The notes beneath the pieces are model-generated. The model made no database searches, had not been told where the DNA came from, and saw only the letters and a list, made by a program, of their open reading frames with translations. From positions 320,001-384,000 of the forward strand of contig CAVXRD010000004.1 in NCBI GenBank assembly GCA_963764165.1: a stretch of DNA of 64,000 bases, given 5' to 3'. Below, piece after piece: positions 1 to 64,000 of this stretch. A program made the position numbers and the translations under genes. Source of the stretch: an uncultured Verrucomicrobiae bacterium. GTDB taxonomy: Bacteria; Verrucomicrobiota; Verrucomicrobiia; Limisphaerales; Palsa-1400. Every line of letters begins with the position of its first letter. Within the stretch, counting starts at the first letter, position 1.

Positions 1-2
1 CG

Positions 3-1511
3 GAAGGCAACTTGCGCCGCATCGCCCGTGCCGAAGCCTCCATCGCCGCCCGCAAGCTCGTCAATATCGGCCCAAAGTCAGGGCAGCAATACACCTACAA
101 GATTCCCAAGACCCGCGAAGGCGTTGAAGTCGGGCAAATCCTCTTCCCCGACGATTGTTGGAATGATTTCCGCATCACCTGGCAGGGCAAAGGCAGCCGC
201 ATCATCAGCCTCCACATGCTCGATCTCGCCAGCGGCTGCAATCCGATCCGAGGCCACAAGCCAACCTGCGAAGACGAGCGCGGCGTCGAGCAGCGCCTCA
301 AGGAAAAGGAAATGATCTTTCTGCTTGACGCGTATTTCTCAACTCACGGCTACCACCCGGCCGGCACGGAAATTTACTGCGAGAAAAGCACCGCAACCGT
401 GCGCCCCGAGGACGAATCCATGCTCGAAATCCTCACCGATGGCAAAATCAAAATCCGTCGCGGCCCCATGGGCGGCGGCCCCGGCATCTCCGGTCTCTTC
501 ACCGGCCCAGGCGGCGGCAACCCCAATTGGAAAGCCCCCTTGGAATCGTGGTTCAACCTGCTTCACAACCGTTGCGACGACATGATCGACTTTCCCGGGC
601 AGGCCGGAAAAAACTCTCGTCTTGACAAGCCCGAAGGCTTGGAACTCATGGAGCGAACCGACGAAGCCCTTCACCGCGCCCTGCAGGTTCTTACCCCCGA
701 GCGGCAAAAGCTCATCAAATTCAATCTGCTCCAATATGAGCACGCTGCCCCCGCCATCGACTCCATGTGCGAGGTCATCAACACCCGGCGCGATCACAAG
801 CTCAACCAATGGGCCGCATGCGGCAACATCATCCCCGCCTTTCGCTTGACAGAAACAACCCCGTGGATTCCGTGGACCGAACTCGACCGCCTCACCCCCG
901 ATCAGCAAGCGCACGTCCAATTTTTGCTTCGCCAGAACCCGCGCCTCTGCGGCGAAATCAACCTCAGCCCCCGCGAAGTCTTCAATCGCGGCGCGGGCAA
1001 GCTCATCAAATTCAACCCGTCGCAACGCGCCTTGCTGCTCGCGAAATTGGAAGGCAAGGAAAAGTCCGTCAGCAAAGGAGGATTGCTGGAATTGGAATTG
1101 CCGGAAATCGACCAGCGCAACCCCGTCCGCTACGGCCCCGTCTGGCGCGATTTCGACGGCAACGAAGTCGCCCTGCGCCACGGCGACAAATACTTGACAC
1201 GAGTCAACGGCTTCAAGCCCAAATCCGTCTGGCTCTACAACGCCGCAGGCGGATTCGTCGGCATCGCCGCTGCCCGCTTGAACGCCGCAGGCTACCACGA
1301 CGCCGAAGCCCTCAACGAGCACCACAAAGCCAAGAGCAAGCAATTCGCCCCCATCCTGGCCGAAGCCCGCAAGATCGCCGCCCCCATCAATACCCGCGCC
1401 AGCGAAATTGTTGACAACAACGCCCGCGTCTTCGCCAGCCAGAAAAAGGAAGCAAACGATTTGGCAGCCGCCGCCAGCGCGGCGCTGTTCAGAGGAAACG
1501 CAGAAAGTTAA
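3..1511 (+). CDS. MuA-like DDE transposase (5'-partial)
   Basis: Frame open to the window edge; motifs FPDDCWND, IYCEKSTA and NPNWKAPLESWFNLLHN; directly upstream of an HTH-AAA gene. Confidence 0.85.
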   Translation, partial: EGNLRRIARAEASIAARKLVNIGPKSGQQYTYKIPKTREGVEVGQILFPDDCWNDFRITWQGKGSRIISLHMLDLASGCNPIRGHKPTCEDERGVEQRLKEKEMIFLLDAYFSTHGYHPAGTEIYCEKSTATVRPEDESMLEILTDGKIKIRRGPMGGGPGISGLFTGPGGGNPNWKAPLESWFNLLHNRCDDMIDFPGQAGKNSRLDKPEGLELMERTDEALHRALQVLTPERQKLIKFNLLQYEHAAPAIDSMCEVINTRRDHKLNQWAACGNIIPAFRLTETTPWIPWTELDRLTPDQQAHVQFLLRQNPRLCGEINLSPREVFNRGAGKLIKFNPSQRALLLAKLEGKEKSVSKGGLLELELPEIDQRNPVRYGPVWRDFDGNEVALRHGDKYLTRVNGFKPKSVWLYNAAGGFVGIAAARLNAAGYHDAEALNEHHKAKSKQFAPILAEARKIAAPINTRASEIVDNNARVFASQKKEANDLAAAASAALFRGNAES

Positions 1512-1532
1512 CCCGCAACAAAAAGGAGAGTT

Positions 1533-2594
1533 ATGATTGACATGATAGGAGACAACGAATTGCCGCCAGGCGACCGCGCCGAGCGACCCGAACCAGAACC
1601 CGAAACACCCGCCGCCGAAGCGCCGGGCAAAATCCTCGACCGCCATTTGCACGCGCAAATCAAAGCCCGGCTCAACGCCGATTTCAGCCAGGCCGAACTC
1701 GCCCGCCAGATCGGCGTGTCCGCCGCCATGATCAACAAATGGATCAAAGGCGCGCCAGTCGGAGACGTTGTCAAATTGGAGTTCAAGCTGCAGGCGTGGT
1801 TGAACGGCGCGATGGAGCGCGTCGATCTCACCCGCGAGCTTCGCCACACGCCCGTCACCCAGGAGACATGCGCGATCATTCGCAGCATCATCAAGACGAA
1901 CGATCTTGGCGTCATCACCGGGCGCGCCGGCATCGGCAAAACCTGCGGAGCGCAATTGTTCCTGCTCGAAGACCCGATGGCCACATTGTTGACAGCCGAC
2001 TACTGCCACGGCAGCGCCGAATGCATGGTCTCCGATTTGCGCCGCAAAAACAGCATCCGCCGCCGCATCACCGATCCGATGGGCTTCAACGACATCGTCG
2101 TCGACCGCTTCACCGGCACCAGCCGCCCGCTGATGATTGACAACGCGCACGCGCTGACCATGGGCGGACTGCGATGGGCTTACGCGTTTCACAACCGCAC
2201 CGGATGCCCCGTCATCATGATCGGCAACCCCATGATCGAGCAAAAAATCCTCGCCTTGCCCGACGAAGATCAGTTCACCACCCGCACCGGACAATTCCGC
2301 GCCGTGGGTGTATTTGACAACAAGACCGCCCAGGAACTCGCCGGGCTGTTGCTCGATCAATACGCCCCGCACCTGAAAGCCGATCTCATCAGCCAGGCCA
2401 CCGACACCTGCCGCGCCCGTGGTTATGCCCGGCGCTTGAAAAAGCAAATCCGCCTCGCCCTCGGCATTCTCGAAGGAGGATTGTCCGACATCAACGTCAT
2501 CAAAAAACTCCGAGCAGAAGGCCACACCGACGCGCAAATCGCGTTCAGCCTCGCCGCCACCCAACTGCTGTCAATCGAAGGGAGGGAAGAATGA
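1533..2594 (+). CDS. MuB-like transposition ATPase (HTH + AAA)
   Basis: N-terminal HTH (SQAELARQIGVSAAMINKW), Walker A GRAGIGKT, Walker B LMIDNA; AGGAG upstream; follows the transposase. Confidence 0.9.
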   Translation: MIDMIGDNELPPGDRAERPEPEPETPAAEAPGKILDRHLHAQIKARLNADFSQAELARQIGVSAAMINKWIKGAPVGDVVKLEFKLQAWLNGAMERVDLTRELRHTPVTQETCAIIRSIIKTNDLGVITGRAGIGKTCGAQLFLLEDPMATLLTADYCHGSAECMVSDLRRKNSIRRRITDPMGFNDIVVDRFTGTSRPLMIDNAHALTMGGLRWAYAFHNRTGCPVIMIGNPMIEQKILALPDEDQFTTRTGQFRAVGVFDNKTAQELAGLLLDQYAPHLKADLISQATDTCRARGYARRLKKQIRLALGILEGGLSDINVIKKLRAEGHTDAQIAFSLAATQLLSIEGREE

Positions 2595-2788
2595 CCCGCT
2601 ACATCGTCTCCTGGGTGGGCACCCGCGACGGCGAAGACTACAGCGGCGCGGGCACCTTCGACCGCGAGCGGATCGCCACCCGCGAAGACATCGACGGCAT
2701 CGCCAGCGAAATAAAAGCCGAGCGCGGCTACGAGGAATGCACCTTGGTCGCATGGATGCCCGCCAAAAACGAACAGGAGGCCGCATGA
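2591..2788 (+). CDS. hypothetical early phage protein
   Basis: ATGA overlap with the previous gene, GGAGG upstream. Confidence 0.7.
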   Translation: MTRYIVSWVGTRDGEDYSGAGTFDRERIATREDIDGIASEIKAERGYEECTLVAWMPAKNEQEAA

Positions 2789-2952
2789 AGGCTTGCATAA
2801 TTCTGTTTTGCATCATCGGCTTCTATTTCACCGCGGCGATTATCGCCTTGATAATCGCCGCGCTGGAAGAGGTAGGGACGCCTGGCCCAGGCGTCCGAGG
2901 ACTATCATCAGCCAACGCCGCCGTTTTGAAACTCAACCCCATCATCAAATGA
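2785..2952 (+). CDS. small membrane protein containing an in-frame REP hairpin
   Basis: MKACIILFCIIGFYFTAAIIALIIAAL hydrophobic helix; ATGA overlaps at both ends; AGGAGG upstream. Confidence 0.6.
   Translation: MKACIILFCIIGFYFTAAIIALIIAALEEVGTPGPGVRGLSSANAAVLKLNPIIK
2872..2897 (+). repeat. GTAG-type REP hairpin
   Basis: GTAG-GGACGCCTGG-C-CCAGGCGTCC-G; related copies at 12043, 12687, 17481, 38216, 40375, 61221. Confidence 0.85.
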
Positions 2953-3203
2953 GCAATTCCCCTTCGTGTCCTTTGTGCCCTTCTGTTGAAATTGCAGTTC
3001 AGTACATCGTCCTCTACAAAGGCAAATGGCCCGTCCGTTTCCTTGACACATGCCGCTGGCCCGCAGCCGACCTGCAGGCCAGCGAGGACAAAGCAACCCG
3101 CTTTCCGACCGAGCAAGCCGCCGCCAATCGCGCCGGCATGCAAGGCTGGGATGCCTCCGAAATCACCGTCAAACCCGCCGAGCCATTAACAGTCAACAAA
3201 TAA
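2949..3203 (+). CDS. hypothetical early phage protein
   Basis: ATGA overlap; MSNSPSCPLCPSVEIAVQYIVLYKGK...LTVNK. Confidence 0.6.
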   Translation: MSNSPSCPLCPSVEIAVQYIVLYKGKWPVRFLDTCRWPAADLQASEDKATRFPTEQAAANRAGMQGWDASEITVKPAEPLTVNK

Positions 3204-3208
3204 TTGCC

Positions 3209-3400
3209 ATGGCCACCATCACCTGCGGGCACTGCAAGACCACGAACAGCCTCAGTTCGTTTTGCATCGGAGTGCCTCAATACGAATACAAATGCCCGGC
3301 ATGCGGGCATCATTTCAGAGTCGTCGCCACGCCACTGACAGAGCCGCGCAACAAAATCATCGTCATCCGTCCAGGCAGAAAATTAACCGTCAACAAATAA
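3209..3400 (+). CDS. small zinc-ribbon protein
   Basis: Two CxxC pairs (CGHC, CPAC); ATG at 3209. Confidence 0.7.
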   Translation: MATITCGHCKTTNSLSSFCIGVPQYEYKCPACGHHFRVVATPLTEPRNKIIVIRPGRKLTVNK

Positions 3401-3416
3401 ATTCAAATTCAAACCT

Positions 3417-3983
3417 ATGAAAAAAACAGAACAAGAAACGACCCAAGTCAGCAGCGACTACCTGCAATTGCTCGACATGCTCAATGTCGTCGCGACGAGC
3501 ACGACGCGCCTCGCCGAAATGCAGGCCGCCATCGATCAGGATATGATCGACGCCGTCAACGAGCACAAGGACACCTACGCGGACCTGCAGACGGCCATCT
3601 CCGACGCCACGGCTGCGCTGGAGGCGATCTGCCTCGCTCACCCCGAGTGGTTCAAGGAAAAGAAGTCAGTCAAGACGCTTTTCGGCTCAGTTGGGTTCCG
3701 CGATATTCCGTCGCTCGAAATTCCTTGCGAGGAAATCACCCTCGCGCTCCTGGAAAACGCCGCCGATCAAGAGCCGATGTCCGGCATCGAACTCGCCGTC
3801 AAGACAGTCAAGACGATTAACCGCGAGGTGCTCGAAAAGCTCACCGACGCGGAACTGGCGCGATTCCGCGTCACGCGCCGGACCGGCAAGAGCTTCTCGG
3901 TGAAGCCCGCCAAAGTGGAACTCGGCAAAGCCGTCAGCGCCGGGGAGGAAGCCGATTCTCGCACCGCCGATCTTGTCGCCTGA
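3417..3983 (+). CDS. gam: host-nuclease inhibitor Gam family protein
   Basis: Coiled-coil N-half, then EWFKEKKSVKTLFGSVGFR...KTINREVL, typical of Mu Gam; early-operon position. Confidence 0.8.
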   Translation: MKKTEQETTQVSSDYLQLLDMLNVVATSTTRLAEMQAAIDQDMIDAVNEHKDTYADLQTAISDATAALEAICLAHPEWFKEKKSVKTLFGSVGFRDIPSLEIPCEEITLALLENAADQEPMSGIELAVKTVKTINREVLEKLTDAELARFRVTRRTGKSFSVKPAKVELGKAVSAGEEADSRTADLVA

Positions 3984-4024
3984 CCGCCATTCCTCATTCC
4001 CCAATCTCAATTCTCAATTGAAAA

Positions 4025-4234
4025 ATGCCTCCGGGAAACAAACAACTCCGCGAAGAAATGATTGACAAGATAATCCAGTTGTCGAAGCCGTCGCACGCGG
4101 GGCGGTTTCGCAACTATCTTACCACCCTCACCGAAAGGCAACTGGCGGCAAAGCTGCGCGATCTGCAATGCGAGCCTGCCACGAGCCAGTTCATGACCAC
4201 CGCCGAATTTTACCAGAAATTTTTCCACGCATGA
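4025..4234 (+). CDS. hypothetical phage protein
   Basis: 69-aa ORF filling the gap, ATGA overlap with the next gene. Confidence 0.6.
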   Translation: MPPGNKQLREEMIDKIIQLSKPSHAGRFRNYLTTLTERQLAAKLRDLQCEPATSQFMTTAEFYQKFFHA

Positions 4235-4449
4235 CAACAGAACAAAAATCCAAAATCGTTAACGCCGCCGCGCTCGCCGCTTCCAGGGTAGTGCCGCGAG
4301 GCTTTGGCTTGATCGTCATCATCGCGCCGACTGAAACCGACATTTACGACGGAGGCGAGTTGGCGGCCACAGTTCCGAAGGCCGAGACCATTGAACTGTT
4401 GCGGCAGACTGCGGACCGCTTGGAACGAAATCTGGCCAAGACTCAATAA
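4231..4449 (+). CDS. hypothetical phage protein
   Basis: MTTEQKSKIV...; ATGA overlap. Confidence 0.65.
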   Translation: MTTEQKSKIVNAAALAASRVVPRGFGLIVIIAPTETDIYDGGELAATVPKAETIELLRQTADRLERNLAKTQ

Positions 4450-4468
4450 AGCCTCCGTTCCTGAGTTC
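4449..4468 (+). repeat. 20-bp direct repeat, copy 1
   Basis: AAGCCTCCGTTCCTGAGTTC, identical at 5847-5866. Confidence 0.9.
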
Positions 4469-4504
4469 GGTTGTTCCTGATTAAAAAATTCAGAATCCCA
4501 AATT

Positions 4505-5032
4505 ATGAAACCCAACTACCCCGGATGGAAGATGAGCGAGTCCCAGCACGGCGCATATTTCCGCCTGTTCGCCGCCGCCTGCGAAGCCCAGAAATGCCGC
4601 ACCGCCAAGGAAAAGGAAGACTTGCGCCAGGCCGCACACCACGCCGCCTTCGGTCGATTCGGCGTCAGCGCCAAGGACATCGACCAAGGAAAAATGTTTG
4701 ACGCCATCAAGCGCGAATTCCTGCGCCTGGCCGACCGCGTCGATCACAACGCAGACCAAGCCCGCGTCAGGCTTCTGCACGAGGCCGAGCACATGCTGGA
4801 AGTGCTCCGCGACATCACCTCCGCCGCCTACATTGCAAAGCTCTTGAAACAGCGTTTCAAGATCATCCCAGGCAAGCGCACCGTCGAAGATTTGAGCAAT
4901 GGGCAACTCAGCCAACTCATCATCACCTGCAACAGCCGGATCAAGGTTTTGAGTCAATCAAAAATATCCGAAGTCGAAGTGGAAGAATCCGAAGTCTACC
5001 ACGAACCCGAATCCGCCAACGTCCCGTTTTGA
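4505..5032 (+). CDS. GemA/gp16-like (DUF1018-like) protein
   Basis: Pattern LRQAAHHAAFGRFGVSAKDI...VEDLSNGQLSQLIITC and position in a Mu-like early operon. Confidence 0.55.
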   Translation: MKPNYPGWKMSESQHGAYFRLFAAACEAQKCRTAKEKEDLRQAAHHAAFGRFGVSAKDIDQGKMFDAIKREFLRLADRVDHNADQARVRLLHEAEHMLEVLRDITSAAYIAKLLKQRFKIIPGKRTVEDLSNGQLSQLIITCNSRIKVLSQSKISEVEVEESEVYHEPESANVPF

Positions 5033-5039
5033 AAACACA

Positions 5040-5840
5040 ATGACCGCGCCCAAACATCCAGCATTGCGCTACTACGGCGGCAAATTCCGGCTCGGTCGGT
5101 GGATCGCCTCGCATTTTCCCGCGCACGAAACCTACGTTGAGCCGTTTGGCGGCGCTTGCGGTGTCCTCTTGCGCAAAGAGCCATCGCCCGTTGAAGTCTA
5201 CAATGATCTCGATTCGGGCGTCGTGAATTTCTTCCGCGTGCTCCGCGAAAATCCGCGTGGGCTTTTCCGCCTGCTTGAACTGACTCCGTTTTCGCGGGAG
5301 GAATTTGAACTGGCCTTCGTGCGGTCCGACGATCCAGTGGAAGACGCGCGACGGTTCTTTGTTTCGTCGTGGCAGGGCTTCGGCGGCTCGCGGCAAAAGA
5401 CAACGGGATGGAAAACGCAGAACCGCCTGTGGGAGCGGTCACGAGCCAATCAATTGCAAGAGTGGCACGACGCCAAGCGCAATCTCGGATGCGTGGCCAG
5501 GCGCTTGCGCGGCGTTCAAATCGAGCACGCCGACGCGCTGGATGTGATTCGCAAATTCGACGGACCGAACGCGCTCTTTTACGTCGACCCGCCGTATCCC
5601 ACGGATACCCGGAATGTTTCATGGTGCAAAGGAGCTTACGCATTTGAGTTTTCCGCGAGCGATCACACGCACTTGGGCAACTTGCTTTTGCGCATCAAGG
5701 GAATGGCCATCATCAGCACGTATCCCAATGAGCATTACGACCGCATGTTTGAGGGATGGCGAAAACTGTCAACTACAAGTCAGACGATGAATAAAACCGT
5801 CGCGACGGAAGTGGTATATCTCTCACCGAATATCGAATGA
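5040..5840 (+). CDS. D12-class DNA N6-adenine methyltransferase
   Basis: LRYYGGK, YVEPFGGA, VYNDLD, FYVDPPY motifs. Confidence 0.93.
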   Translation: MTAPKHPALRYYGGKFRLGRWIASHFPAHETYVEPFGGACGVLLRKEPSPVEVYNDLDSGVVNFFRVLRENPRGLFRLLELTPFSREEFELAFVRSDDPVEDARRFFVSSWQGFGGSRQKTTGWKTQNRLWERSRANQLQEWHDAKRNLGCVARRLRGVQIEHADALDVIRKFDGPNALFYVDPPYPTDTRNVSWCKGAYAFEFSASDHTHLGNLLLRIKGMAIISTYPNEHYDRMFEGWRKLSTTSQTMNKTVATEVVYLSPNIE

Positions 5841-5846
5841 ACCCAT

Positions 5847-5866
5847 AAGCCTCCGTTCCTGAGTTC
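5847..5866 (+). repeat. 20-bp direct repeat, copy 2
   Basis: Identical to 4449-4468. Confidence 0.9.
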
Positions 5867-5874
5867 CTGACAAA

Positions 5875-6266
5875 ATGAACCCTTCCCCGCTCACCGACGA
5901 AACCCCGATGCCCTTTGGCAAATGGCGCGGGACAGAAATGCGCCACGTCCCCGCCGAATACCTGCAATGGTGCGAACAAAATCTCACAGGCAAGTGGCAG
6001 AAACCGATACTTGACTACATCGCCGCCTATTGCGAGCGCACGGAGATCGACAAAGACATGCCGCTGTCCATGGCCACCTTGCGCCACAAAACCCCGCCAG
6101 GCACGCCCGTGTGCGTCAGAAGCGATACTCGCGAGGCGTTCGTGAGAGTTGAAAAAGCGCCGAAAAAACAGGCGGAACAAATACAAGTTTCCCCGCCGTT
6201 GTCAGTCAATACGAAATCCGCCGAGGACGCCTTGGCCGGATTGAGAGCACTACGGGAATCACTCAA

Positions 6267-6270
<4 letters not shown>
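5875..6270 (+). CDS. DUF3820-like protein
   Basis: N-terminal MPFGKWRG...VPAEYLQW motif. Confidence 0.7.
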
Positions 6271-7181
<911 letters not shown>

Positions 7182-7247
7182 AAAAAACCAAAGCGGCCCG
7201 GCGTGATTCCAGCACACCGGGCCTGCGCAACAAGCCCATAGGTAAGT

Positions 7248-7463
7248 ATGAGCAAGCCACGCAGGCAAAAAATATCCGTTCCCGGATTGAACGCAAAAAC
7301 GAAAATTCTCTTCTCATCGCCGCCCGGCAAGACGGCGGCGCTGGTGGAAGGCGGGAAAATGACCGCCAAGCAATTCAGCGGCCCTCACGCGGCGTTGGAT
7401 TGGGCGATATCCCACGGCGTGGCGTTTTTCTTCACGCCCGCCGATCCCGTTTCACAGAATTAG
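7248..7463 (+). CDS. hypothetical phage protein
   Basis: 71-aa ORF ending just before a terminator. Confidence 0.55.
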   Translation: MSKPRRQKISVPGLNAKTKILFSSPPGKTAALVEGGKMTAKQFSGPHAALDWAISHGVAFFFTPADPVSQN

Positions 7464-7499
7464 TTGACACGGCGTTCGCCGTTGTGAGATTGTGCCGCC

Positions 7500-7536
7500 A
7501 GCCGTAGGAGGACGCTCCTGCGGCTTTTTAGTTTTT
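7500..7536 (+). terminator. intrinsic terminator ending the early operon
   Basis: AGCCGTAGGAG-GACG-CTCCTGCGGCT stem (one G-U pair) followed by TTTTAGTTTTT. Confidence 0.8.
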
Positions 7537-7571
7537 CGGCTTCCAAGAAATTCTTCGGAAAAATTCGATTC

Positions 7572-7586
7572 TCCCCACGGTGGGGA
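7572..7586. promoter_or_regulatory. candidate late-promoter activator/operator palindrome
   Basis: Perfect inverted repeat TCCCCAC-G-GTGGGGA between the terminator and the first late gene. Confidence 0.45.
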
Positions 7587-7671
7587 ATACGCCCGCGCCC
7601 GTCTGTGTTTCACTCGAACCGTGCTTAACGAAAAAAGCAAGGTGGGTAAAACCCGCATCGAAAGGAAACAC

Positions 7672-7875
7672 ATGAAAAAACTATTGATCGCAACTTCCCT
7701 TGTCGCCCTGGTCGCAGTCGGCTGCAAAAATCCGGTCAGCGTCTCGGGCGATTACGCCACGCCGAAGCAAACCATTGCAGGCGGCGTCACGCTCACTCCG
7801 AACAGCGTCACTGTTGACGGCTCCGTCAGCAACGCCACGCAATCAGTCGGCGGTTCCGTCACCGTTGGTAAATAA
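7672..7875 (+). CDS. phage lipoprotein
   Basis: MKKLLIATSLVALVAVGC lipobox; AAGGA upstream. Confidence 0.8.
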   Translation: MKKLLIATSLVALVAVGCKNPVSVSGDYATPKQTIAGGVTLTPNSVTVDGSVSNATQSVGGSVTVGK

Positions 7876-7880
7876 CTCCC

Positions 7881-8240
7881 ATGCGTCGCGTCATTCTCAT
7901 CTCGGCGCTGGCCTTGTGCGGTGGCGGATGCTTCATGGCACCGCCCGGCCCGACCGTCAGCCATGAAGTCAAGACCTACGATCCTCAGACCGGCCATCTC
8001 GTGCGAGTCGAGCGATGGAAGGATAAATCCGGTCTGCGTGCGCTCTACGTTTTGATGGACCCGTCCGGCCAGAACGTGAACGCGTGGCATACGAATCAAG
8101 CCGCCCTCGGCGGTTGCTCCCATTTCAGCGCCGGTTCGGCTGGCGTTGTGGTTGACACAAATTCCGCCGCCATCATCGGCGAATCCGGGACTGCAGTCGG
8201 CAACGTCATCGGCGCGGCAGCCAAAACCGCCGTCAAATAA
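7881..8240 (+). CDS. phage lipoprotein
   Basis: MRRVILISALALCGGGC lipobox-like N-terminus. Confidence 0.75.
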   Translation: MRRVILISALALCGGGCFMAPPGPTVSHEVKTYDPQTGHLVRVERWKDKSGLRALYVLMDPSGQNVNAWHTNQAALGGCSHFSAGSAGVVVDTNSAAIIGESGTAVGNVIGAAAKTAVK

Positions 8241-8455
8241 TGGGCGACCGCGTCACACTCGGGGGTCAGGCCAAATCGTGGTTGAAATCGCTCTGCGAGA
8301 CCGGCCCGACGCGCTACTGCCTTGACGGCGTCAAAGCGACGCTGAAACGCCAGGGCTTGGCTGTCGAGGTCGACGGCGTGCTCTCCGCAACCGACAAAGG
8401 CCGCGCCGTCTTTCGCGCAATTCAGGGTGAACCGTCCGTTTTCCAATTCGTATGA
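8240..8455 (+). CDS. hypothetical protein, possibly winged helix
   Basis: TAATG overlap; LKRQGLAVEVDGVLSATDKG resembles a wHTH wing. Confidence 0.55.
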   Translation: MGDRVTLGGQAKSWLKSLCETGPTRYCLDGVKATLKRQGLAVEVDGVLSATDKGRAVFRAIQGEPSVFQFV

Positions 8456-9201
8456 TCGCACAAACTTCAAACGAATTCATCCCAGCCAATGCGCGGTTTC
8501 TTTGCCGATGCGCCGCGCAAACCTACGGCGACATCACAGCGCAAGACGGATGGACCGCAACCGTTCTTATTGACACCGGGCATTTGCTCGTTGCCGTCTT
8601 TCGTTGCGAGACGGATGTCGCAATTGCTGTGCGCGGAACGAAAAACCTGCCCAACGTGCTCGCCGATATGGACTGCATCCTGAAGCGCGATGGCGATTGG
8701 AAAGTCCACGAGGGATTTTCCAATTCCGTCGACCTCGTTGAGCAAGCCGTCGCAAACGTCATCCTCGCGGAAGCGTTTGGGCCGCGCCGAATTTGGCTCA
8801 CTGGCCACAGCCTTGGGGGAGCGATGGTTCACTTGCTCGCCGCCCGCTTCGTGCGGAAATATCGCCGCCAGCCGTTCGCGGGCATCTACACCTATGGTCA
8901 GCCTCGCGTCGGCAACGCCGCTTACCGCGACTGGTACAACTCAAGCGGGCTGCAATACTACACGTTTCGCGTCGTCAACCAGGACGACATTGTCCCGCGC
9001 CTCCCGTGGTTGCTGGGCCGCTACCGACACTCCGCGCACGAAATATATTTTACTGGCGTTCAAAAGTATTTCGTCGATTTGCCGATGCCGGTGAAACTGA
9101 TTTGCGACGTGCCGGGGCTCGTTCGCGAAGTCTGCAAAGACCGCGCCGAGTTCGTGGAAGATCATCACTCCGCGAGATACCTCCAAATTTTAGACGCATG
9201 A
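8452..9201 (+). CDS. class 3 lipase
   Basis: AVRGT, VHEGF, TGHSLGGA nucleophile elbow, YTYGQPRVGN, VVNQDDIVPRLP, terminal DHH. Confidence 0.93.
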   Translation: MIAQTSNEFIPANARFLCRCAAQTYGDITAQDGWTATVLIDTGHLLVAVFRCETDVAIAVRGTKNLPNVLADMDCILKRDGDWKVHEGFSNSVDLVEQAVANVILAEAFGPRRIWLTGHSLGGAMVHLLAARFVRKYRRQPFAGIYTYGQPRVGNAAYRDWYNSSGLQYYTFRVVNQDDIVPRLPWLLGRYRHSAHEIYFTGVQKYFVDLPMPVKLICDVPGLVREVCKDRAEFVEDHHSARYLQILDA

Positions 9202-9602
9202 ACTCACTCCAACTCGTCTCCGCATTTCTTTCGCCGATCTGCCTCGTGATTACGACAGTCCTGGCGTGGGTCGTCATATACCGCAAGCAGCGCACGGAAG
9301 TCAGCTTCACCGGCGAGCCGGTCGACAAAAAGGATTTCGAGAAAGCGGAGGCCGCGCACGCCGCTGTTCACGCGCAACTGTTCGCCAAAATCGGCGGCGC
9401 GGAGCGCGGTGTTGAAAACCGCATGGGCGAGCGCATGGCCCGCATTGAAACAAACACGGACAAAATTTGGGAGAAAATGGAGTCCGACAAAACCGAGATT
9501 TTGAAGACCGGCGAAGATCGTGCCACCAAAACCCACGACCGCATCAACGCTGTCCTCGAAGCCGTCGCCGAATTGCGCGGCCAGGTGAACGCCAAAAAAT
9601 AA
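9198..9602 (+). CDS. membrane-anchored coiled-coil protein (Mu gp25-like position)
   Basis: N-terminal TM (LVSAFLSPICLVITTVLAWVVIY) then a charged coiled coil; ATGA overlap. Confidence 0.7.
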   Translation: MNSLQLVSAFLSPICLVITTVLAWVVIYRKQRTEVSFTGEPVDKKDFEKAEAAHAAVHAQLFAKIGGAERGVENRMGERMARIETNTDKIWEKMESDKTEILKTGEDRATKTHDRINAVLEAVAELRGQVNAKK

Positions 9603-9841
9603 TGAACCTTGCTCCCACCATTCTGAGAATCCTGCGCAACATGAGCGGCGAACCGCTTTCGTTGCCAGCCATTGTTGACACCGTTCGCCTGGCGCGCCCC
9701 GGCCTGCCCGAATCGGATATTGTCAGCGCGGTCAAGTCCCTGGAAGCCGGCGGCTACATCGCCGGCACGGAAAATCGCCTACTGAAAACGTCCCTCTGGA
9801 CAATGACCTCCAAGGGCGACATCGCCGTCGCCCAACTGTGA
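9602..9841 (+). CDS. Mu gp26-like winged-helix protein
   Basis: ILRILRN...DIVSAVKSLEAGGYI...WTMTSKG; TAATG overlap; precedes the terminase genes. Confidence 0.7.
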   Translation: MNLAPTILRILRNMSGEPLSLPAIVDTVRLARPGLPESDIVSAVKSLEAGGYIAGTENRLLKTSLWTMTSKGDIAVAQL

Positions 9842-9845
9842 ATGA

Positions 9846-10532
9846 ATGAGCGCCAACAAAATAGATCGCGACCGCCTCGCTTCGATTCTCGAACGCTTCG
9901 GCGATTCGCTGGATTCATTCGACGCGCTGCGCCCAGACTCCTACGAGCAATCGCTGGCGGCATTTTCGCTGGATGCCTTGGAATCGTTCTACTCAATTTT
10001 GTTTGCCCCGTCGCAAACGCTGGTTCAGGCGGCCGCGCAATGCCCGACCTGGCCGCTCGGGGCGAAGCGGGAGCGCCAGCGCCCATCCACGGCCATCCTC
10101 AGCCAGGTCGGCGAGCGGATGCGGACGAAAGCAGCCCTCAAGCGCATCGCGCCGGTCGGGAAATTCTTGACAGAACTCCGCAGGGAATTGAAGGCCACTC
10201 CACTCGGCGACAATCAATCGATCTTGGACGGCGTCTGCGGCGCGGTCGGGCAGAAATTAATTGCCGACATCCGCGACGGAGCGGAAGTCGATTTGAAGCT
10301 CATCGACAAACTGCAGGCCCAGCGCGTCATCGAGCAAAACGAAAAACGGATCGCGCAGAACGATCAGAAAATCGCCAACGATGGCCGTCGCATCGCCGTG
10401 CTGGAAGCCAAGCTCGCGGATGTGCAGGAGCAGAAAAAGAAAATCGAAGCCGCGCTAGTGCAGGGCAAAACCAAGGGCGGACTTACTGCCGAATCTTTGG
10501 CGCAAATCGAAGAGGCGACAAGACTTCTCTGA
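9846..10532 (+). CDS. putative terminase small subunit (Mu gp27 position)
   Basis: Position before terL; C-terminal KGGLTAESLAQIEEATRLL resembles gp27-like ends. Confidence 0.65.
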   Translation: MSANKIDRDRLASILERFGDSLDSFDALRPDSYEQSLAAFSLDALESFYSILFAPSQTLVQAAAQCPTWPLGAKRERQRPSTAILSQVGERMRTKAALKRIAPVGKFLTELRRELKATPLGDNQSILDGVCGAVGQKLIADIRDGAEVDLKLIDKLQAQRVIEQNEKRIAQNDQKIANDGRRIAVLEAKLADVQEQKKKIEAALVQGKTKGGLTAESLAQIEEATRLL

Positions 10533-10534
10533 TC

Positions 10535-11887
10535 ATGGGCAAAGCCAAATGCATACCGAAGCGCGACACGCTGCTTCTCGAATACCAGGCCAAATGGGTC
10601 AAAGACCCGTCGCGCCTCAAGCTCGCCGAAAAATCGCGCCAGATTGGATGGACATGGGCCACCGCCTATCGCATCGCCTCACGCAAAGCCCTGGCCGACG
10701 CGAAGCTGGATGCCTGGATAAGTTCCCGCGACGATTTGCAGGCGCGTTTGTTCCTCGAAGATTGCAAGAGCTTCGCCTCGCTCCTGCAAATTGCGGCCAA
10801 GGATTTGGGCGAGCGCATCATCGATGAAAAGGGGAACACCGGCTACGTGATGCAATTTGCCAACGGACTGCGGGCGCACAGCATGTCCAGCAATCCTGAC
10901 GCGCAAGCGGGCAAGCGCGGCGACCGCGTGCTCGATGAATTTGCGCTGCATCCCGATCCGCGCAAGCTCTACAGCATCGCGCTTCCAGGCATCACATGGG
11001 GCGGGCAGATGGAAATTTTCTCAACGCATCGCGGCAGCGCAAATTACTTCAACGACCTTGTCACCGAGATCAAGCACAAGGGAAACCCCAAGCGTTTCAG
11101 CCTGCACACGGTGACGCTCCAGAACGCGCTTGAGCAGGGATTCCTTTGCAAGCTGCAATCCAAATTGCCGCCCGATGACGAGCGCCAGGAGATGGATGAA
11201 GCCGCGTATTTCGATTACACGCGAGCCACTTGCGCAGACGAAGAATCCTTCCTGCAGGAATTTTGCTGCCAGCCCGCCGACGACAACGCCGCGTTCCTCA
11301 CCTACGACATGATTTGCGGTTGCGAATACAAGCCGGGCGAAGCATGGGAGACGGAACTGAAATTGGCTGGCGAGCTTTTCGTCGGCGTCGACATCGGGCG
11401 CACAAAAGACCTCACGGCCATTTGGGTTCTGGAAAAAATGGCGGACATGCGTTTCACGCGCCGCCTCATCGTGCTGGAGAAAACGCCGTTCAGTGCCCAA
11501 GAGACCGCGCTCTACGAAATCCTCGATCTGCCAAACGTGCGCCGTTGCTGCATTGACCAGACCGGCATCGGTCGGCAGTTCGCCGAGCGGGCGCAAGAGA
11601 AGTTTGGCAAATACAAAGTCGAAGGCATCAGCTTCACCGGCACTGTCAAAGAGGAACTCGCCTATCCTGTCCGCGCCTCGTTCGAGGACAAAACCATTCG
11701 CGTTCCAAGCGATGGAAAAATCCGTTCCGATCTCCGCGCCATCGGCAAGGAAACAACTGCGAGCGGCAATGTCCGCTTCACCGCTGAACGCACCAAGGAT
11801 GGCCACGCCGACAGATTTTGGGCGCTCGCGCTCGCGATCCATGCGGGCAAAGCGCCAGCCTCGCAATTCGGGGCGGTGGTGATATGA
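10535..11887 (+). CDS. terL: terminase large subunit (Mu gp28-like)
   Basis: LLEYQAKW, EKSRQIGWTW, VLDEFALH, FSTHRG, VGVDIGR, IDQTGIG, GHADRFWALALA. Confidence 0.93.
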   Translation: MGKAKCIPKRDTLLLEYQAKWVKDPSRLKLAEKSRQIGWTWATAYRIASRKALADAKLDAWISSRDDLQARLFLEDCKSFASLLQIAAKDLGERIIDEKGNTGYVMQFANGLRAHSMSSNPDAQAGKRGDRVLDEFALHPDPRKLYSIALPGITWGGQMEIFSTHRGSANYFNDLVTEIKHKGNPKRFSLHTVTLQNALEQGFLCKLQSKLPPDDERQEMDEAAYFDYTRATCADEESFLQEFCCQPADDNAAFLTYDMICGCEYKPGEAWETELKLAGELFVGVDIGRTKDLTAIWVLEKMADMRFTRRLIVLEKTPFSAQETALYEILDLPNVRRCCIDQTGIGRQFAERAQEKFGKYKVEGISFTGTVKEELAYPVRASFEDKTIRVPSDGKIRSDLRAIGKETTASGNVRFTAERTKDGHADRFWALALAIHAGKAPASQFGAVVI

Positions 11888-12042
11888 CACTCCTTCCCCA
11901 TTCCATTTGCAATTTCCCGGCAGGCCGCCCATCTGCCGGGGGACGAGAATACGGTCAGGGTGCGGACCGCCATCCGGCGAACCGGATGGGTTATCATACA
12001 TCGCCCGGCCCGGTGTCGCATTCCGGCCGGAATCTCTTCAAG

Positions 12043-12068
12043 GTAGGGACGCCTCGCCGAGGCGTCCG
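12043..12068 (+). repeat. GTAG-type REP hairpin
   Basis: GTAGGGACGCCTCGCCGAGGCGTCCG, identical to 17481-17506. Confidence 0.9.
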
Positions 12069-12308
12069 AGGACTTCGCAAACCCGCAAGCTCAGAAATTG
12101 AAGAACGCTCTAAAATGCCCCAGGACGTTTTAGCGCCTCTCTCCACCTTGGTGCACGAAGAAAGGCCATTGAATCGGGCAGCCAGGCCATTGAGCGTGCC
12201 ACAGGAATCTTTGGGGGCCTCGTCAAAATTGGCTATTTTTGACCACTTCTGGAAGGGGTCAGGATTCGCCACTATCCAACGGGTTGTATCAGGGAGGCTC
12301 GGATCGCG

Positions 12309-14720
12309 ATGAAATGGCCTTGGTCAAAATCCGAATCCTCGACGGCATTGGTTAAGCAGGAAGCGCTCTCTGCGCCTGCCACCTTAACCTTTGAGGACTT
12401 CGCGCTAGGCAACGCGGCCCGCGCTGCATTGGACGATACCCGCTTCGGCAAGACCATCATTGCCGAGGTCAACGGCCAGCGGTGCGAGTTGAAGGTTATT
12501 CAGCGTGATTCGTCGTCGGTGAGCCAGGGCGTGCCCGCCTTCTGGTTTGCCCGCGCATTGGAACCCGGCCAGATGGCCAGCATGTGGCAGCCGTTCCGCG
12601 AATCCGTTTGGGTCCAGCGAGCGATCAAGATCATCAGCGGCCCGGTCGGCAGCGTCCCCCCTGATTTTTATCCGCGCAACGTCCAGGTAGGGACGTCTCG
12701 CCGAGACGTCCGCTCGCGGAGCGTGATTAAATCCTACCGCTCGTCATCTGGCCTTGCCGTCAAACGCTCCGCCGATGCCGCCATCGAAGTCCCGCAACTC
12801 TCCGATTTCCTGCGCGAGCCCGTGCGCGGCCTCAGCTACGCCGATTTCGTCGAAGCAACCATCGGCTGGCTCAAAATGGAGGAATGCTTCTGGCTGCTGT
12901 CCGATTCCACCTTGGTCCCGTTTCCCCAGGCCAAGTCGCGCAAGCCCGATCCCATCATCATTGCGCAACCCTACCGCATGCGCCACATCCTGGGCGACGA
13001 TGGCGAGCTTGCCGGGTGGACGTATCAGGACGTGCTTGGCAAGCAGTGGACTCTGCTGCCCGATCAGGTCATCCACATTCGAGGCTGGAATCCCTACCAC
13101 CAATTTCGCGGACTCGGCGAATATCCGTCCGCCCAAATCGCCGCCGAAGGCGATTGGCTGGCCGGAAAATTCTCGCGAAACCTGATGGGCAACAATGGCG
13201 ACACCGGCCCCTTCATCATCGCCAAGAACGGAATCCCCACCGACCCCCAGCGCGATCAAATCATCGCCGCCCTGCGCGAGAAGCGCCACGCCCAATTGCG
13301 CGGCGAATTCAAGCCGATGTTCTTGACAGGCGACATCGAAGTGCAAGACCCAAAAATCGGCAGCGTCGACGCCCCGTTCATTCAGCAGCGCATCGAAGCC
13401 CGCCACGAGATCGCGGCGGCGTTCGGCATCCCCATGTCGATGTTCGATTTGAAAGCCGCGTATTCCATCGGCGCGGACTCGGACATTTTCTGGCTCATCT
13501 GTTTCACCTGCATCCCGACCGGCGCGAAACTCGCGGGCGGACTGGAGAGGCTCGCGAAAAAACTGTTCGGCCTCGATCTCGAAGTGTTGCTCGATTGGGA
13601 TCAGCACCCGGTCATTCAAGCCGCCAGGCGCGCCCGCTTGAAAGACGCGGACGGATTGTTCAGCAAGGGAATGCCCATGCGCCAGATCAGCGACTACCTT
13701 GACTTGTCGCTGCCCGAATACGAAGGCGACGACATCGGTTATTTGCCAATCAATCTCACGCCCGCCGTTCCCACCGAGCCGGACGACACCACGCAAACCC
13801 CGCTCAAGCCCGACGACTTTTCGGAAGTGCCAACCGAGTCAGGAAATCCCGACGCACCCGAGCCAGTCCAGGAAATGTTGTCGGCTTTGCGCGGATGTTC
13901 CCATCCGTCGCATTCTTCCCATGCCTCCCATCGCAGCCCGAAAAACAAGCAACTCTGGGAAAACCACATGCGCCGCCGCAGTGCCGCGACAAAGCTCCTG
14001 CAATCAAAGGCCAGCAAAGTCTTCAACGATTTTCGCGTCAAGGCGCTGAAGAAGCTCGATGCGACCTACGGGCGGAAATCCATTGAAGGCGTCACCTCCC
14101 GCTCCTTGCTCGATGTCATCTTCAGCAAAGACGACTTCGGCTCCGCGCTCACCGAGGCGCTCCGCAATCCGATCCACGCGGCGCTTGAAAGCAGCGTCGC
14201 CGATCTCATGTCCGAAATCGGACGCGCCGACGATCCGTGGAAAATGCCGCCAGCGGACGCGATCAAGTTCATCCGCAGTCGCGAAAACAAAATCAGCGGC
14301 GTCAGCGAGACGGCCTTCAGCCAGTTGAAAACCGCCCTTGAAAGCGCGGTGAAAGCCGGAAAAAACATCGATGAAATCGCCGGTGACATCAAAGGCGTCT
14401 TCAACGGATTGAGCCGCTACGAAGCCCGCAAGATCGCGATGACCGAAGTCTGCGCACTCGACGGTTTCGCCAGGCACGAGGGAATGAAGGGCGCGGGCAT
14501 CGAATTGAAATCGTGGCTGTCAAGTCACGGCCCCAACGTCCGCCCGGCGCACGAAGCCGCCGAGGCGCGTTACGAAGCGCACCCCATTCCGCTCGAAGAC
14601 CCGTTCGTGGTCGGCGGCGAAAACTTGATGTATCCCGGCGATCCCGCAGGCAGCGCCGCGAACGTCATCAACTGCCAATGCATCCAACTCGCCTGCACAA
14701 ACAAAGGAGAACAAGAATGA
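12309..14720 (+). CDS. HK97-type portal protein fused to a Mu-F/gp7-like head morphogenesis domain
   Basis: WVQRAIKII, DQVIHIRGWNPYHQFRGLG, HEIAAAFGIP (portal); C-terminal ARKIAMTE...KSWLSSHGPNVRPAH...FVVGGENLMYPGDP...NVINCQC. Confidence 0.9.
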   Translation: MKWPWSKSESSTALVKQEALSAPATLTFEDFALGNAARAALDDTRFGKTIIAEVNGQRCELKVIQRDSSSVSQGVPAFWFARALEPGQMASMWQPFRESVWVQRAIKIISGPVGSVPPDFYPRNVQVGTSRRDVRSRSVIKSYRSSSGLAVKRSADAAIEVPQLSDFLREPVRGLSYADFVEATIGWLKMEECFWLLSDSTLVPFPQAKSRKPDPIIIAQPYRMRHILGDDGELAGWTYQDVLGKQWTLLPDQVIHIRGWNPYHQFRGLGEYPSAQIAAEGDWLAGKFSRNLMGNNGDTGPFIIAKNGIPTDPQRDQIIAALREKRHAQLRGEFKPMFLTGDIEVQDPKIGSVDAPFIQQRIEARHEIAAAFGIPMSMFDLKAAYSIGADSDIFWLICFTCIPTGAKLAGGLERLAKKLFGLDLEVLLDWDQHPVIQAARRARLKDADGLFSKGMPMRQISDYLDLSLPEYEGDDIGYLPINLTPAVPTEPDDTTQTPLKPDDFSEVPTESGNPDAPEPVQEMLSALRGCSHPSHSSHASHRSPKNKQLWENHMRRRSAATKLLQSKASKVFNDFRVKALKKLDATYGRKSIEGVTSRSLLDVIFSKDDFGSALTEALRNPIHAALESSVADLMSEIGRADDPWKMPPADAIKFIRSRENKISGVSETAFSQLKTALESAVKAGKNIDEIAGDIKGVFNGLSRYEARKIAMTEVCALDGFARHEGMKGAGIELKSWLSSHGPNVRPAHEAAEARYEAHPIPLEDPFVVGGENLMYPGDPAGSAANVINCQCIQLACTNKGEQE
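12687..12712 (+). repeat. GTAG-type REP hairpin inside the portal gene
   Basis: GTAG-GGACGTCTCG-C-CGAGACGTCC-G, read in frame as VGTSRRDVR. Confidence 0.85.
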
Positions 14721-14908
14721 ACGTCACAACCGTCAATAAACATTTGCCGCAAAACCTCCGCGCCCAGCGAGGCAAGCGCGGCCACATCAAAGTCAAAGCG
14801 GCCGGGCTGGAATACCAATTCGACAAATCGAAATTCGGATCATCAGAAGAAATGGCCGCTTACGCCGCCAGCAAAATTCCGCGCTCGCCTGCCGGCATCG
14901 TCAACTGA
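14717..14908 (+). CDS. small basic hypothetical protein
   Basis: ATGA overlap with the portal gene, AGGAG upstream; MNVTTVNKHLPQ... Confidence 0.65.
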   Translation: MNVTTVNKHLPQNLRAQRGKRGHIKVKAAGLEYQFDKSKFGSSEEMAAYAASKIPRSPAGIVN

Positions 14909-14923
14909 AATGGAAAAACTTGA

Positions 14924-14999
14924 ACAGAAGCACACAAAGATCACGAAGCAAAGAAACCGGAACTTCCATTCCCCCTTTGTGTCCTTTGCGACCTTCTGT
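14924..14999. repeat. ACAGAAG...CTTCTGT palindromic repeat
   Basis: Imperfect inverted arms; related copies at 18699, 22705, 2962 (half) and 47821. Confidence 0.85.
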
Positions 15000-15008
15000 G
15001 AATAAATA

Positions 15009-15293
15009 ATGAAACCGCGCCGCACACTTCGTTCGCTTTACATCGAGATCATCAAATCTCGCCTGGCGGATTTCGCCGCCTGGAGGATGGCGCTCTCGCG
15101 CCCCTGGCGGATTGATCTCATCTGGATCGCCATCAAATTTCGTTTCGTCAACGCCCGCCGCCGCCGCGCCGCGCTCGCCCTGGTGAAGCGCAACATGTCC
15201 CCAGACTGGCGCGACAGCTGTCCGAAAAAAACACAACGCAAATTGGGACTCATTCCTCCCATCAACTCCCATCACTCCCATGCCAACTCTTAG
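15009..15293 (+). CDS. small Arg-rich hypothetical protein
   Basis: 94-aa ORF overlapping the protease start. Confidence 0.5.
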   Translation: MKPRRTLRSLYIEIIKSRLADFAAWRMALSRPWRIDLIWIAIKFRFVNARRRRAALALVKRNMSPDWRDSCPKKTQRKLGLIPPINSHHSHANS

Positions 15294-15972
15294 ACGCACC
15301 ATTCATCCAGAAGTCCGCGTCATCGACGCCGCCCGAGGCACGGTGGAATACATCGCCAGCGACGAATCCATTGACAGCTACGGCGAAGTCGTGTGCGCAC
15401 GAGGCGTGGACTTTACACGCATGCAGAAAAATGCCCCGTTTGTTGACAGCCACAATTATTCCAGCATCGATTGCCTGCTCGGCAAAGTGGTTGACTACAA
15501 GGTCGCGAAGAATCAGGTCGTCGAAACCGTGCAATGGGCCATCGACGTGCCGACAAATTTTCTCGCCATCAAAGGATTCCAGATGACGCAAGCCGGTTAT
15601 TTGAAAGCCGTCAGCATCGGTTTCATCCCGACCAAAATCGCCCGCCCCTCCGATCCCAAGGGCGATTGGCAGAGCGCCTGCGAAGACCTCGGCATGGGCG
15701 ATCTCGAAGATTCGATCAACTGCATTTATCAAAAATGGCTGCAGCTTGAACTCTCCTGCTGCTGCATCGGCGCGAACATGAACGCCGTCGCCAAATCCTA
15801 CAAAGCCGGAATCCTCAACGATTCCGAATTGGAAACGCTTTTCACCCTTTCACACAAAAATCAGTCAAGTGAAACCGCACCCGTGACCGACGATCCCGCT
15901 GATGTCGCGAGTGCCAGGCAGCGGGCGCAAGACGAGTTTGTGCTGAAGTTCCAAGTAGCCCTGCTCAAATAA
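15280..15972 (+). CDS. HK97-family prohead protease
   Basis: YIASDESIDSYGEVV, FVDSH, LLGKV, YLKAVSIGF, ELSCCCIGAN. Confidence 0.9.
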   Translation: MPTLRRTIHPEVRVIDAARGTVEYIASDESIDSYGEVVCARGVDFTRMQKNAPFVDSHNYSSIDCLLGKVVDYKVAKNQVVETVQWAIDVPTNFLAIKGFQMTQAGYLKAVSIGFIPTKIARPSDPKGDWQSACEDLGMGDLEDSINCIYQKWLQLELSCCCIGANMNAVAKSYKAGILNDSELETLFTLSHKNQSSETAPVTDDPADVASARQRAQDEFVLKFQVALLK

Positions 15973-15996
15973 AAATCCGAAACAGAAAATCCCAAA

Positions 15997-17478
15997 ATGA
16001 ACTCGATCAAAAAATTCAAACTGAAACATCTGCTCATGTGCTTCGGCGCGGTCTTCGCGCTCCTGGCCGTGTTCGGAATGTTCTTCGCCAATCCCACCGC
16101 GCACATCGCCCCTGGCGGAATGCTCGCCGCCTCCGCTGGCGGACTGGTCCTCGAAAAAGAAGCCGGGGACAAAGTCGTCGAAGGTGTCAAATTCCTCACC
16201 GCCGAAAACGCGAAGTTAAAATCCGACTACCAAAAAGTGCTCGACGATTATTCGCGCACTGACAAGGAAGTGAAGAAAGCCGCCGAAGATATCCAGAAGC
16301 TGATGACGACTTGCAACGATCAGGCACAACTGATCGCGAGCCTGAAAAAGCTCGAAGCGACCGTGCTCCGCAACGCCAAGAGCAGCTTCGGTGATCCCAT
16401 CCAGCGCGCCCTCGGCAACGAGGAAACCCGCGCCTACTTCCACGCCATCGGCAAATCCGTCGCAGCGAAAATGACCAACAGCCGCCTTGATCCCGCCTTC
16501 GAGAAAATCATCGGCGACGGCAACGCCGCCTTCAAATCGCTGACCGGCGTCGATGCCGGACTCGGCCAGGCCACCGTGCCGCAAGCGACGTTCAATGAAA
16601 TCTACGACACGCTGCTGAATTACGGACAGTGGAACACACTCGGCGTCATGCGCGTCGGCATGCGCACCACCGTCATTCCCGTGGCCAGCGCCCGCCCGAT
16701 CTTCTACTGGATCGGCTCCGGCACAGGCGGCACAGGCGAAGGTTCGGCCATCACCGCAGGCGCCTTCACCGGATCGTCTGTCACGCTCGTCATTCAAACG
16801 CTCGCAGCCTACATCACGATTTCGCGCGAGCTGCTCGCGGACTCCACCGTTGATCTCGCGCCGTATGTCATTCGCGAAATGACGCAAGCTTGTTACCAGG
16901 GGCTTGACACGGCCGCCTTCATCGCCAATGGCGCGGCTGACCAGACCAACGCCGGATACATCGGCATCTTCAACGCCGCCAGCGCCAATGTGAACATGGC
17001 CGCCACCACGGCCCAGGGAAACACAACCGTCGCCGGCACCCAGTTGGATGATTGGGAAAATGTTCTCAACACGGTCAACCCCGAAGTGCTCAATCGCGGC
17101 CCCAAATGGTGGATGCATCCGCAGATGCTGGCCAAGGCGATTTTGGTTCGCGACAAAAACGGACGCCCCATCTTCCAAACATGGCTTGAGCGCCCCGACA
17201 CCCGCGCCCTGGGCAATATCCTCGGCTACCCGGTCATCCCGACCAACATCGCGCCGAGCACGGACGGCCCCGGCAACGTCATCGCCGCCTTCGGCGATCC
17301 TCAAGGCCAGGCCATCGGCATCCGCGAGGATTTGGAGATGGCGACCAGCGACGACATCAACTTCGCTCAGAACATGCGGGCCTTCCGCACGCTGCTCCGA
17401 GCAGGCGTGAAAATGAAAACAACCGCAGGCAGCACATCATTGGTGCCATTCGCGGCAATGACCTTGTCGCCTAACTAA
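15997..17478 (+). CDS. HK97-family major capsid protein with a hydrophobic N-terminal extension
   Basis: Coiled-coil delta domain, then ATVPQATFNEI, YITISRELLADSTVDL, WWMHP, RDKNGRPIF, ILGYPV, AFGD. Confidence 0.93.
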   Translation: MNSIKKFKLKHLLMCFGAVFALLAVFGMFFANPTAHIAPGGMLAASAGGLVLEKEAGDKVVEGVKFLTAENAKLKSDYQKVLDDYSRTDKEVKKAAEDIQKLMTTCNDQAQLIASLKKLEATVLRNAKSSFGDPIQRALGNEETRAYFHAIGKSVAAKMTNSRLDPAFEKIIGDGNAAFKSLTGVDAGLGQATVPQATFNEIYDTLLNYGQWNTLGVMRVGMRTTVIPVASARPIFYWIGSGTGGTGEGSAITAGAFTGSSVTLVIQTLAAYITISRELLADSTVDLAPYVIREMTQACYQGLDTAAFIANGAADQTNAGYIGIFNAASANVNMAATTAQGNTTVAGTQLDDWENVLNTVNPEVLNRGPKWWMHPQMLAKAILVRDKNGRPIFQTWLERPDTRALGNILGYPVIPTNIAPSTDGPGNVIAAFGDPQGQAIGIREDLEMATSDDINFAQNMRAFRTLLRAGVKMKTTAGSTSLVPFAAMTLSPN

Positions 17479-17480
17479 AG

Positions 17481-17506
17481 GTAGGGACGCCTCGCCGAGG
17501 CGTCCG
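17481..17506 (+). repeat. GTAG-type REP hairpin just after the capsid stop
   Basis: Identical to 12043-12068. Confidence 0.9.
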
Positions 17507-17541
17507 CACCCAACGCGCACTACCCGAAAGGAAAAATAAAT

Positions 17542-18411
17542 ATGTCAAATACAAATTCACCCGGCAGCCCATTCAAAGAGGAAGCCGGCACCAAGACGCC
17601 CGACTCTGAAAAAGTCGTCACCGTCAAAGTCGTCACGCCCGTATTCCTCGACGGCCAGCAATACGTCAAAGACATCACGACCAAAGTCAGCCTCAAGCAA
17701 TGGCGCGCGTTAAGTCGTCATCTCGAATGGGTTGACGGTCCGAAAGAACACGATCCCGCGAACAAAACATTCGCGGAAAAAGCCGCGAAGCGATTGGACG
17801 CCCGCGAGCAAGCGCTAGCCAAAGCCGCCGCCCTCGCCGTCCTGTTCTTCATGCTGCTGTTCACGCCGGCCGCCAAAGCAGGCCCCGGCACATTCAGCCC
17901 ATTGCCGATCCCTCCCATGATCGTCCTCCTGCCGACTAACGGCCTGGTGACGGCGACCAATGGGATCGTCGGCACTGGCACAAACATGAATCAGGTCTCC
18001 AACACCTGCGTCGGTCTTTCCACCGCGCAGACCAATGTATTCGTGCCTCAGACCAATTCCTTCGGCCAGATCACCAACCTTATCAGCGTCGAGAAATTCG
18101 ATGAAATTTGGCTGGTGCTCAAAGGTCAGCAAGGAACGGCGGTCGGCGGCTCGGGCTTCACGAATATTTGGGAATTCTGGCAGACCGATGGCACGATCAC
18201 CGGTCTCGACAGCAATCACCCCATATTCTCGCTCACGTTCAACGTGCCGAGCACATGCACCAACGGCTGCCTGATCACCAACATCAGCCGGAATTTGCTT
18301 GGCTCGACAGGCTTGATTGTTCCGGGCCGCATCTACGATGCGACCGGGACGAACGCCTGCACAAACCTCAGCTTGACGGCCTACGTCAAACCCATTCGTT
18401 CAGGAAACTGA
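17542..18411 (+). CDS. capsid-adjacent protein with an internal TM/signal segment and a Thr-Asn-rich C-domain
   Basis: AAALAVLFFMLLFTPAAKA near residues 95-113; AAAGGA upstream. Confidence 0.75.
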   Translation: MSNTNSPGSPFKEEAGTKTPDSEKVVTVKVVTPVFLDGQQYVKDITTKVSLKQWRALSRHLEWVDGPKEHDPANKTFAEKAAKRLDAREQALAKAAALAVLFFMLLFTPAAKAGPGTFSPLPIPPMIVLLPTNGLVTATNGIVGTGTNMNQVSNTCVGLSTAQTNVFVPQTNSFGQITNLISVEKFDEIWLVLKGQQGTAVGGSGFTNIWEFWQTDGTITGLDSNHPIFSLTFNVPSTCTNGCLITNISRNLLGSTGLIVPGRIYDATGTNACTNLSLTAYVKPIRSGN

Positions 18412-18426
18412 GCGGACACGCGTGCG

Positions 18427-18470
18427 CCCGGCTGGGGGTTTTCTCCTCACCGCCCAGCCGGGCCAATTTT
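18427..18470 (+). terminator. possible terminator/hairpin after the head genes
   Basis: CCCGGCTGGG...CCCAGCCGGG then CCAATTTT; long loop and weak U tract. Confidence 0.4.
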
Positions 18471-18482
18471 CAAAACTAAATT

Positions 18483-18683
18483 ATGAATGACAACGAAAAT
18501 AGAATGATCAGAAACGGCGAAGCCGTCACGCGCAAGCCCCTAGGTGGCAGCGGCGTCTCGCCGCTGAATCAGAGCAGGGACGGCTCTGCCACTCCACTGC
18601 CACCGGATGGCTACGCGCTCACCAAATGCCCCGATTGCGGCCGCCCGCGTGTCCGTTGCATCTGCGGCAACTCCGAAGACTGA
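18483..18683 (+). CDS. small protein with a Zn-finger-like end and an embedded palindrome
   Basis: CPDCGRPRVRCIC; GTGGCAG...CTGCCAC palindrome at 18544-18592. Confidence 0.5.
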   Translation: MNDNENRMIRNGEAVTRKPLGGSGVSPLNQSRDGSATPLPPDGYALTKCPDCGRPRVRCICGNSED

Positions 18684-18698
18684 AGACTGAAAAATGAA

Positions 18699-18776
18699 AC
18701 AGAAGCTCACAAAGGACGCAAAGATGGGAAAGAGTTTTTTCTCCCGCCTTCCTTTGTGTCCTTTGTGACCTTCTGT
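18699..18776. repeat. ACAGAAG...CTTCTGT palindromic repeat
   Basis: Left arm AACAGAAGCTCACAAAGGACGCAAAG is identical to the copy at 22704. Confidence 0.88.
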
Positions 18777-18784
18777 AAAAAATC

Positions 18785-19444
18785 ATGAACTGCGGCCTCT
18801 CCAATCTCGCCACGCTCAAGGCCAACATCCTGCCGGTCAGCATGCAATCGCAGACCAGCTACGATCTGAAGCTCGCCGCCATTGGGCTGACCGTCGCCGG
18901 TTTGTTCAACCAATTTTGCAACCGCCAATTCGCCTGGGGAACCAACCTGGTCGACATCTTCACCGGCGACCGCCCGCAATGGTATGTCAGCGCCTATCCC
19001 ATCGCGACCAACAGCGACGCGAATCAATCCCCGCAGATTGCCGCTGTCAACATGAGATATTTTCTGACCGATAATTGGACGGACATTATCGGCGAGCCGC
19101 TGCAAGTCGACGCCAGCAAGGGAAAAATCCATTTCGGCTACACGCTTGGACGCGCTCCGCTGCAGGTGCAAGTCATCTACAACGGCGGCTACTGGTTCCA
19201 AACCGGCGAAGGCTCGCAAGCCGATCCCAACGTGAATCAGCCAGCGGGATCGACCGCCTTGCCGCCAGAAATTCAAGGCGCGTTCCTCCTGCAATGCGGC
19301 GAAATCTTCCGCAAAATGGATCCGTTGGGACAGGGCATCGCCGCCCGTCTCACCGAGGCCCAACTCAATGTCACCAGCGATCTCGCGCTGATCCCCCTCG
19401 TGAAACAGCTTTTGCAAAGCTACGTCCGCTTCCAAATGACATGA
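18785..19444 (+). CDS. head-tail connector (gp6-like)
   Basis: LATLKANI, FNQFCNRQF, VQVIYNGGY, LPPEIQGAFL, VKQLLQSYVR; position after the capsid gene. Confidence 0.75.
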   Translation: MNCGLSNLATLKANILPVSMQSQTSYDLKLAAIGLTVAGLFNQFCNRQFAWGTNLVDIFTGDRPQWYVSAYPIATNSDANQSPQIAAVNMRYFLTDNWTDIIGEPLQVDASKGKIHFGYTLGRAPLQVQVIYNGGYWFQTGEGSQADPNVNQPAGSTALPPEIQGAFLLQCGEIFRKMDPLGQGIAARLTEAQLNVTSDLALIPLVKQLLQSYVRFQMT

Positions 19445-19971
19445 GCGAATACGTTTCCATTTCCCCACAAGCCAGGGCGATTCTTGACAACCTCAAGAAC
19501 GCCCCCGCCAAGTGCCTTGAGCCGATGGCCAAAGCGATGGATCGCGAAAATGTTCTGACCGTCTCGCACATCCAGCGCGATTACCTCAGTTTCTCGCGCA
19601 GCGGCCCGAGCAACCCGGATGGGCTTCGTGTGCAAAGCGGATCGCTCCGACGCAGCCTGCGGGCCAGCAAGGCCACTCTCGGCCCCACCGGATTGACCAG
19701 CGGCATCGGCGGCAACGTCACTTCACGCGGCGTTAATTATCTCGCCGTGCATGAATTCGGCGCGGAGATTCCCGAACACACTATCACCGCGACGAATGCG
19801 CGTGCGCTGCATTTTTTCGTCGGCGGAAAGGAGATTTTCCGAAAGTCCGTGAAGATTCCCGCCATCACGCTTCCCGCTCGCGGCATGATTGCGCGAGGCA
19901 TTCAAGATCGCCTGGCCAATTACGGCAAAGCCATGAGCGACGCCGTGGTGAAAACATTTGGAGGCAACTGA
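19441..19971 (+). CDS. virion morphogenesis/tail completion protein (Mu G or HK97 gp10-like)
   Basis: LRVQSGSLRRSL, NYLAVHEFG, ITLPAR motifs; ATGA overlap. Confidence 0.8.
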   Translation: MSEYVSISPQARAILDNLKNAPAKCLEPMAKAMDRENVLTVSHIQRDYLSFSRSGPSNPDGLRVQSGSLRRSLRASKATLGPTGLTSGIGGNVTSRGVNYLAVHEFGAEIPEHTITATNARALHFFVGGKEIFRKSVKIPAITLPARGMIARGIQDRLANYGKAMSDAVVKTFGGN

Positions 19972-19972
19972 C

Positions 19973-20704
19973 GTGAACGCGCTTCTTCAACTGCAAGACG
20001 ACTTGCTCGACTGCCTCAATAGCGAAAGTTATTTTGACACCATTGCTGTTGCCAAGCTGCGCGACCTGGTCATCTCGCAGGAAGTCGCCGCCAGGCTCCC
20101 GCACCTCGCGGGCGCGGGCGGAAAATTAGGCTGCGGAATTATTGTCAACATGCCGGAAATTCTCGCCATCTCGCCCAACGCCACCGGGCAAAGCGAACTG
20201 ATTGTCACGCTCGATGTGGTGGAAAATCCCGAGCTTAATTTCGATCCGCTCACCGGGACACTGCTGACCTGCGAGGAAGTCTCGATGCAAGTCCGCGCCG
20301 TTCTCGATGGCATGGCACTCCAATCTTCCACCGGCTGGCAGAATTTGCACACGGATGAAAACGAACATGTCATCCAGCCGATCCCCAACATCACGAAAAT
20401 GTTCCCCGGCTGCGCGGGCTACCGCGTCACGCTGAAACTCGATTGGGCCGAAGCCTGGCAAGCGAAAGTCGCGCTCCCGATCATTTCGGGCACGCACAGC
20501 GCAGTGACGATCACCTGCGCGACGGGCGGCGCTTCGATTTACTACACCTTGGACGGCTCGTTTCCCGGCGTAACGGATGCCGAGGGAGCCGCCGTTCTTT
20601 ACGCCGCGCCGTTCGCGGCCGCAGTCGGCCAAACCGTCCGCGCCAAAGCATACATGGCGGGCAGCATCGGCAGCGATGTCCCGCTCTTAACCATCACGTC
20701 ATAG
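19973..20704 (+). CDS. putative tail terminator with a C-terminal FN3-associated/chitobiase-type domain
   Basis: GTG start after GGAGG; VTITCATGGASIYYTLDGSFP...YAAPF...VRAKAY. Confidence 0.65.
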   Translation: MNALLQLQDDLLDCLNSESYFDTIAVAKLRDLVISQEVAARLPHLAGAGGKLGCGIIVNMPEILAISPNATGQSELIVTLDVVENPELNFDPLTGTLLTCEEVSMQVRAVLDGMALQSSTGWQNLHTDENEHVIQPIPNITKMFPGCAGYRVTLKLDWAEAWQAKVALPIISGTHSAVTITCATGGASIYYTLDGSFPGVTDAEGAAVLYAAPFAAAVGQTVRAKAYMAGSIGSDVPLLTITS

Positions 20705-20713
20705 GCAAAACAC

Positions 20714-21703
20714 ATGAGCAATCCACGCCAGAACTCAATCAGGTCAGCCGGATATTTCACATGGGATTCCGCCACCGTCGCGTCAACGACATCGAACGTC
20801 ATTCAATTTGACGGCGATGCCTCGATCAAGGTTGTCAAGACAACGGACATCCTCAAGACGGCCCTGCAGGGAAACATCGACGAGACGAGCCGCGATCTCG
20901 CCGTGCAATTGACCGGGACGCCGCTTGTCTTCCCCAGCGGGCAATCCAGTTTGCTCGCCTGGATTTTTCCTTGGGCCAACTCTGTGCCCGTCCCCGGCAC
21001 AAGCCTCTTTGGATCGTCCGACGTGCCGGGTAATTTCCTCGCCAGCAATGGCGATTTGTGGAGCCTCTACAATTGCGCCGTGACAAAAATGCCGACGCTC
21101 ACCCTTGACATCGGCAAGCCCATCATCGGCCCGCTCGAAATCGTCGCCCTCATCCGCAACGGCTACGATCCTGAGACCGCCTACGCCTACTACAAAATCC
21201 AAACCGGACAGAGCTACACCAAGCCAAAGCTCGGCCAGCAAAGCGGCGATTCGCTTGGGCGCCAGCGCTACTACGGAAATTGGGCGGCCGGCAACACGGC
21301 GACGGGCAACACGACCTTCACCAATTTTGAAGCGCAGGCAGGCTGGGAGATTTCCTACGAATTGGAAATCGAGCCATTTCTTCAGCAAGGGCGCACCCGC
21401 GATTACACCCTCAGCAGTTTCCGGGCGATGGCCAAATGCATTCCCATCGGCCCGAGCATGACGGACATCGACACCTGCCAGGGCAACACCGCCATTCACG
21501 GCGCATCCCTCAGCAGCGGTGTTTGCGGCGATTTGATCATCACCGGGCAAAATATTGGCACGTTCACCATCAAGAACGCTGTGCTGAAAACGGCGGGCTA
21601 TATGTTCGGCGGCAAGCCCATCCGCAACGGCGAAATTGGATTCGTCGGAACCTTCAACCTCAGCGCCTCCACCTACACCGGCGGTCTCGGTGTGGCCGCA
21701 TAA
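20714..21703 (+). CDS. putative major tail (tube) protein
   Basis: 329 aa, beta-rich composition, position after the neck genes; no diagnostic motif. Confidence 0.5.
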   Translation: MSNPRQNSIRSAGYFTWDSATVASTTSNVIQFDGDASIKVVKTTDILKTALQGNIDETSRDLAVQLTGTPLVFPSGQSSLLAWIFPWANSVPVPGTSLFGSSDVPGNFLASNGDLWSLYNCAVTKMPTLTLDIGKPIIGPLEIVALIRNGYDPETAYAYYKIQTGQSYTKPKLGQQSGDSLGRQRYYGNWAAGNTATGNTTFTNFEAQAGWEISYELEIEPFLQQGRTRDYTLSSFRAMAKCIPIGPSMTDIDTCQGNTAIHGASLSSGVCGDLIITGQNIGTFTIKNAVLKTAGYMFGGKPIRNGEIGFVGTFNLSASTYTGGLGVAA

Positions 21704-21714
21704 CCGAAACGACT

Positions 21715-21936
21715 ATGACACTCACACAAGCGGCAGTCACCAAGATCGGCGTGGACCACATGGTTTCCGCCAACAACATGCTCAACTCCTTGAGCGCGGC
21801 CGCCAAACAAATCGCCGATCACAACGCCGACAAAAACAACAAGCCCATCGACGCCGCGCCGGTCGCAGCATCGCTGGCCGCTGTCAACACAATCATCGGC
21901 CAGATGGCCGCGCACGTCCAAACATCCGTCAAATAG
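21715..21936 (+). CDS. hypothetical protein
   Basis: MTLTQAAVTKIG..., fills the gap. Confidence 0.65.
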   Translation: MTLTQAAVTKIGVDHMVSANNMLNSLSAAAKQIADHNADKNNKPIDAAPVAASLAAVNTIIGQMAAHVQTSVK

Positions 21937-21947
21937 AAAGAAACACC

Positions 21948-22241
21948 ATGCCAGAAAAAACAATCCAAGACCTCATCACCGACGCGGAAACGCTGTTCAA
22001 CGACATCGACGCTTTCCACGCGGGAAACGACTTTGCCAAAGCGAGTCCGTTCCTGCGCGAAGCGCGGGCCAAGACCAGCATCGCGCTCGGGCAATTGAAC
22101 AATCACGCGCAATCCGAAATCACTGCAGCGAAGAAAGCCGCCGCAGCCGCCGAGAAAAAAGCAGCGGACGAAGCCGCCAAAGCCGACGCCGATCTCGCCG
22201 CGAAAACCTCCAACCCTGCGCCAGTCGCGCCGAAGCCCTAG
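21948..22241 (+). CDS. hypothetical protein, Ala/Lys-rich C-terminus
   Basis: MPEKTIQDLI...AAKKAAAAAEKKAADEAAK. Confidence 0.7.
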   Translation: MPEKTIQDLITDAETLFNDIDAFHAGNDFAKASPFLREARAKTSIALGQLNNHAQSEITAAKKAAAAAEKKAADEAAKADADLAAKTSNPAPVAPKP

Positions 22242-22250
22242 CGAAGGCGG

Positions 22251-22679
22251 ATGCGCAAAGTCACCCTCACCCCAAGCGCCGGAGGAATGCCTGTCGTCAT
22301 CTATGATGAGACGGCATCGCCCTCCGACGCTTGTGTCGAGGGGTTCAAGCCGAAGTCGATGCGCAAATTCCAAACCACGGAATTATTTCGCGGCCCATCT
22401 GTCTTCATGGCGGACCGCTTCAACCAGTGGGTGCAATGGAGCTTCACCGTCGATCACCGTTTCTCCACCTCATTGGCCGCGCAAGATTTCGCTGGCAACC
22501 GGCCTTACATCGCCAGGGCCGGAGAACTCACAATCTACAATTACGCCACGACCGGCGCATTCATCCGCTATTACAAAACCGCCTACCTCTCCGAGTGCGA
22601 GCCAGTCAAAGACGCGGGCTTGCGCCAGACTTTCAAATACACTTTGCAATTCAACTCCGTTTACTCGATGACCGCATGA
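22251..22679 (+). CDS. putative distal tail protein
   Basis: 142-aa ORF in the tail module; function by position only. Confidence 0.55.
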   Translation: MRKVTLTPSAGGMPVVIYDETASPSDACVEGFKPKSMRKFQTTELFRGPSVFMADRFNQWVQWSFTVDHRFSTSLAAQDFAGNRPYIARAGELTIYNYATTGAFIRYYKTAYLSECEPVKDAGLRQTFKYTLQFNSVYSMTA

Positions 22680-25600
22680 CAACAAAAAAAGAAATTTCCC
22701 TTCAACAGAAGCTCACAAAGGACGCAAAGGAAAATCAGATCGGCCGGGCAAAAATCTTTTCCCCCCTTCGTGTCCTTTGCGTGCTTCTGTTAATGTGTTT
22801 TTCCCTCCGTGTTTCCGCCCAGACCGATGGCACCTACATCCGCATCAGCGGTGATTCCGCCGTGCGCTATCCCGGCTCTGCAACCGACAGCAACACGCTC
22901 GAAGGCATCCAGTTTGTTCGCGGTGATTTCGTCGCCTTCGATTTCGCGCTGTATGACCGTGGAAATTACCGCTCGAACATATCCATGTTTGCGACGATCA
23001 ACCTCCAACTGTTCGCCGCGCAAAACACGACGAACGCGCCGATCCTCGCGCAATCCATCACCAATGGAACCGCGTTCTGGAATGGATTTTGCCCCAGCAA
23101 CAATTGGGTCAGCAACACGCCAGGCTTCACGAATTACAACGTGGAATTTCAATTCACCGACGCGCAAACCAGCTTCTCGCTCAACAATCAGGCCGCGCAA
23201 AGTTTCTGGCTCCGCATCTACGCCGTGACAACGGACAGCATCCCGCGCACGGTCACTTACCTCGAATGCCCGGTGACAGTTTACGACGGCCCGATCAGCC
23301 CGTTTTACACCGCGCTCAATTGGCCCATGCAGGTTTACCTAGACGGCTCGGATTTCTTAAGCCAGCAATCGACCGCCGCGCAAAATTTCGCGGCACTCAC
23401 CAATGCGCTCGTCACCGGAGGATTCAGCGGCGGCGGTGGCGGTGGTGGCGGAAATAATTTTACACCCAACTTCGACACCAATGCCGGAAAGGTAGACTTG
23501 GCCACGACGATCACGCCGACGAATGTAGCCTCGCACACGATTACCAATGGCGCGTTTTCAGTGGACGCCTTTGGGAACGTGATCGCAAACAGCCTCTCCG
23601 CTCCGGCACTGGTTATCAGCGGGAGCGGCTCGGACGCGGTCAACTATAGCGGAGGAATTCAGCAAAACACGCGTGACGCAAACTACTTCAACGGCACTGA
23701 CTGGCAGGACAACGGCCACGGCAGCCTGAGTGTCAGCAACGTGGCGGCGGCGGGAAGCATCACAGCCCAGACCAATGTCACGGTAGTGCATGGGCAATTC
23801 AATGGCAGCGGCGCGGGCCTGACTTCGGTGCCAACGAACTTCCCAGGCATCAACGCGACAAACGGAATCACGGCGGCGGGTGGCACAACGATTCTCGCCC
23901 CGACTGGCGACGTGACGGTCGGAGCCAACTTGCGCCTCGGCAGTGGGAATGTGGAATTCCCGCTCAGTGGCGGCCTTGCAGACAGCACCGTGTCACCGTA
24001 TTCCGTGGGCGGCTCCGTCACCGCCCCGCAATTCAACGCCACAAATCAATCCGTCAACGGCTCTGGATTCACCGGCGACGGCAGCGGCCTAACGAACATA
24101 CCTTCATCAGCCATTGTCGGCGGCGGCGGCTCCGGCATTGCGACCAGTGGCGGCATTGGAACAAACACATACTTGACCAACGCCACGTCCAGTGGCGAGC
24201 GCGCCACCAATTTGACCATAGTTAGCGGTAACATTTCCGGCGCCACAAATTTGCCTCCGTCAGGCTTGAGCGGCGGCAGCGCTTCCGCAGGGCAAGTGCT
24301 CGAATGGAATGGCACGGCTTGGGTTCCTACGTCCATCGCTAGCTATGTCAACATTACGAGTGAAGGCGGCGTCGGCGATGGCGTCACTGACAACACGGCG
24401 GCGGTTTCAAACGCGATGGCGGCAGCAGGAAACGGCGGGGCGATTTATTTTCCGCGCGGCAAATACAAAGTCGCTGGCAACATCAACGTCACCAATGCGA
24501 ATCTAACGATTCTCGGCGATGGTGCGGGATCGTGGGCGCTAGGTCAGGCGGACACATTTGTCTCAGCCATCATCTGGTCTAATCTCGCGACCAATTGTTT
24601 CAACGCGCAGGGAAGCTATCTCACCTTTCAGAATATCGCAGGCTTTTGGACCAACACAGCCGCGCCGACATCGGGCGCATTCGTGTGCGCCACGACAAAT
24701 GCCGACCAGGTCAACGGGGCGGTCAGCGTCAATTGGAACAACGTTTTGCTTGACGGTGGCTACCGTTGCGTGGATTACCAGGCCGGGCAGGGCTGGCAGG
24801 CGTTCAACCTGTCGTGGATTCGATGGTGGCAGGACGGAATCCGCATCAACAACTATGCCAATGTGGACGTCGGCGGTTGGAGCATTATCAACTCAGGCTG
24901 GGAGGCGCTGGGCAACGGGCACGCAGCCAACTGGAGCGCAGGCAGCCACATCTCCCGCAGCGCGATCCGCTGGGAGGGGTCAGGCGGCGGACAAATCCTC
25001 AACTCAGGCGGCGGCGCGTTTAACTGGGGCAGTTATGGAGACACTGGAGGATACACAAACGCCATCGATGTGCAGCCGCAATTTCAATCAGGGGCCGGAT
25101 CGGACACCAGCGGTTTATTTGTCAACAACTGCATTATCGACAACTGGACAGGCAACGCGATTTATACCCACTCTGGCACGGGCGCATTTGTCAGCATTCG
25201 CATTATCGCCGTGCAAGCCGAGAGCTTCGCCAATCCCGGCACGCCGATTTCTTTGACACAGGGCATCGGCAACGGCGGCCTGATCGACGGGCTGTCCATT
25301 GTCTCGGGAGGCATCAACCCAGGTGGCTATCCGGTTTATTTGCAAAACATGACCGGGGTGGATGTCGGCTACGTTGTGTCCGGGACAAGTATTTCAGGAG
25401 CCATTTTGAACAGCGGATCTACGGCGGTAACCGTGCTTCCCGATGGCACTGGATTTTACGATCCCGATCAAGGGATGCCCCAAATTCGCGAAGGCGGCTA
25501 CTTCGTTCAGTCGCAAACCAACGGCAGTTGGACGCAGTTTGCGGGCGGCTATTACACCGCTGCCAGCGGCGGCGGACTTTACTATTCCGCCAATGGCCCG

Positions 25601-26527
25601 GCCATGAGCGAGGACGTTTACAACAATTATCTCGGCGAGCCGATCACGTTTTCACTTTCTTTTTACCCGTCCAACGTGGCGGGCACCGTTTTGGGTTTCG
25701 CCTCGCAGACAAACATGGCCGAGTTCCGCAGCAAAACAGCGATGGGCTGGCTGAACATGACGAAATACGGCGGCCCGGCCGGTGCGGTTCTATTTGCCAC
25801 AAATACAGGAAATGTTGGTATTAACACCACCACTCCCGCAGCGGCGCTGACAGTCAACGGCTCGGCTGTCGTCAGTAACAATTTGCAAGTCGTCGGCGCG
25901 ATCACCGGAAGCATCAACGGCTCCAATATTACCGGAGTGCTTCAGCCGTCTCAAATGGCTAATACGAACACTTCCGGCTATCCGGCTTTATTCAGCGCAA
26001 GCACGGCTCCAAACAACGCCAACAGCCTGACGAATCTTGGCAGCCAAGCGTTCACAAATGTCTTCGCGAACACGATCACCAATACAAATGGCGTCACATG
26101 GCTCTATCCCAACAACGGTCAATTCGGCGCAACCAATTGGTGGGGAGCGAATCATTATTCCTACGATTGCACAAACACACTCCCGGCTAACACACTTGGA
26201 ACGTGGTCAATTTTCACAAATTTTAGTTCATCAGCCTATACTTATCGTTTGACGGTGAGTTTTTATGCGCATTGCATCACCAATCCTCTTGGCAGTTTCA
26301 TGCGCTCTCAGTCTGATGTTGTCGTGACTAATAATGGTACTGCCAATGGTTGCGGAGCCGCGAGCGTAACCACATTTGTGGCCAATGCGACGCTTGGCAT
26401 GTCTGGATCTGCGCTTACTCTCAACACAACGGCGGGAGGTCAAACAGGTGGTGAAATCTTATACAACCAAGGATCTGGAACTACTAACACAATTTTGGCG
26501 TGGGCGCATGTGGAGGTAAACCCCTGA
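22676..26527 (+). CDS. tailspike/receptor-binding protein with a pectate-lyase-like beta-helix and an N-terminal signal peptide
   Basis: ATGA overlap; LRVLCVLLLMCFSLRVSA-QTD; fibre-like repeats (FNGSGAGLTSVP, FTGDGSGLTNIP, GQVLEWNGTAWVP, GNVGINTTTPAAALTVNG); YVNITSEGGVGDGVTDNTAAV...IYFPRGKY. Confidence 0.85.
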   Translation: MTTKKEISLQQKLTKDAKENQIGRAKIFSPLRVLCVLLLMCFSLRVSAQTDGTYIRISGDSAVRYPGSATDSNTLEGIQFVRGDFVAFDFALYDRGNYRSNISMFATINLQLFAAQNTTNAPILAQSITNGTAFWNGFCPSNNWVSNTPGFTNYNVEFQFTDAQTSFSLNNQAAQSFWLRIYAVTTDSIPRTVTYLECPVTVYDGPISPFYTALNWPMQVYLDGSDFLSQQSTAAQNFAALTNALVTGGFSGGGGGGGGNNFTPNFDTNAGKVDLATTITPTNVASHTITNGAFSVDAFGNVIANSLSAPALVISGSGSDAVNYSGGIQQNTRDANYFNGTDWQDNGHGSLSVSNVAAAGSITAQTNVTVVHGQFNGSGAGLTSVPTNFPGINATNGITAAGGTTILAPTGDVTVGANLRLGSGNVEFPLSGGLADSTVSPYSVGGSVTAPQFNATNQSVNGSGFTGDGSGLTNIPSSAIVGGGGSGIATSGGIGTNTYLTNATSSGERATNLTIVSGNISGATNLPPSGLSGGSASAGQVLEWNGTAWVPTSIASYVNITSEGGVGDGVTDNTAAVSNAMAAAGNGGAIYFPRGKYKVAGNINVTNANLTILGDGAGSWALGQADTFVSAIIWSNLATNCFNAQGSYLTFQNIAGFWTNTAAPTSGAFVCATTNADQVNGAVSVNWNNVLLDGGYRCVDYQAGQGWQAFNLSWIRWWQDGIRINNYANVDVGGWSIINSGWEALGNGHAANWSAGSHISRSAIRWEGSGGGQILNSGGGAFNWGSYGDTGGYTNAIDVQPQFQSGAGSDTSGLFVNNCIIDNWTGNAIYTHSGTGAFVSIRIIAVQAESFANPGTPISLTQGIGNGGLIDGLSIVSGGINPGGYPVYLQNMTGVDVGYVVSGTSISGAILNSGSTAVTVLPDGTGFYDPDQGMPQIREGGYFVQSQTNGSWTQFAGGYYTAASGGGLYYSANGPAMSEDVYNNYLGEPITFSLSFYPSNVAGTVLGFASQTNMAEFRSKTAMGWLNMTKYGGPAGAVLFATNTGNVGINTTTPAAALTVNGSAVVSNNLQVVGAITGSINGSNITGVLQPSQMANTNTSGYPALFSASTAPNNANSLTNLGSQAFTNVFANTITNTNGVTWLYPNNGQFGATNWWGANHYSYDCTNTLPANTLGTWSIFTNFSSSAYTYRLTVSFYAHCITNPLGSFMRSQSDVVVTNNGTANGCGAASVTTFVANATLGMSGSALTLNTTAGGQTGGEILYNQGSGTTNTILAWAHVEVNP
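22705..22790. repeat. ACAGAAG...CTTCTGT palindromic repeat inside the tailspike 5' end
   Basis: Arms encode QKLTKDAK and LRVLCVLL. Confidence 0.88.
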
Positions 26528-26557
26528 TCCAGAGACCGATTTGAGTCCGTTCACAAT

Positions 26558-26749
26558 TTAATGAATCAAGCAGAAAATCGCAAATCCGAGGTTGGCAATC
26601 GCGGCAGAGAAAAAGCTGCCTTCCGCCAACGAAAACGCGCCGCGCGGCTTGGTCCCTCCATCTGCGTAACGGTATCGGACGCAATAGAGGAACGCGAACG
26701 CGAATAAGCAAGACTCAATGAATGATATAACAGCAAGCACTAGGCTCAT
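26558..26749 (-). CDS. small two-TM membrane protein (moron)
   Basis: MSLVLAVISFIESCLFAFAFLYCV...FFSAAIANLGFAIFCLIH fills the 267-bp gap between two tail genes; AT-richer than neighbours. Confidence 0.55.
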   Translation of the reverse strand: MSLVLAVISFIESCLFAFAFLYCVRYRYADGGTKPRGAFSLAEGSFFSAAIANLGFAIFCLIH

Positions 26750-26794
26750 GCACGGTGATATAGCCGCAAACGCGTCACTTGCCAAGTTTGGAAA

Positions 26795-29254
26795 ATGACC
26801 TTCACCACTCTCCAGATCGGCGCGAAAGAAATGTCCCTGGCGGATTGGGGCATTTCCACCTGCAGCCGCGAGGTCAGCAATCAAATGCACGATCATATCG
26901 CGTTCGATATGATGCAGCCCGCCGATGCCGCCGATCCCATTGCCTACGGCGCTCAGGTGATTTTGCGAATCGGCCGCATGGCCAAAGGCACCGGGTTGAA
27001 CGCGCAGAATCTCCCCATTTCCGGCAACACGAATTGGAGCAACGGCAAAGTCTTTTTCGTCGGCTGGCGCGTCGAGAATCTCCGCACCGGCGATCCTGCG
27101 CTGGAAAAAATGGATCTGAAATTCGCCGGGCCGTGGGAGTTTTTCTTTGAGCGCCTCGTCTTCCAAAAACTCTTTGCCACCTACAACGGCACCGCCAACG
27201 TCGCGGATTGGCGAAGCCAGATTGTCCTCGGCCAAAGCGTCAACGCGCTCATCGGCCCGAATGACACCGTCGCGGGAAGCAGCGCGACAAACCTGATGTC
27301 GATCCGCCAGCAAGTGGCCGAGATCATCGCCTACGTCGTCGCGCAAACCACAGCGGTCTATGGAGCCGCCCAAGTGCAGTCCGACCCGCTGGAAGCCGAA
27401 ATAGACGGCACCAATTGGGATTTATACGAGGCACCCGGACCCAATTTGCTCATTCCCGATTACATCCCCGGCTACGAAGAAAGCGGGCAAACCAGCGGCA
27501 GCGCCAACATGAAAACCGTGCTCCGCGCCCCGCTCGAATCTGTCAACGATATTACCTGCGCGGAGGCATTGCGCCATCAATTGAAATGGATCGGCCCGAT
27601 GGGCGAAGCGGCTGTTTGGTTCGATTACACCACAACGCTCGCCGGCGCTGTTTGCCCGACGCTGAAAATTTGCACCCGCGATCAACTGCCATCGATCAGC
27701 GTGCCAATGGTGGGACAGAACGCCGGTTTCAAAATCAAGCGCCGCGACGATATCATTCCCAGCGCCGTGGCCTTGAAATTCCGCATCAGCGGAACATTCG
27801 ACGACGCGCAATACGTTCAGGTTGAGAATGACATCGCCGCCGTCGTCAACGGCACGCTCTACGAAGGCATCGGCATCACCGGCGCACTCTACACCGCCGC
27901 CAGCTTCGCGAGTGACACTCCCGTTTTCATCGGCGGCGCGGCCAATAGCGCCACGATGCAAGCGCTGCAAAACGCCGGGCGCACCTTCGCCAGCGTCACT
28001 GCCACCTTTGACATGGAAGGAGACAGCAACAAGCTCGCCCGCTGCCTCATCAAGACGATGGCCGTCAACATCAACGATCCGAGCACGGATTCGAGCGCGA
28101 TTCCGTTCTGGCAAAAAGTTTTTCCCGAGTTCAAATCACTCACCGCGCAGCCCTCGATCTTTTCCGGCTCGTCCGTCTCAGTGACCGTCGACGACTCGGG
28201 CGACGCTGACGACGGCAACACGGTTGACCTGTCCACATATCAATACTTGCTGACCGACGGCCAGGTCGCGCCGTGGATGCTCGCAGGCAACGCGCCTGGC
28301 GGCGCGGGCGCGCAAGTGGTGCAAGCCTCGATCAATGTCAAATGGGACATCGAGGAAAACACCGTCAGCGGATCAACCAACCTGAACTTGGGCCACAAGC
28401 CGTATAAAGAAAAAACCGCCCGCGTCACACTGATCAGCATTCCGGGCGGGCTGTATCAGACACAAGTCAGCTTCAGTCTCGGCGAAGTCATTCCCTACGG
28501 CCTTGCCGGATTCATTTACAACATCGCGAGCATCCCGCATTTCGAGGGCAGTTTCAGTGTGCAGGAAAACGAGATCACCGACGTCTGCCCGATGGGCAAC
28601 AATTTCAACATCAGCGCCGGCCGCGCCGAATGGGCGGCGATGAACGCCAGCGTGCAGAACATCACCTACGATTTGACTGCCGGAAAAACCACGCTCGTAT
28701 TCGGCCCCGCTGGCCATTTGGGCGCGAAAGATTTAGTCGAGCGCCTGCGCATCAATCGCGGCCCGCGCTCGATCTACACGATTGGCTGGAACATTGGCAA
28801 CGACGCCAACGCCCAGCCCGGCGTGCAGCTCGGAAGCAACGTCGCCCAGCGCGGCCCGTCCGCTGGCTCGGAGAGTTTTGATCACGTCATCCACCCGGCG
28901 AGCTTGTCCGACCTCGGCAGCTACACCTACAGCCACGGCGTCCCCGGCGTGACAATTGACAACCGAAGCAGCGGCCAGCCTAACTACGGCAACGGCTCTG
29001 GATTGAGCGCCCCGACCGGCCCGGGTATTTTCGTGGCCGTGGGATCAGGCGGAACACTGTCAAGCTGGATACGCATTTCCACATCCGATCTTCCCAGCGG
29101 CACCGAAGTTTCACTGGCCGGTTTGCCCAGCGGCACCAACATCATCGCCTTCCAGCAACTCAGTTGGAGCCAATGCGTCAACATTGGCGGCACACCCACT
29201 ATGAAGACCTACAGCATGTATGTCTGGGGAAGCCCGCCCGTCGAAACATCGTAA
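26795..29254 (+). CDS. putative tail tip/baseplate hub protein
   Basis: 819 aa in the tail module; VQNITYDLTAGKTTLVFG resembles hub OB-fold ends. Confidence 0.6.
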   Translation: MTFTTLQIGAKEMSLADWGISTCSREVSNQMHDHIAFDMMQPADAADPIAYGAQVILRIGRMAKGTGLNAQNLPISGNTNWSNGKVFFVGWRVENLRTGDPALEKMDLKFAGPWEFFFERLVFQKLFATYNGTANVADWRSQIVLGQSVNALIGPNDTVAGSSATNLMSIRQQVAEIIAYVVAQTTAVYGAAQVQSDPLEAEIDGTNWDLYEAPGPNLLIPDYIPGYEESGQTSGSANMKTVLRAPLESVNDITCAEALRHQLKWIGPMGEAAVWFDYTTTLAGAVCPTLKICTRDQLPSISVPMVGQNAGFKIKRRDDIIPSAVALKFRISGTFDDAQYVQVENDIAAVVNGTLYEGIGITGALYTAASFASDTPVFIGGAANSATMQALQNAGRTFASVTATFDMEGDSNKLARCLIKTMAVNINDPSTDSSAIPFWQKVFPEFKSLTAQPSIFSGSSVSVTVDDSGDADDGNTVDLSTYQYLLTDGQVAPWMLAGNAPGGAGAQVVQASINVKWDIEENTVSGSTNLNLGHKPYKEKTARVTLISIPGGLYQTQVSFSLGEVIPYGLAGFIYNIASIPHFEGSFSVQENEITDVCPMGNNFNISAGRAEWAAMNASVQNITYDLTAGKTTLVFGPAGHLGAKDLVERLRINRGPRSIYTIGWNIGNDANAQPGVQLGSNVAQRGPSAGSESFDHVIHPASLSDLGSYTYSHGVPGVTIDNRSSGQPNYGNGSGLSAPTGPGIFVAVGSGGTLSSWIRISTSDLPSGTEVSLAGLPSGTNIIAFQQLSWSQCVNIGGTPTMKTYSMYVWGSPPVETS

Positions 29255-29258
29255 AGTT

Positions 29259-30005
29259 ATGGCGACGGCAGACATGCGAATTAGCACCGGTTGCGCCTGC
29301 GCTCCATGCTCTTTGATGATGCGGTGCGTCGGCGGCGAGCTAGGCCCTGGCGGCGATCCAACCAACATCATCAACTGGACGGACGCCTACGACATCACCA
29401 CGGTGGATTGGGGTGTTCGTTTGACGGGATATTTCAGCGATCCGGGCCACACATCCCCGGATAATCTGGCGACCAATGGTTGCACATCCGGCATTGGCTA
29501 CCCGGAAAATTTCACGCAATGCGTCGGATGGAATGCGGACTTTACATCGTGCGTTTGCTGCCAGCCATGCAGTGTGCCGACGGTCTATAAATCGCAATTC
29601 TACCTGCCGCTGCCGACCGCTTACTACGTGATCGCCTACGGCACGAGCATCAGCCTCACCGAGGAACCGAACTGCGGCGAGAGCGTCAACTGGTTTTCGC
29701 AAGGCTGCATTTACCCCCAGCAATCCGCCGATCAATACCCCATGATCGTCGACCTTCCAATTCCTGACGTGACGCTTGATGACACCATCCAAGTTCAGCA
29801 ATATTGGCTTGGAATTATTCAGCCCGGCGCAAGCCTGCCGACTTACGGAATCTTCGGCTCCGGCAACATGAGCATCCTGCCTGACCTCACCAGCATCACT
29901 CCGAGCAACGCCGGTTATTCCGGCAGCGGCCCAAGCTGGAACCCAAGCCAAACGTGCGACGGACCGACCGTCGATCCGTTCACCGGCGCATCAGAATGGC
30001 CATGA
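29259..30005 (+). CDS. Cys-rich hypothetical tail-region protein
   Basis: GCACAPC, SCVCCQPC; ATG 5 nt after the previous stop. Confidence 0.65.
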   Translation: MATADMRISTGCACAPCSLMMRCVGGELGPGGDPTNIINWTDAYDITTVDWGVRLTGYFSDPGHTSPDNLATNGCTSGIGYPENFTQCVGWNADFTSCVCCQPCSVPTVYKSQFYLPLPTAYYVIAYGTSISLTEEPNCGESVNWFSQGCIYPQQSADQYPMIVDLPIPDVTLDDTIQVQQYWLGIIQPGASLPTYGIFGSGNMSILPDLTSITPSNAGYSGSGPSWNPSQTCDGPTVDPFTGASEWP

Positions 30006-30334
30006 AATATCTTCCCATGAAACACGCGCCAAAAGCCGCCGCAGCCCGCAAGCCCGGCTATCTCGAAGCGTGCCTCAAGCGCGGGCAAATTGTGACAATC
30101 AGAGGCGAGCAATATTTGCAAATGAGCGAAGCATCATTCGAGGCGCTTCGCCGCGAATTTTCTTTTGACGGTCGCGGCCTTGGCGACTTGGTCGAGAAGC
30201 TCGCCAAACCCGTCGCCAAAGCGCTGAAGCGCCCCTGCATCAAGCAGGACGGCACACTCAGGCCGGAAAGTGCCTGCGCCAAGCGAAGGAGGCTGCTCAA
30301 CAAATTAGTCCCATCCCTCCCATTCTTCACCTAA
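30002..30334 (+). CDS. hypothetical phage protein
   Basis: RGLGDLVEKLAKPVAKAL...C...CAKRRRLLN; ATGA overlap. Confidence 0.7.
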   Translation: MKYLPMKHAPKAAAARKPGYLEACLKRGQIVTIRGEQYLQMSEASFEALRREFSFDGRGLGDLVEKLAKPVAKALKRPCIKQDGTLRPESACAKRRRLLNKLVPSLPFFT

Positions 30335-30348
30335 CTCCCATCAAAATT

Positions 30349-31875
30349 ATGGCCGATTTCCAAGTAAAGATCACGACGCCAGCGCAATTTGAAGGCGCAA
30401 AAGCTCTCGCCGAGCAGCTCGAAAAGGACATCTACAAGGCGCAATTACTCGGCAAAGAATTCGCGGATTTGGAAGAACAGCAAAAGAGAGTCCAAGGCGC
30501 AATCGCCGGAGCCAGCGAAGAAGCGAAAAAAGGCGTGGACGGCCTGGAATTAAGCCACCGCGATCTAAAAGAATCCATGCGTGCCGTCAGCCAGGCCGCA
30601 GGCGGACTCGGCGAAGTGGGCTTGCTGCTGAGCGGCCCGACCGCCGTCGTGTTCGTCCTCGTGACCGCCTTCGAGAAATTGCAAGAGGCGATCAAAGAGG
30701 CGACCGAGGACGCGGTGGAATCTGCCCGCGCCATGCGTGAGTTCGACGCGACCAAAGTCGAGGCAGTTGCGGACGCCGCCCGCAACATGGCCACGGCCAT
30801 GCAGCAATACTTAACCGCGCAATCAGATGCCGCGCACGGCATCGCTGCCATGGTCGCCGCCGCCAGGCAACAATCGAACCAGCGGCTTGCGGAGATCAAC
30901 GCTGAAATCGACGCCACCAAACAGTTGAACGCGGCCCGCCAAAAATTGGCAGACGCCGAAGTAGATCGCATGGTGGAAATGGGCAGTATTTCAAGGGAAG
31001 AGGGAGAGCGCCGCAAGCACATGAACGAAGAGCAGAACAGCGCCGCCAATGCCAGTTTGGAAGCGCAAAAAAGGCAGGCCGCCATCGCCGAAGAAAAGCG
31101 CGAACTGGACGAAGCCAAAAAGCGACTGCCAACAGAACAGAGCGAATTGCAGGCTTCTTCTGACCGCGCCAATTCCAGCGCCGAGCAAGACCGGCTGCAG
31201 CATCAGGAGGACGAAGCCAAAAAGAAGGCGGAAGAAGCCAGAAAAAAAAGCGATGCAACGGCAGGCACTGCGCAGGTGGATCAAGAGCATCCGATTTGGG
31301 CCGTCGCCAAGGAAATGGCGACATTCGGCAACCGCAATTGGGGCCAGATTATGGCCGACGAAAAACGAGCGGCGGAAGCTCAAGCCAAATATGCCGATCT
31401 TCTTGAATCCCGCGCCAAATTCCTCGCCGAACAAATTGAAGAGGAAAAACGCCATCGCGAAGAAGCCAAGAAAAAGGCCGATGAACTGCAGGCGCAAATC
31501 ATCGCTGATCAAAAGACCGCCGCCACTTTGCCCAGCAAAATCGCGAGCGACCAGCGCATAGCCGCCACCCTCGCCGCCGCCGCTGCCGCCGCCAATCAGG
31601 CAGGCGCGCAAACCCACGCCACGCAGGAAGGCGCGGCCCACGATCAGCAGGTCAATCGAGCAACTGGATTAGATCAAGCCCGCCAGCAACTGGACAGCGC
31701 CCGAATCGGCGTGGAAGCGCATACAGAATCATCGCGCCACTTGGATGCCATGATTGAGGAATTCATGATGATGGCCCGCCATTTCCATGGCCGCCTTGCC
31801 ACCGCCGAAGCCAAATACGAGCAATACGCACAAGAAGCCCGCGAGTTGCGAAGCATGGTAATAAGTGGCCGATAA
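30349..31875 (+). CDS. tape-measure-like coiled-coil protein
   Basis: MADFQVKITT start, Ala/Glu/Lys/Gln-rich helix with one hydrophobic segment (VGLLLSGPTAVVFVLVTAF). Confidence 0.65.
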   Translation: MADFQVKITTPAQFEGAKALAEQLEKDIYKAQLLGKEFADLEEQQKRVQGAIAGASEEAKKGVDGLELSHRDLKESMRAVSQAAGGLGEVGLLLSGPTAVVFVLVTAFEKLQEAIKEATEDAVESARAMREFDATKVEAVADAARNMATAMQQYLTAQSDAAHGIAAMVAAARQQSNQRLAEINAEIDATKQLNAARQKLADAEVDRMVEMGSISREEGERRKHMNEEQNSAANASLEAQKRQAAIAEEKRELDEAKKRLPTEQSELQASSDRANSSAEQDRLQHQEDEAKKKAEEARKKSDATAGTAQVDQEHPIWAVAKEMATFGNRNWGQIMADEKRAAEAQAKYADLLESRAKFLAEQIEEEKRHREEAKKKADELQAQIIADQKTAATLPSKIASDQRIAATLAAAAAAANQAGAQTHATQEGAAHDQQVNRATGLDQARQQLDSARIGVEAHTESSRHLDAMIEEFMMMARHFHGRLATAEAKYEQYAQEARELRSMVISGR

Positions 31876-31989
31876 ACCACGTTGCAACATCGTTTCAACG
31901 CCGTTTTTTCGACGCTCGCCGCTACGGGCATTATTCCAATAGTGTCCCAAACCTTTGCACAACCGTCCCAAACCTCGCGCCGCATTACG
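31876..31989. repeat. prophage right end with tandem transposase-binding-like repeats
   Basis: GTCCCAAACCT at 31944 and 31965 (21-bp period); CGTTGCAAC/CGTTTCAAC at 31880/31891. Confidence 0.75.
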
Positions 31990-34900
31990 TCGGGTGCCAG
32001 GCCGCCCGCGCGGATGCGATGCTGGAATTGTTCCAACTCACCTGGCCACAGATTACGCAAAAGATGCCGGAAATCGCCGAGGCGGGTTATGACAGCCTTT
32101 GGGTGCCCAATCCAGCCAAGGGCAACAGCGGCGCATCTTCCGTTGGCTACGATGTGTTCGACCCGTTCGACCTGGGCAGTGTGAACCAGCAAGGCACCGT
32201 CGCGACGATGTATGGCACTGAGGCGGAACTGATTCAAATGGTGCAGATGGCCCATCGCTTCGGCATTCGCGTTTACTTCGATAATGTGATGAATCACCGG
32301 GCGTTCACTGTTCCGGGTTACCCCGGATCGGGCACGTCGACGAACTATTATCCCGGCCTCGTTCCGGCAGATTTTCATTTCCAAACTGTTTCCGGAGGAT
32401 ACGAAAATTGGCCTGCGGTCAGCGAATGGTGCGATGTGCAGAATGTCGAAAATCAACCGTTGCTCGGCCTCTGCGATCTGGCGAACGAACCCGGTTCGGT
32501 GAATTGGAATTTCGGGCCGAATCTCGGTGATACGACGAACAAGCCCGTGTTCGTTCGCTTCCCGGGACGGCCGGATCTCTATATGGACACGAACGGGCCG
32601 TTTCTCGGGACGGGATGGGCGGCGACGGGGTGGCGTCCCTTTGACGGCCATGGACAGCCGGTGGCGGAGGATGTTTCACAGTATCTTTGCCGCGCGGTCG
32701 CGTGGACGCTTTACACGACGAAATGCGACGGCTTTCGTCTTGACGCGGTGAAACATGTCCCGGTTGATTTCTTCGGCGGCGAAACCGGCCAGACGGATGA
32801 CCCGCAATTTCTCGGCTACACCGGCGCGATTCAGGCGATGTTTGACTATGTCCACGGTTACGGCAGCAATGTTACCGGCAACGGCTACGTTGAAACCGAT
32901 GGCAATCGCAACAGCCTGTTCAACACCGAAGCGCCTCGCAACGATGCCATGATCTTCGGCGAATACGAGCCCTCCGCCCTCGCGGCGGGCGAAGACTTTA
33001 ACGATTATTTGCAATCGGGCATGCGCCTGTTGAACTTCCCGCTCTACAGCCAAATGAACAGCGTTTTCGGCGGTGCGACGATGTCCGGCATGGACGGGCG
33101 CGACTTCGCCCCGCCGGGCGGAAACTGCGATGCGAATGGAAACTTCAGCGCTGCGCAAGCGGTGAATCTGCCGCAGTGCCAGGACAGCGGCAGTTGCTGC
33201 CCGGCCAATCAGCCGATGGAGGATGCCTACTTCTTCATGCACGAAGGCATGCCGATGGTTTACACCGACGGCTTCAATCACAACACGAACGGCGGCACGC
33301 CGATTGTGTCGTATGCGAATTTCCTCGGCGAATTTGGCGACAACACGATTCCGGACACAATGTTCGTCCACAATCAACTTTCTCGCGGCGGCACCTGGTC
33401 GCGGTGGAGCGACCAGAACATCGTCATGTTCGAGCGCTACGATTATCGCGAGGGCAATTCCGGCCAGCCGCAGACACAGGCCGTGGCGCTTTTTGGCATG
33501 AACGACAAGACGAATTATCCGGGCGATATTTCATTTGACGACGGCATCAATCGTCCGAGTGACGGCTTTTACCAAAACCCTTCCAATACGACGTCGACTG
33601 CCGTCTCGAACTCGCGCGGCATAGGAATTGTGGTGGGTTTTCCGCCGGGCACAATTCTCGCGCAGCTCGCCAGCGCTTCTCCGACAGGAGGACGCGCCTA
33701 CCAGAAATTGCTGGTTCACGGGGCGACCACGAATTATCAGGCCGCCTTGAATTCCGCCAGCGTCGCGAATCCAGCCCAGCGCTTGATTTATATTGGCGGC
33801 CAGACGCCCGCTCCCGGAGGCGGCGCGATTGAGCTGACGATACCGAGCGATTCGTGGGTCATGTACGGTTTGCAATGGCCGGAGGCGAGCCGCGTGGCGC
33901 TGACGGACGCCATTGAGTTTCGCCAAGGTGGAAACATCGTCCCGCGCATGACGGTTTACCGGACGGATGGCCCGAAGGGCGACACGAATTTCAATCCGCT
34001 TTATCCTTTCAAAATGCGCGGCCGAGTCGATCAAAACGGAAACGTCATCACTGGGCAAAACGTGAGCAATCTCACATATGCCATCGATGTCCCAATCCTG
34101 ACGAATGGTCCGTTCGACATCATAATCCGAAACGACGCGTCGTCCTCAAACACGCTGGTGAAACTGGACGGCGGCATCGATCTCAACAGCCAGATGGGCC
34201 TCGGCGTTTCCAATACATACACGGCGCAGGCGCTTGATTTGCGCGATAACAAGCCCGGCTACGCGGACGACGTTTTTTTGGGTTACGAGCAGAGCGCATT
34301 TGATTTTCGTTATGGCCCGGAAAAGTTTGCGGCCGAGAATGTCGTGCGCAACAACGTGACGGCATCGAATGCGGAAACTTACGCTTACATCGTCGGAGGA
34401 ACGAACTCCGTCGTGCCAGGGGCGGGAAACGGTAGCGCCATCACAAACAGCACCGCGACCTGGGTTTATCATAATCCAACCGACATCGTGAACATTGCCA
34501 GCGGCGCGCCGCCGACGCAGCTTAATCCGATCTCTCCCACCAACGGCCAATCCGTTGATGTTTGGGTTAAGGTCGGCTACCAATTTCAAATCAACCAATG
34601 CACGCTCTACTACACGGCGGACGGAACGGCTCCGCAGGGTTCGTTCGGCAGCGGCGCGGGCACCGCCAAAACCGTCGCCGGAGTTTGGATCGCGCACGAC
34701 CAAACGGATTCCACCATTGACTGGTGGAAGGCGACCATTCCCGGAAGCGTCAATACTAGCGGAAAAACGATTCGTTATTCGGTGGCCTTGTTCAACAACG
34801 CCATTCAGCCAATCACGAATGCTGTCGCCGATAAACTGTATGGCCTCACCGAAGCTTCGATAAACGCATTTAATCCGGCGACGGCCCTCGTTTGGACGGC

Positions 34901-36053
34901 CAATGACCTCAGCACCAATAATCTCGTGACTGGTTTGCAGTCCGGCATGCACATCGTTCGCGCCCGGACATTTCTTCCGCGCCCGGGGCAATCAAGCGCC
35001 TACAATACGTTTTCGAAATCTTTCTTTTTTGATGGCGCCACTCCGTCCGGCGTGATCGTTTCTCCGCCTTCAGGCTCAACCGTGACCAATGGCGCCTGCA
35101 CGATCATCGTCCGAGCGGATAGCTCGGCGACGGGTGCTTCCATCAATATCCAGGACAGCAACCAGGAGAACGACGACGCCGTCACCGGCTATCGTTTCGG
35201 CAACGGCAATCGGAATGGCGTTCCCACTTTCGTCAGCGCCCAGCCAGTGTCAACAACCACGCCCGCGCTTGACGCACTCTACCCGAATCTTCCGCAGGAA
35301 TACCACTTCACCTACCCCGCCGTGCCTTCCAGCGGCGCCGCCAATATCACCGTTCTGCTGAGCGAAATCACCACTCCAATTTTAACGAATCGAGTGACGA
35401 CACTGACTGATTCGTTTACAACGGCTGCGCCGCCGTCCACTTTGCAAATCACCGCGCCTGCCAGCGATGGAGCGGCACTTCTGCTCGGCTCGAATTCGAC
35501 TTACAACATACAGGCGTGCTTCACCTCGACGCTCGACACCAACAACATCACCGATTTCACAGTTTGGATTAACGGCGCCGAGCAGCCGCGCTTTGGAGCA
35601 AATCCCGGCTCGCCTTATTCCATCGGCGGTTCGGCTTGCGGAGCGGGAATGCGCACATTTAATTTCGCATGGAGCGCGCCGACGCCCGGCACCAACACGA
35701 TTCAAATCACGTTCGACGGCGATCAAGCATTAAACGCCCAGCGCACGGTTTTGGTTTTCGATCCGGCCAGCAGCTCCACGAATTTTGGATTGCCCGGTTA
35801 CGATTTTTACGTGGCAGGCTCCAATCCATCCAACACCAACACATGGCTTAGGATTACAAGCGTCAATCAGGGACTGGTCAGTTGGAACAGCGTCGCCGGG
35901 AAAACGTATGAAGTGCTCGCGAGCACAAACTTGAGCAGCGGATTCAAGGCAATCAGCCCAGTGCTGACGGCGGCGGGCACGAATACGACATACTTCGACA
36001 GCGCCTATACGAACGGGCCGGATCGATTCTATTTGATTCAAGTTTCTCCGTGA
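31990..36053 (+). pseudogene. secreted GH13 alpha-amylase-family protein, 5' end cut off by the prophage (intact ORF from ATG 32019)
   Basis: GYDVFDPFDLG, YFDNVMNH, DGFRLDAVKHV; in-frame GCQAARA-DA signal-peptide remnant before the ATG; C-terminal YEVLASTNL...RFYLIQV domain. Confidence 0.75.
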
Positions 36054-36173
36054 TGGCTGCTCGCGCCGCTGAGATATTGACAAGTGGCCGGACTCTGCCA
36101 ATCATGGGAATATGCCCGGCAGTTCCAGAAAAGCAGCGAAGTGCAGTTTCCTAAATATCGCCGCAATAACCCA

Positions 36174-37964
36174 ATGACACCATCACTTGCAGCAACCGGC
36201 TCGACGCTCACCGGTCTCGACTGGCTGGCGATCGCCATTTATTTCATCATTCTTCTCTTTGTCGCGTGGTGGGTCGTTAGCCGCCGGAAGGACACTGCCG
36301 CGGATTATTTCCTCGCCGGGCGCAATCTCAGTTGGTGGATTATTGGCGCCTCCATTTTTGCGTCAAACATCGGTTCCGAACACATTGTTGGATTGGCGGG
36401 ATCCGGGGCCAAAGACGGCGTTGCCCTGGCGCATTACGAGCTGCATGCCTGGTGCCTGCTTGTGCTGGCGTGGGTTTTTGTTCCGTTCTACGCCCGGTCG
36501 ATGGTCTTCACCATGCCGGAGTTTCTAGAAAAGCGATTTAGCACAAAATCGCGCTATGTCCTTTCTGTATCGTCCCTGCTGACGTTCATAGTTTCCAAAA
36601 TTGCGGTCGGGATATTTGCCGGCGGAGTGGTTTTCGGGACTCTTTTGCCGGAATTGAAGCTGGATGTGGCGGGGCTGCATTTGGACAGCTTTTGGATAGG
36701 GTCAATCGCGGTGATCATTTTGACCGGTCTTTACACGATGCTCGGAGGGATGCGCGCGGTGGCTTATAATGACGCCGTGCAGGTGGCTGTCCTGATTGGC
36801 GGCTCAGCCTTGTTGACATTTTACGGCCTGCATAGGCTGGGCGGATGGGGCGAGTTGAGGACTCTTTGCGGTTCTGACATGTTCAATTTATGGAAGCCAT
36901 TGGTGCCCGCCGGCCAGGTGGCGACATGGGCTCCAGTCAAGGAATTGGATCAGGCGGGGAATGTCGTGCGCCAGGCTTGGTATTTCAACGACAATTTCCC
37001 ATGGCTGGGAATGGCCATTTGCGCCCCTGTCATCGGCTTGTGGTATTGGTGCACAGATCAATATATCGTGCAGCGGGCATTGGGCGCGCCGAACGAAAGA
37101 GTGGCGCGCGATGGCAGCATTTTCGCCGCCTTCCTCAAGCTCTTTCCGGTGTATCTCTTCATCATTCCGGGCTTGATCTGCTTTGCCTTGGCGAAGAGCA
37201 ACAAGATTCCACCCTTGACGGAGGCGTTCAGCCAGCCCAACGGAGCGCAAGGCGCGTTCCCGCTGCTGGTTAAGTTTTTACTGCCGCCGGGACTGCGTGG
37301 GATCGTGGTGGCCGGCCTGCTTTCGGCGTTGATGGGATCCCTGGCGGGGGTTTTCAACGCATGTTCGACGCTTTTCACGGTGGACATCTACGAGAAGTGG
37401 CGTCCGAAAGCTTCGCAGCGGGAAATTGTCCGCATGGGCCGGATCGCAACCGGAGTGATGGCCGTCATCGCCATGGCCTGGATTCCGGTGGTGCGAGGGC
37501 AGCATGGGCTCTATGATTACCTGCAATCCGTTCAGGGTTATTTGGCCCCGCCGATTTTTGTCGTCTTTTTCTTCGGCGTTTTCTGGAAACGGCTCAATGC
37601 CGCCGGGTGTTTGTGGGCCATGATCATCGGGTTTGCGGTGGGTGTATTTCGCATGGTTGTGGACACGCTTTGCGCATTGAACCCGGGTTTCCATTACTCG
37701 GAAGGCTCGTTTTTTTGGATTGTCAACAATATCAATTTTCAATACTTCAGCATCCTCATTACAATTATCTCGGCAATCGCCATGGTGGTCTTCAGTTATT
37801 TGACGCCGCCGCCGGAGGCAGCAAAGATTGCAGGGCTCACCTTCGCCACCGCAACCGCCGGCGATAAGGAGCGGACTCGCGCAAGTTGGAGCGCGAAAGA
37901 GGTGGTGGCGTCCTGCCTCATATTATGTTGCATCTTGTTCGCTTACATCTATTTCCGAGGATGA
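36174..37964 (+). CDS. sodium:solute (sugar) symporter
   Basis: DYFLAGRNL, FASNIGSEH, TMPEFLEKRF, WYWCTDQYIVQRAL; many TM helices. Confidence 0.95.
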   Translation: MTPSLAATGSTLTGLDWLAIAIYFIILLFVAWWVVSRRKDTAADYFLAGRNLSWWIIGASIFASNIGSEHIVGLAGSGAKDGVALAHYELHAWCLLVLAWVFVPFYARSMVFTMPEFLEKRFSTKSRYVLSVSSLLTFIVSKIAVGIFAGGVVFGTLLPELKLDVAGLHLDSFWIGSIAVIILTGLYTMLGGMRAVAYNDAVQVAVLIGGSALLTFYGLHRLGGWGELRTLCGSDMFNLWKPLVPAGQVATWAPVKELDQAGNVVRQAWYFNDNFPWLGMAICAPVIGLWYWCTDQYIVQRALGAPNERVARDGSIFAAFLKLFPVYLFIIPGLICFALAKSNKIPPLTEAFSQPNGAQGAFPLLVKFLLPPGLRGIVVAGLLSALMGSLAGVFNACSTLFTVDIYEKWRPKASQREIVRMGRIATGVMAVIAMAWIPVVRGQHGLYDYLQSVQGYLAPPIFVVFFFGVFWKRLNAAGCLWAMIIGFAVGVFRMVVDTLCALNPGFHYSEGSFFWIVNNINFQYFSILITIISAIAMVVFSYLTPPPEAAKIAGLTFATATAGDKERTRASWSAKEVVASCLILCCILFAYIYFRG

Positions 37965-38215
37965 CATTTGGCGCAACAAATGCGGGTCATTCCACGCCTG
38001 CAGCTCAACGAATGGCGCCCGTTCTCAGGTCCAGTTTGCTCGCGGCTTGCAGCGCCCCTTCCGAAACCGTCCCTGCTATGCTGCTTTAATTTTCATCAGC
38101 TGCTTCCAATCACACCTCAAGCGGGTCTCGTCGGCGGAAACCGTTGCCCGCAATTGAACTTTGCGAGAGTGAGGTCGCATTTCCACGCGCAATTGAGGCA
38201 AATCACGCCTCGACT

Positions 38216-38259
38216 GGGACGCCTCGGGCGGAATTCCGCTTCCATCGGCGTCCCTGCCT
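38216..38259 (-). repeat. REP-like hairpin between convergent genes
   Basis: GGGACGCC...GGCGTCCCTGCCT. Confidence 0.65.
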
Positions 38260-38262
38260 TGC

Positions 38263-39321
38263 TTAAGGCCAAAACTTTGGTCGCAATCCGTATTTGCTTT
38301 GGAGCTTCATTGTGTCAGCCAGCGGCACGATTCCGCCGGCGCAAGTTGGGTGGAAAAGAGAGGCGGCGGCCACGCACACGCCCGTCAACAAACATTTCGG
38401 CATTTCCCAGCCTTCGTGCAGGCCGAGCAGGACGCCGGAGGCGAAGGCGTCCCCGGCTCCGGCGGTTCCCGCGATCACTTTGCCGGGAAGATTCAGCGAG
38501 GATTGCCAGAATTGCCCACCGGCGCGGGAGCAGGCGAAACTTCCCTCCGGAAAATGCACAACGACCCAGTCGCGCACGCCGCTCCCGAGCAGCTTCGCGC
38601 CAGCCTCCGGCAGCACCGCCGCATTCAGCGAGCCGTCCGCGCCGCGTATGGCGAGGCCGGTGGTTTTCCCGGCTTCCAATTCGTTGAGGATGCAGTAGTC
38701 GGCGTATTTCAATGCGGGCGGGACGACGCGCACGAAGCGGTCGCTGTCTTCGCTCACGGTATCGATGCTCGTTTTCAACCCGGCCTCTTGCGCGCGGTGA
38801 AGCAGCGCGGCGGCTTTCGTGCCGAACTTGCGGTCGGGCAAATCCAGCGCGTCCAGCAAAAGCAAATATCCGAGGTGAAAAATCCGGGCGCTGGTTTTGG
38901 CAAAATCAAGTTCCGAGCCGTCCCAAAGAGCGTTCGCGCCGCGATGATGGAAAAATGTGCGGTGACCGCCGTTTTGCTCGGTCATGACGTCCGTGTAGGA
39001 AGTCGGCGCTTTCGGAGTTTGGCAGAGGGATTTCGTGTCGATGCGATGCTCGCGGCAATCTTCGAGGATCACGCGGCCGAGGTCGTCCTCGCCAACCAGT
39101 CCGGCGGCCATTAACGGAAATGGCGCTTCCAATTTCGCAAGGTCGATGAGGACGTTATAAGGCGAGCCACCGGTTCCCTGCGATTGGCGAAGAATGTTGG
39201 CAAGGTGATCGCGCTGCGGGTAAACGTCGATGATCTTCACCTGGTCAATAATCCAGTTGCCGGCAGCCATGATGCCGTTGCGGGCGGATGTGTTTCGCTT
39301 TTTCACTGGTGCTTTGTTCAC
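38263..39321 (-). CDS. PfkB-family carbohydrate kinase
   Basis: GGSPYNV, GLVGEDDLG, NELEA, GTAGAGDAFASG. Confidence 0.92.
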   Translation of the reverse strand: MNKAPVKKRNTSARNGIMAAGNWIIDQVKIIDVYPQRDHLANILRQSQGTGGSPYNVLIDLAKLEAPFPLMAAGLVGEDDLGRVILEDCREHRIDTKSLCQTPKAPTSYTDVMTEQNGGHRTFFHHRGANALWDGSELDFAKTSARIFHLGYLLLLDALDLPDRKFGTKAAALLHRAQEAGLKTSIDTVSEDSDRFVRVVPPALKYADYCILNELEAGKTTGLAIRGADGSLNAAVLPEAGAKLLGSGVRDWVVVHFPEGSFACSRAGGQFWQSSLNLPGKVIAGTAGAGDAFASGVLLGLHEGWEMPKCLLTGVCVAAASLFHPTCAGGIVPLADTMKLQSKYGLRPKFWP

Positions 39322-39411
39322 CGCACTTTAAGAACCGGAGCAGCGAGCGGCAAGAATGGAATTGGCGCGGTTGGTCTGGACGGCGAAGCGCGGAGGAGTA
39401 AAATCTCCTCC

Positions 39412-40344
39412 ATGCCGGTTTATTTGCCTCCCATTTCCAGAAGATGTTTTCTTAAGAATTCGCTTGCCGTTTCTGCATTAGCCGCAGTTGGCGGTTGTGC
39501 TGTGAACGAGTTTGCCGCTCACGGCGATAGCTGGGCGCTGCTCTCCGACACGCACCTCGCCGCGGATCCGAATACGGTTCACAGCAACGTCAACATGACG
39601 CACAATCTTCAACTTGTGGCGCAAGAAGTCCTGGCATGGCCGGACCCTATTTCCGGCGTGCTGGTGAATGGCGATCTCGCTTTCGACAACGGCGATCCGG
39701 CGGATTATGCAGCGTTCCTTGGTTTGATCGCACCGATGCGCAAACGCGGGCCGATCTGTCTTTCCCTCGGCAATCATGATCACCGCGAGCATTTCTGGTC
39801 GGCGATGCCTCGCCAAAAAGCAACCAAGGCGGGACTTCCCGACCGCCAAATTACGATCATTCGCACGCCGCATGCCAATTGGTTCGTGCTGGATTCGCTC
39901 ATCAAGACTTTGGAAATACCGGGAAATCTTGGCGAAGCCCAGCGCGACTGGCTGGCCCGCGTTCTGGATCAAAATCCTGACAAACCCGCGCTCGTCGCCG
40001 TCCATCACAATCCAAATCCGAAGGCCGCCCCCGGAACTGCTCCGGCGGCGCAACTGCACGGATTGAAGGACACGGAAGAATTGCTGGCCATTCTGCGTCC
40101 GCGCCGCCATGTGAAGGCGTATTTTTTCGGCCACACGCATCATTGGAGCGTCTCCACCGATGAAAGCGGATTGCACCTGATTAATTTTCCGCCGGTGGCC
40201 TACGTGTTTCAGCCGGGGCAGCCGAGTGGCTGGGTTTACGCCGCAATAAATCCGCAAGGCGCAAGCCTGGAGATGCGATGCCTTGACCGCGCGCACGCGG
40301 AGCACGGCCGCGTGGTAGATTTGAAATGGCGGAGCGCAATGTGA
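39412..40344 (+). CDS. Tat-exported metallophosphoesterase
   Basis: SRRCFLK twin-arginine signal; SDTH, GDL, GNHD, HH, GHTH motifs. Confidence 0.92.
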   Translation: MPVYLPPISRRCFLKNSLAVSALAAVGGCAVNEFAAHGDSWALLSDTHLAADPNTVHSNVNMTHNLQLVAQEVLAWPDPISGVLVNGDLAFDNGDPADYAAFLGLIAPMRKRGPICLSLGNHDHREHFWSAMPRQKATKAGLPDRQITIIRTPHANWFVLDSLIKTLEIPGNLGEAQRDWLARVLDQNPDKPALVAVHHNPNPKAAPGTAPAAQLHGLKDTEELLAILRPRRHVKAYFFGHTHHWSVSTDESGLHLINFPPVAYVFQPGQPSGWVYAAINPQGASLEMRCLDRAHAEHGRVVDLKWRSAM

Positions 40345-40374
40345 CGCGGGTGACTCCCGTCGCGAAGTGAGGTA

Positions 40375-40401
40375 CGGACGCCTCGGCGAGCGTCCCTGCC
40401 T
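40375..40401 (-). repeat. REP-like hairpin (GCAG variant) between convergent genes
   Basis: Reverse complement AGGCAGGGACGCTCGCCGAGGCGTCCG. Confidence 0.75.
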
Positions 40402-40418
40402 TTAATCAGCGCGCGGCG

Positions 40419-41744
40419 CTAATTGCGCGGCAATTCGCGGATGTAAATATTCTTGAACCAAAGAGGGCCGCCGTGATTCTGCAATTCGATCTGGCCTTTC
40501 GAGTAAATGGGTTTGTCGCGTTCCCAATAGTTTTCCAAAGTGGTGTCGCGCACGACGCATTTGCCATTGAGGAAAACGTGAACTTTTTCGCCGACCATCA
40601 AAATCCGAAAACGATTCCACTCGCCCACCGGATTGTCCGCAAAGGCCAGCGGGTGGCGCTCGTTTTTTTCGTCGTTATACAAGCCGCCAGAACCGTCTGC
40701 CGGCGTGAATTGGCCGGGGCTGTTGGGCTCCCAGATTTGCACCTGCGGACTGCCGCGAAGATAGATGCCGCTGTCGCCCTTGGCCGGAATTTTCCAATCG
40801 ACCAGCATTTCGAAATCGCCGTAATCGCGCGCCGTGCAAAGGTTGTCGCCGTGGCCGTCGAAAACAACCATTCCGTCTTCCGCTTTCCAATGTTCTCGCA
40901 TGCGCTCATCGGCTTTCGCCTGCGCCGCCGCCAGTTCCTCGGCGGACATTTTTGCGCGCTTGGGCGGATCGGCCACCAAGCCCTTCCAGCCCGTCAGATC
41001 ATGCCCATTGAAGAGCGCGGTGAAGCCTTCGGGCGGCGCATCGCCGGAAGGCGCAGGAAGTTCCTTGATATAAATATTCTTGAACTCAACGTAGCTATAA
41101 TGTCCCAGAAGCGCGATGCGTCCGCTGTCGCGCAGCATTCCTGGATGGCCGCGCAGAATTTCCGGATTGGTCACGGTGTTCAGATTTCCGTCAACAATAG
41201 TCTGGCCGTTGAGCACAATTTTAACCAGGCGGCCCTTCATCGTGATCTCGTAATGATTCCATTCGCCGACTTTTTTCAACGCGCCGCGCTTGGCGGAAAA
41301 AATCTTGTAGAGCGACCCGCAGTATTGGCCCGGCTCGAGATGCGCGTAAGAAGGATCATCGTCATCGAGAATCTGGATTTCATTGCCGGAATAAGTCAGG
41401 TCGTTCGTCTCGAATGGCACGCGGATGCCGACGCCGTTGTTGGCGGCGGGCGTCAATTTGAAATCCATAAGCAATACGTAATCGCCAAACGTCTTATCCG
41501 TGACCAGATCGTTGGCGGCATTTGGCGGCGAGGCGATCACCCCATTTGTGACGAAATAAGACGGGCCTTTCGTTTTGTGAATTTCGGTCCAGCCGTCCAG
41601 CGACTTTCCGTCGAACAACGACACGAAGCCGCCGTGCTTTAGAGCGGCGACATCGGTGGATTCGGATTGGGCGGTTGCATTTCCCGCCAATAATATTGAG
41701 AGCGCCGCCGCCTGTAGGAATCGCATCGGTGTATTCATCATCAT
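40419..41744 (-). CDS. secreted double DUF1080 (3-keto-disaccharide hydrolase-like) protein
   Basis: Signal peptide; two copies of SLFDGKSLDGW/ALFNGHDLTGW...GEWN...FKNIYI. Confidence 0.9.
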   Translation of the reverse strand: MMMNTPMRFLQAAALSILLAGNATAQSESTDVAALKHGGFVSLFDGKSLDGWTEIHKTKGPSYFVTNGVIASPPNAANDLVTDKTFGDYVLLMDFKLTPAANNGVGIRVPFETNDLTYSGNEIQILDDDDPSYAHLEPGQYCGSLYKIFSAKRGALKKVGEWNHYEITMKGRLVKIVLNGQTIVDGNLNTVTNPEILRGHPGMLRDSGRIALLGHYSYVEFKNIYIKELPAPSGDAPPEGFTALFNGHDLTGWKGLVADPPKRAKMSAEELAAAQAKADERMREHWKAEDGMVVFDGHGDNLCTARDYGDFEMLVDWKIPAKGDSGIYLRGSPQVQIWEPNSPGQFTPADGSGGLYNDEKNERHPLAFADNPVGEWNRFRILMVGEKVHVFLNGKCVVRDTTLENYWERDKPIYSKGQIELQNHGGPLWFKNIYIRELPRN

Positions 41745-41887
41745 AGAATTCGCCGACAGAACTAATCGCGTGGTGCGCGTGCGTCAATGGCAAAGGCCCT
41801 TTTGAGGAAATGCACCGCAGCGCGCTGCGGCTGATTCTCAGTCGCCTGGCTCCTTCGAAGACAGCCGCGCTTGACGGGCGGCGTCCG

Positions 41888-44800
41888 TCAAGGCTGGAGC
41901 AATATCGAACCGCCGTTTGTTTTGCCGAGGAAAAATCCTTCCCCGATGGAGGAGCCTTGGAGCAGGACTGCCGAACCGCTGCTGGTGGATTTGCCCACGC
42001 CGTTTCCAAAGACAACTTTCAAGAGCCCCGTCTTCGGATTCAACGAGCCTGTCAATGAACTCGTTGGAGCGCCGCTTGATTTGACCAGCGAATTCTTGTC
42101 AAACGAAACAGGGAAATTGAGGGCGGCCGGCAATGTTCCCCCGGAAACGGAAAGAATGTCGCCCGTGACGAAACCGGCGGCGGCCTGCGATGCCAGCCAG
42201 GCCGAGCCTGTCACAGCAACCGAATTTGTAAAACCGCGCGGATAAATCCCGGTGGGCGCGGCCTTTCGCATCCACGCAAGAGTTCCAGAGGGTGCGCCGT
42301 TCTCAATGGTGAGCCAGCCAGTCAATAATTCGGCTCCGCCGCGCAAACTCATGCAGACCGGCACATTGCCGCTTTCACTAAGCGGCGCCATCTGCGAAAA
42401 AGCGACGCCATCCGCCAGCGAGCCAGCGAGCGTGATTTTGCCCAGATGATTGGTCATCAGGATGCAGCCGTAACCGGGCAGAGCGCCCGGCGAAATGGCC
42501 GCGGTGAATTCGGCGGAAGCGCCAGGTGCTGCGGAAATCTCGTTGGTCAAACCAGCCGACCAAGCCCCATTGCTGGCCGAGACGCTTCCAGTGATGAGCG
42601 GGGGAGAAACCGAGCTGTTCAGCGCCATCGACAAAATGACCGGGCCGCCTGCCGCATCGGGGCGCTTAATGACTTTCGTAGCCGGGCCGGAAGTCAGGCC
42701 GCCGCTGAGTGCGTAGCTTGCGCCGTTGAGCAGAAGCTTCCCGCTGTAAATTCCGTTTTTTCCGACCACGAGATTCTGCAGCATTCCCGAAGTCAGCAAA
42801 CTGGGCGGCGTTGCGGCGAAGAGCCCATTATACGTGCCCGGGCCTACCAAAACATAAGTCTCCGCCAGCTTTGCTTCGACGCCAGCTTTAATGGCCACCG
42901 TCACACTTTGCGGCGTGGTCCATCCCGCGATCGAGCCAAACGCAACAGTGTGGCTCCCAGCCAGCAGGTTGCCCAGCACCGCACCGCTTTGCTGCCAGCT
43001 CCCGCCGTCAACCTGCCATCCCGCCCCGGCGTTTGTCAACGAACCTGGCGACAATGTTACCTTGAGCGATCCCACCTGTTCATAAGTTGCCGAGAGCGTC
43101 GAATTCGACCCCGCCGACACCGTGACGGTTTGAGAATCGGGCGCCCGCCAGCCGCTCGGCGACTCAAATGCCACCGTGTGGCTGCCTATGGAAATGTCCG
43201 CCGCAATTGCGCCGCTCTTCTTATATGAACCGCCGTCGACGTTCCACTTCGCGCCCGCCGCAACGGCCGCGACTGGCTCGATGGTCACCTCGATGGAACC
43301 GGCCGCCGTATCCGAATTCGTCTCGAATACCCCGATAAGAGCGGCCATAAGTGAAATCCCTTTCATCGATCCCCAGCCTGTGCAGAGATCGAAGCCCGCT
43401 TCCGCATCGAAACTGTTGGGGCTGTCCAGCCACGTATTGTTGCCGCTGGTAACGTCATGAAAATTCGCGGAATAATTTCCGTTGGTGGCCAGCGCGTAGA
43501 GGGCCGGGTTCAGGAAACCGACCGGTGACAATCCGTTAGTGGCGGCGAGCTGGTTCATCAACGCGGCGTAAGCCGCCCATAGAGGCGCGGCGCAGCTCGT
43601 CCCACCCCAGCCGCCTGAACGCTGGCCGTCGTCGGAATAAATGTAGCAGTTGTCGGCGTTGGCCGCGATGTCAGGAGAGTTGCGCATCGTCGCCGACCCT
43701 TTGTTGGCGCTCATGCTGATGCCCTCTTGCCACACGGGAATGCCGTAGTAAGTGCTGATGCCGCCGCTGCTGCTGGTCGCATTTTCCGCCGAAACTCGCG
43801 GGCCGCTGTCCCACGCCCAGACCTTCTCGCTGGCCCACGCATAATTGGGCGAGCCGCCGATCGTCAGGGTCGTGCCGCCGACCTGCATGATGCTTGGACT
43901 GTCGGAAGGAAAATAGACCGGGCCCACAAACGCGCCCGCGTCTCCACTGGCGTTAAAGAACGACTGGCCTTGCGCGGCCATCTGCTTGAACAAAAGCTCG
44001 GAAGCCGGATCAGCCGATGTATCCCCGCCCCACGAGCAACTGAATTGGAGGATTTCCGGGCGCGAAACCATCGCTTCAAAAACATCGTCAAAATCGCTGT
44101 TGCTCTCATATTCCCCGCCGTCTTCAAAAACGTAAATTTTCGACAATCCCGGAGCCATCGCCACAGCCATTTCGATGTCAATCGAACATTCTTCCCCGTT
44201 GTCACCGCCGTCCGCAGGAGTGGCCCCGCCCTCCAAAGACACCACAACCAATTCGGGCCGCGCGCTGCTGCTGATGCCGATGGCGTTTTCGTAAGCCACA
44301 ATGTCGCTCGGGTAATAACCCTCAAACTCGACCAACCCGAGGCTTTGGCCCGCGCCCGTCAGCTTCGTGCCGGGGACGTAGGCCTTCCGAAAATCATTGC
44401 CCCACAACTGCCCGCCGGGCGCGGTGCCTGCTTTCGCCACCACGCCGGCGGGCAAAGATTGGCGGTGGTGATGATGGGGATGCGGCAGGATGTAATTGTT
44501 CAATCCGGCAATGTGCGACACCGGTATCTCCGACGGGACGGACGGTTCGGAATCAGGCGCGAAAAATGTCCGCGGCTCGCTCGGATGCTGGTAGGTGCTG
44601 AGGTGAATTTGGAACGCGGTTTCGATATCCGAAGCGGTGCCCTCGACATCAAGCACCACGCGGTTCGTATATTGGCGCGTTACGGCAAGATGATTGGCCG
44701 AGGCAAAGTCCGCCAGCGCCCGGTAGTCCTTTTCCGCCGGGCCGAATCGCGCGGCAAACTGTTCTTGCGAAAGATAGTGGTGATAATTCGTGCTGGCGGG

Positions 44801-45043
44801 ATCGTACACTTCCTTGAGGAAGTTCTCCAATCCCTGCTCGTCCCTGGAAGCGAGCCCGACGGCAAGATGAATCCGTTGCGTCCCATGAAGGCGGCCCTTG
44901 GGCGGTATCTGCGAGACGATTTGTGGGACATGCCCCCGAATGACCACGCGCTCCCCGGCATTCGCGCCCAGCGCCGCAAGAAAGACTAATAAAACCAAAG
45001 CAGCAAGACCTTTGGGCCGGGCAAGAGTCATCAGGCGTTGCAT
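41888..45043 (-). CDS. secreted S53 (sedolisin) peptidase with pro-domain and C-terminal repeats
   Basis: EECSIDIE, ASGDAG, GGTSCAAP, FHDVTSGNN, GFDLCTGWGS; start uncertain (45043 or 45031). Confidence 0.92.
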   Translation of the reverse strand: MQRLMTLARPKGLAALVLLVFLAALGANAGERVVIRGHVPQIVSQIPPKGRLHGTQRIHLAVGLASRDEQGLENFLKEVYDPASTNYHHYLSQEQFAARFGPAEKDYRALADFASANHLAVTRQYTNRVVLDVEGTASDIETAFQIHLSTYQHPSEPRTFFAPDSEPSVPSEIPVSHIAGLNNYILPHPHHHHRQSLPAGVVAKAGTAPGGQLWGNDFRKAYVPGTKLTGAGQSLGLVEFEGYYPSDIVAYENAIGISSSARPELVVVSLEGGATPADGGDNGEECSIDIEMAVAMAPGLSKIYVFEDGGEYESNSDFDDVFEAMVSRPEILQFSCSWGGDTSADPASELLFKQMAAQGQSFFNASGDAGAFVGPVYFPSDSPSIMQVGGTTLTIGGSPNYAWASEKVWAWDSGPRVSAENATSSSGGISTYYGIPVWQEGISMSANKGSATMRNSPDIAANADNCYIYSDDGQRSGGWGGTSCAAPLWAAYAALMNQLAATNGLSPVGFLNPALYALATNGNYSANFHDVTSGNNTWLDSPNSFDAEAGFDLCTGWGSMKGISLMAALIGVFETNSDTAAGSIEVTIEPVAAVAAGAKWNVDGGSYKKSGAIAADISIGSHTVAFESPSGWRAPDSQTVTVSAGSNSTLSATYEQVGSLKVTLSPGSLTNAGAGWQVDGGSWQQSGAVLGNLLAGSHTVAFGSIAGWTTPQSVTVAIKAGVEAKLAETYVLVGPGTYNGLFAATPPSLLTSGMLQNLVVGKNGIYSGKLLLNGASYALSGGLTSGPATKVIKRPDAAGGPVILSMALNSSVSPPLITGSVSASNGAWSAGLTNEISAAPGASAEFTAAISPGALPGYGCILMTNHLGKITLAGSLADGVAFSQMAPLSESGNVPVCMSLRGGAELLTGWLTIENGAPSGTLAWMRKAAPTGIYPRGFTNSVAVTGSAWLASQAAAGFVTGDILSVSGGTLPAALNFPVSFDKNSLVKSSGAPTSSLTGSLNPKTGLLKVVFGNGVGKSTSSGSAVLLQGSSIGEGFFLGKTNGGSILLQP

Positions 45044-45357
45044 TAAAAAATACATATCAAAAGGATCGCTATGCCCGTCTAACCGCCCAATGGAGGAGCA
45101 ACTTAGCGCAATTCCGCGCATTTTCAATTCCGTTTGATCGATTTTGTCCTCCCCACATTCAACCCCCTCGTTGGAAAAAAGTCGCGGGCTTCATGGAGCG
45201 CTAGTTTGTCTTTGTGTTCCTCAGCGCCCCCATCTTCTCAGCGCGAGATTTCTTTTCCCTCTCGAATTCGGTTTCATTGTGGCAAGAGACGCCATCGCGT
45301 CTTAACGATGGTTTTGCCCGGCGCAGACCGCGCGTTCGACTCCGACTTCATGGCCGA

Positions 45358-45549
45358 TTAGAAAGGCCAGCTCGGCAGGGGATAACTAGGCACCTTGACT
45401 GCATCGGGCGTTACGGCGAAAAGGATTGCCGCGGCAAGCAAAAGAAAGAACGCCAGCACCATCCAAACAATGACGCATCGTTCCCAGCTCGAGGTGTGAA
45501 TATCGTTGCCGTGATACACGCTGCTTCTATGAAAGAAGCTCAATCTCAT
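45358..45549 (-). CDS. small membrane protein
   Basis: Single TM VIVWMVLAFFLLLAAAILFAV. Confidence 0.45.
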   Translation of the reverse strand: MRLSFFHRSSVYHGNDIHTSSWERCVIVWMVLAFFLLLAAAILFAVTPDAVKVPSYPLPSWPF

Positions 45550-45886
45550 GATAACCTCCGCTATGAAGATAGTCCTCAGCCCGCATTAAATCAAACGGCC
45601 TTCGAGGGTTGGCCGCGCAGGGACCTCGCGATGAACTCGATTCAGCGGATTGCCCGCCAAGTAATACCCACACAGGATTGTGATTGTCATCCAAAGTGGG
45701 TGATGGACAGCCGACAAGCGCGGCTGTGTCCGCAGACCAACAACTTGTTTCAAAGCGGCTGCGGTGGGCTTCGACACAGCCGCTCAAAGCGAATCCTCGG
45801 TTATCTCACTGCGCGCCTCACCCACGTTGGCTCCCGTCCCTCGCGCATGATGCATGGTAAACGGCCCCATTGCGATAGCATAACTA

Positions 45887-46594
45887 TCACCAAGGCCGGT
45901 TTAGGTCGGGACGCCGCCTTCGGTTTTGCCGAACGCGCGCCGCCGGAGTCAGGTCTGCCAGGTTTGCAGGAGCCGTGGGCGGCTGTTTTTCCGCGGAATC
46001 TATCGCCGCCATTTGTTCGTCAATGACGCCCAGCAACTCCTTTCGGCCGTGTCCCGTCTCCGCTGAACAGGTGAAGACCGCCGGCAACTTTTCAAACCAG
46101 GCCGAGACGCAATTTGAAAAAGCTCTAATGTTTTTCTCCACGGTCGCAGTAGCCACCTTGTCCGTCTTGGTAAAGACCAGGACGAATGGGACGGCGTGGC
46201 GCGCAAGCCATTCGACGAACTCCAGATCAATTTGCTGCGGCGCCAAGCCGGACTCAACCAACGCGAATACGAGGCAAAGGTTCGCGCGATTTTCCAGGTA
46301 ATCGGCTACGGCTTGATTGAATCGGGCCGAGTCCTGTTTAGCGCCTTGGGAGAATCCGTATCCGGGCAGATCCACCAGCCGCCACGACTTGTTTATGGTG
46401 AAGATATTAATGAGCTTGGTGAATCCTGGAGTGGGCGAAACGCGGGCCAACCCCTTCTCGCCCGCCAGCATATTTAACAGCGAGGACTTGCCGACGTTCG
46501 AGCGGCCGATGAAGGCAAACTCAGGCCGTGACTCATCGGGACACGAAGCCAAATCCGGCGAGCTGCAATCAAAAATGGCGGAAATAATATTCAC
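45887..46594 (-). CDS. engB: ribosome biogenesis GTPase YihA/YsxC
   Basis: PEFAFIGRSNVGKSSL, VDLPGYG, TKTDK. Confidence 0.95.
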   Translation of the reverse strand: MNIISAIFDCSSPDLASCPDESRPEFAFIGRSNVGKSSLLNMLAGEKGLARVSPTPGFTKLINIFTINKSWRLVDLPGYGFSQGAKQDSARFNQAVADYLENRANLCLVFALVESGLAPQQIDLEFVEWLARHAVPFVLVFTKTDKVATATVEKNIRAFSNCVSAWFEKLPAVFTCSAETGHGRKELLGVIDEQMAAIDSAEKQPPTAPANLADLTPAARVRQNRRRRPDLNRPW

Positions 46595-46664
46595 GATGGA
46601 AAACCCAGCTCATTGTCGCATAAGTTCGCCGCATTGATACCCTTATTGTCAGAAAAGGAGATGT

Positions 46665-47714
46665 TCAGCGCACAACTCCATGCGTCCGGCGTCCGCTCTT
46701 TTTGCGATCTTGCCAGCCTGCTCGCTTTTGCGCTTCGCGCAGGTTGCGGATTTCGACTTGGAGTTTGAGGAAATTGTCATACCGCTCGCGTGGGAGCCTG
46801 CCGTCGGCGAGCGCATCGAGAACCGCGCACGGATCTTCCTTAGTATGGGTGCAGTCGCGGAAATGGCAGCGCAACGAGAGCGCGTCCACTTCGGGACAGG
46901 CTTGCGCTGGCCCTTCGCCGGTAATCCAGAGGTGGAATTCCCGCATGCCGGGCGTGTCAATAACAACGCCGCCCTGCGGCAGGAAAATCATCTGGCGGCA
47001 CGACGTGGCATGCCGGCCTTTGTCGTCATCGGCGCGAACTTCAATCGTGGCCTGGATGTCTTCTCCATAGAAGCGGTTGATGAGGCTCGACTTGCCCACA
47101 CCCGAAGTGCCGATGAACACGGCGGTGTCGCCGGGCTTGATCAGCTTTGCCACCTTCGCTAATCCCCTTCCGGTAAGCGCACAGGCTGCAAGCACTAAAT
47201 CGTTGCCAGCCACGCGAGTTGCCTCCGCGAGGCGCGAGTCGAGGTCGTCGCACAAATCGATTTTATTGAGCAGCACGACCGCGCGCGCGCCGCTTTCGTG
47301 TACCATGGCCAGCATCTGCTCCAAACGCGCGGAGTCGAACCTTGCGTTCGCGGCAACGACCATGAAGACCGTGTCGATATTCGTGGCGAGAACATGCTCC
47401 GTGATGCCGCGTCCGGCCATCTTGCGGCAGAGTCGCGTGCGGCGCGGAAGAATGGCTTGAATTATAGCCTTATCCTCGTTGGCAACAAGTTTTACAGCGA
47501 CCCAATCCCCGACTTTGGGAAGCTTTTCATTTGCGCCTCGCGCTTCATGAATGCACTTGCCGGTCACTTGCGCCAGAAGCTCGGCATCCGCAGTCCAGAC
47601 ACGGTAGTAGTGCCTATCCTCCGAAGCGACGCGCGCTGGAATCAGCTCTTTGGCATAATGAGGCGCGAACAGCTGCTCCAGGCCAGAGTTCCAGCCCAAA
47701 TTCGTCAGGTCCAT
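46665..47714 (-). CDS. rsgA: small ribosomal subunit biogenesis GTPase RsgA
   Basis: VGDWV, NKIDL, GTSGVGKSSL, DTPGMRE, CHFRDCTHTKEDPCAV. Confidence 0.95.
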   Translation of the reverse strand: MDLTNLGWNSGLEQLFAPHYAKELIPARVASEDRHYYRVWTADAELLAQVTGKCIHEARGANEKLPKVGDWVAVKLVANEDKAIIQAILPRRTRLCRKMAGRGITEHVLATNIDTVFMVVAANARFDSARLEQMLAMVHESGARAVVLLNKIDLCDDLDSRLAEATRVAGNDLVLAACALTGRGLAKVAKLIKPGDTAVFIGTSGVGKSSLINRFYGEDIQATIEVRADDDKGRHATSCRQMIFLPQGGVVIDTPGMREFHLWITGEGPAQACPEVDALSLRCHFRDCTHTKEDPCAVLDALADGRLPRERYDNFLKLQVEIRNLREAQKRAGWQDRKKSGRRTHGVVR

Positions 47715-47820
47715 CGCAGTATGCCGGTTGAATCATTCACAGCCATCAACCTACACCATGGAAACGCTCTCAAGAAGTTTAAAATTGCGGATTCCGGTCC
47801 TGAATAAAACATGAATCTGA

Positions 47821-47906
47821 ACAGGAGCAAGACCGAGGGCACAGAGACGGAAAATCATCGTCACGCAATAAGGCATTTTTCTGCGCGTTCTTGGTCTTCC
47901 TCCTGT
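47821..47906. repeat. host palindromic repeat related to the ACAGAAG family
   Basis: ACAGGAG-CAAGACCGAGGGCACAGA ... TCTGCGCGTTCTTGGTCTTC-CTCCTGT. Confidence 0.6.
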
Positions 47907-47979
47907 TCCATTTCAAAGGTCTTTCTGGCATCAGAGTTGCAATCGCACGATGAATCTCGCATACAAGCCATCGCCTTTC

Positions 47980-50841
47980 ATGCGCGCATTTATTTCAGGT
48001 CAGCGGTGGATCAGCGAATCGGAGCCCGAACTCGGTTTGGGCACCGTCGTGGAGGCTGGCGAAGACCGTGTGCAAGTCGAGTTCAAAGCGGCTGGGGAAA
48101 CGCGCACTTACGCAGTGGAACAAGCGCCATTGAAGCGAGTCCGTTTTCGCGTCGGCGACACCATCAAATCACAAGCTGGCCAGGAATTCATTGTCAAGGA
48201 AGTCATCGAGCAGCAGGGTTTATTGACTTACGCCAACGGCGGTTCCCAATTGCCCGAATCGCAAGTGAGTGACCGCCTCAGTTTGCAGGGGCCGCAGGAC
48301 CGTTTGCTGGCGGGGCGCTTTGACGCTTCGTCCGCGTTTGCGCTGCGCCGCCGCACACTGGAACTGCTGCACCGTTCACGCAAATCTCCTGTGCGCGGTT
48401 TTGTGGGTGGCCGCATCGATCTGATTCCGCACCAGCTTTACATTGCGCAAGAGGTCACCCGCCGCCATGCCCCGCGCGTGATGCTTTCGGACGAAGTGGG
48501 GCTGGGGAAAACGATTGAGGCGTGCCTGATTTTGCATCGTCTGCTGCTGAGCGGGCGGTCTCATCGAGTCCTCGTCCTCGTGCCCGAATCGCTCGTCCAT
48601 CAGTGGTTTGTGGAGATGCTTCGCCGCTTCAACATCTGGCTGAATATTTTTGATGCGGAGCGCTGCGCATCCATCGAAGCCGGCGAACCGGGGGCCAATC
48701 CATTTCTCGACGATCAACTCGTGATCACGAGCGTTGGTTTTCTATCGGGCGATCCGCGCCGGGCGGAACTTGCCGTCGCGTCGGGCTGGGACGTTCTGGT
48801 GGTGGATGAAGCGCATCATCTTGAATGGAGCGAAGCGAATCCCAGCCGAGAATACCAGGTCGTTGAGCAACTCAGCCGCCATGCCGCGGGACTCTTGTTA
48901 TTGACGGCCACGCCTGAGCAGTTGGGAGTGGAAAGCCACTTTGCCCGTCTGCGACTTCTGGACCCGGATCGGTACCGCGACTTGGCAGCTTTTCAGGCCG
49001 AGTCGGAAGGTTACAAAACCACCGCCGAAATCGCCGAGAAGCTGCGGGGAAATGCCGCGACCACTCAAAAAGACATCGACGACTTGCGCCGCATGCTGAA
49101 GCACGATTCCCAGTTGGAGAAGAGACTCGCCGAATTGGAAAAGGGCAACGCGGAAGCCAGGCTCGCCTTAATGGAACAGCTCTTGGATTTGCACGGCCCG
49201 GGCCGGGTGTTGTTCCGCAACAGGCGCGCCGGGATGAAAGGTTTTCCCAAGCGCATGGCGCATTTGGCCAAATTGAGCCCCACGCAGGACGCGGAGCATT
49301 GGCTTGATCGCGTCTCCACCGAGTTTGCCGAGGACGCCGGGGACTTGCGCCTGCAATCCTTTCCCGACTTGGCGCGCGACCCGCGGGTTCTGTGGCTGGT
49401 GGAACTTCTGCGAAAACTGGACAGTCAAAAGATATTGCTCATCAGCCGCACGATTGAAAAAGTCGAAGCTCTCGATGCGGCCTTGCGCCGGCATCTGGCC
49501 GTCAAAACTGGCATCTTCCATGAAGGTCTCACCCTGGTGCAGCGGGATCGCAATGCGGCGTGGTTTGCCGAGCCTGACGGAGCGCGGGTCTTGCTCTGTT
49601 CGGAAATTGGAAGCGAAGGGCGCAATTTTCAATTCGCCCAGCACTTGATTCTATTTGACCTTCCGCTGAATCCAGAATTGCTGGAACAGCGCATCGGCCG
49701 TTTGGACCGAATCGGCCAGACTGCGGACATTCAAATCCACATTCCCTATCTCGCGCAAAGCCCGCAGGAAGTTTTGGCGCGCTGGTACCACGAAGGGTTG
49801 AACGCGTTTGAAAGCAATGTCGAAGGCGGCAATGAATTGCTGCGGCAGTTCGGGCGGGCCGTCCACGATTTGGCGCTGGAATTTCCAGTCGCCGACCACG
49901 AGGCCGCCCGCCATGAATTGGCGGACCTGTTGATGAAAACCAAAGTGGCTCGACAGGAAATGAAGCGTCGCCTTGAACTGGGGCGGGATCGTTTATTGGA
50001 AATGAACTCCTTCCGCCCGGCAACGGCGCAACGCATCATCGGCGAGATTCAACAACAAGACCGGCAGCCGGATTTGGAGAATTACATGCTCGGCATATTT
50101 GACCATTTCGGCGTGCAAGTCGAAGAACTCGCGCCCAGGACTTGGGGCCTGAATCCCGATGGCGTCGTCACTGAGTCCTTTCCCTCCATGCCCGCCGAAG
50201 GGATGATCGCCACCTGCGACCGTCATCGGGCCTTAAGCCGGGAAGACGTCGGATTCCTGACGTGGGACCATCCGATGGTCACCGGAGCGATGGATTTGGT
50301 GTTAGGCGCTGAAACAGGAAATTGCGCCTTCGCCGTGCTGCCCAGCGAGAAAGACCGGAGGATTTTGTTGGAATTGATCTTTGTCTTGGAAGCCATCGCG
50401 GCGCCGCATCTGCACGCCGATCGTTTTCTTCCACCGACGCCCATCAGGCTCGTTGTCAATCACAAGTCTTTGGACGTCACCCAGGATTTCAGCGGCGCAA
50501 ATTGGGACAGGAAACTGGAGAAGGGCGCGCCCTACAAACTTATTGATAATGCCGAAGTTGCCCGGCGAACTATCCCAGCCATGATCGAAGCTGCCGAGCA
50601 TTTTGCCGAATCCCAGGCGGCGCTTCTCCGCCAATCCGCCTTGCGCGTCATGAACGAATTGCTAGGCCACGAAGTGGAACGTCTGCAAGCATTGCGCCGA
50701 GTGAATGACCACATTCGTCCACAGGAAATCGAACTGGCGCAGGCCGAGCAGCAGGAGTTAACGGCGGCCCTGAAACAGTCCCGCGTACGGTTGGACGCCG
50801 TGCGCCTCATCTGGAATGGCCCAGCCGAGGCGCTGGAGTAA
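47980..50841 (+). CDS. rapA: RNA polymerase-associated protein RapA
   Basis: GQRWISESEPELGLG, DEVGLGKT, DEAHH, TATP, CSEIGSEGRNFQFA, EQRIGRLDRIGQ. Confidence 0.96.
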   Translation: MRAFISGQRWISESEPELGLGTVVEAGEDRVQVEFKAAGETRTYAVEQAPLKRVRFRVGDTIKSQAGQEFIVKEVIEQQGLLTYANGGSQLPESQVSDRLSLQGPQDRLLAGRFDASSAFALRRRTLELLHRSRKSPVRGFVGGRIDLIPHQLYIAQEVTRRHAPRVMLSDEVGLGKTIEACLILHRLLLSGRSHRVLVLVPESLVHQWFVEMLRRFNIWLNIFDAERCASIEAGEPGANPFLDDQLVITSVGFLSGDPRRAELAVASGWDVLVVDEAHHLEWSEANPSREYQVVEQLSRHAAGLLLLTATPEQLGVESHFARLRLLDPDRYRDLAAFQAESEGYKTTAEIAEKLRGNAATTQKDIDDLRRMLKHDSQLEKRLAELEKGNAEARLALMEQLLDLHGPGRVLFRNRRAGMKGFPKRMAHLAKLSPTQDAEHWLDRVSTEFAEDAGDLRLQSFPDLARDPRVLWLVELLRKLDSQKILLISRTIEKVEALDAALRRHLAVKTGIFHEGLTLVQRDRNAAWFAEPDGARVLLCSEIGSEGRNFQFAQHLILFDLPLNPELLEQRIGRLDRIGQTADIQIHIPYLAQSPQEVLARWYHEGLNAFESNVEGGNELLRQFGRAVHDLALEFPVADHEAARHELADLLMKTKVARQEMKRRLELGRDRLLEMNSFRPATAQRIIGEIQQQDRQPDLENYMLGIFDHFGVQVEELAPRTWGLNPDGVVTESFPSMPAEGMIATCDRHRALSREDVGFLTWDHPMVTGAMDLVLGAETGNCAFAVLPSEKDRRILLELIFVLEAIAAPHLHADRFLPPTPIRLVVNHKSLDVTQDFSGANWDRKLEKGAPYKLIDNAEVARRTIPAMIEAAEHFAESQAALLRQSALRVMNELLGHEVERLQALRRVNDHIRPQEIELAQAEQQELTAALKQSRVRLDAVRLIWNGPAEALE

Positions 50842-50998
50842 TTTTGCGGATATGAGCCTGACCCGGACGTGGGACAGATTCTTGGTCTCGCGTTGCCGCT
50901 AAGGCGCATCGGCGCCGGCCGGATTGCCCCGTCGCCTCAAGTTTCTGACCAATGCCAATTCATCCTAATCGGCGTCGGATTCCAAGTCTGCGATCCGT

Positions 50999-51601
50999 TT
51001 ACTCCTCCGATTCCGACTCTTTTTCTGGAGGGTCGGGCGGGAGAGTTTCGTGCGCGCGCGGGTTTTTTGCCCGTTTGTTGCGCGGAAGCGGGCTGATGAG
51101 GACGTTGATGTCGCGGTCCCCTATCATCTTGGGCGGCGCTTCAGCATGGCCGTAGGCGGCAACTTCGCCGACCAAGCGGTTCATGACTTGAAAGCCGATT
51201 TCCTTGTGCGCTTTTTGACGACCGCGAAAGCGAAGCTTCACGCGAACCTTCATGTCGTCGCACAGGAATTTGATCGCATGGTCTCGCTTAACGGCGAGAT
51301 CATGCGGATCAATATTCGGTGAAATTTGCAGCTCCTTCATCCTGTTTCCGGGATGGTGAGCTGTCTTGGTGCGCTTGGATTCGTCGTAGAGGAACTTGCC
51401 GAAATTGACGATCTGGCAAACCGGAGGGGTTGCCGTGGGGGCAATTTCGATCAGATCCATGTCCTTGGCGCGAGCCGCTTCAAGGGCCGCGGCCAAGGAC
51501 ATGACTCCAAGCTGCTGTTTCTTATCGTCGATGACGCGGACTTCGCGGGCGCGAATTTTCCCGTTGCGACGATACAAATCGCGTGGAGCGAAAGGAGGCA
51601 T
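50999..51601 (-). CDS. infC: translation initiation factor IF-3
   Basis: NGKIRAREVRVI, LIEIAPTATPPVC, NIDPHDL, LRFRGRQ. Confidence 0.93.
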   Translation of the reverse strand: MPPFAPRDLYRRNGKIRAREVRVIDDKKQQLGVMSLAAALEAARAKDMDLIEIAPTATPPVCQIVNFGKFLYDESKRTKTAHHPGNRMKELQISPNIDPHDLAVKRDHAIKFLCDDMKVRVKLRFRGRQKAHKEIGFQVMNRLVGEVAAYGHAEAPPKMIGDRDINVLISPLPRNKRAKNPRAHETLPPDPPEKESESEE

Positions 51602-51954
51602 TAATAGCGGCTGCGTCCACCGCCTTCACGGCCACCACCACCGCCACCGCCGCCATAGGAGCGGCGTTCGCCACCACCACCGCCGCCGCCAGTGCGGGGA
51701 CGATCTTCGCGGGGACGAGCGAGGTTAACGGTCAAGGGACGGCCATCAACGGCCTTGCCATTCATGGCTTCGATAGCCTTATTGGCTTCTTCCGGGGTGC
51801 TCATGGTCACGAAGCCGAAGCCGCGGGGGCGTCCGGTTGCGCGATCCATCATCAGGTTGGCTTCAGTGACAGTGCCGTGGGCGGCAAAAGCGTCATGAAG
51901 GTCATTCTCGGTCGTGTTGAAGGAAAGATTTCCAACAAACAATTTGTTACTCAT
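51601..51954 (-). CDS. RRM RNA-binding protein with a Gly-rich tail
   Basis: KLFVGNLSF (RNP2), RGFGFVTM (RNP1). Confidence 0.96.
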
Positions 51955-52175
51955 TTTATTATCAACTGTCCTGGCTCACTGCTTTCCCAGACTGTTCCCG
52001 AACTGCCGGGTTTAAAATCATCACTGAACCAGGTTCACCTGAGGATTTACCATATCTCGAAAGTGACAAGCTATCGAACAGGCTGCGAGATTACTCCCGC
52101 GCCGGGCAATGTCAAAAGAAAAATCGACAAAATATTTTTCGGCTTTTTATGCCCTTCGGACCGACTGATGCCAGG

Positions 52176-53603
52176 CTATTGAGCAACGGCGCGGTAAAAG
52201 CGCTGCCTGTTTGCTGGCGGCTGGGGATCGGAAAAGTAAAATTCGCCACCACCCACCGCATTCGTTTGCACCGAATTCCAGTTTTGAAGGTCGGGGCTTG
52301 ATTGAACAACGACGGTGGCTCCTGGTGTGTTGGTGACATTGAATCCAAAAGTTCCGCTGGTGAACCCAAACGCCGAGTCAATAAGAATGGAAACAGCAGG
52401 CGGCACTACAGACAGCCGGAAAACGGTGCCGGCCTCCGATTTGCCGCCCTCAACCGTCGTGCCGTAAAAACTCCCGTCGCTTCCCTGTAGAAGCGGCGAC
52501 TCGGGCGACCATGCGTTGGTGCCGCCCATGCAGGAATAAAGTGGCGTGAACGCGCCATTTGCGGTGATCCGGAAGATCGTCCCATAATATTGGTACGCCC
52601 CCCCACCGGATGCCGTGCCGTAAAAATTTCCGTCGCTGGCTTGAATCAGCGCTGCCATCGGGCCGTTGCCGTCCAGCCCGTTCGTGAAACTGTACAGCGG
52701 CGTTAAGACGCCCGCGGCAGTGATTTTGAAAATGGCGCCCAGCGAATTTGTCCCGCCCACCCCCGTCGTTCCGTAAAAATTTCCGTCGCTTCCCTGGACG
52801 AGCGCGGATTGGGGGCACCCGCCGTCAACGCCGTTAGTGAAGTAATAAATATTTGTGAGCTCGCCGCTGGAGCTGATCTTGAACACAGTTCCGGCGCCGC
52901 CGTAGGCAGAGGCAGCATGCGGCCCGCCATATTGAGTTGTCCCGTAAAAATACCCATCGCTGCCCTGAATGAGGCTGGAATTGAAGTTGACGCCAGGATA
53001 CGTGCTCCCACCGGTGAATGAATACAAATTGGAGAATTCCCCGTTCGTGCTGACCATAAATATGGTGCCAAAGTTATTGCTTCCGCCGTATTTTGTGGTG
53101 CCGTATAATTTGCCATCGGCGGCTAGGATGACCCCGGTGGCGGGATATTGGCCATCAGGGCCGGAGAATGAATGGAGATAGGTCGGCGTGCCATTTGTTG
53201 TCATTTGAAATACCGTCCCCAGATTGCTCGCCCCGCCTTCTATGGTTGTGCCGTAAAAATTCCCGTCGATTCCTTTGACAAGCCCAGAGGGGGGCCCTTG
53301 GTCATCTGTATAACCGTTGAAGGAATAAAGATTTGTGAACTCGCCGCCAGGGCTGATTTTGAAGATGGTGCCACCTTCATAATAGGCTCCTCCGTTTTGT
53401 GTAGTGCCGTAAAAGTTGCCGTCGCTGTCTTGAACCAATCCAGTCTGCGTATTTCCGCCGTCCAAGCCACTGAAGGAATGGAGATTGGTGAAGACAACTT
53501 CCGCGTCAAGACTCATGATTCCACCGGCGGCGAGAGCAATGGTGAAAATCAGTGAGCGGCGGTGCAACACTCCACCTGAACTGCGATGTAACGAGGTTTT
53601 CAT
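52176..53603 (-). CDS. secreted tandem-repeat (choice-of-anchor/GloVer-like) protein
   Basis: About seven repeats of LxQGSDGNFYGTT...GTxFKI...TNLYSF; C-terminal QSSPDLQNW...RFYRAV. Confidence 0.88.
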   Translation of the reverse strand: MKTSLHRSSGGVLHRRSLIFTIALAAGGIMSLDAEVVFTNLHSFSGLDGGNTQTGLVQDSDGNFYGTTQNGGAYYEGGTIFKISPGGEFTNLYSFNGYTDDQGPPSGLVKGIDGNFYGTTIEGGASNLGTVFQMTTNGTPTYLHSFSGPDGQYPATGVILAADGKLYGTTKYGGSNNFGTIFMVSTNGEFSNLYSFTGGSTYPGVNFNSSLIQGSDGYFYGTTQYGGPHAASAYGGAGTVFKISSSGELTNIYYFTNGVDGGCPQSALVQGSDGNFYGTTGVGGTNSLGAIFKITAAGVLTPLYSFTNGLDGNGPMAALIQASDGNFYGTASGGGAYQYYGTIFRITANGAFTPLYSCMGGTNAWSPESPLLQGSDGSFYGTTVEGGKSEAGTVFRLSVVPPAVSILIDSAFGFTSGTFGFNVTNTPGATVVVQSSPDLQNWNSVQTNAVGGGEFYFSDPQPPANRQRFYRAVAQ

Positions 53604-53780
53604 ATTCTTGTGACGACTGACCAGCCCGGACCGGACGGGGCTATCCAATGCTCGTTTAACGACCGAAAATCAAGCGGTCTTTACATGGTAAGCTCTCGGT
53701 GGGCGGGGATAGAATTCTTCATCAGGCATCAGGAGCGGAAATCTTGCGCGCATGGCAAACGATTGGATGCAGATTGATAT

Positions 53781-53826
53781 ATAATCTCCAAAAATCGGTA
53801 ACAATAATCTCCAAAAATCGGTAACA
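53781..53826. repeat. perfect 23-bp tandem duplication
   Basis: ATAATCTCCAAAAATCGGTAACA twice. Confidence 0.95.
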
Positions 53827-54035
53827 TCCGCTACATTGTTGATTATAAAGCATTTAGACAGCTACAAAAGGTTCCTCGCCATTTTCGGTGGAATGAGACA
53901 ACTCGTTAGCCGTCGTTGCGGGACAACCCATTTGGAACCCAGGCTTGGTCTTGGCTTGGCCAAAGCTCGGTATAGTATATGATCTCGAAAAAGGGGCAAC
54001 ACCCGCTACACGGTTGACCATCAACGAGATAAGGG

Positions 54036-54227
54036 GCAACAAAATAGCAACAAACCCGCAACAGACCCGCAACATTTCTTCCCGCGCTGTCGGGTTGCAT
54101 GAAACGCGGCGTCTTTCCGTCGCTCACTGAAAATTTTCATCAAGATGCCCGCACCATCATTTGTTCCATTGAAAACAGCGAGGAACCCTACAAATGGGTA
54201 ACAAGCCGGTAACAAAAGGTAACATTT
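54036..54227. repeat. two phased G(C/T)AACA arrays
   Basis: GCAACA at 54036, 54047, 54058, 54069; GTAACA at 54198, 54209, 54219. Confidence 0.85.
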
Positions 54228-54399
54228 CGTGCCTCCCCGCTTGTTTTCGACTCGTCCGCTTCCAATAAAAACGGGCTGCCTCAGACCTTTTACAACAAGG
54301 AAACGAAGAGTTTTGTCGAACACCCAGCCCAGTTGAAGAATGAGTTGAGCCGTTGAATTGCTTTGAAAACCGCCATCAAATGTGGCACCTGCTCCGCCA

Positions 54400-54765
54400 A
54401 TGATAAGTGAACCGTTGCAAAAGGCCGCCGACGCGCTGGGCTTGGATCGTTATTCGTCTCACATCTTTCTGTGCGCAGACCCAACCGAGCCCAAGTGCTG
54501 CGCGAAGGAAATTGGGTTGGAATCGTGGGAATTTCTCAAGCGGCGGTTGAAGGAGCTGAATCTCGCAGGGCCCGAGCGGATCATCTTTCGCACGAAGGCC
54601 AATTGCCTTCGGGTGTGCGTCAATGGCCCGATTGCCGTCATTTATCCCGGCGGTGTGTGGTATCACTCGTGCACTTCAGCGGTTTTGGAGCGTGTTATTC
54701 AGGAGCACATTCTCGGCGGGCGCGTGGTGCGGGATTATTTGATCGCGGAAAATCCAGTTCTGTAA
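54400..54765 (+). CDS. thioredoxin-like [2Fe-2S] ferredoxin
   Basis: HIFLC...KCC...[22 protein letters not shown]; alternative GTG start at 54382. Confidence 0.9.
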
Positions 54766-54839
54766 GCCGTAACAAACTTGTCACTGGAACTTCATTGGCT
54801 TTCGCTTGCCTCGGGCTACGCGAATCAGAATACTTCGAT

Positions 54840-56396
54840 ATGCGATTCTTGAAAACGATCTCTGCGATATTGGGTTTGGCCGCAGTTGGCCTTCCGGCGA
54901 TGGGCGCCGGGAACGGAAAACACGTCATCCTCATGGTTTGGGACGGCATGCGTTTTGATTACGCGACACCGGAAAATGCGCCGAACTTGTGCAAACTGGC
55001 CGAGGGTGGTGTCACATTTCTGCATCACCACCCCGTCTATATCAGCGTGACGGAAGTGAACGCGACGGCGATGGCCACCGGCGTTTATCCCGGACAAAGC
55101 GGAATTATCGGCAACAACGATTTCCGCCCGGGAATTGATCCGAACAAACCCATTGAATCCGATTCAGAGTCCGCCATCCGCAAAGGCGACTCGGATTTGC
55201 CGGAACATTTCATCGCTTATCCCACGGTGGCCGAAATTCTTCACGCCAACGGACTGCGCACCGCCATCACCGGCACCAAGCCGGTCGCGCTGCTGCATGA
55301 CCGCGCCGAGCGCGCTGATGGCGATCCGAACGGCGTGGTGTTCGCCGGCAACACCCTGCCCGCTTCGCTAAAAGAAAAACTCGAAGAAACCTTGGGCGAA
55401 TTTCCAAAAGCCGGATTGGACAAAATCAAATTGGACCAATGGACGCTTGGCGCCCTGACGAATGCGCTTTGGAAAGACAACCTGCCGGATTACTCGCTGC
55501 TGTGGATGGCGGAGCCGGATTTCTCCCAACACCGCGCCGGTCCAGGCTCGGCCGCCGCCTTGAAAGCCATCAAGGGCGACGATGACAATTTGGGCAAGCT
55601 TATTGAGGCCTTGAGGGCAAAAAATATGTATGACTCCACCGACATTATCATCGTCTCCGACCACGGTTTCTCGACCGTGCTGACGAATTGCGATGTCGCC
55701 AAGACGCTTGAAATGAACGGAATTCCCGCCTATCGCCGCGCCCCGCGGGACGGCCAAAAACCTGGCGACGTCATGGTGGTTGGAAATGCGGGTTCAGTCT
55801 TCTGTTACGTCAACGGTCACGACGCGAAACGCATCGAGCAAGTCGTCCATTGCTTGCAAGCGCAGGAATATGCGGGCGTTATTTTCAGCAGTGTTCCAGT
55901 TGAAGGCGCGTTTTCGCTGGCCGACGGCCATGTCGATACGACCCATCATCCGGACGTCATCATGGCCATGCGCTGGACGCCGGATATCAGCAAGACCGGC
56001 GCGCCAGTGATGATTTATTCCGACGGCACCAGCTACACGCCGGGACATGGAACGCACGGCACCTTGAGCATGACCGATATGCACAACATCTGTTTCGCCA
56101 GTGGGCCGGATTTCGCCAAGGGCATGAAAGATTCGCTGCCAAGCGGCAATATCGATGTGGCCCCCACCATTCTCTGGCTGCTTGGTGTTCAGCCGAAAGA
56201 AAAAATGACCGGCCGCGTCTTGTCCGAAGCGTTGACGATTCCCGCGCCGCCCATCGGCGAGGTGATCGAACAGCGCAAAGAATCGTCCTTCAAAGGAGAC
56301 GGTTTCACCTGGCGCCAATATCTTGACTGGTCTTCGGTCAACGGCGTGCAATACTTCGACCAGGGTGATGGGATGGTGGAAAAATCCAGCCATTGA
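54840..56396 (+). CDS. secreted alkaline phosphatase superfamily (nucleotide pyrophosphatase-like) protein
   Basis: Signal peptide; VWDGMR, SVTEVN, EPDFSQH, VSDHGF, THG, GNIDVAPT. Confidence 0.92.
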   Translation: MRFLKTISAILGLAAVGLPAMGAGNGKHVILMVWDGMRFDYATPENAPNLCKLAEGGVTFLHHHPVYISVTEVNATAMATGVYPGQSGIIGNNDFRPGIDPNKPIESDSESAIRKGDSDLPEHFIAYPTVAEILHANGLRTAITGTKPVALLHDRAERADGDPNGVVFAGNTLPASLKEKLEETLGEFPKAGLDKIKLDQWTLGALTNALWKDNLPDYSLLWMAEPDFSQHRAGPGSAAALKAIKGDDDNLGKLIEALRAKNMYDSTDIIIVSDHGFSTVLTNCDVAKTLEMNGIPAYRRAPRDGQKPGDVMVVGNAGSVFCYVNGHDAKRIEQVVHCLQAQEYAGVIFSSVPVEGAFSLADGHVDTTHHPDVIMAMRWTPDISKTGAPVMIYSDGTSYTPGHGTHGTLSMTDMHNICFASGPDFAKGMKDSLPSGNIDVAPTILWLLGVQPKEKMTGRVLSEALTIPAPPIGEVIEQRKESSFKGDGFTWRQYLDWSSVNGVQYFDQGDGMVEKSSH

Positions 56397-56477
56397 TCCG
56401 CACGGGCAAATATGCACCTATTTCGGCAAATTGCCTGGAGGCGGAATTCAGAGTTCCGTTTGCGGCAATTTGCTGGC

Positions 56478-56694
56478 CGCATCCCGGATGGGATGCAAGC
56501 TTGCAGCCGGTGGTTGAGCGAAGCGATGCCACCGGGAACACGCCCCACTTATCTGTATGCATCCTGAAGGGATGGCAGCCTCCCAGCCATTCTGCCTGGC
56601 TGTCACCCCGGCCGGGGTGAATCATTTCTATCTATGTAACCGGTGGCATCGCGTTGCTCCACCACCGGCTATAAGCTGCGATGCCTCCGGCATC
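56478..56694. repeat. composite palindromic (BIME-like) element
   Basis: GCATCCC..GGGATGC hairpins and inverted AGCCGGTGGT...GCGATGCCACCGG / CCGGTGGCATCGC...ACCACCGGCT arms. Confidence 0.75.
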
Positions 56695-56701
56695 TTGACT
56701 G

Positions 56702-57139
56702 ATGAACTCCGAGAATAAAACGGATGGCTTGCTGAAACCCTTCGCGGTGGTGGCAGCCGTCTCGCTGATTTTTTACTCGGTGGGATTCTCCTGGATTCAA
56801 CATCGCCGGACCGCCCGCGGCCCATGGCAGGTTGAATTCCAGGCCGGCGCAGGCGGCGCTCCATCGCTGGTGATTTCTCAAACGAACTTGAATGTTTTTG
56901 AAACAATCGTCTTTCCGACCAACAAGGTTTCCGCGCAGAATCTTCCGCGGACAGTTCGATTTGAGCCGAATGCGGCCGACATTCCGTTTGGGGAAGTGAA
57001 GTACCAGGATTCGATGTATCTCCCGGGAACGGTGACACTTGAGCTGTTTGGCCACGAGATTGAATTAATCCCGCGCGTTTTGAAAATCGACGCCCGGGAA
57101 TATTCATGGCAGTCTGGGGGAACGCTTGAAGTCCATTGA
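56702..57139 (+). CDS. membrane-anchored hypothetical protein
   Basis: N-terminal TM followed by a beta-rich domain. Confidence 0.75.
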   Translation: MNSENKTDGLLKPFAVVAAVSLIFYSVGFSWIQHRRTARGPWQVEFQAGAGGAPSLVISQTNLNVFETIVFPTNKVSAQNLPRTVRFEPNAADIPFGEVKYQDSMYLPGTVTLELFGHEIELIPRVLKIDAREYSWQSGGTLEVH

Positions 57140-57199
57140 GCAGGACGACGGTGTTTGACCTAAAGATTTCGGCCAAATTGCCGATGACAGAGCGGGACG

Positions 57200-58930
57200 G
57201 TGTCGCTTTCCCGCCGTCCGCGCGTCGAACGGGAGAGCTTTGATCGATTGAAAAAACAACTCTGCTTTATCGGATTTGCGGAAAGCGAACTGCTCCGCCT
57301 CCAGCCTTCGCTGGAGGCGACCGCGAATCGCTGGGAGTGCGTGCACTACCGCAGCACGGACGACGCGCTGAAAGCCATGCGCGAAACGCCGTATGATGTC
57401 ATGATCGCGAACCTCAGCCCGGACGGCCTGCACGACGCCGCTTTCCTCCAGAACGCAGCCATCGCCCATCCACGCATGATTCGCCTTGTCCTTGGTGATG
57501 TGGCGGATCGGGAAATGGTCGTGGGATGCATGGGCGCCGCCCATCAATTCATTTCCAAGCCATGGAAGCCGCCGGAATTAATTTCGATCATTGAGCGCAG
57601 CCTGGCGCTTGATTCGTGGCTTTCGAGCGACAGTTTGCGGCTATTCATTCCCCGCCTGGGGACGCTGCCAGGTTTGCCTTCCACTTACTTCGAGGTTCTG
57701 AAAAAGGCCGAATCGCCCAATTGCACCGTGGAGTCAATCGCCGACGTCATCGCGCGCGACCCGTCGTTGACAGCGCGATTGCTGCAAATGGTCAATTCGC
57801 CCGCCTCTGGCTTGAAAGAAAAAATCACAAGCCCGGCCGACGCGGTTTCGATGATGGGGATCGACGCTGTCAAATCATTGGTGCTGTGCTTGCAGCTTTT
57901 TTCGCAAACGTCCCCCGCGGATGCCGCCGGTCTGTCGCTGGATCGCCTGTGGCATCACAGTTTTATGGTCGCCAAGACGGCCGCGAAAGTGGTCTTGCGC
58001 TGCATCGCCAGCGAGCGCATGGCCAGCGAGGCTTACACGGCTGGGCTCTTGCACAACATCGGCCAGATTGTCATGGCCACGAATCTCTCGGGAGAATATT
58101 CGGCGGTCGTGCTGTACGCCCGCGAAAACAAATGCACGCTGCAGGACGCCGAAATCAAACTGCTGGGCGTCACCAGCAATCAGGTCGGCGCTTACCTGCT
58201 CGGCGTTTGGGGAATGCCGCTGGCCGTGCTGGAATCCACCGCGCTTCACTTGAATCCGTCCTCTGTGCAGCCGCCGGAGTTTTCATTGTTGACAGCCGTG
58301 CATGTCGCGAATGTTCTGGCCTGGGACGAGGATTCGGGCGACCTGAAGTTTCAGTTGCCAAAATTGGATTCCGACTACCTGCGAACCATGGAAATGCCGC
58401 GGAAACCAGACGCCTGGCGGAAATTCCTGGCGGAAGGCCCGTCGCAGGAGAAAATCCAGGCGCCCCGCCCTGCCCCGACGCTGGTCGAACCACCACCGCC
58501 GGTTCGCGCCAAACCAATCAAGGTCAAGGACGAAGCCGAAACCAGGCCCTCGAATAAGCCATCCTTTTTCTTTATTGGCCTGATCGTTCTGGCCGTGCTG
58601 GGCTTGGTGGCAAAAAACCGATATTTTCCCGGCCACGCCTCGGAAGCGGGTGACAACACAGAGCCAAAGCCCGCCGGTTCCAACTCCGCCAATCCCGCCC
58701 CAGACGCGCCGGCCGCCCAGCAGCGCAAGCCAGCCGAGCCGGACCCGGTGGACTTCGATATGATCAAGCTGCAAGGCATAATTTATATGCGCCGCAATCC
58801 TGTCGCTCTCGTGAATGGAAAAACGGTGGCGCCGGGCGATATGCTGGGAGCGGTGAAAATTGTTTCCATGACGACGAACAGCGTGGTGATGTCATGCAAG
58901 GGCGTTCAGAAGACCTTTTTTCTGAAATGA
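57200..58930 (+). CDS. receiver-like + HDOD domain protein with TM and C-terminal GspB-like domain
   Basis: HQFISKPW, ARDPSLTARLLQMVNS, LWHHS, AGLLHNIG, WGMP; TM; KLQGIIY...ALVNGKTV. Confidence 0.85.
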   Translation: MSLSRRPRVERESFDRLKKQLCFIGFAESELLRLQPSLEATANRWECVHYRSTDDALKAMRETPYDVMIANLSPDGLHDAAFLQNAAIAHPRMIRLVLGDVADREMVVGCMGAAHQFISKPWKPPELISIIERSLALDSWLSSDSLRLFIPRLGTLPGLPSTYFEVLKKAESPNCTVESIADVIARDPSLTARLLQMVNSPASGLKEKITSPADAVSMMGIDAVKSLVLCLQLFSQTSPADAAGLSLDRLWHHSFMVAKTAAKVVLRCIASERMASEAYTAGLLHNIGQIVMATNLSGEYSAVVLYARENKCTLQDAEIKLLGVTSNQVGAYLLGVWGMPLAVLESTALHLNPSSVQPPEFSLLTAVHVANVLAWDEDSGDLKFQLPKLDSDYLRTMEMPRKPDAWRKFLAEGPSQEKIQAPRPAPTLVEPPPPVRAKPIKVKDEAETRPSNKPSFFFIGLIVLAVLGLVAKNRYFPGHASEAGDNTEPKPAGSNSANPAPDAPAAQQRKPAEPDPVDFDMIKLQGIIYMRRNPVALVNGKTVAPGDMLGAVKIVSMTTNSVVMSCKGVQKTFFLK

Positions 58931-58934
58931 TGCC

Positions 58935-59696
58935 TCATTCAATGATTCTCACCGCCCCGTTCCGCATTGCTGCGACGCAGCCGAGATGGTCACGCTGGAA
59001 GCAAAATGCCACGTCATCCCGCAGTGCTGGCATGGATAAAAGGCGTCTCGCATTCTTCGAATGGCGGGCGAGGCCGGCATGCGCGTCGTTTTTTGTGTCG
59101 AGATAAATTTGCCGCGCGATTTGCGCGGAGTCCGAAATTTCATTGGCGTCAAACTTGTCCCACACCAAATCGCACAATGCGCCCGCCGCCAGTGTGTCTT
59201 CGTAAGCGGCTTCCTCGTAAGTGCCGGCGCACACCACGATCAGATGTTTGGCCCGGTCGCGTTCCAGTCGCACTGCGGTGGCTTGGAGATTCAGCCAGGC
59301 AGCGGCAAGAATTTGCTTCGCGCCGGCGCACGCTTGCAACGCCCTGGTCCCATTGGTCGTCGTCATGATGATGTCGCGATTGGCGACGACGCCGATTGTA
59401 AATTCGCGCGGCGAATTGCCGTGATCGAAATCAACGCTTCCTGTTTGCGCGGCAAGTATTCGCACGCCATCGCGCTCGCCCGCCAGCAGCGCGCCAGGCA
59501 TCTTGGAATGGAGCTTCATTGCTTCGGGAATGTCGCGAACAGGGAGGATTGAATTCGCGCCGTTGGCCAGCGCGGTCAGCATGGAAGTTGTCGCGCGCAA
59601 GACGTCGTAGACGACACAATGCGTTGCCGATAAATCGCGGCTGGCCAGGGCGGAAAAATCGGCGGGAGTGAAGAGCACCTCCAAGGTAGATTTCAT
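58935..59696 (-). CDS. comB: 2-phosphosulfolactate phosphatase family protein
   Basis: DVLRATT, GERDG, GNSPRE, TTTNGT, EDTLAAG. Confidence 0.92.
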   Translation of the reverse strand: MKSTLEVLFTPADFSALASRDLSATHCVVYDVLRATTSMLTALANGANSILPVRDIPEAMKLHSKMPGALLAGERDGVRILAAQTGSVDFDHGNSPREFTIGVVANRDIIMTTTNGTRALQACAGAKQILAAAWLNLQATAVRLERDRAKHLIVVCAGTYEEAAYEDTLAAGALCDLVWDKFDANEISDSAQIARQIYLDTKNDAHAGLARHSKNARRLLSMPALRDDVAFCFQRDHLGCVAAMRNGAVRIIE

Positions 59697-59703
59697 AAGT
59701 GAA

Positions 59704-61182
59704 CTAATTTTTCCGCGGCAGCCGGCCGAGCCAATACGAGCCGACGCCGTACTTCCATTCCAATTCCGGCAAAAATGATGTTGGGTCTCCGCGCGCGCTT
59801 AAAACAAGGCGGTCGGACGGGCGCATCTTTTTGATCCATGGACGGTAAGCATCGGGCGATCCGCCGTTGGACAGAATCGCCATGTATGTTTCCAAGTCTT
59901 CCCGCGGCATGAAGGCTGGCTCGAATCCAGCGGAGTATTTCCACGGGGCGGCCGGGTTGCGGAAGAAAGTGTGATAGAAAAATTCCAGGTCGGACTCGTA
60001 GAAAATTCCGCCCGCGTCTGGAAGCCAGCCGGCGAGACGGGGATCTTCGGCAGTCAAGTATTGCATCGCGGCAGAGGACGACCAGCGGCTGTCGGCATCG
60101 CTGGTTGTGGTCACAAATACGACGACGGCCAGGCCAGCCGCGATGCCGATTCGTTTCACCGCGCCCGCTTGGATTCGCAGCGAAAGCAGCATGTCCAAAT
60201 CGAGCGCGATCAAAACCATCAAAGCCGGCAGGCCCCAATCGTCCCATATTCGTTCCGCTTCAAATCCCAGCGCCCAGCCGATGGCCGCCAGCCAGAAACT
60301 CGGTTCCGACCAAAGCGGCCGGCACGGAAGTTTCGCAAGCTGACGCATCACCACCAGCGCGCCCAGCAACAGCAGCGGAAACCAATTGCCGGCGGTCGGA
60401 CGCAATTCAGTAACGAGCGTGGTTTGGGACAAGTGAAGGCCAACGGCATTGCGCGCCTGCATCCACGCTTCCACGATATAGACGACGGGGTGCCCTGTGC
60501 ATGCCGCTCCGAGAATCGTCCCAGCCACCCAGCATCCCGCCAGCGCGATTCCCCAGTGAAATCGCCGGGCCAAGAAAAATGCCGCCACCGGCAGCGCCCA
60601 AAAATACCACACGCCATGCAGCAAAACCGCGAGCGCGATCAAAATCGTCACGGCCGCGCACGAGCGTTTGCCCGGCTCCTTCGCCCACGGGGCCGATGTC
60701 AAAAATAAAACCGTGACCAGTTCTGTGATCGTCAACAAGAAAGGCCGCCCCATCATGAACCGCCGCATGAAGGGAGATTGGATTCCCAACGTTAGAACAA
60801 GCGTGATGAGCCACGCTTCCGGCCGCTTGAGCCAGGGCAGCGCCGACCAGCCCACCAGCACGAACAGCGCTCCCATCGCAAACAGCGCCAGTGATTCGTC
60901 AGAACAGTTCGTCCACAAATGAATTTGCCGAAGGACTGTGTGCCAGCCGATGTGATTATCAATGGCGTAATCAGGCCGGAGCACCAGAATTTCCGGCCAC
61001 GGTTTTCCAGTGATCGATTTGGCGGAATCCGCCAGGACATCGTCCGGCGGCAGAAATCCATAGCTGAAAATCTTCAGCGGCAATATCAGCACAATCAAAA
61101 GCGCAATCGCGAAAACGAGCATCGGCACGTAGCGGCCAACGCCAGACACCCCGCCGTCCCCGGTTTCCGAATCGCCATTCAA
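59704..61182 (-). CDS. polytopic membrane protein, possibly GT-C-like
   Basis: Many TM segments, PPDD motif after the first TM; start uncertain. Confidence 0.7.
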   Translation of the reverse strand: MNGDSETGDGGVSGVGRYVPMLVFAIALLIVLILPLKIFSYGFLPPDDVLADSAKSITGKPWPEILVLRPDYAIDNHIGWHTVLRQIHLWTNCSDESLALFAMGALFVLVGWSALPWLKRPEAWLITLVLTLGIQSPFMRRFMMGRPFLLTITELVTVLFLTSAPWAKEPGKRSCAAVTILIALAVLLHGVWYFWALPVAAFFLARRFHWGIALAGCWVAGTILGAACTGHPVVYIVEAWMQARNAVGLHLSQTTLVTELRPTAGNWFPLLLLGALVVMRQLAKLPCRPLWSEPSFWLAAIGWALGFEAERIWDDWGLPALMVLIALDLDMLLSLRIQAGAVKRIGIAAGLAVVVFVTTTSDADSRWSSSAAMQYLTAEDPRLAGWLPDAGGIFYESDLEFFYHTFFRNPAAPWKYSAGFEPAFMPREDLETYMAILSNGGSPDAYRPWIKKMRPSDRLVLSARGDPTSFLPELEWKYGVGSYWLGRLPRKN

Positions 61183-61220
61183 TGAGTGGGACGCTAGAGG
61201 ATTGCTCAATCTTTGGCAAG

Positions 61221-61351
61221 GTAGGGCCGCCTCGACGAGGCGTCTGGGGTGAGGGATTATCCACGCGAAGGCCATGCGCTAAGTCCCGAGCAACCGGACG
61301 CCTGGGCCAGCCTTAGCGGAGCTTCGGCTCGGTAAACGAGGCGTCCCCAGC
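61221..61351. repeat. degenerate GTAG REP pair
   Basis: GTAGGGCCGCCTCGACGAGGCGTCTG, then CGGACGCCT...AGGCGTCCCCAGC. Confidence 0.65.
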
Positions 61352-61422
61352 TTGGATATGGGGCGTTTGCACGCTTGTTATTTGCAGATGAGCGGTTCAT
61401 TTTGTTCCTCGCGAGTGAAAAA

Positions 61423-62814
61423 ATGGAAACGAATCGCCCTAAGAAAATCTTCGGCACCGACGGCGTGCGCGGCACGGCTAACGTCGAACCCGTTACCGCC
61501 AGCACAGCCCTGAAACTCGGCCAGGCCGCCGGGCATGTGTTCAAAAATCTCGAAACGCAGTCACGTGGGCGCGGCAAGCATAAAATTGTCATTGGGAAAG
61601 ACACGCGCTTGTCCGGCTACATGCTCGAGAACGCCATTTCTTCAGGCATTCTTTCAATGGGCGTCGATGTTCTTTTCATCGGCCCCCTGCCCACCCCGGG
61701 CGTTGCCTATGTGACGCGCAGCCTTCGGGCGGATGCCGGGATTGTCATCACCGCCTCGCATAACCCTTATGATGACAACGGGATTAAATTTTTTCACGCG
61801 GACGGCTACAAATTGGACGATGATATTGAAGAGCGCATCGAAAGCCTTGTCTTCAGCGGCGAGATTGCAAAAATCCACCCGTCCGCCAGCGAAATCGGCA
61901 AGGCCGTTCGCATTGACGACGCGCTCGGGCGTTACATTGAATTTGCCAAAAGTTCGTTCCCGCGAAATCTCACCCTCGACGGATTGCGCGTCGTTGTCGA
62001 TTGCGCAAATGGCGCGGCCTACAAATCGACTCCGTGCGTTCTAAGCGAACTCGGAGCGGAAGTCATCGTGTTCGGCAACGAGCCCGACGGCAGCAATATT
62101 AACCGCGATTGCGGCGCGATGCACCCGGCCCACCTCTGCCGGTTAGTGCGCGAGCACAATGCGCACGTGGGACTGGCCCATGATGGCGATGCCGACCGCA
62201 TCCTGCTTTGCGACGAGCACGGCAAGCTGGTCGATGGCGACGATATCATGGCCATTCTGGCGCTGGAAGGATTGGCCGCTGGAACCATGGCGCAAAAGAC
62301 GCTTGTCACGACCGTCATGTCCAACGCGGGATTGGACGCCGCCATCGAAGCCGCGGGCGGCAAGACGATTCGCACCTCGGTCGGCGACCAAAATGTGCTG
62401 GCCGCCATGCGTCAACAAGAACTTAACATCGGCGGCGAGCAGAGCGGCCACATCATTGTCCGCGATTATTGCACGACCGGGGACGGCTTGATCGCGGCCC
62501 TGCAAATTTTGAGGATCATGCAAACCCGCCAGCAGCCGCTCTCGGAACTGACGGCTTGCTGGACGCGTTTTCCTCAATTGCTAACAAACATGGTCGTGCG
62601 CGAAAAGAAACCGCTGGAGGAATTGCCGGGCGTTTGCCAGATCGTGGCCGAGGCCGAGGCGTTTCTCAAGTCGCAAGGCGGGCGTGTGCTGCTGCGCTAC
62701 TCCGGCACCGAGCCAAAAGTGAGGCTGTTGCTGGAAGGCCGGGAAGCGCCGGTTCTCGAGCAGTGGAGCAAAAAGATTTCCCAAAAGTTGACCGAGGAAT
62801 TGGGATGCAAATAA
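61423..62814 (+). CDS. glmM: phosphoglucosamine mutase
   Basis: FGTDGVRG, GKDTRLSG, ITASHNP, HDGDADR, GGEQSGH, RYSGTEP. Confidence 0.97.
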   Translation: METNRPKKIFGTDGVRGTANVEPVTASTALKLGQAAGHVFKNLETQSRGRGKHKIVIGKDTRLSGYMLENAISSGILSMGVDVLFIGPLPTPGVAYVTRSLRADAGIVITASHNPYDDNGIKFFHADGYKLDDDIEERIESLVFSGEIAKIHPSASEIGKAVRIDDALGRYIEFAKSSFPRNLTLDGLRVVVDCANGAAYKSTPCVLSELGAEVIVFGNEPDGSNINRDCGAMHPAHLCRLVREHNAHVGLAHDGDADRILLCDEHGKLVDGDDIMAILALEGLAAGTMAQKTLVTTVMSNAGLDAAIEAAGGKTIRTSVGDQNVLAAMRQQELNIGGEQSGHIIVRDYCTTGDGLIAALQILRIMQTRQQPLSELTACWTRFPQLLTNMVVREKKPLEELPGVCQIVAEAEAFLKSQGGRVLLRYSGTEPKVRLLLEGREAPVLEQWSKKISQKLTEELGCK

Positions 62815-62818
62815 TCGC

Positions 62819-64000
62819 ATGAACGTCGATTTGGCATACGGCCAGGGGCGCGTCGCGGTCGATTTGCCAGACGGCCGCACCACTGTCATCTCCCCTTCCC
62901 ACCGCCCCGGATTGCCGGACGAGCGCGCCGCCATTCGCGCCGCCCTCGAGCAGCCGATTTCCGCCCGGCCGCTCCGCGAGTGGATCAAGCCGGGTGACCG
63001 TGTTTGCGTTGCCTTTACCGACATCACGCGCGCCACGCCAAATCACAAATTGATTCCGTGGCTGCTCGAGTATTTGGCCGATGTGCCGCGCGAGCAAATT
63101 ACCCTGTTAAACCAGCTCGGCACACACCGTCCCAACACGCCGGCTGAACTCGACAAGTTGCTGACGCCCGCCGTGACCAGCCAGTACCGCGTGCTCAATC
63201 ACGAGCCGGAAAATCCAGATGCGCTGGCTCAGTTTGGAACGATGCGCGACGGCACGCCCGCACTCATCAATCGCCATCTCGCGGAAGCGGACGTTCGCAT
63301 TATCACTGGATTCATCGAGCCGCATTTTTTCGCGGGGTTCAGCGGCGGCATCAAAGGAATCATTCCCGGCTGCGGAGGCTTGCGCAGCGTGATGAGCAAT
63401 CACGGATTCAAGAATATTGGCGACGCCAAGTCGACTTTCGGCATCACGGTAGGCAATCCGCTATGGGAGGAATTGCGCGATGTCGCATTGCGCGTCGGCC
63501 CGAGTTTTCTGCTGAACGTCACACTCAACGAGCAGCGCGACATCACTGGCGTCTTTGCGGGGGATTTAATCGAGGCGCACCGGGTCGGCTGCGAATTTGT
63601 CCGGCAATCCGCGATGCAGAAAGTGAAAGCGCCCTTCGACATTGTCGTAACCACGAACAGCGGTTATCCGCTTGATTTGAATTTGTACCAGGGTGTGAAA
63701 GGCATGAGCGCGGGCGCCCGCATTTTGAACAAGGGCGGCCTGCTCATTCTCGCATGCGAGTGCAGCGAAGGCGTTCCGCCGGGCAGCCCGCTGGACAAGC
63801 TTTTGCTGAGCGCGCGGAGCCCGGAGGAAATACTCGTGATGCTGAGCACGCCGGGTTTCGTCCGCCCTGAGCAATGGCAGGCGCAAATCCAGGCGCTGAT
63901 TCAGAGGGATGTGGAAGTTCTGCTTTACAGCTCGCTGCCGGACGACATTGTGCGCAAGGCATTTTTGAACCCCTGCCGCGACATTGGGGCCACAGTGCGA
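62819..64000 (+). CDS. larA: nickel-dependent lactate racemase family protein (3'-partial)
   Basis: Translated by hand (not in the ORF track): MNVDLAYG, TDITRATPN, LGTHR, IEPHFFAGFSGGIK, GYPLDLNLYQGVKG; open to the window edge. Confidence 0.9.
   Translation, partial: MNVDLAYGQGRVAVDLPDGRTTVISPSHRPGLPDERAAIRAALEQPISARPLREWIKPGDRVCVAFTDITRATPNHKLIPWLLEYLADVPREQITLLNQLGTHRPNTPAELDKLLTPAVTSQYRVLNHEPENPDALAQFGTMRDGTPALINRHLAEADVRIITGFIEPHFFAGFSGGIKGIIPGCGGLRSVMSNHGFKNIGDAKSTFGITVGNPLWEELRDVALRVGPSFLLNVTLNEQRDITGVFAGDLIEAHRVGCEFVRQSAMQKVKAPFDIVVTTNSGYPLDLNLYQGVKGMSAGARILNKGGLLILACECSEGVPPGSPLDKLLLSARSPEEILVMLSTPGFVRPEQWQAQIQALIQRDVEVLLYSSLPDDIVRKAFLNPCRDIGATVR

Follow-up and report, generated by a model that had tools for sequence, protein, structure and literature searches.

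Predicted export of decoration and tail-spike proteins in a Mu-like prophage of an uncultured Verrucomicrobiae bacterium

Tailed-phage particles are regarded as built wholly in the cytoplasm. The Bbp16 cement protein of BPP-1 (PF21190), a single jelly roll in fold, is encoded beside the capsid gene. The membrane takes part in assembly in phage T4, whose proheads form on it but are tethered by a portal chaperone and not by the capsid N-terminus, and in the untailed, secreted filamentous phages the f1 leader is cleaved by a host peptidase (both according to the accessible part of PMC3185693). Capsid proteins with predicted signal peptides and Q-rule phage proteins have been described in Porphyromonas gingivalis prophages, the proposed Nixviridae; the accessible part of PMC10367356 reads the capsid leaders as cleaved by the prohead protease and the Q-rule proteins as modifiers of the host surface, and, unlike our reading below, does not propose export of decoration proteins or spikes.

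We analyzed a window of 64,000 nucleotides (positions 320,001 to 384,000 of contig CAVXRD010000004.1) containing a Mu-like transposable prophage with a transposase and a MuB-like ATPase. The element spans about 35.4 kb between its left and right end repeats. TG...CA ends with inverted binding sites are present (TGTGCAAAGG at G000:C4:316597 and CCTTTGCACA finishing at window position 31961). No 5-bp target-site duplication was found at the prophage ends and the flanks of the TG/CA ends are not alike; the real ends may be the outer repeats rather than the TG/CA ends. The prophage shares MuA, MuB and Gam with Pseudomonas phage B3 and Mu-type phages, along with the order lysis slot, TM protein, small gene, TerS, TerL and portal, but it differs from them in its HK97-type capsid with a leader, its lysis-slot lipase with no endolysin found, and the signals on its post-capsid and spike genes. 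Its features are as follows.

12..2594, + strand: transposase (C-terminal part; gene start left of the window) and MuB-like transposition ATPase (phrog_310, E 1e-4; phrog_296, E 3e-29)
7672..7875, + strand: small lipoprotein, lipobox AVGC, 67 aa (no Pfam family; phrog_33816, function unknown, E 0.005)
7881..8240, + strand: lipoprotein (GGC) of 119 aa whose C-terminal segment is Gly/Ala-rich (from sequence)
8452..9201, + strand: class-3 lipase, no signal, catalytic triad S120-D179-H238 (PF01764, E 4e-28)
9198..9602, + strand: coiled-coil protein with one TM segment (N-out/C-in), at the place where Mu has gp25 (releasin)
9602..11887, + strand: small conserved gene, terminase small subunit (a homologue in locus L107 matches phrog_426 TerS) and B3-like terminase large subunit (TerL 61% to Pseudomonas phage B3)
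12309..15972, + strand: portal fused to MuF, small gene, prohead protease
15997..17478, + strand: HK97-type major capsid protein, with a basic-hydrophobic leader of about 52 residues (two hydrophobic segments) before a coiled-coil delta domain (PF05065, E 5e-32)
17542..18411, + strand: post-capsid protein, with a charged N-domain of about 95 aa, an internal signal and a Thr-Asn-rich jelly-roll domain
18785..22679, + strand: neck and tail genes without signals, namely adaptor, Neck1, terminator, tube and distal-tail slot (HMM and synteny; HMMs name Neck1 only, by phrog_26/222/5 for homologues of 19441, and the others are named by position)
22676..26527, + strand: tail spike, 1283 aa, with a signal (VSA/Q at 48), BppU-like N-domain, fibre region and the start of a pectate-lyase-like beta-helix (PF12708, E 1e-11)
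22704..22791, no strand: palindromic repeat; its right arm codes for LRVLCVLL in the tail-spike h-region
26795..31875, + strand: 819-aa conserved tail-tip gene, two small genes and a tape-measure-like protein of 508 aa (synteny; the family member in locus L062 matches phrog_9483, E 4e-4)
31942..31978, no strand: right end of the element, with inverted repeats that correspond to those of the left end (G000:C4:316563-316606)

Signals were called heuristically in the capsid, post-capsid and tail-spike families, using hydropathy and the (-3,-1) rules. Hydrophobic segments sit in all three genes named by an earlier note on this DNA: at residues 12-30 of the capsid protein (KD19 2.55), 91-109 of the post-capsid protein (KD19 2.01, AKA at its end) and 26-44 of the tail spike read from the ATG at 22676 (KD19 1.93, then VSA/Q). 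The three are not of one kind, however, as those of the post-capsid protein and spike are export-like and that of the capsid is anchor-like. By the same heuristic, the 17542 family and the tail spikes combine a basic n-region, an h-region and small (-3,-1) residues. These signals exceed chance, because N-terminal hydrophobic cores occur in 30/34 tail-slot proteins compared to 8/329 core phage proteins, which served as controls. In this prophage and in dozens of uncultured relatives, export-type signals mark both the protein encoded beside the capsid gene and the spikes of the tail, so that the outer parts of the particle likely mature outside the cytoplasm; the lysis region of these phages holds a lipase and no recognizable cell-wall enzyme.

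The post-capsid signal lies within the protein, with its h-region at residues 96-107 and a predicted cleavage site, AKA/G, at 113. Of 55 database homologues, 54 have a signal-peptide-like segment before the jelly-roll domain, at the N-terminus in 19 and internally in 35. This homologue set overlaps a set of 41 loci; in 39 of these 41, such a segment with a cleavage motif follows 3' of the capsid gene, and the two misses are contig-end cuts. An ATG falls within the 20 codons preceding the h-region in just 3 of the 33 long forms. Members of the family occur in 17/301 genomes of the order, with a single copy in the host; in each of the three relatives for which both gene positions are established, the family gene adjoins the capsid gene. 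Its mature domain is a single jelly roll, like Bbp16-type cement proteins. The nearest Atlas clusters are viral, and one at 0.94 has Bbp16 cement in 11% of its members; the PF21190 HMM gave no match to the post-capsid protein, and Bbp16 is absent from the fold-search matches listed for the jelly roll. We infer that this domain is decoration- or cement-like, although, unlike Bbp16, it is preceded by a signal and, mostly, by a charged N-domain.

At the tail, each of the 20 loci has one or more signal-bearing proteins in the spike slot, and every counted tail-slot protein bears a signal in 16 of the 20. Atlas relates the N-domain of the window's spike to BppU_N (0.88), which serves as a lead only. 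The hydrophobic core of this spike is encoded in part by the palindromic repeat at 22704-22791, of which the genome holds 83 arms. One host gene also has a signal built from this repeat, ending in VQA/Q. Because the repeat overlaps the h-region and an ATG stands at codon 39, the signals might be artefacts of start calling or of in-frame repeats. We consider this very improbable: many homologues carry plain MKK-type signals, start calling cannot explain the internal post-capsid signal, composition shifts exactly at the signal, and the host gene has the same repeat-built arrangement.

That compositional shift is clearest in the dipeptide Thr-Asn, which ranks first among the host's signal-bearing proteins (1.15 per 100 aa, compared to 0.27 in cytoplasmic-like proteins). 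The post-capsid protein reaches 4.84 in its mature part compared to 0.30 in its N-domain, and the other phage values are 3.11 for mature tail-slot proteins, 0.53 for the capsid and 0.32 for the tube. Additionally, 40 of the 54 signal-bearing post-capsid homologues have Gln at +1, and in the set compared with the host the count is 27/35, against 111/478 host signal-bearing proteins; the window's own 17542 has Gly there. The host encodes a glutaminyl cyclase with a lipobox (PF05096, E 5e-97), so that the family combines Gln at +1 with a periplasm-facing cyclase; Q-rule substrates were reportedly treated by Bochtler in 2018. Conservation, the cleavage motif, Gln at +1 with the host cyclase, and Thr-Asn content support the earlier proposal that the decoration and receptor-binding proteins are exported. 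As a form of their suggested modification, STT3/PglB-type N-glycosylation is not supported: PF02516 has 0 matches in the host genome (97% complete) and N-x-S/T sequons are not enriched (O/E 0.95-1.08).

Exported proteins need not belong to the virion. They could be late or lysogenic surface or periplasmic proteins derived from virion folds and acting in receptor masking, as adhesins or as vesicle cargo, much as the accessible part of PMC10367356 reads the Q-rule proteins of Porphyromonas prophages. Virion membership of the signal-bearing proteins is predicted, and many signal-bearing proteins without a known family also occur in the lysis slot. We nonetheless find this reading unlikely, given that the positions (one directly following the capsid gene, the other following the distal-tail slot) are fixed across unrelated sequences, that the 16 loci with signals on all tail-slot proteins would then have no obvious receptor-binding protein left, and that the spike N-domain has its BppU-like lead.

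The capsid leader behaves differently. It is present in 54/113 homologues and absent in 59, with at least 19 forced gain or loss changes on the tree, and even when the frame is read from stop to stop, it is missing from 20 of 42 uncut loci. Where present, the leader is protein-constrained, with pN < pS in 24/24 non-identical pairs listed (uncorrected and not independent). A second hydrophobic segment occurs in 48/54 leaders, with a median acid-free span of 44.5 aa. This segment, together with the cytoplasmic-level Thr-Asn content of the body, does not fit the single h-region, cleavage motif and exported body of a Sec/SPase I substrate. The capsid body looks cytoplasmic, and the leader looks like a two-helix inner-membrane hairpin anchor that is dispensable. 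The idea of proheads tethered by the capsid N-terminus is partly supported.

The lysis slot contains what the earlier note described: two lipobox genes, a class-3 lipase, a TM-coiled-coil gene and no recognizable endolysin. Lipobox-like genes occur in 17/29 such slots, and we infer a spanin-like role for the lipoprotein at 7881..8240. The class-3 lipase is present in 21/29 loci, with a signal in none of the 21 copies and S120/D179/H238 unchanged across 19 aligned copies. A lipase or other hydrolase fills 27/29 slots independently of the capsid leader, the occupants alternating between class-3 lipase, a second hydrolase type and a permuted papain-like amidase. Like Mu gp25 (DUF2730; accessible part of PMC9239132), the 9198 protein has a single N-terminal TM segment, N-out/C-in, with a cytoplasmic domain, just 5' of the packaging genes and TerS, and in 23/24 members the part following the TM carries more positive charge than the part preceding it. 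Unlike gp25, the family has no DUF2730 match (0/23 members) among the matches listed (25 of 52 families) and no endolysin found nearby; the DUF2730 phages of the same source have one close by, in one case by synteny only. Because of its position and its Mu gp25-like neighbor, the lipase slot is likely a lysis cassette. Mycobacteriophage LysB and other lysis-cassette lipases are likewise alpha/beta-type lipid esterases, but they accompany an endolysin (accessible part of PMC12173070). Here no endolysin family matched the 47 prophage ORFs (42 in the window, 5 to its left), none was recognized in 108 and 69 proteins of relatives, and the sole lysis match among window ORFs was the lipase itself (phrog_102, E 0.0056). 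The lysis slot of locus L052 carries a Pam3-type holin.

These data bear on a single obligatory envelope-coupled pathway, with leader-tethered proheads and a lipase remodeling the membrane for assembly or non-lytic exit. Constraint on the hairpin-like leader, the failure to find an endolysin and the membrane assembly of T4 proheads (PMC3185693, accessible part) speak for it. We judge it distinctly improbable, since over half the homologues dispense with the leader, the lipase accompanies capsids with (12) and without (9) it, the L052 slot has its holin, and in L155, an unrelated phage, the same lipase adjoins a GH108 endolysin. With no signal on any copy and a lysis-cassette setting, the lipase does not appear to belong to one coupled assembly system, as had been proposed.

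Instead we favor, with moderate confidence, virion building split between two compartments, in which decoration proteins and spikes leave the cytoplasm and are added to the particle late. The cytoplasm would be the site of production for capsid, portal, neck and tail tube. The jelly-roll protein and tail spikes would be exported and processed by signal peptidase I, reaching the particle only after a breach of the inner membrane. Where the post-capsid protein has its long form, the cut would leave the charged N-domain anchored on the cytoplasmic face; the capsid leader would be an optional hairpin anchor removed along with the delta domain. The lipase, lipoproteins and gp25-like protein would likely act as the lysis cassette on envelope lipids or lipoprotein tethers, peptidoglycan perhaps being left to host enzymes or an unrecognized phage protein. 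A bolder version, which we offer only tentatively and think doubtful, makes the host export line part of virion assembly: the N-domain of the membrane-spanning post-capsid precursor, with the optional capsid hairpin, would dock proheads, signal peptidase would free decoration and spikes, the host would add pyroglutamate and Thr-Asn-site modifications, and the host-like coat would be completed while the cassette, led by the lipase and free of an endolysin, opens the envelope.

Should the decoration and receptor-binding proteins indeed be exported, fold and acquire modifications in the periplasm and join the virion at release, a membrane can enforce assembly order and virions can carry host-type modifications. 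Two testable questions follow: how lysis proceeds with a lipase and no recognizable endolysin in a host that carries peptidoglycan genes, and what feature the high Thr-Asn content of exported proteins marks in this host group.

Most of a Mu-like prophage lies inside the window, with genes for a transposase, a MuB-like ATPase, Gam, TerL, a portal-MuF protein, a protease and an HK97-type capsid. Inverted end repeats place its borders at ~G000:C4:316597-351961 in the host genome (~35.4 kb, left end 3.4 kb outside the window); the flanks showed no target duplication. Its TerL shares 61% identity with the phage B3 protein, and a search for a close cultured relative of the capsid found none; the named relatives are genomes of Verrucomicrobia subdivision 3 / Limisphaerales, so the host probably belongs to this group as well. 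Capsid-centred searches gave 50 loci including the window, with distinct capsid C-termini and a few near-copies. They share a single gene order: signal/lipoprotein genes, hydrolase, TM-coiled-coil gene, small gene, TerS and TerL, followed by portal, protease, capsid, post-capsid gene, neck and tube genes, and the spike slot. Four genes are central here:

8452-9201 (+), class-3 lipase
15997-17478 (+), capsid
17542-18411 (+), post-capsid gene
22676-26527 (+), spike

The last gene of the prophage, tape-measure-like (30349-31875), follows the tail-tip gene, which it precedes in relatives. Also after the tail-tip gene, 29220-30005 encodes a Cys-rich (5%), Thr/Pro-rich protein in which profile searches and signal rules found neither family nor signal. 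Protease and capsid are fused in one ORF of ~620-660 codons in four other prophages of related genomes (L010, L012, L013, L014). Small ORFs in the head-tail region that look cold-shock-like by eye follow the capsid region in L030, L103 and L100, the last fused to a 947-aa tail-slot protein.

All signal calls use our own hydropathy and (-3,-1) rules, a heuristic distinct from SignalP. At least one protein with an N-terminal hydrophobic core (h-region) occurs in each of the 20 loci reaching the spike slot, and 30 of 34 spike-slot proteins have one, compared with 8/329 core-protein controls. These 34 are at least 170 aa long and exclude proteins with >13% Glu+Lys, dropped as tape-measure-like; an earlier, stricter rule called 11/36, with tape-measure genes still in the set and clear cases missed. 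As spike sequences are for the most part unrelated across loci, the signal belongs to the slot itself. That the signals are artefacts is highly improbable, although two observations cut against the window's own: its h-region starts inside a palindromic repeat, in the right-hand arm (22704-22791; the genome has 83 such arms, of which 7 are training copies, and 1 Mb of shuffled sequence has 0), and L059 has a homologue of the spike's N-domain that lacks a signal. In favor of the predicted signal are its VSA|Q end, a host gene with the same repeat-built signal (G000:C4:478626) and the Thr-Asn-rich spike body. At both sites pyrimidine-rich arms encode the hydrophobic cores (LRVLCVLL, LCVLCYLL), and signal regions in L044, L038 and L100 have similar repeat-like wording by eye. 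A second short palindromic family (AGGTAGGGACG...) occurs at 2870-2903, 12041-12074, 12685-12718 and 17479-17512, with one copy in frame within the portal gene.

Composition may serve as an independent sign of export. In the genome's 478 signal-bearing proteins no dipeptide is more enriched than Thr-Asn (O/E 2.16; Asn-Thr 0.79), which occurs there at 1.15 per 100 aa versus 0.27 in 1849 cytoplasmic-like host proteins. In the post-capsid protein, the parts after the signal (mature parts) carry 4.84 and the N-domains before it 0.30, a break that coincides with the signal position. Spike mature parts carry 3.11, capsid 0.53, tube 0.32 and lipase 0.18. The window's own values are 4.15 for the whole post-capsid protein and 2.73 for the spike; in the cytoplasmic-like host set, 0.4% of proteins have 2.7 or more. 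Although beta-rich fibres favor Thr and Asn in any case, an O/E of ~3 remains once composition is accounted for. The host genome has no STT3 match and 14 PMT_2-type matches, and N-x-S/T sequons are not enriched in the proteins compared; Thr-Asn in host signal-like proteins may be where some extracytoplasmic modification, not yet described, is attached. The host also encodes a glutaminyl cyclase with a lipobox, which Gln at +1 after the post-capsid and spike signals would fit. This resembles the Q-rule, which links Gln at +1 of signal-bearing proteins to glutaminyl cyclase and whose available text does not mention Verrucomicrobia (PMC5837995).

The capsid behaves differently. A leader, the hydrophobic N-terminal segment upstream of the delta domain, is optional: it occurs in 54/113 full-length homologues and, reading the whole stop-to-stop frame, in 22/42 uncut loci. 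The capsid-body tree has 27 switches between leader and no leader, 19 of them required by branches with good support, compared with 37.9 for shuffled labels, though start sites may be miscalled in some database entries. In leaders that are present, pN < pS (24 non-identical pairs shown, uncorrected and not independent). Because 48 of 54 leaders contain a second hydrophobic segment, within a stretch free of acidic residues (median length 44.5), and the capsid body has Thr-Asn at cytoplasmic level, the leader is, by sequence, not a typical signal. We infer a hairpin anchor that would leave the capsid in the cytoplasm and be removed together with the delta domain. Short leaders of P0043, P0057, P0084 and P0091 (MKRIL..D..G) correspond to the final portion of some long ones; the loose pattern, in 24/59 short and 8/54 long leaders, hints at a shared cleavage motif.

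The lysis slot was compared in the 29 loci where 2.5 kb or more precede TerS, two pairs of them near-copies; it holds a class-3 lipase in 21, another alpha/beta-hydrolase-like gene in 3 (by motif, without Pfam match), a permuted papain-like amidase in 3 (one Pfam C92 match, two by family or motif) and no such hydrolase in 2. None of the 21 lipase copies has a signal. The TM-coiled-coil gene shares the position and N-out topology of Mu gp25 but does not match its profile. Since one locus has a Pam3-type holin here and the same lipase adjoins a GH108 endolysin in an unrelated phage, the lipase-bearing slot is best read as a lysis cassette. The earlier note saw no recognisable endolysin, and the searches agree: no endolysin family matched in profile searches of the prophage's ORFs or of five related 36-39 kb records (108/136 unassigned proteins against PHROGs; 69 lysis-slot and tail proteins against Pfam). 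The host has peptidoglycan genes (penicillin-binding proteins, Mur ligases, MraY-family). The one coupled system of membrane signals and lipase that the note proposed is not supported: the lipase occurs with a leader in 12 loci and without one in 9. This, with the optional leader, makes a single obligatory membrane-and-lipase assembly pathway quite doubtful. A stand-alone response-regulator receiver gene lies between the gp25-like gene and TerS in some loci (L041/L107:2314-2688, L044:3404-3856).

Alongside the signals, conservation, composition, gene order, lipase triad and absence of known endolysins established here, we lean slightly towards virion assembly in two compartments. The post-capsid and spike proteins would be exported, cleaved and attached late to particles; the capsid leader and the retained post-capsid N-domain would act as anchors, and the lipase would act in lysis. 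A reading in which these proteins are exported without becoming virion components is unlikely. We found no description of export of tailed-phage decoration or spike proteins in the literature searched, whose coverage left out most subscription papers. The window contributes a family of transposable long-tail phages, a precursor with an internal signal and the Thr-Asn control, together with an optional capsid hairpin, as we read it, and a lipase cassette without a recognised endolysin.
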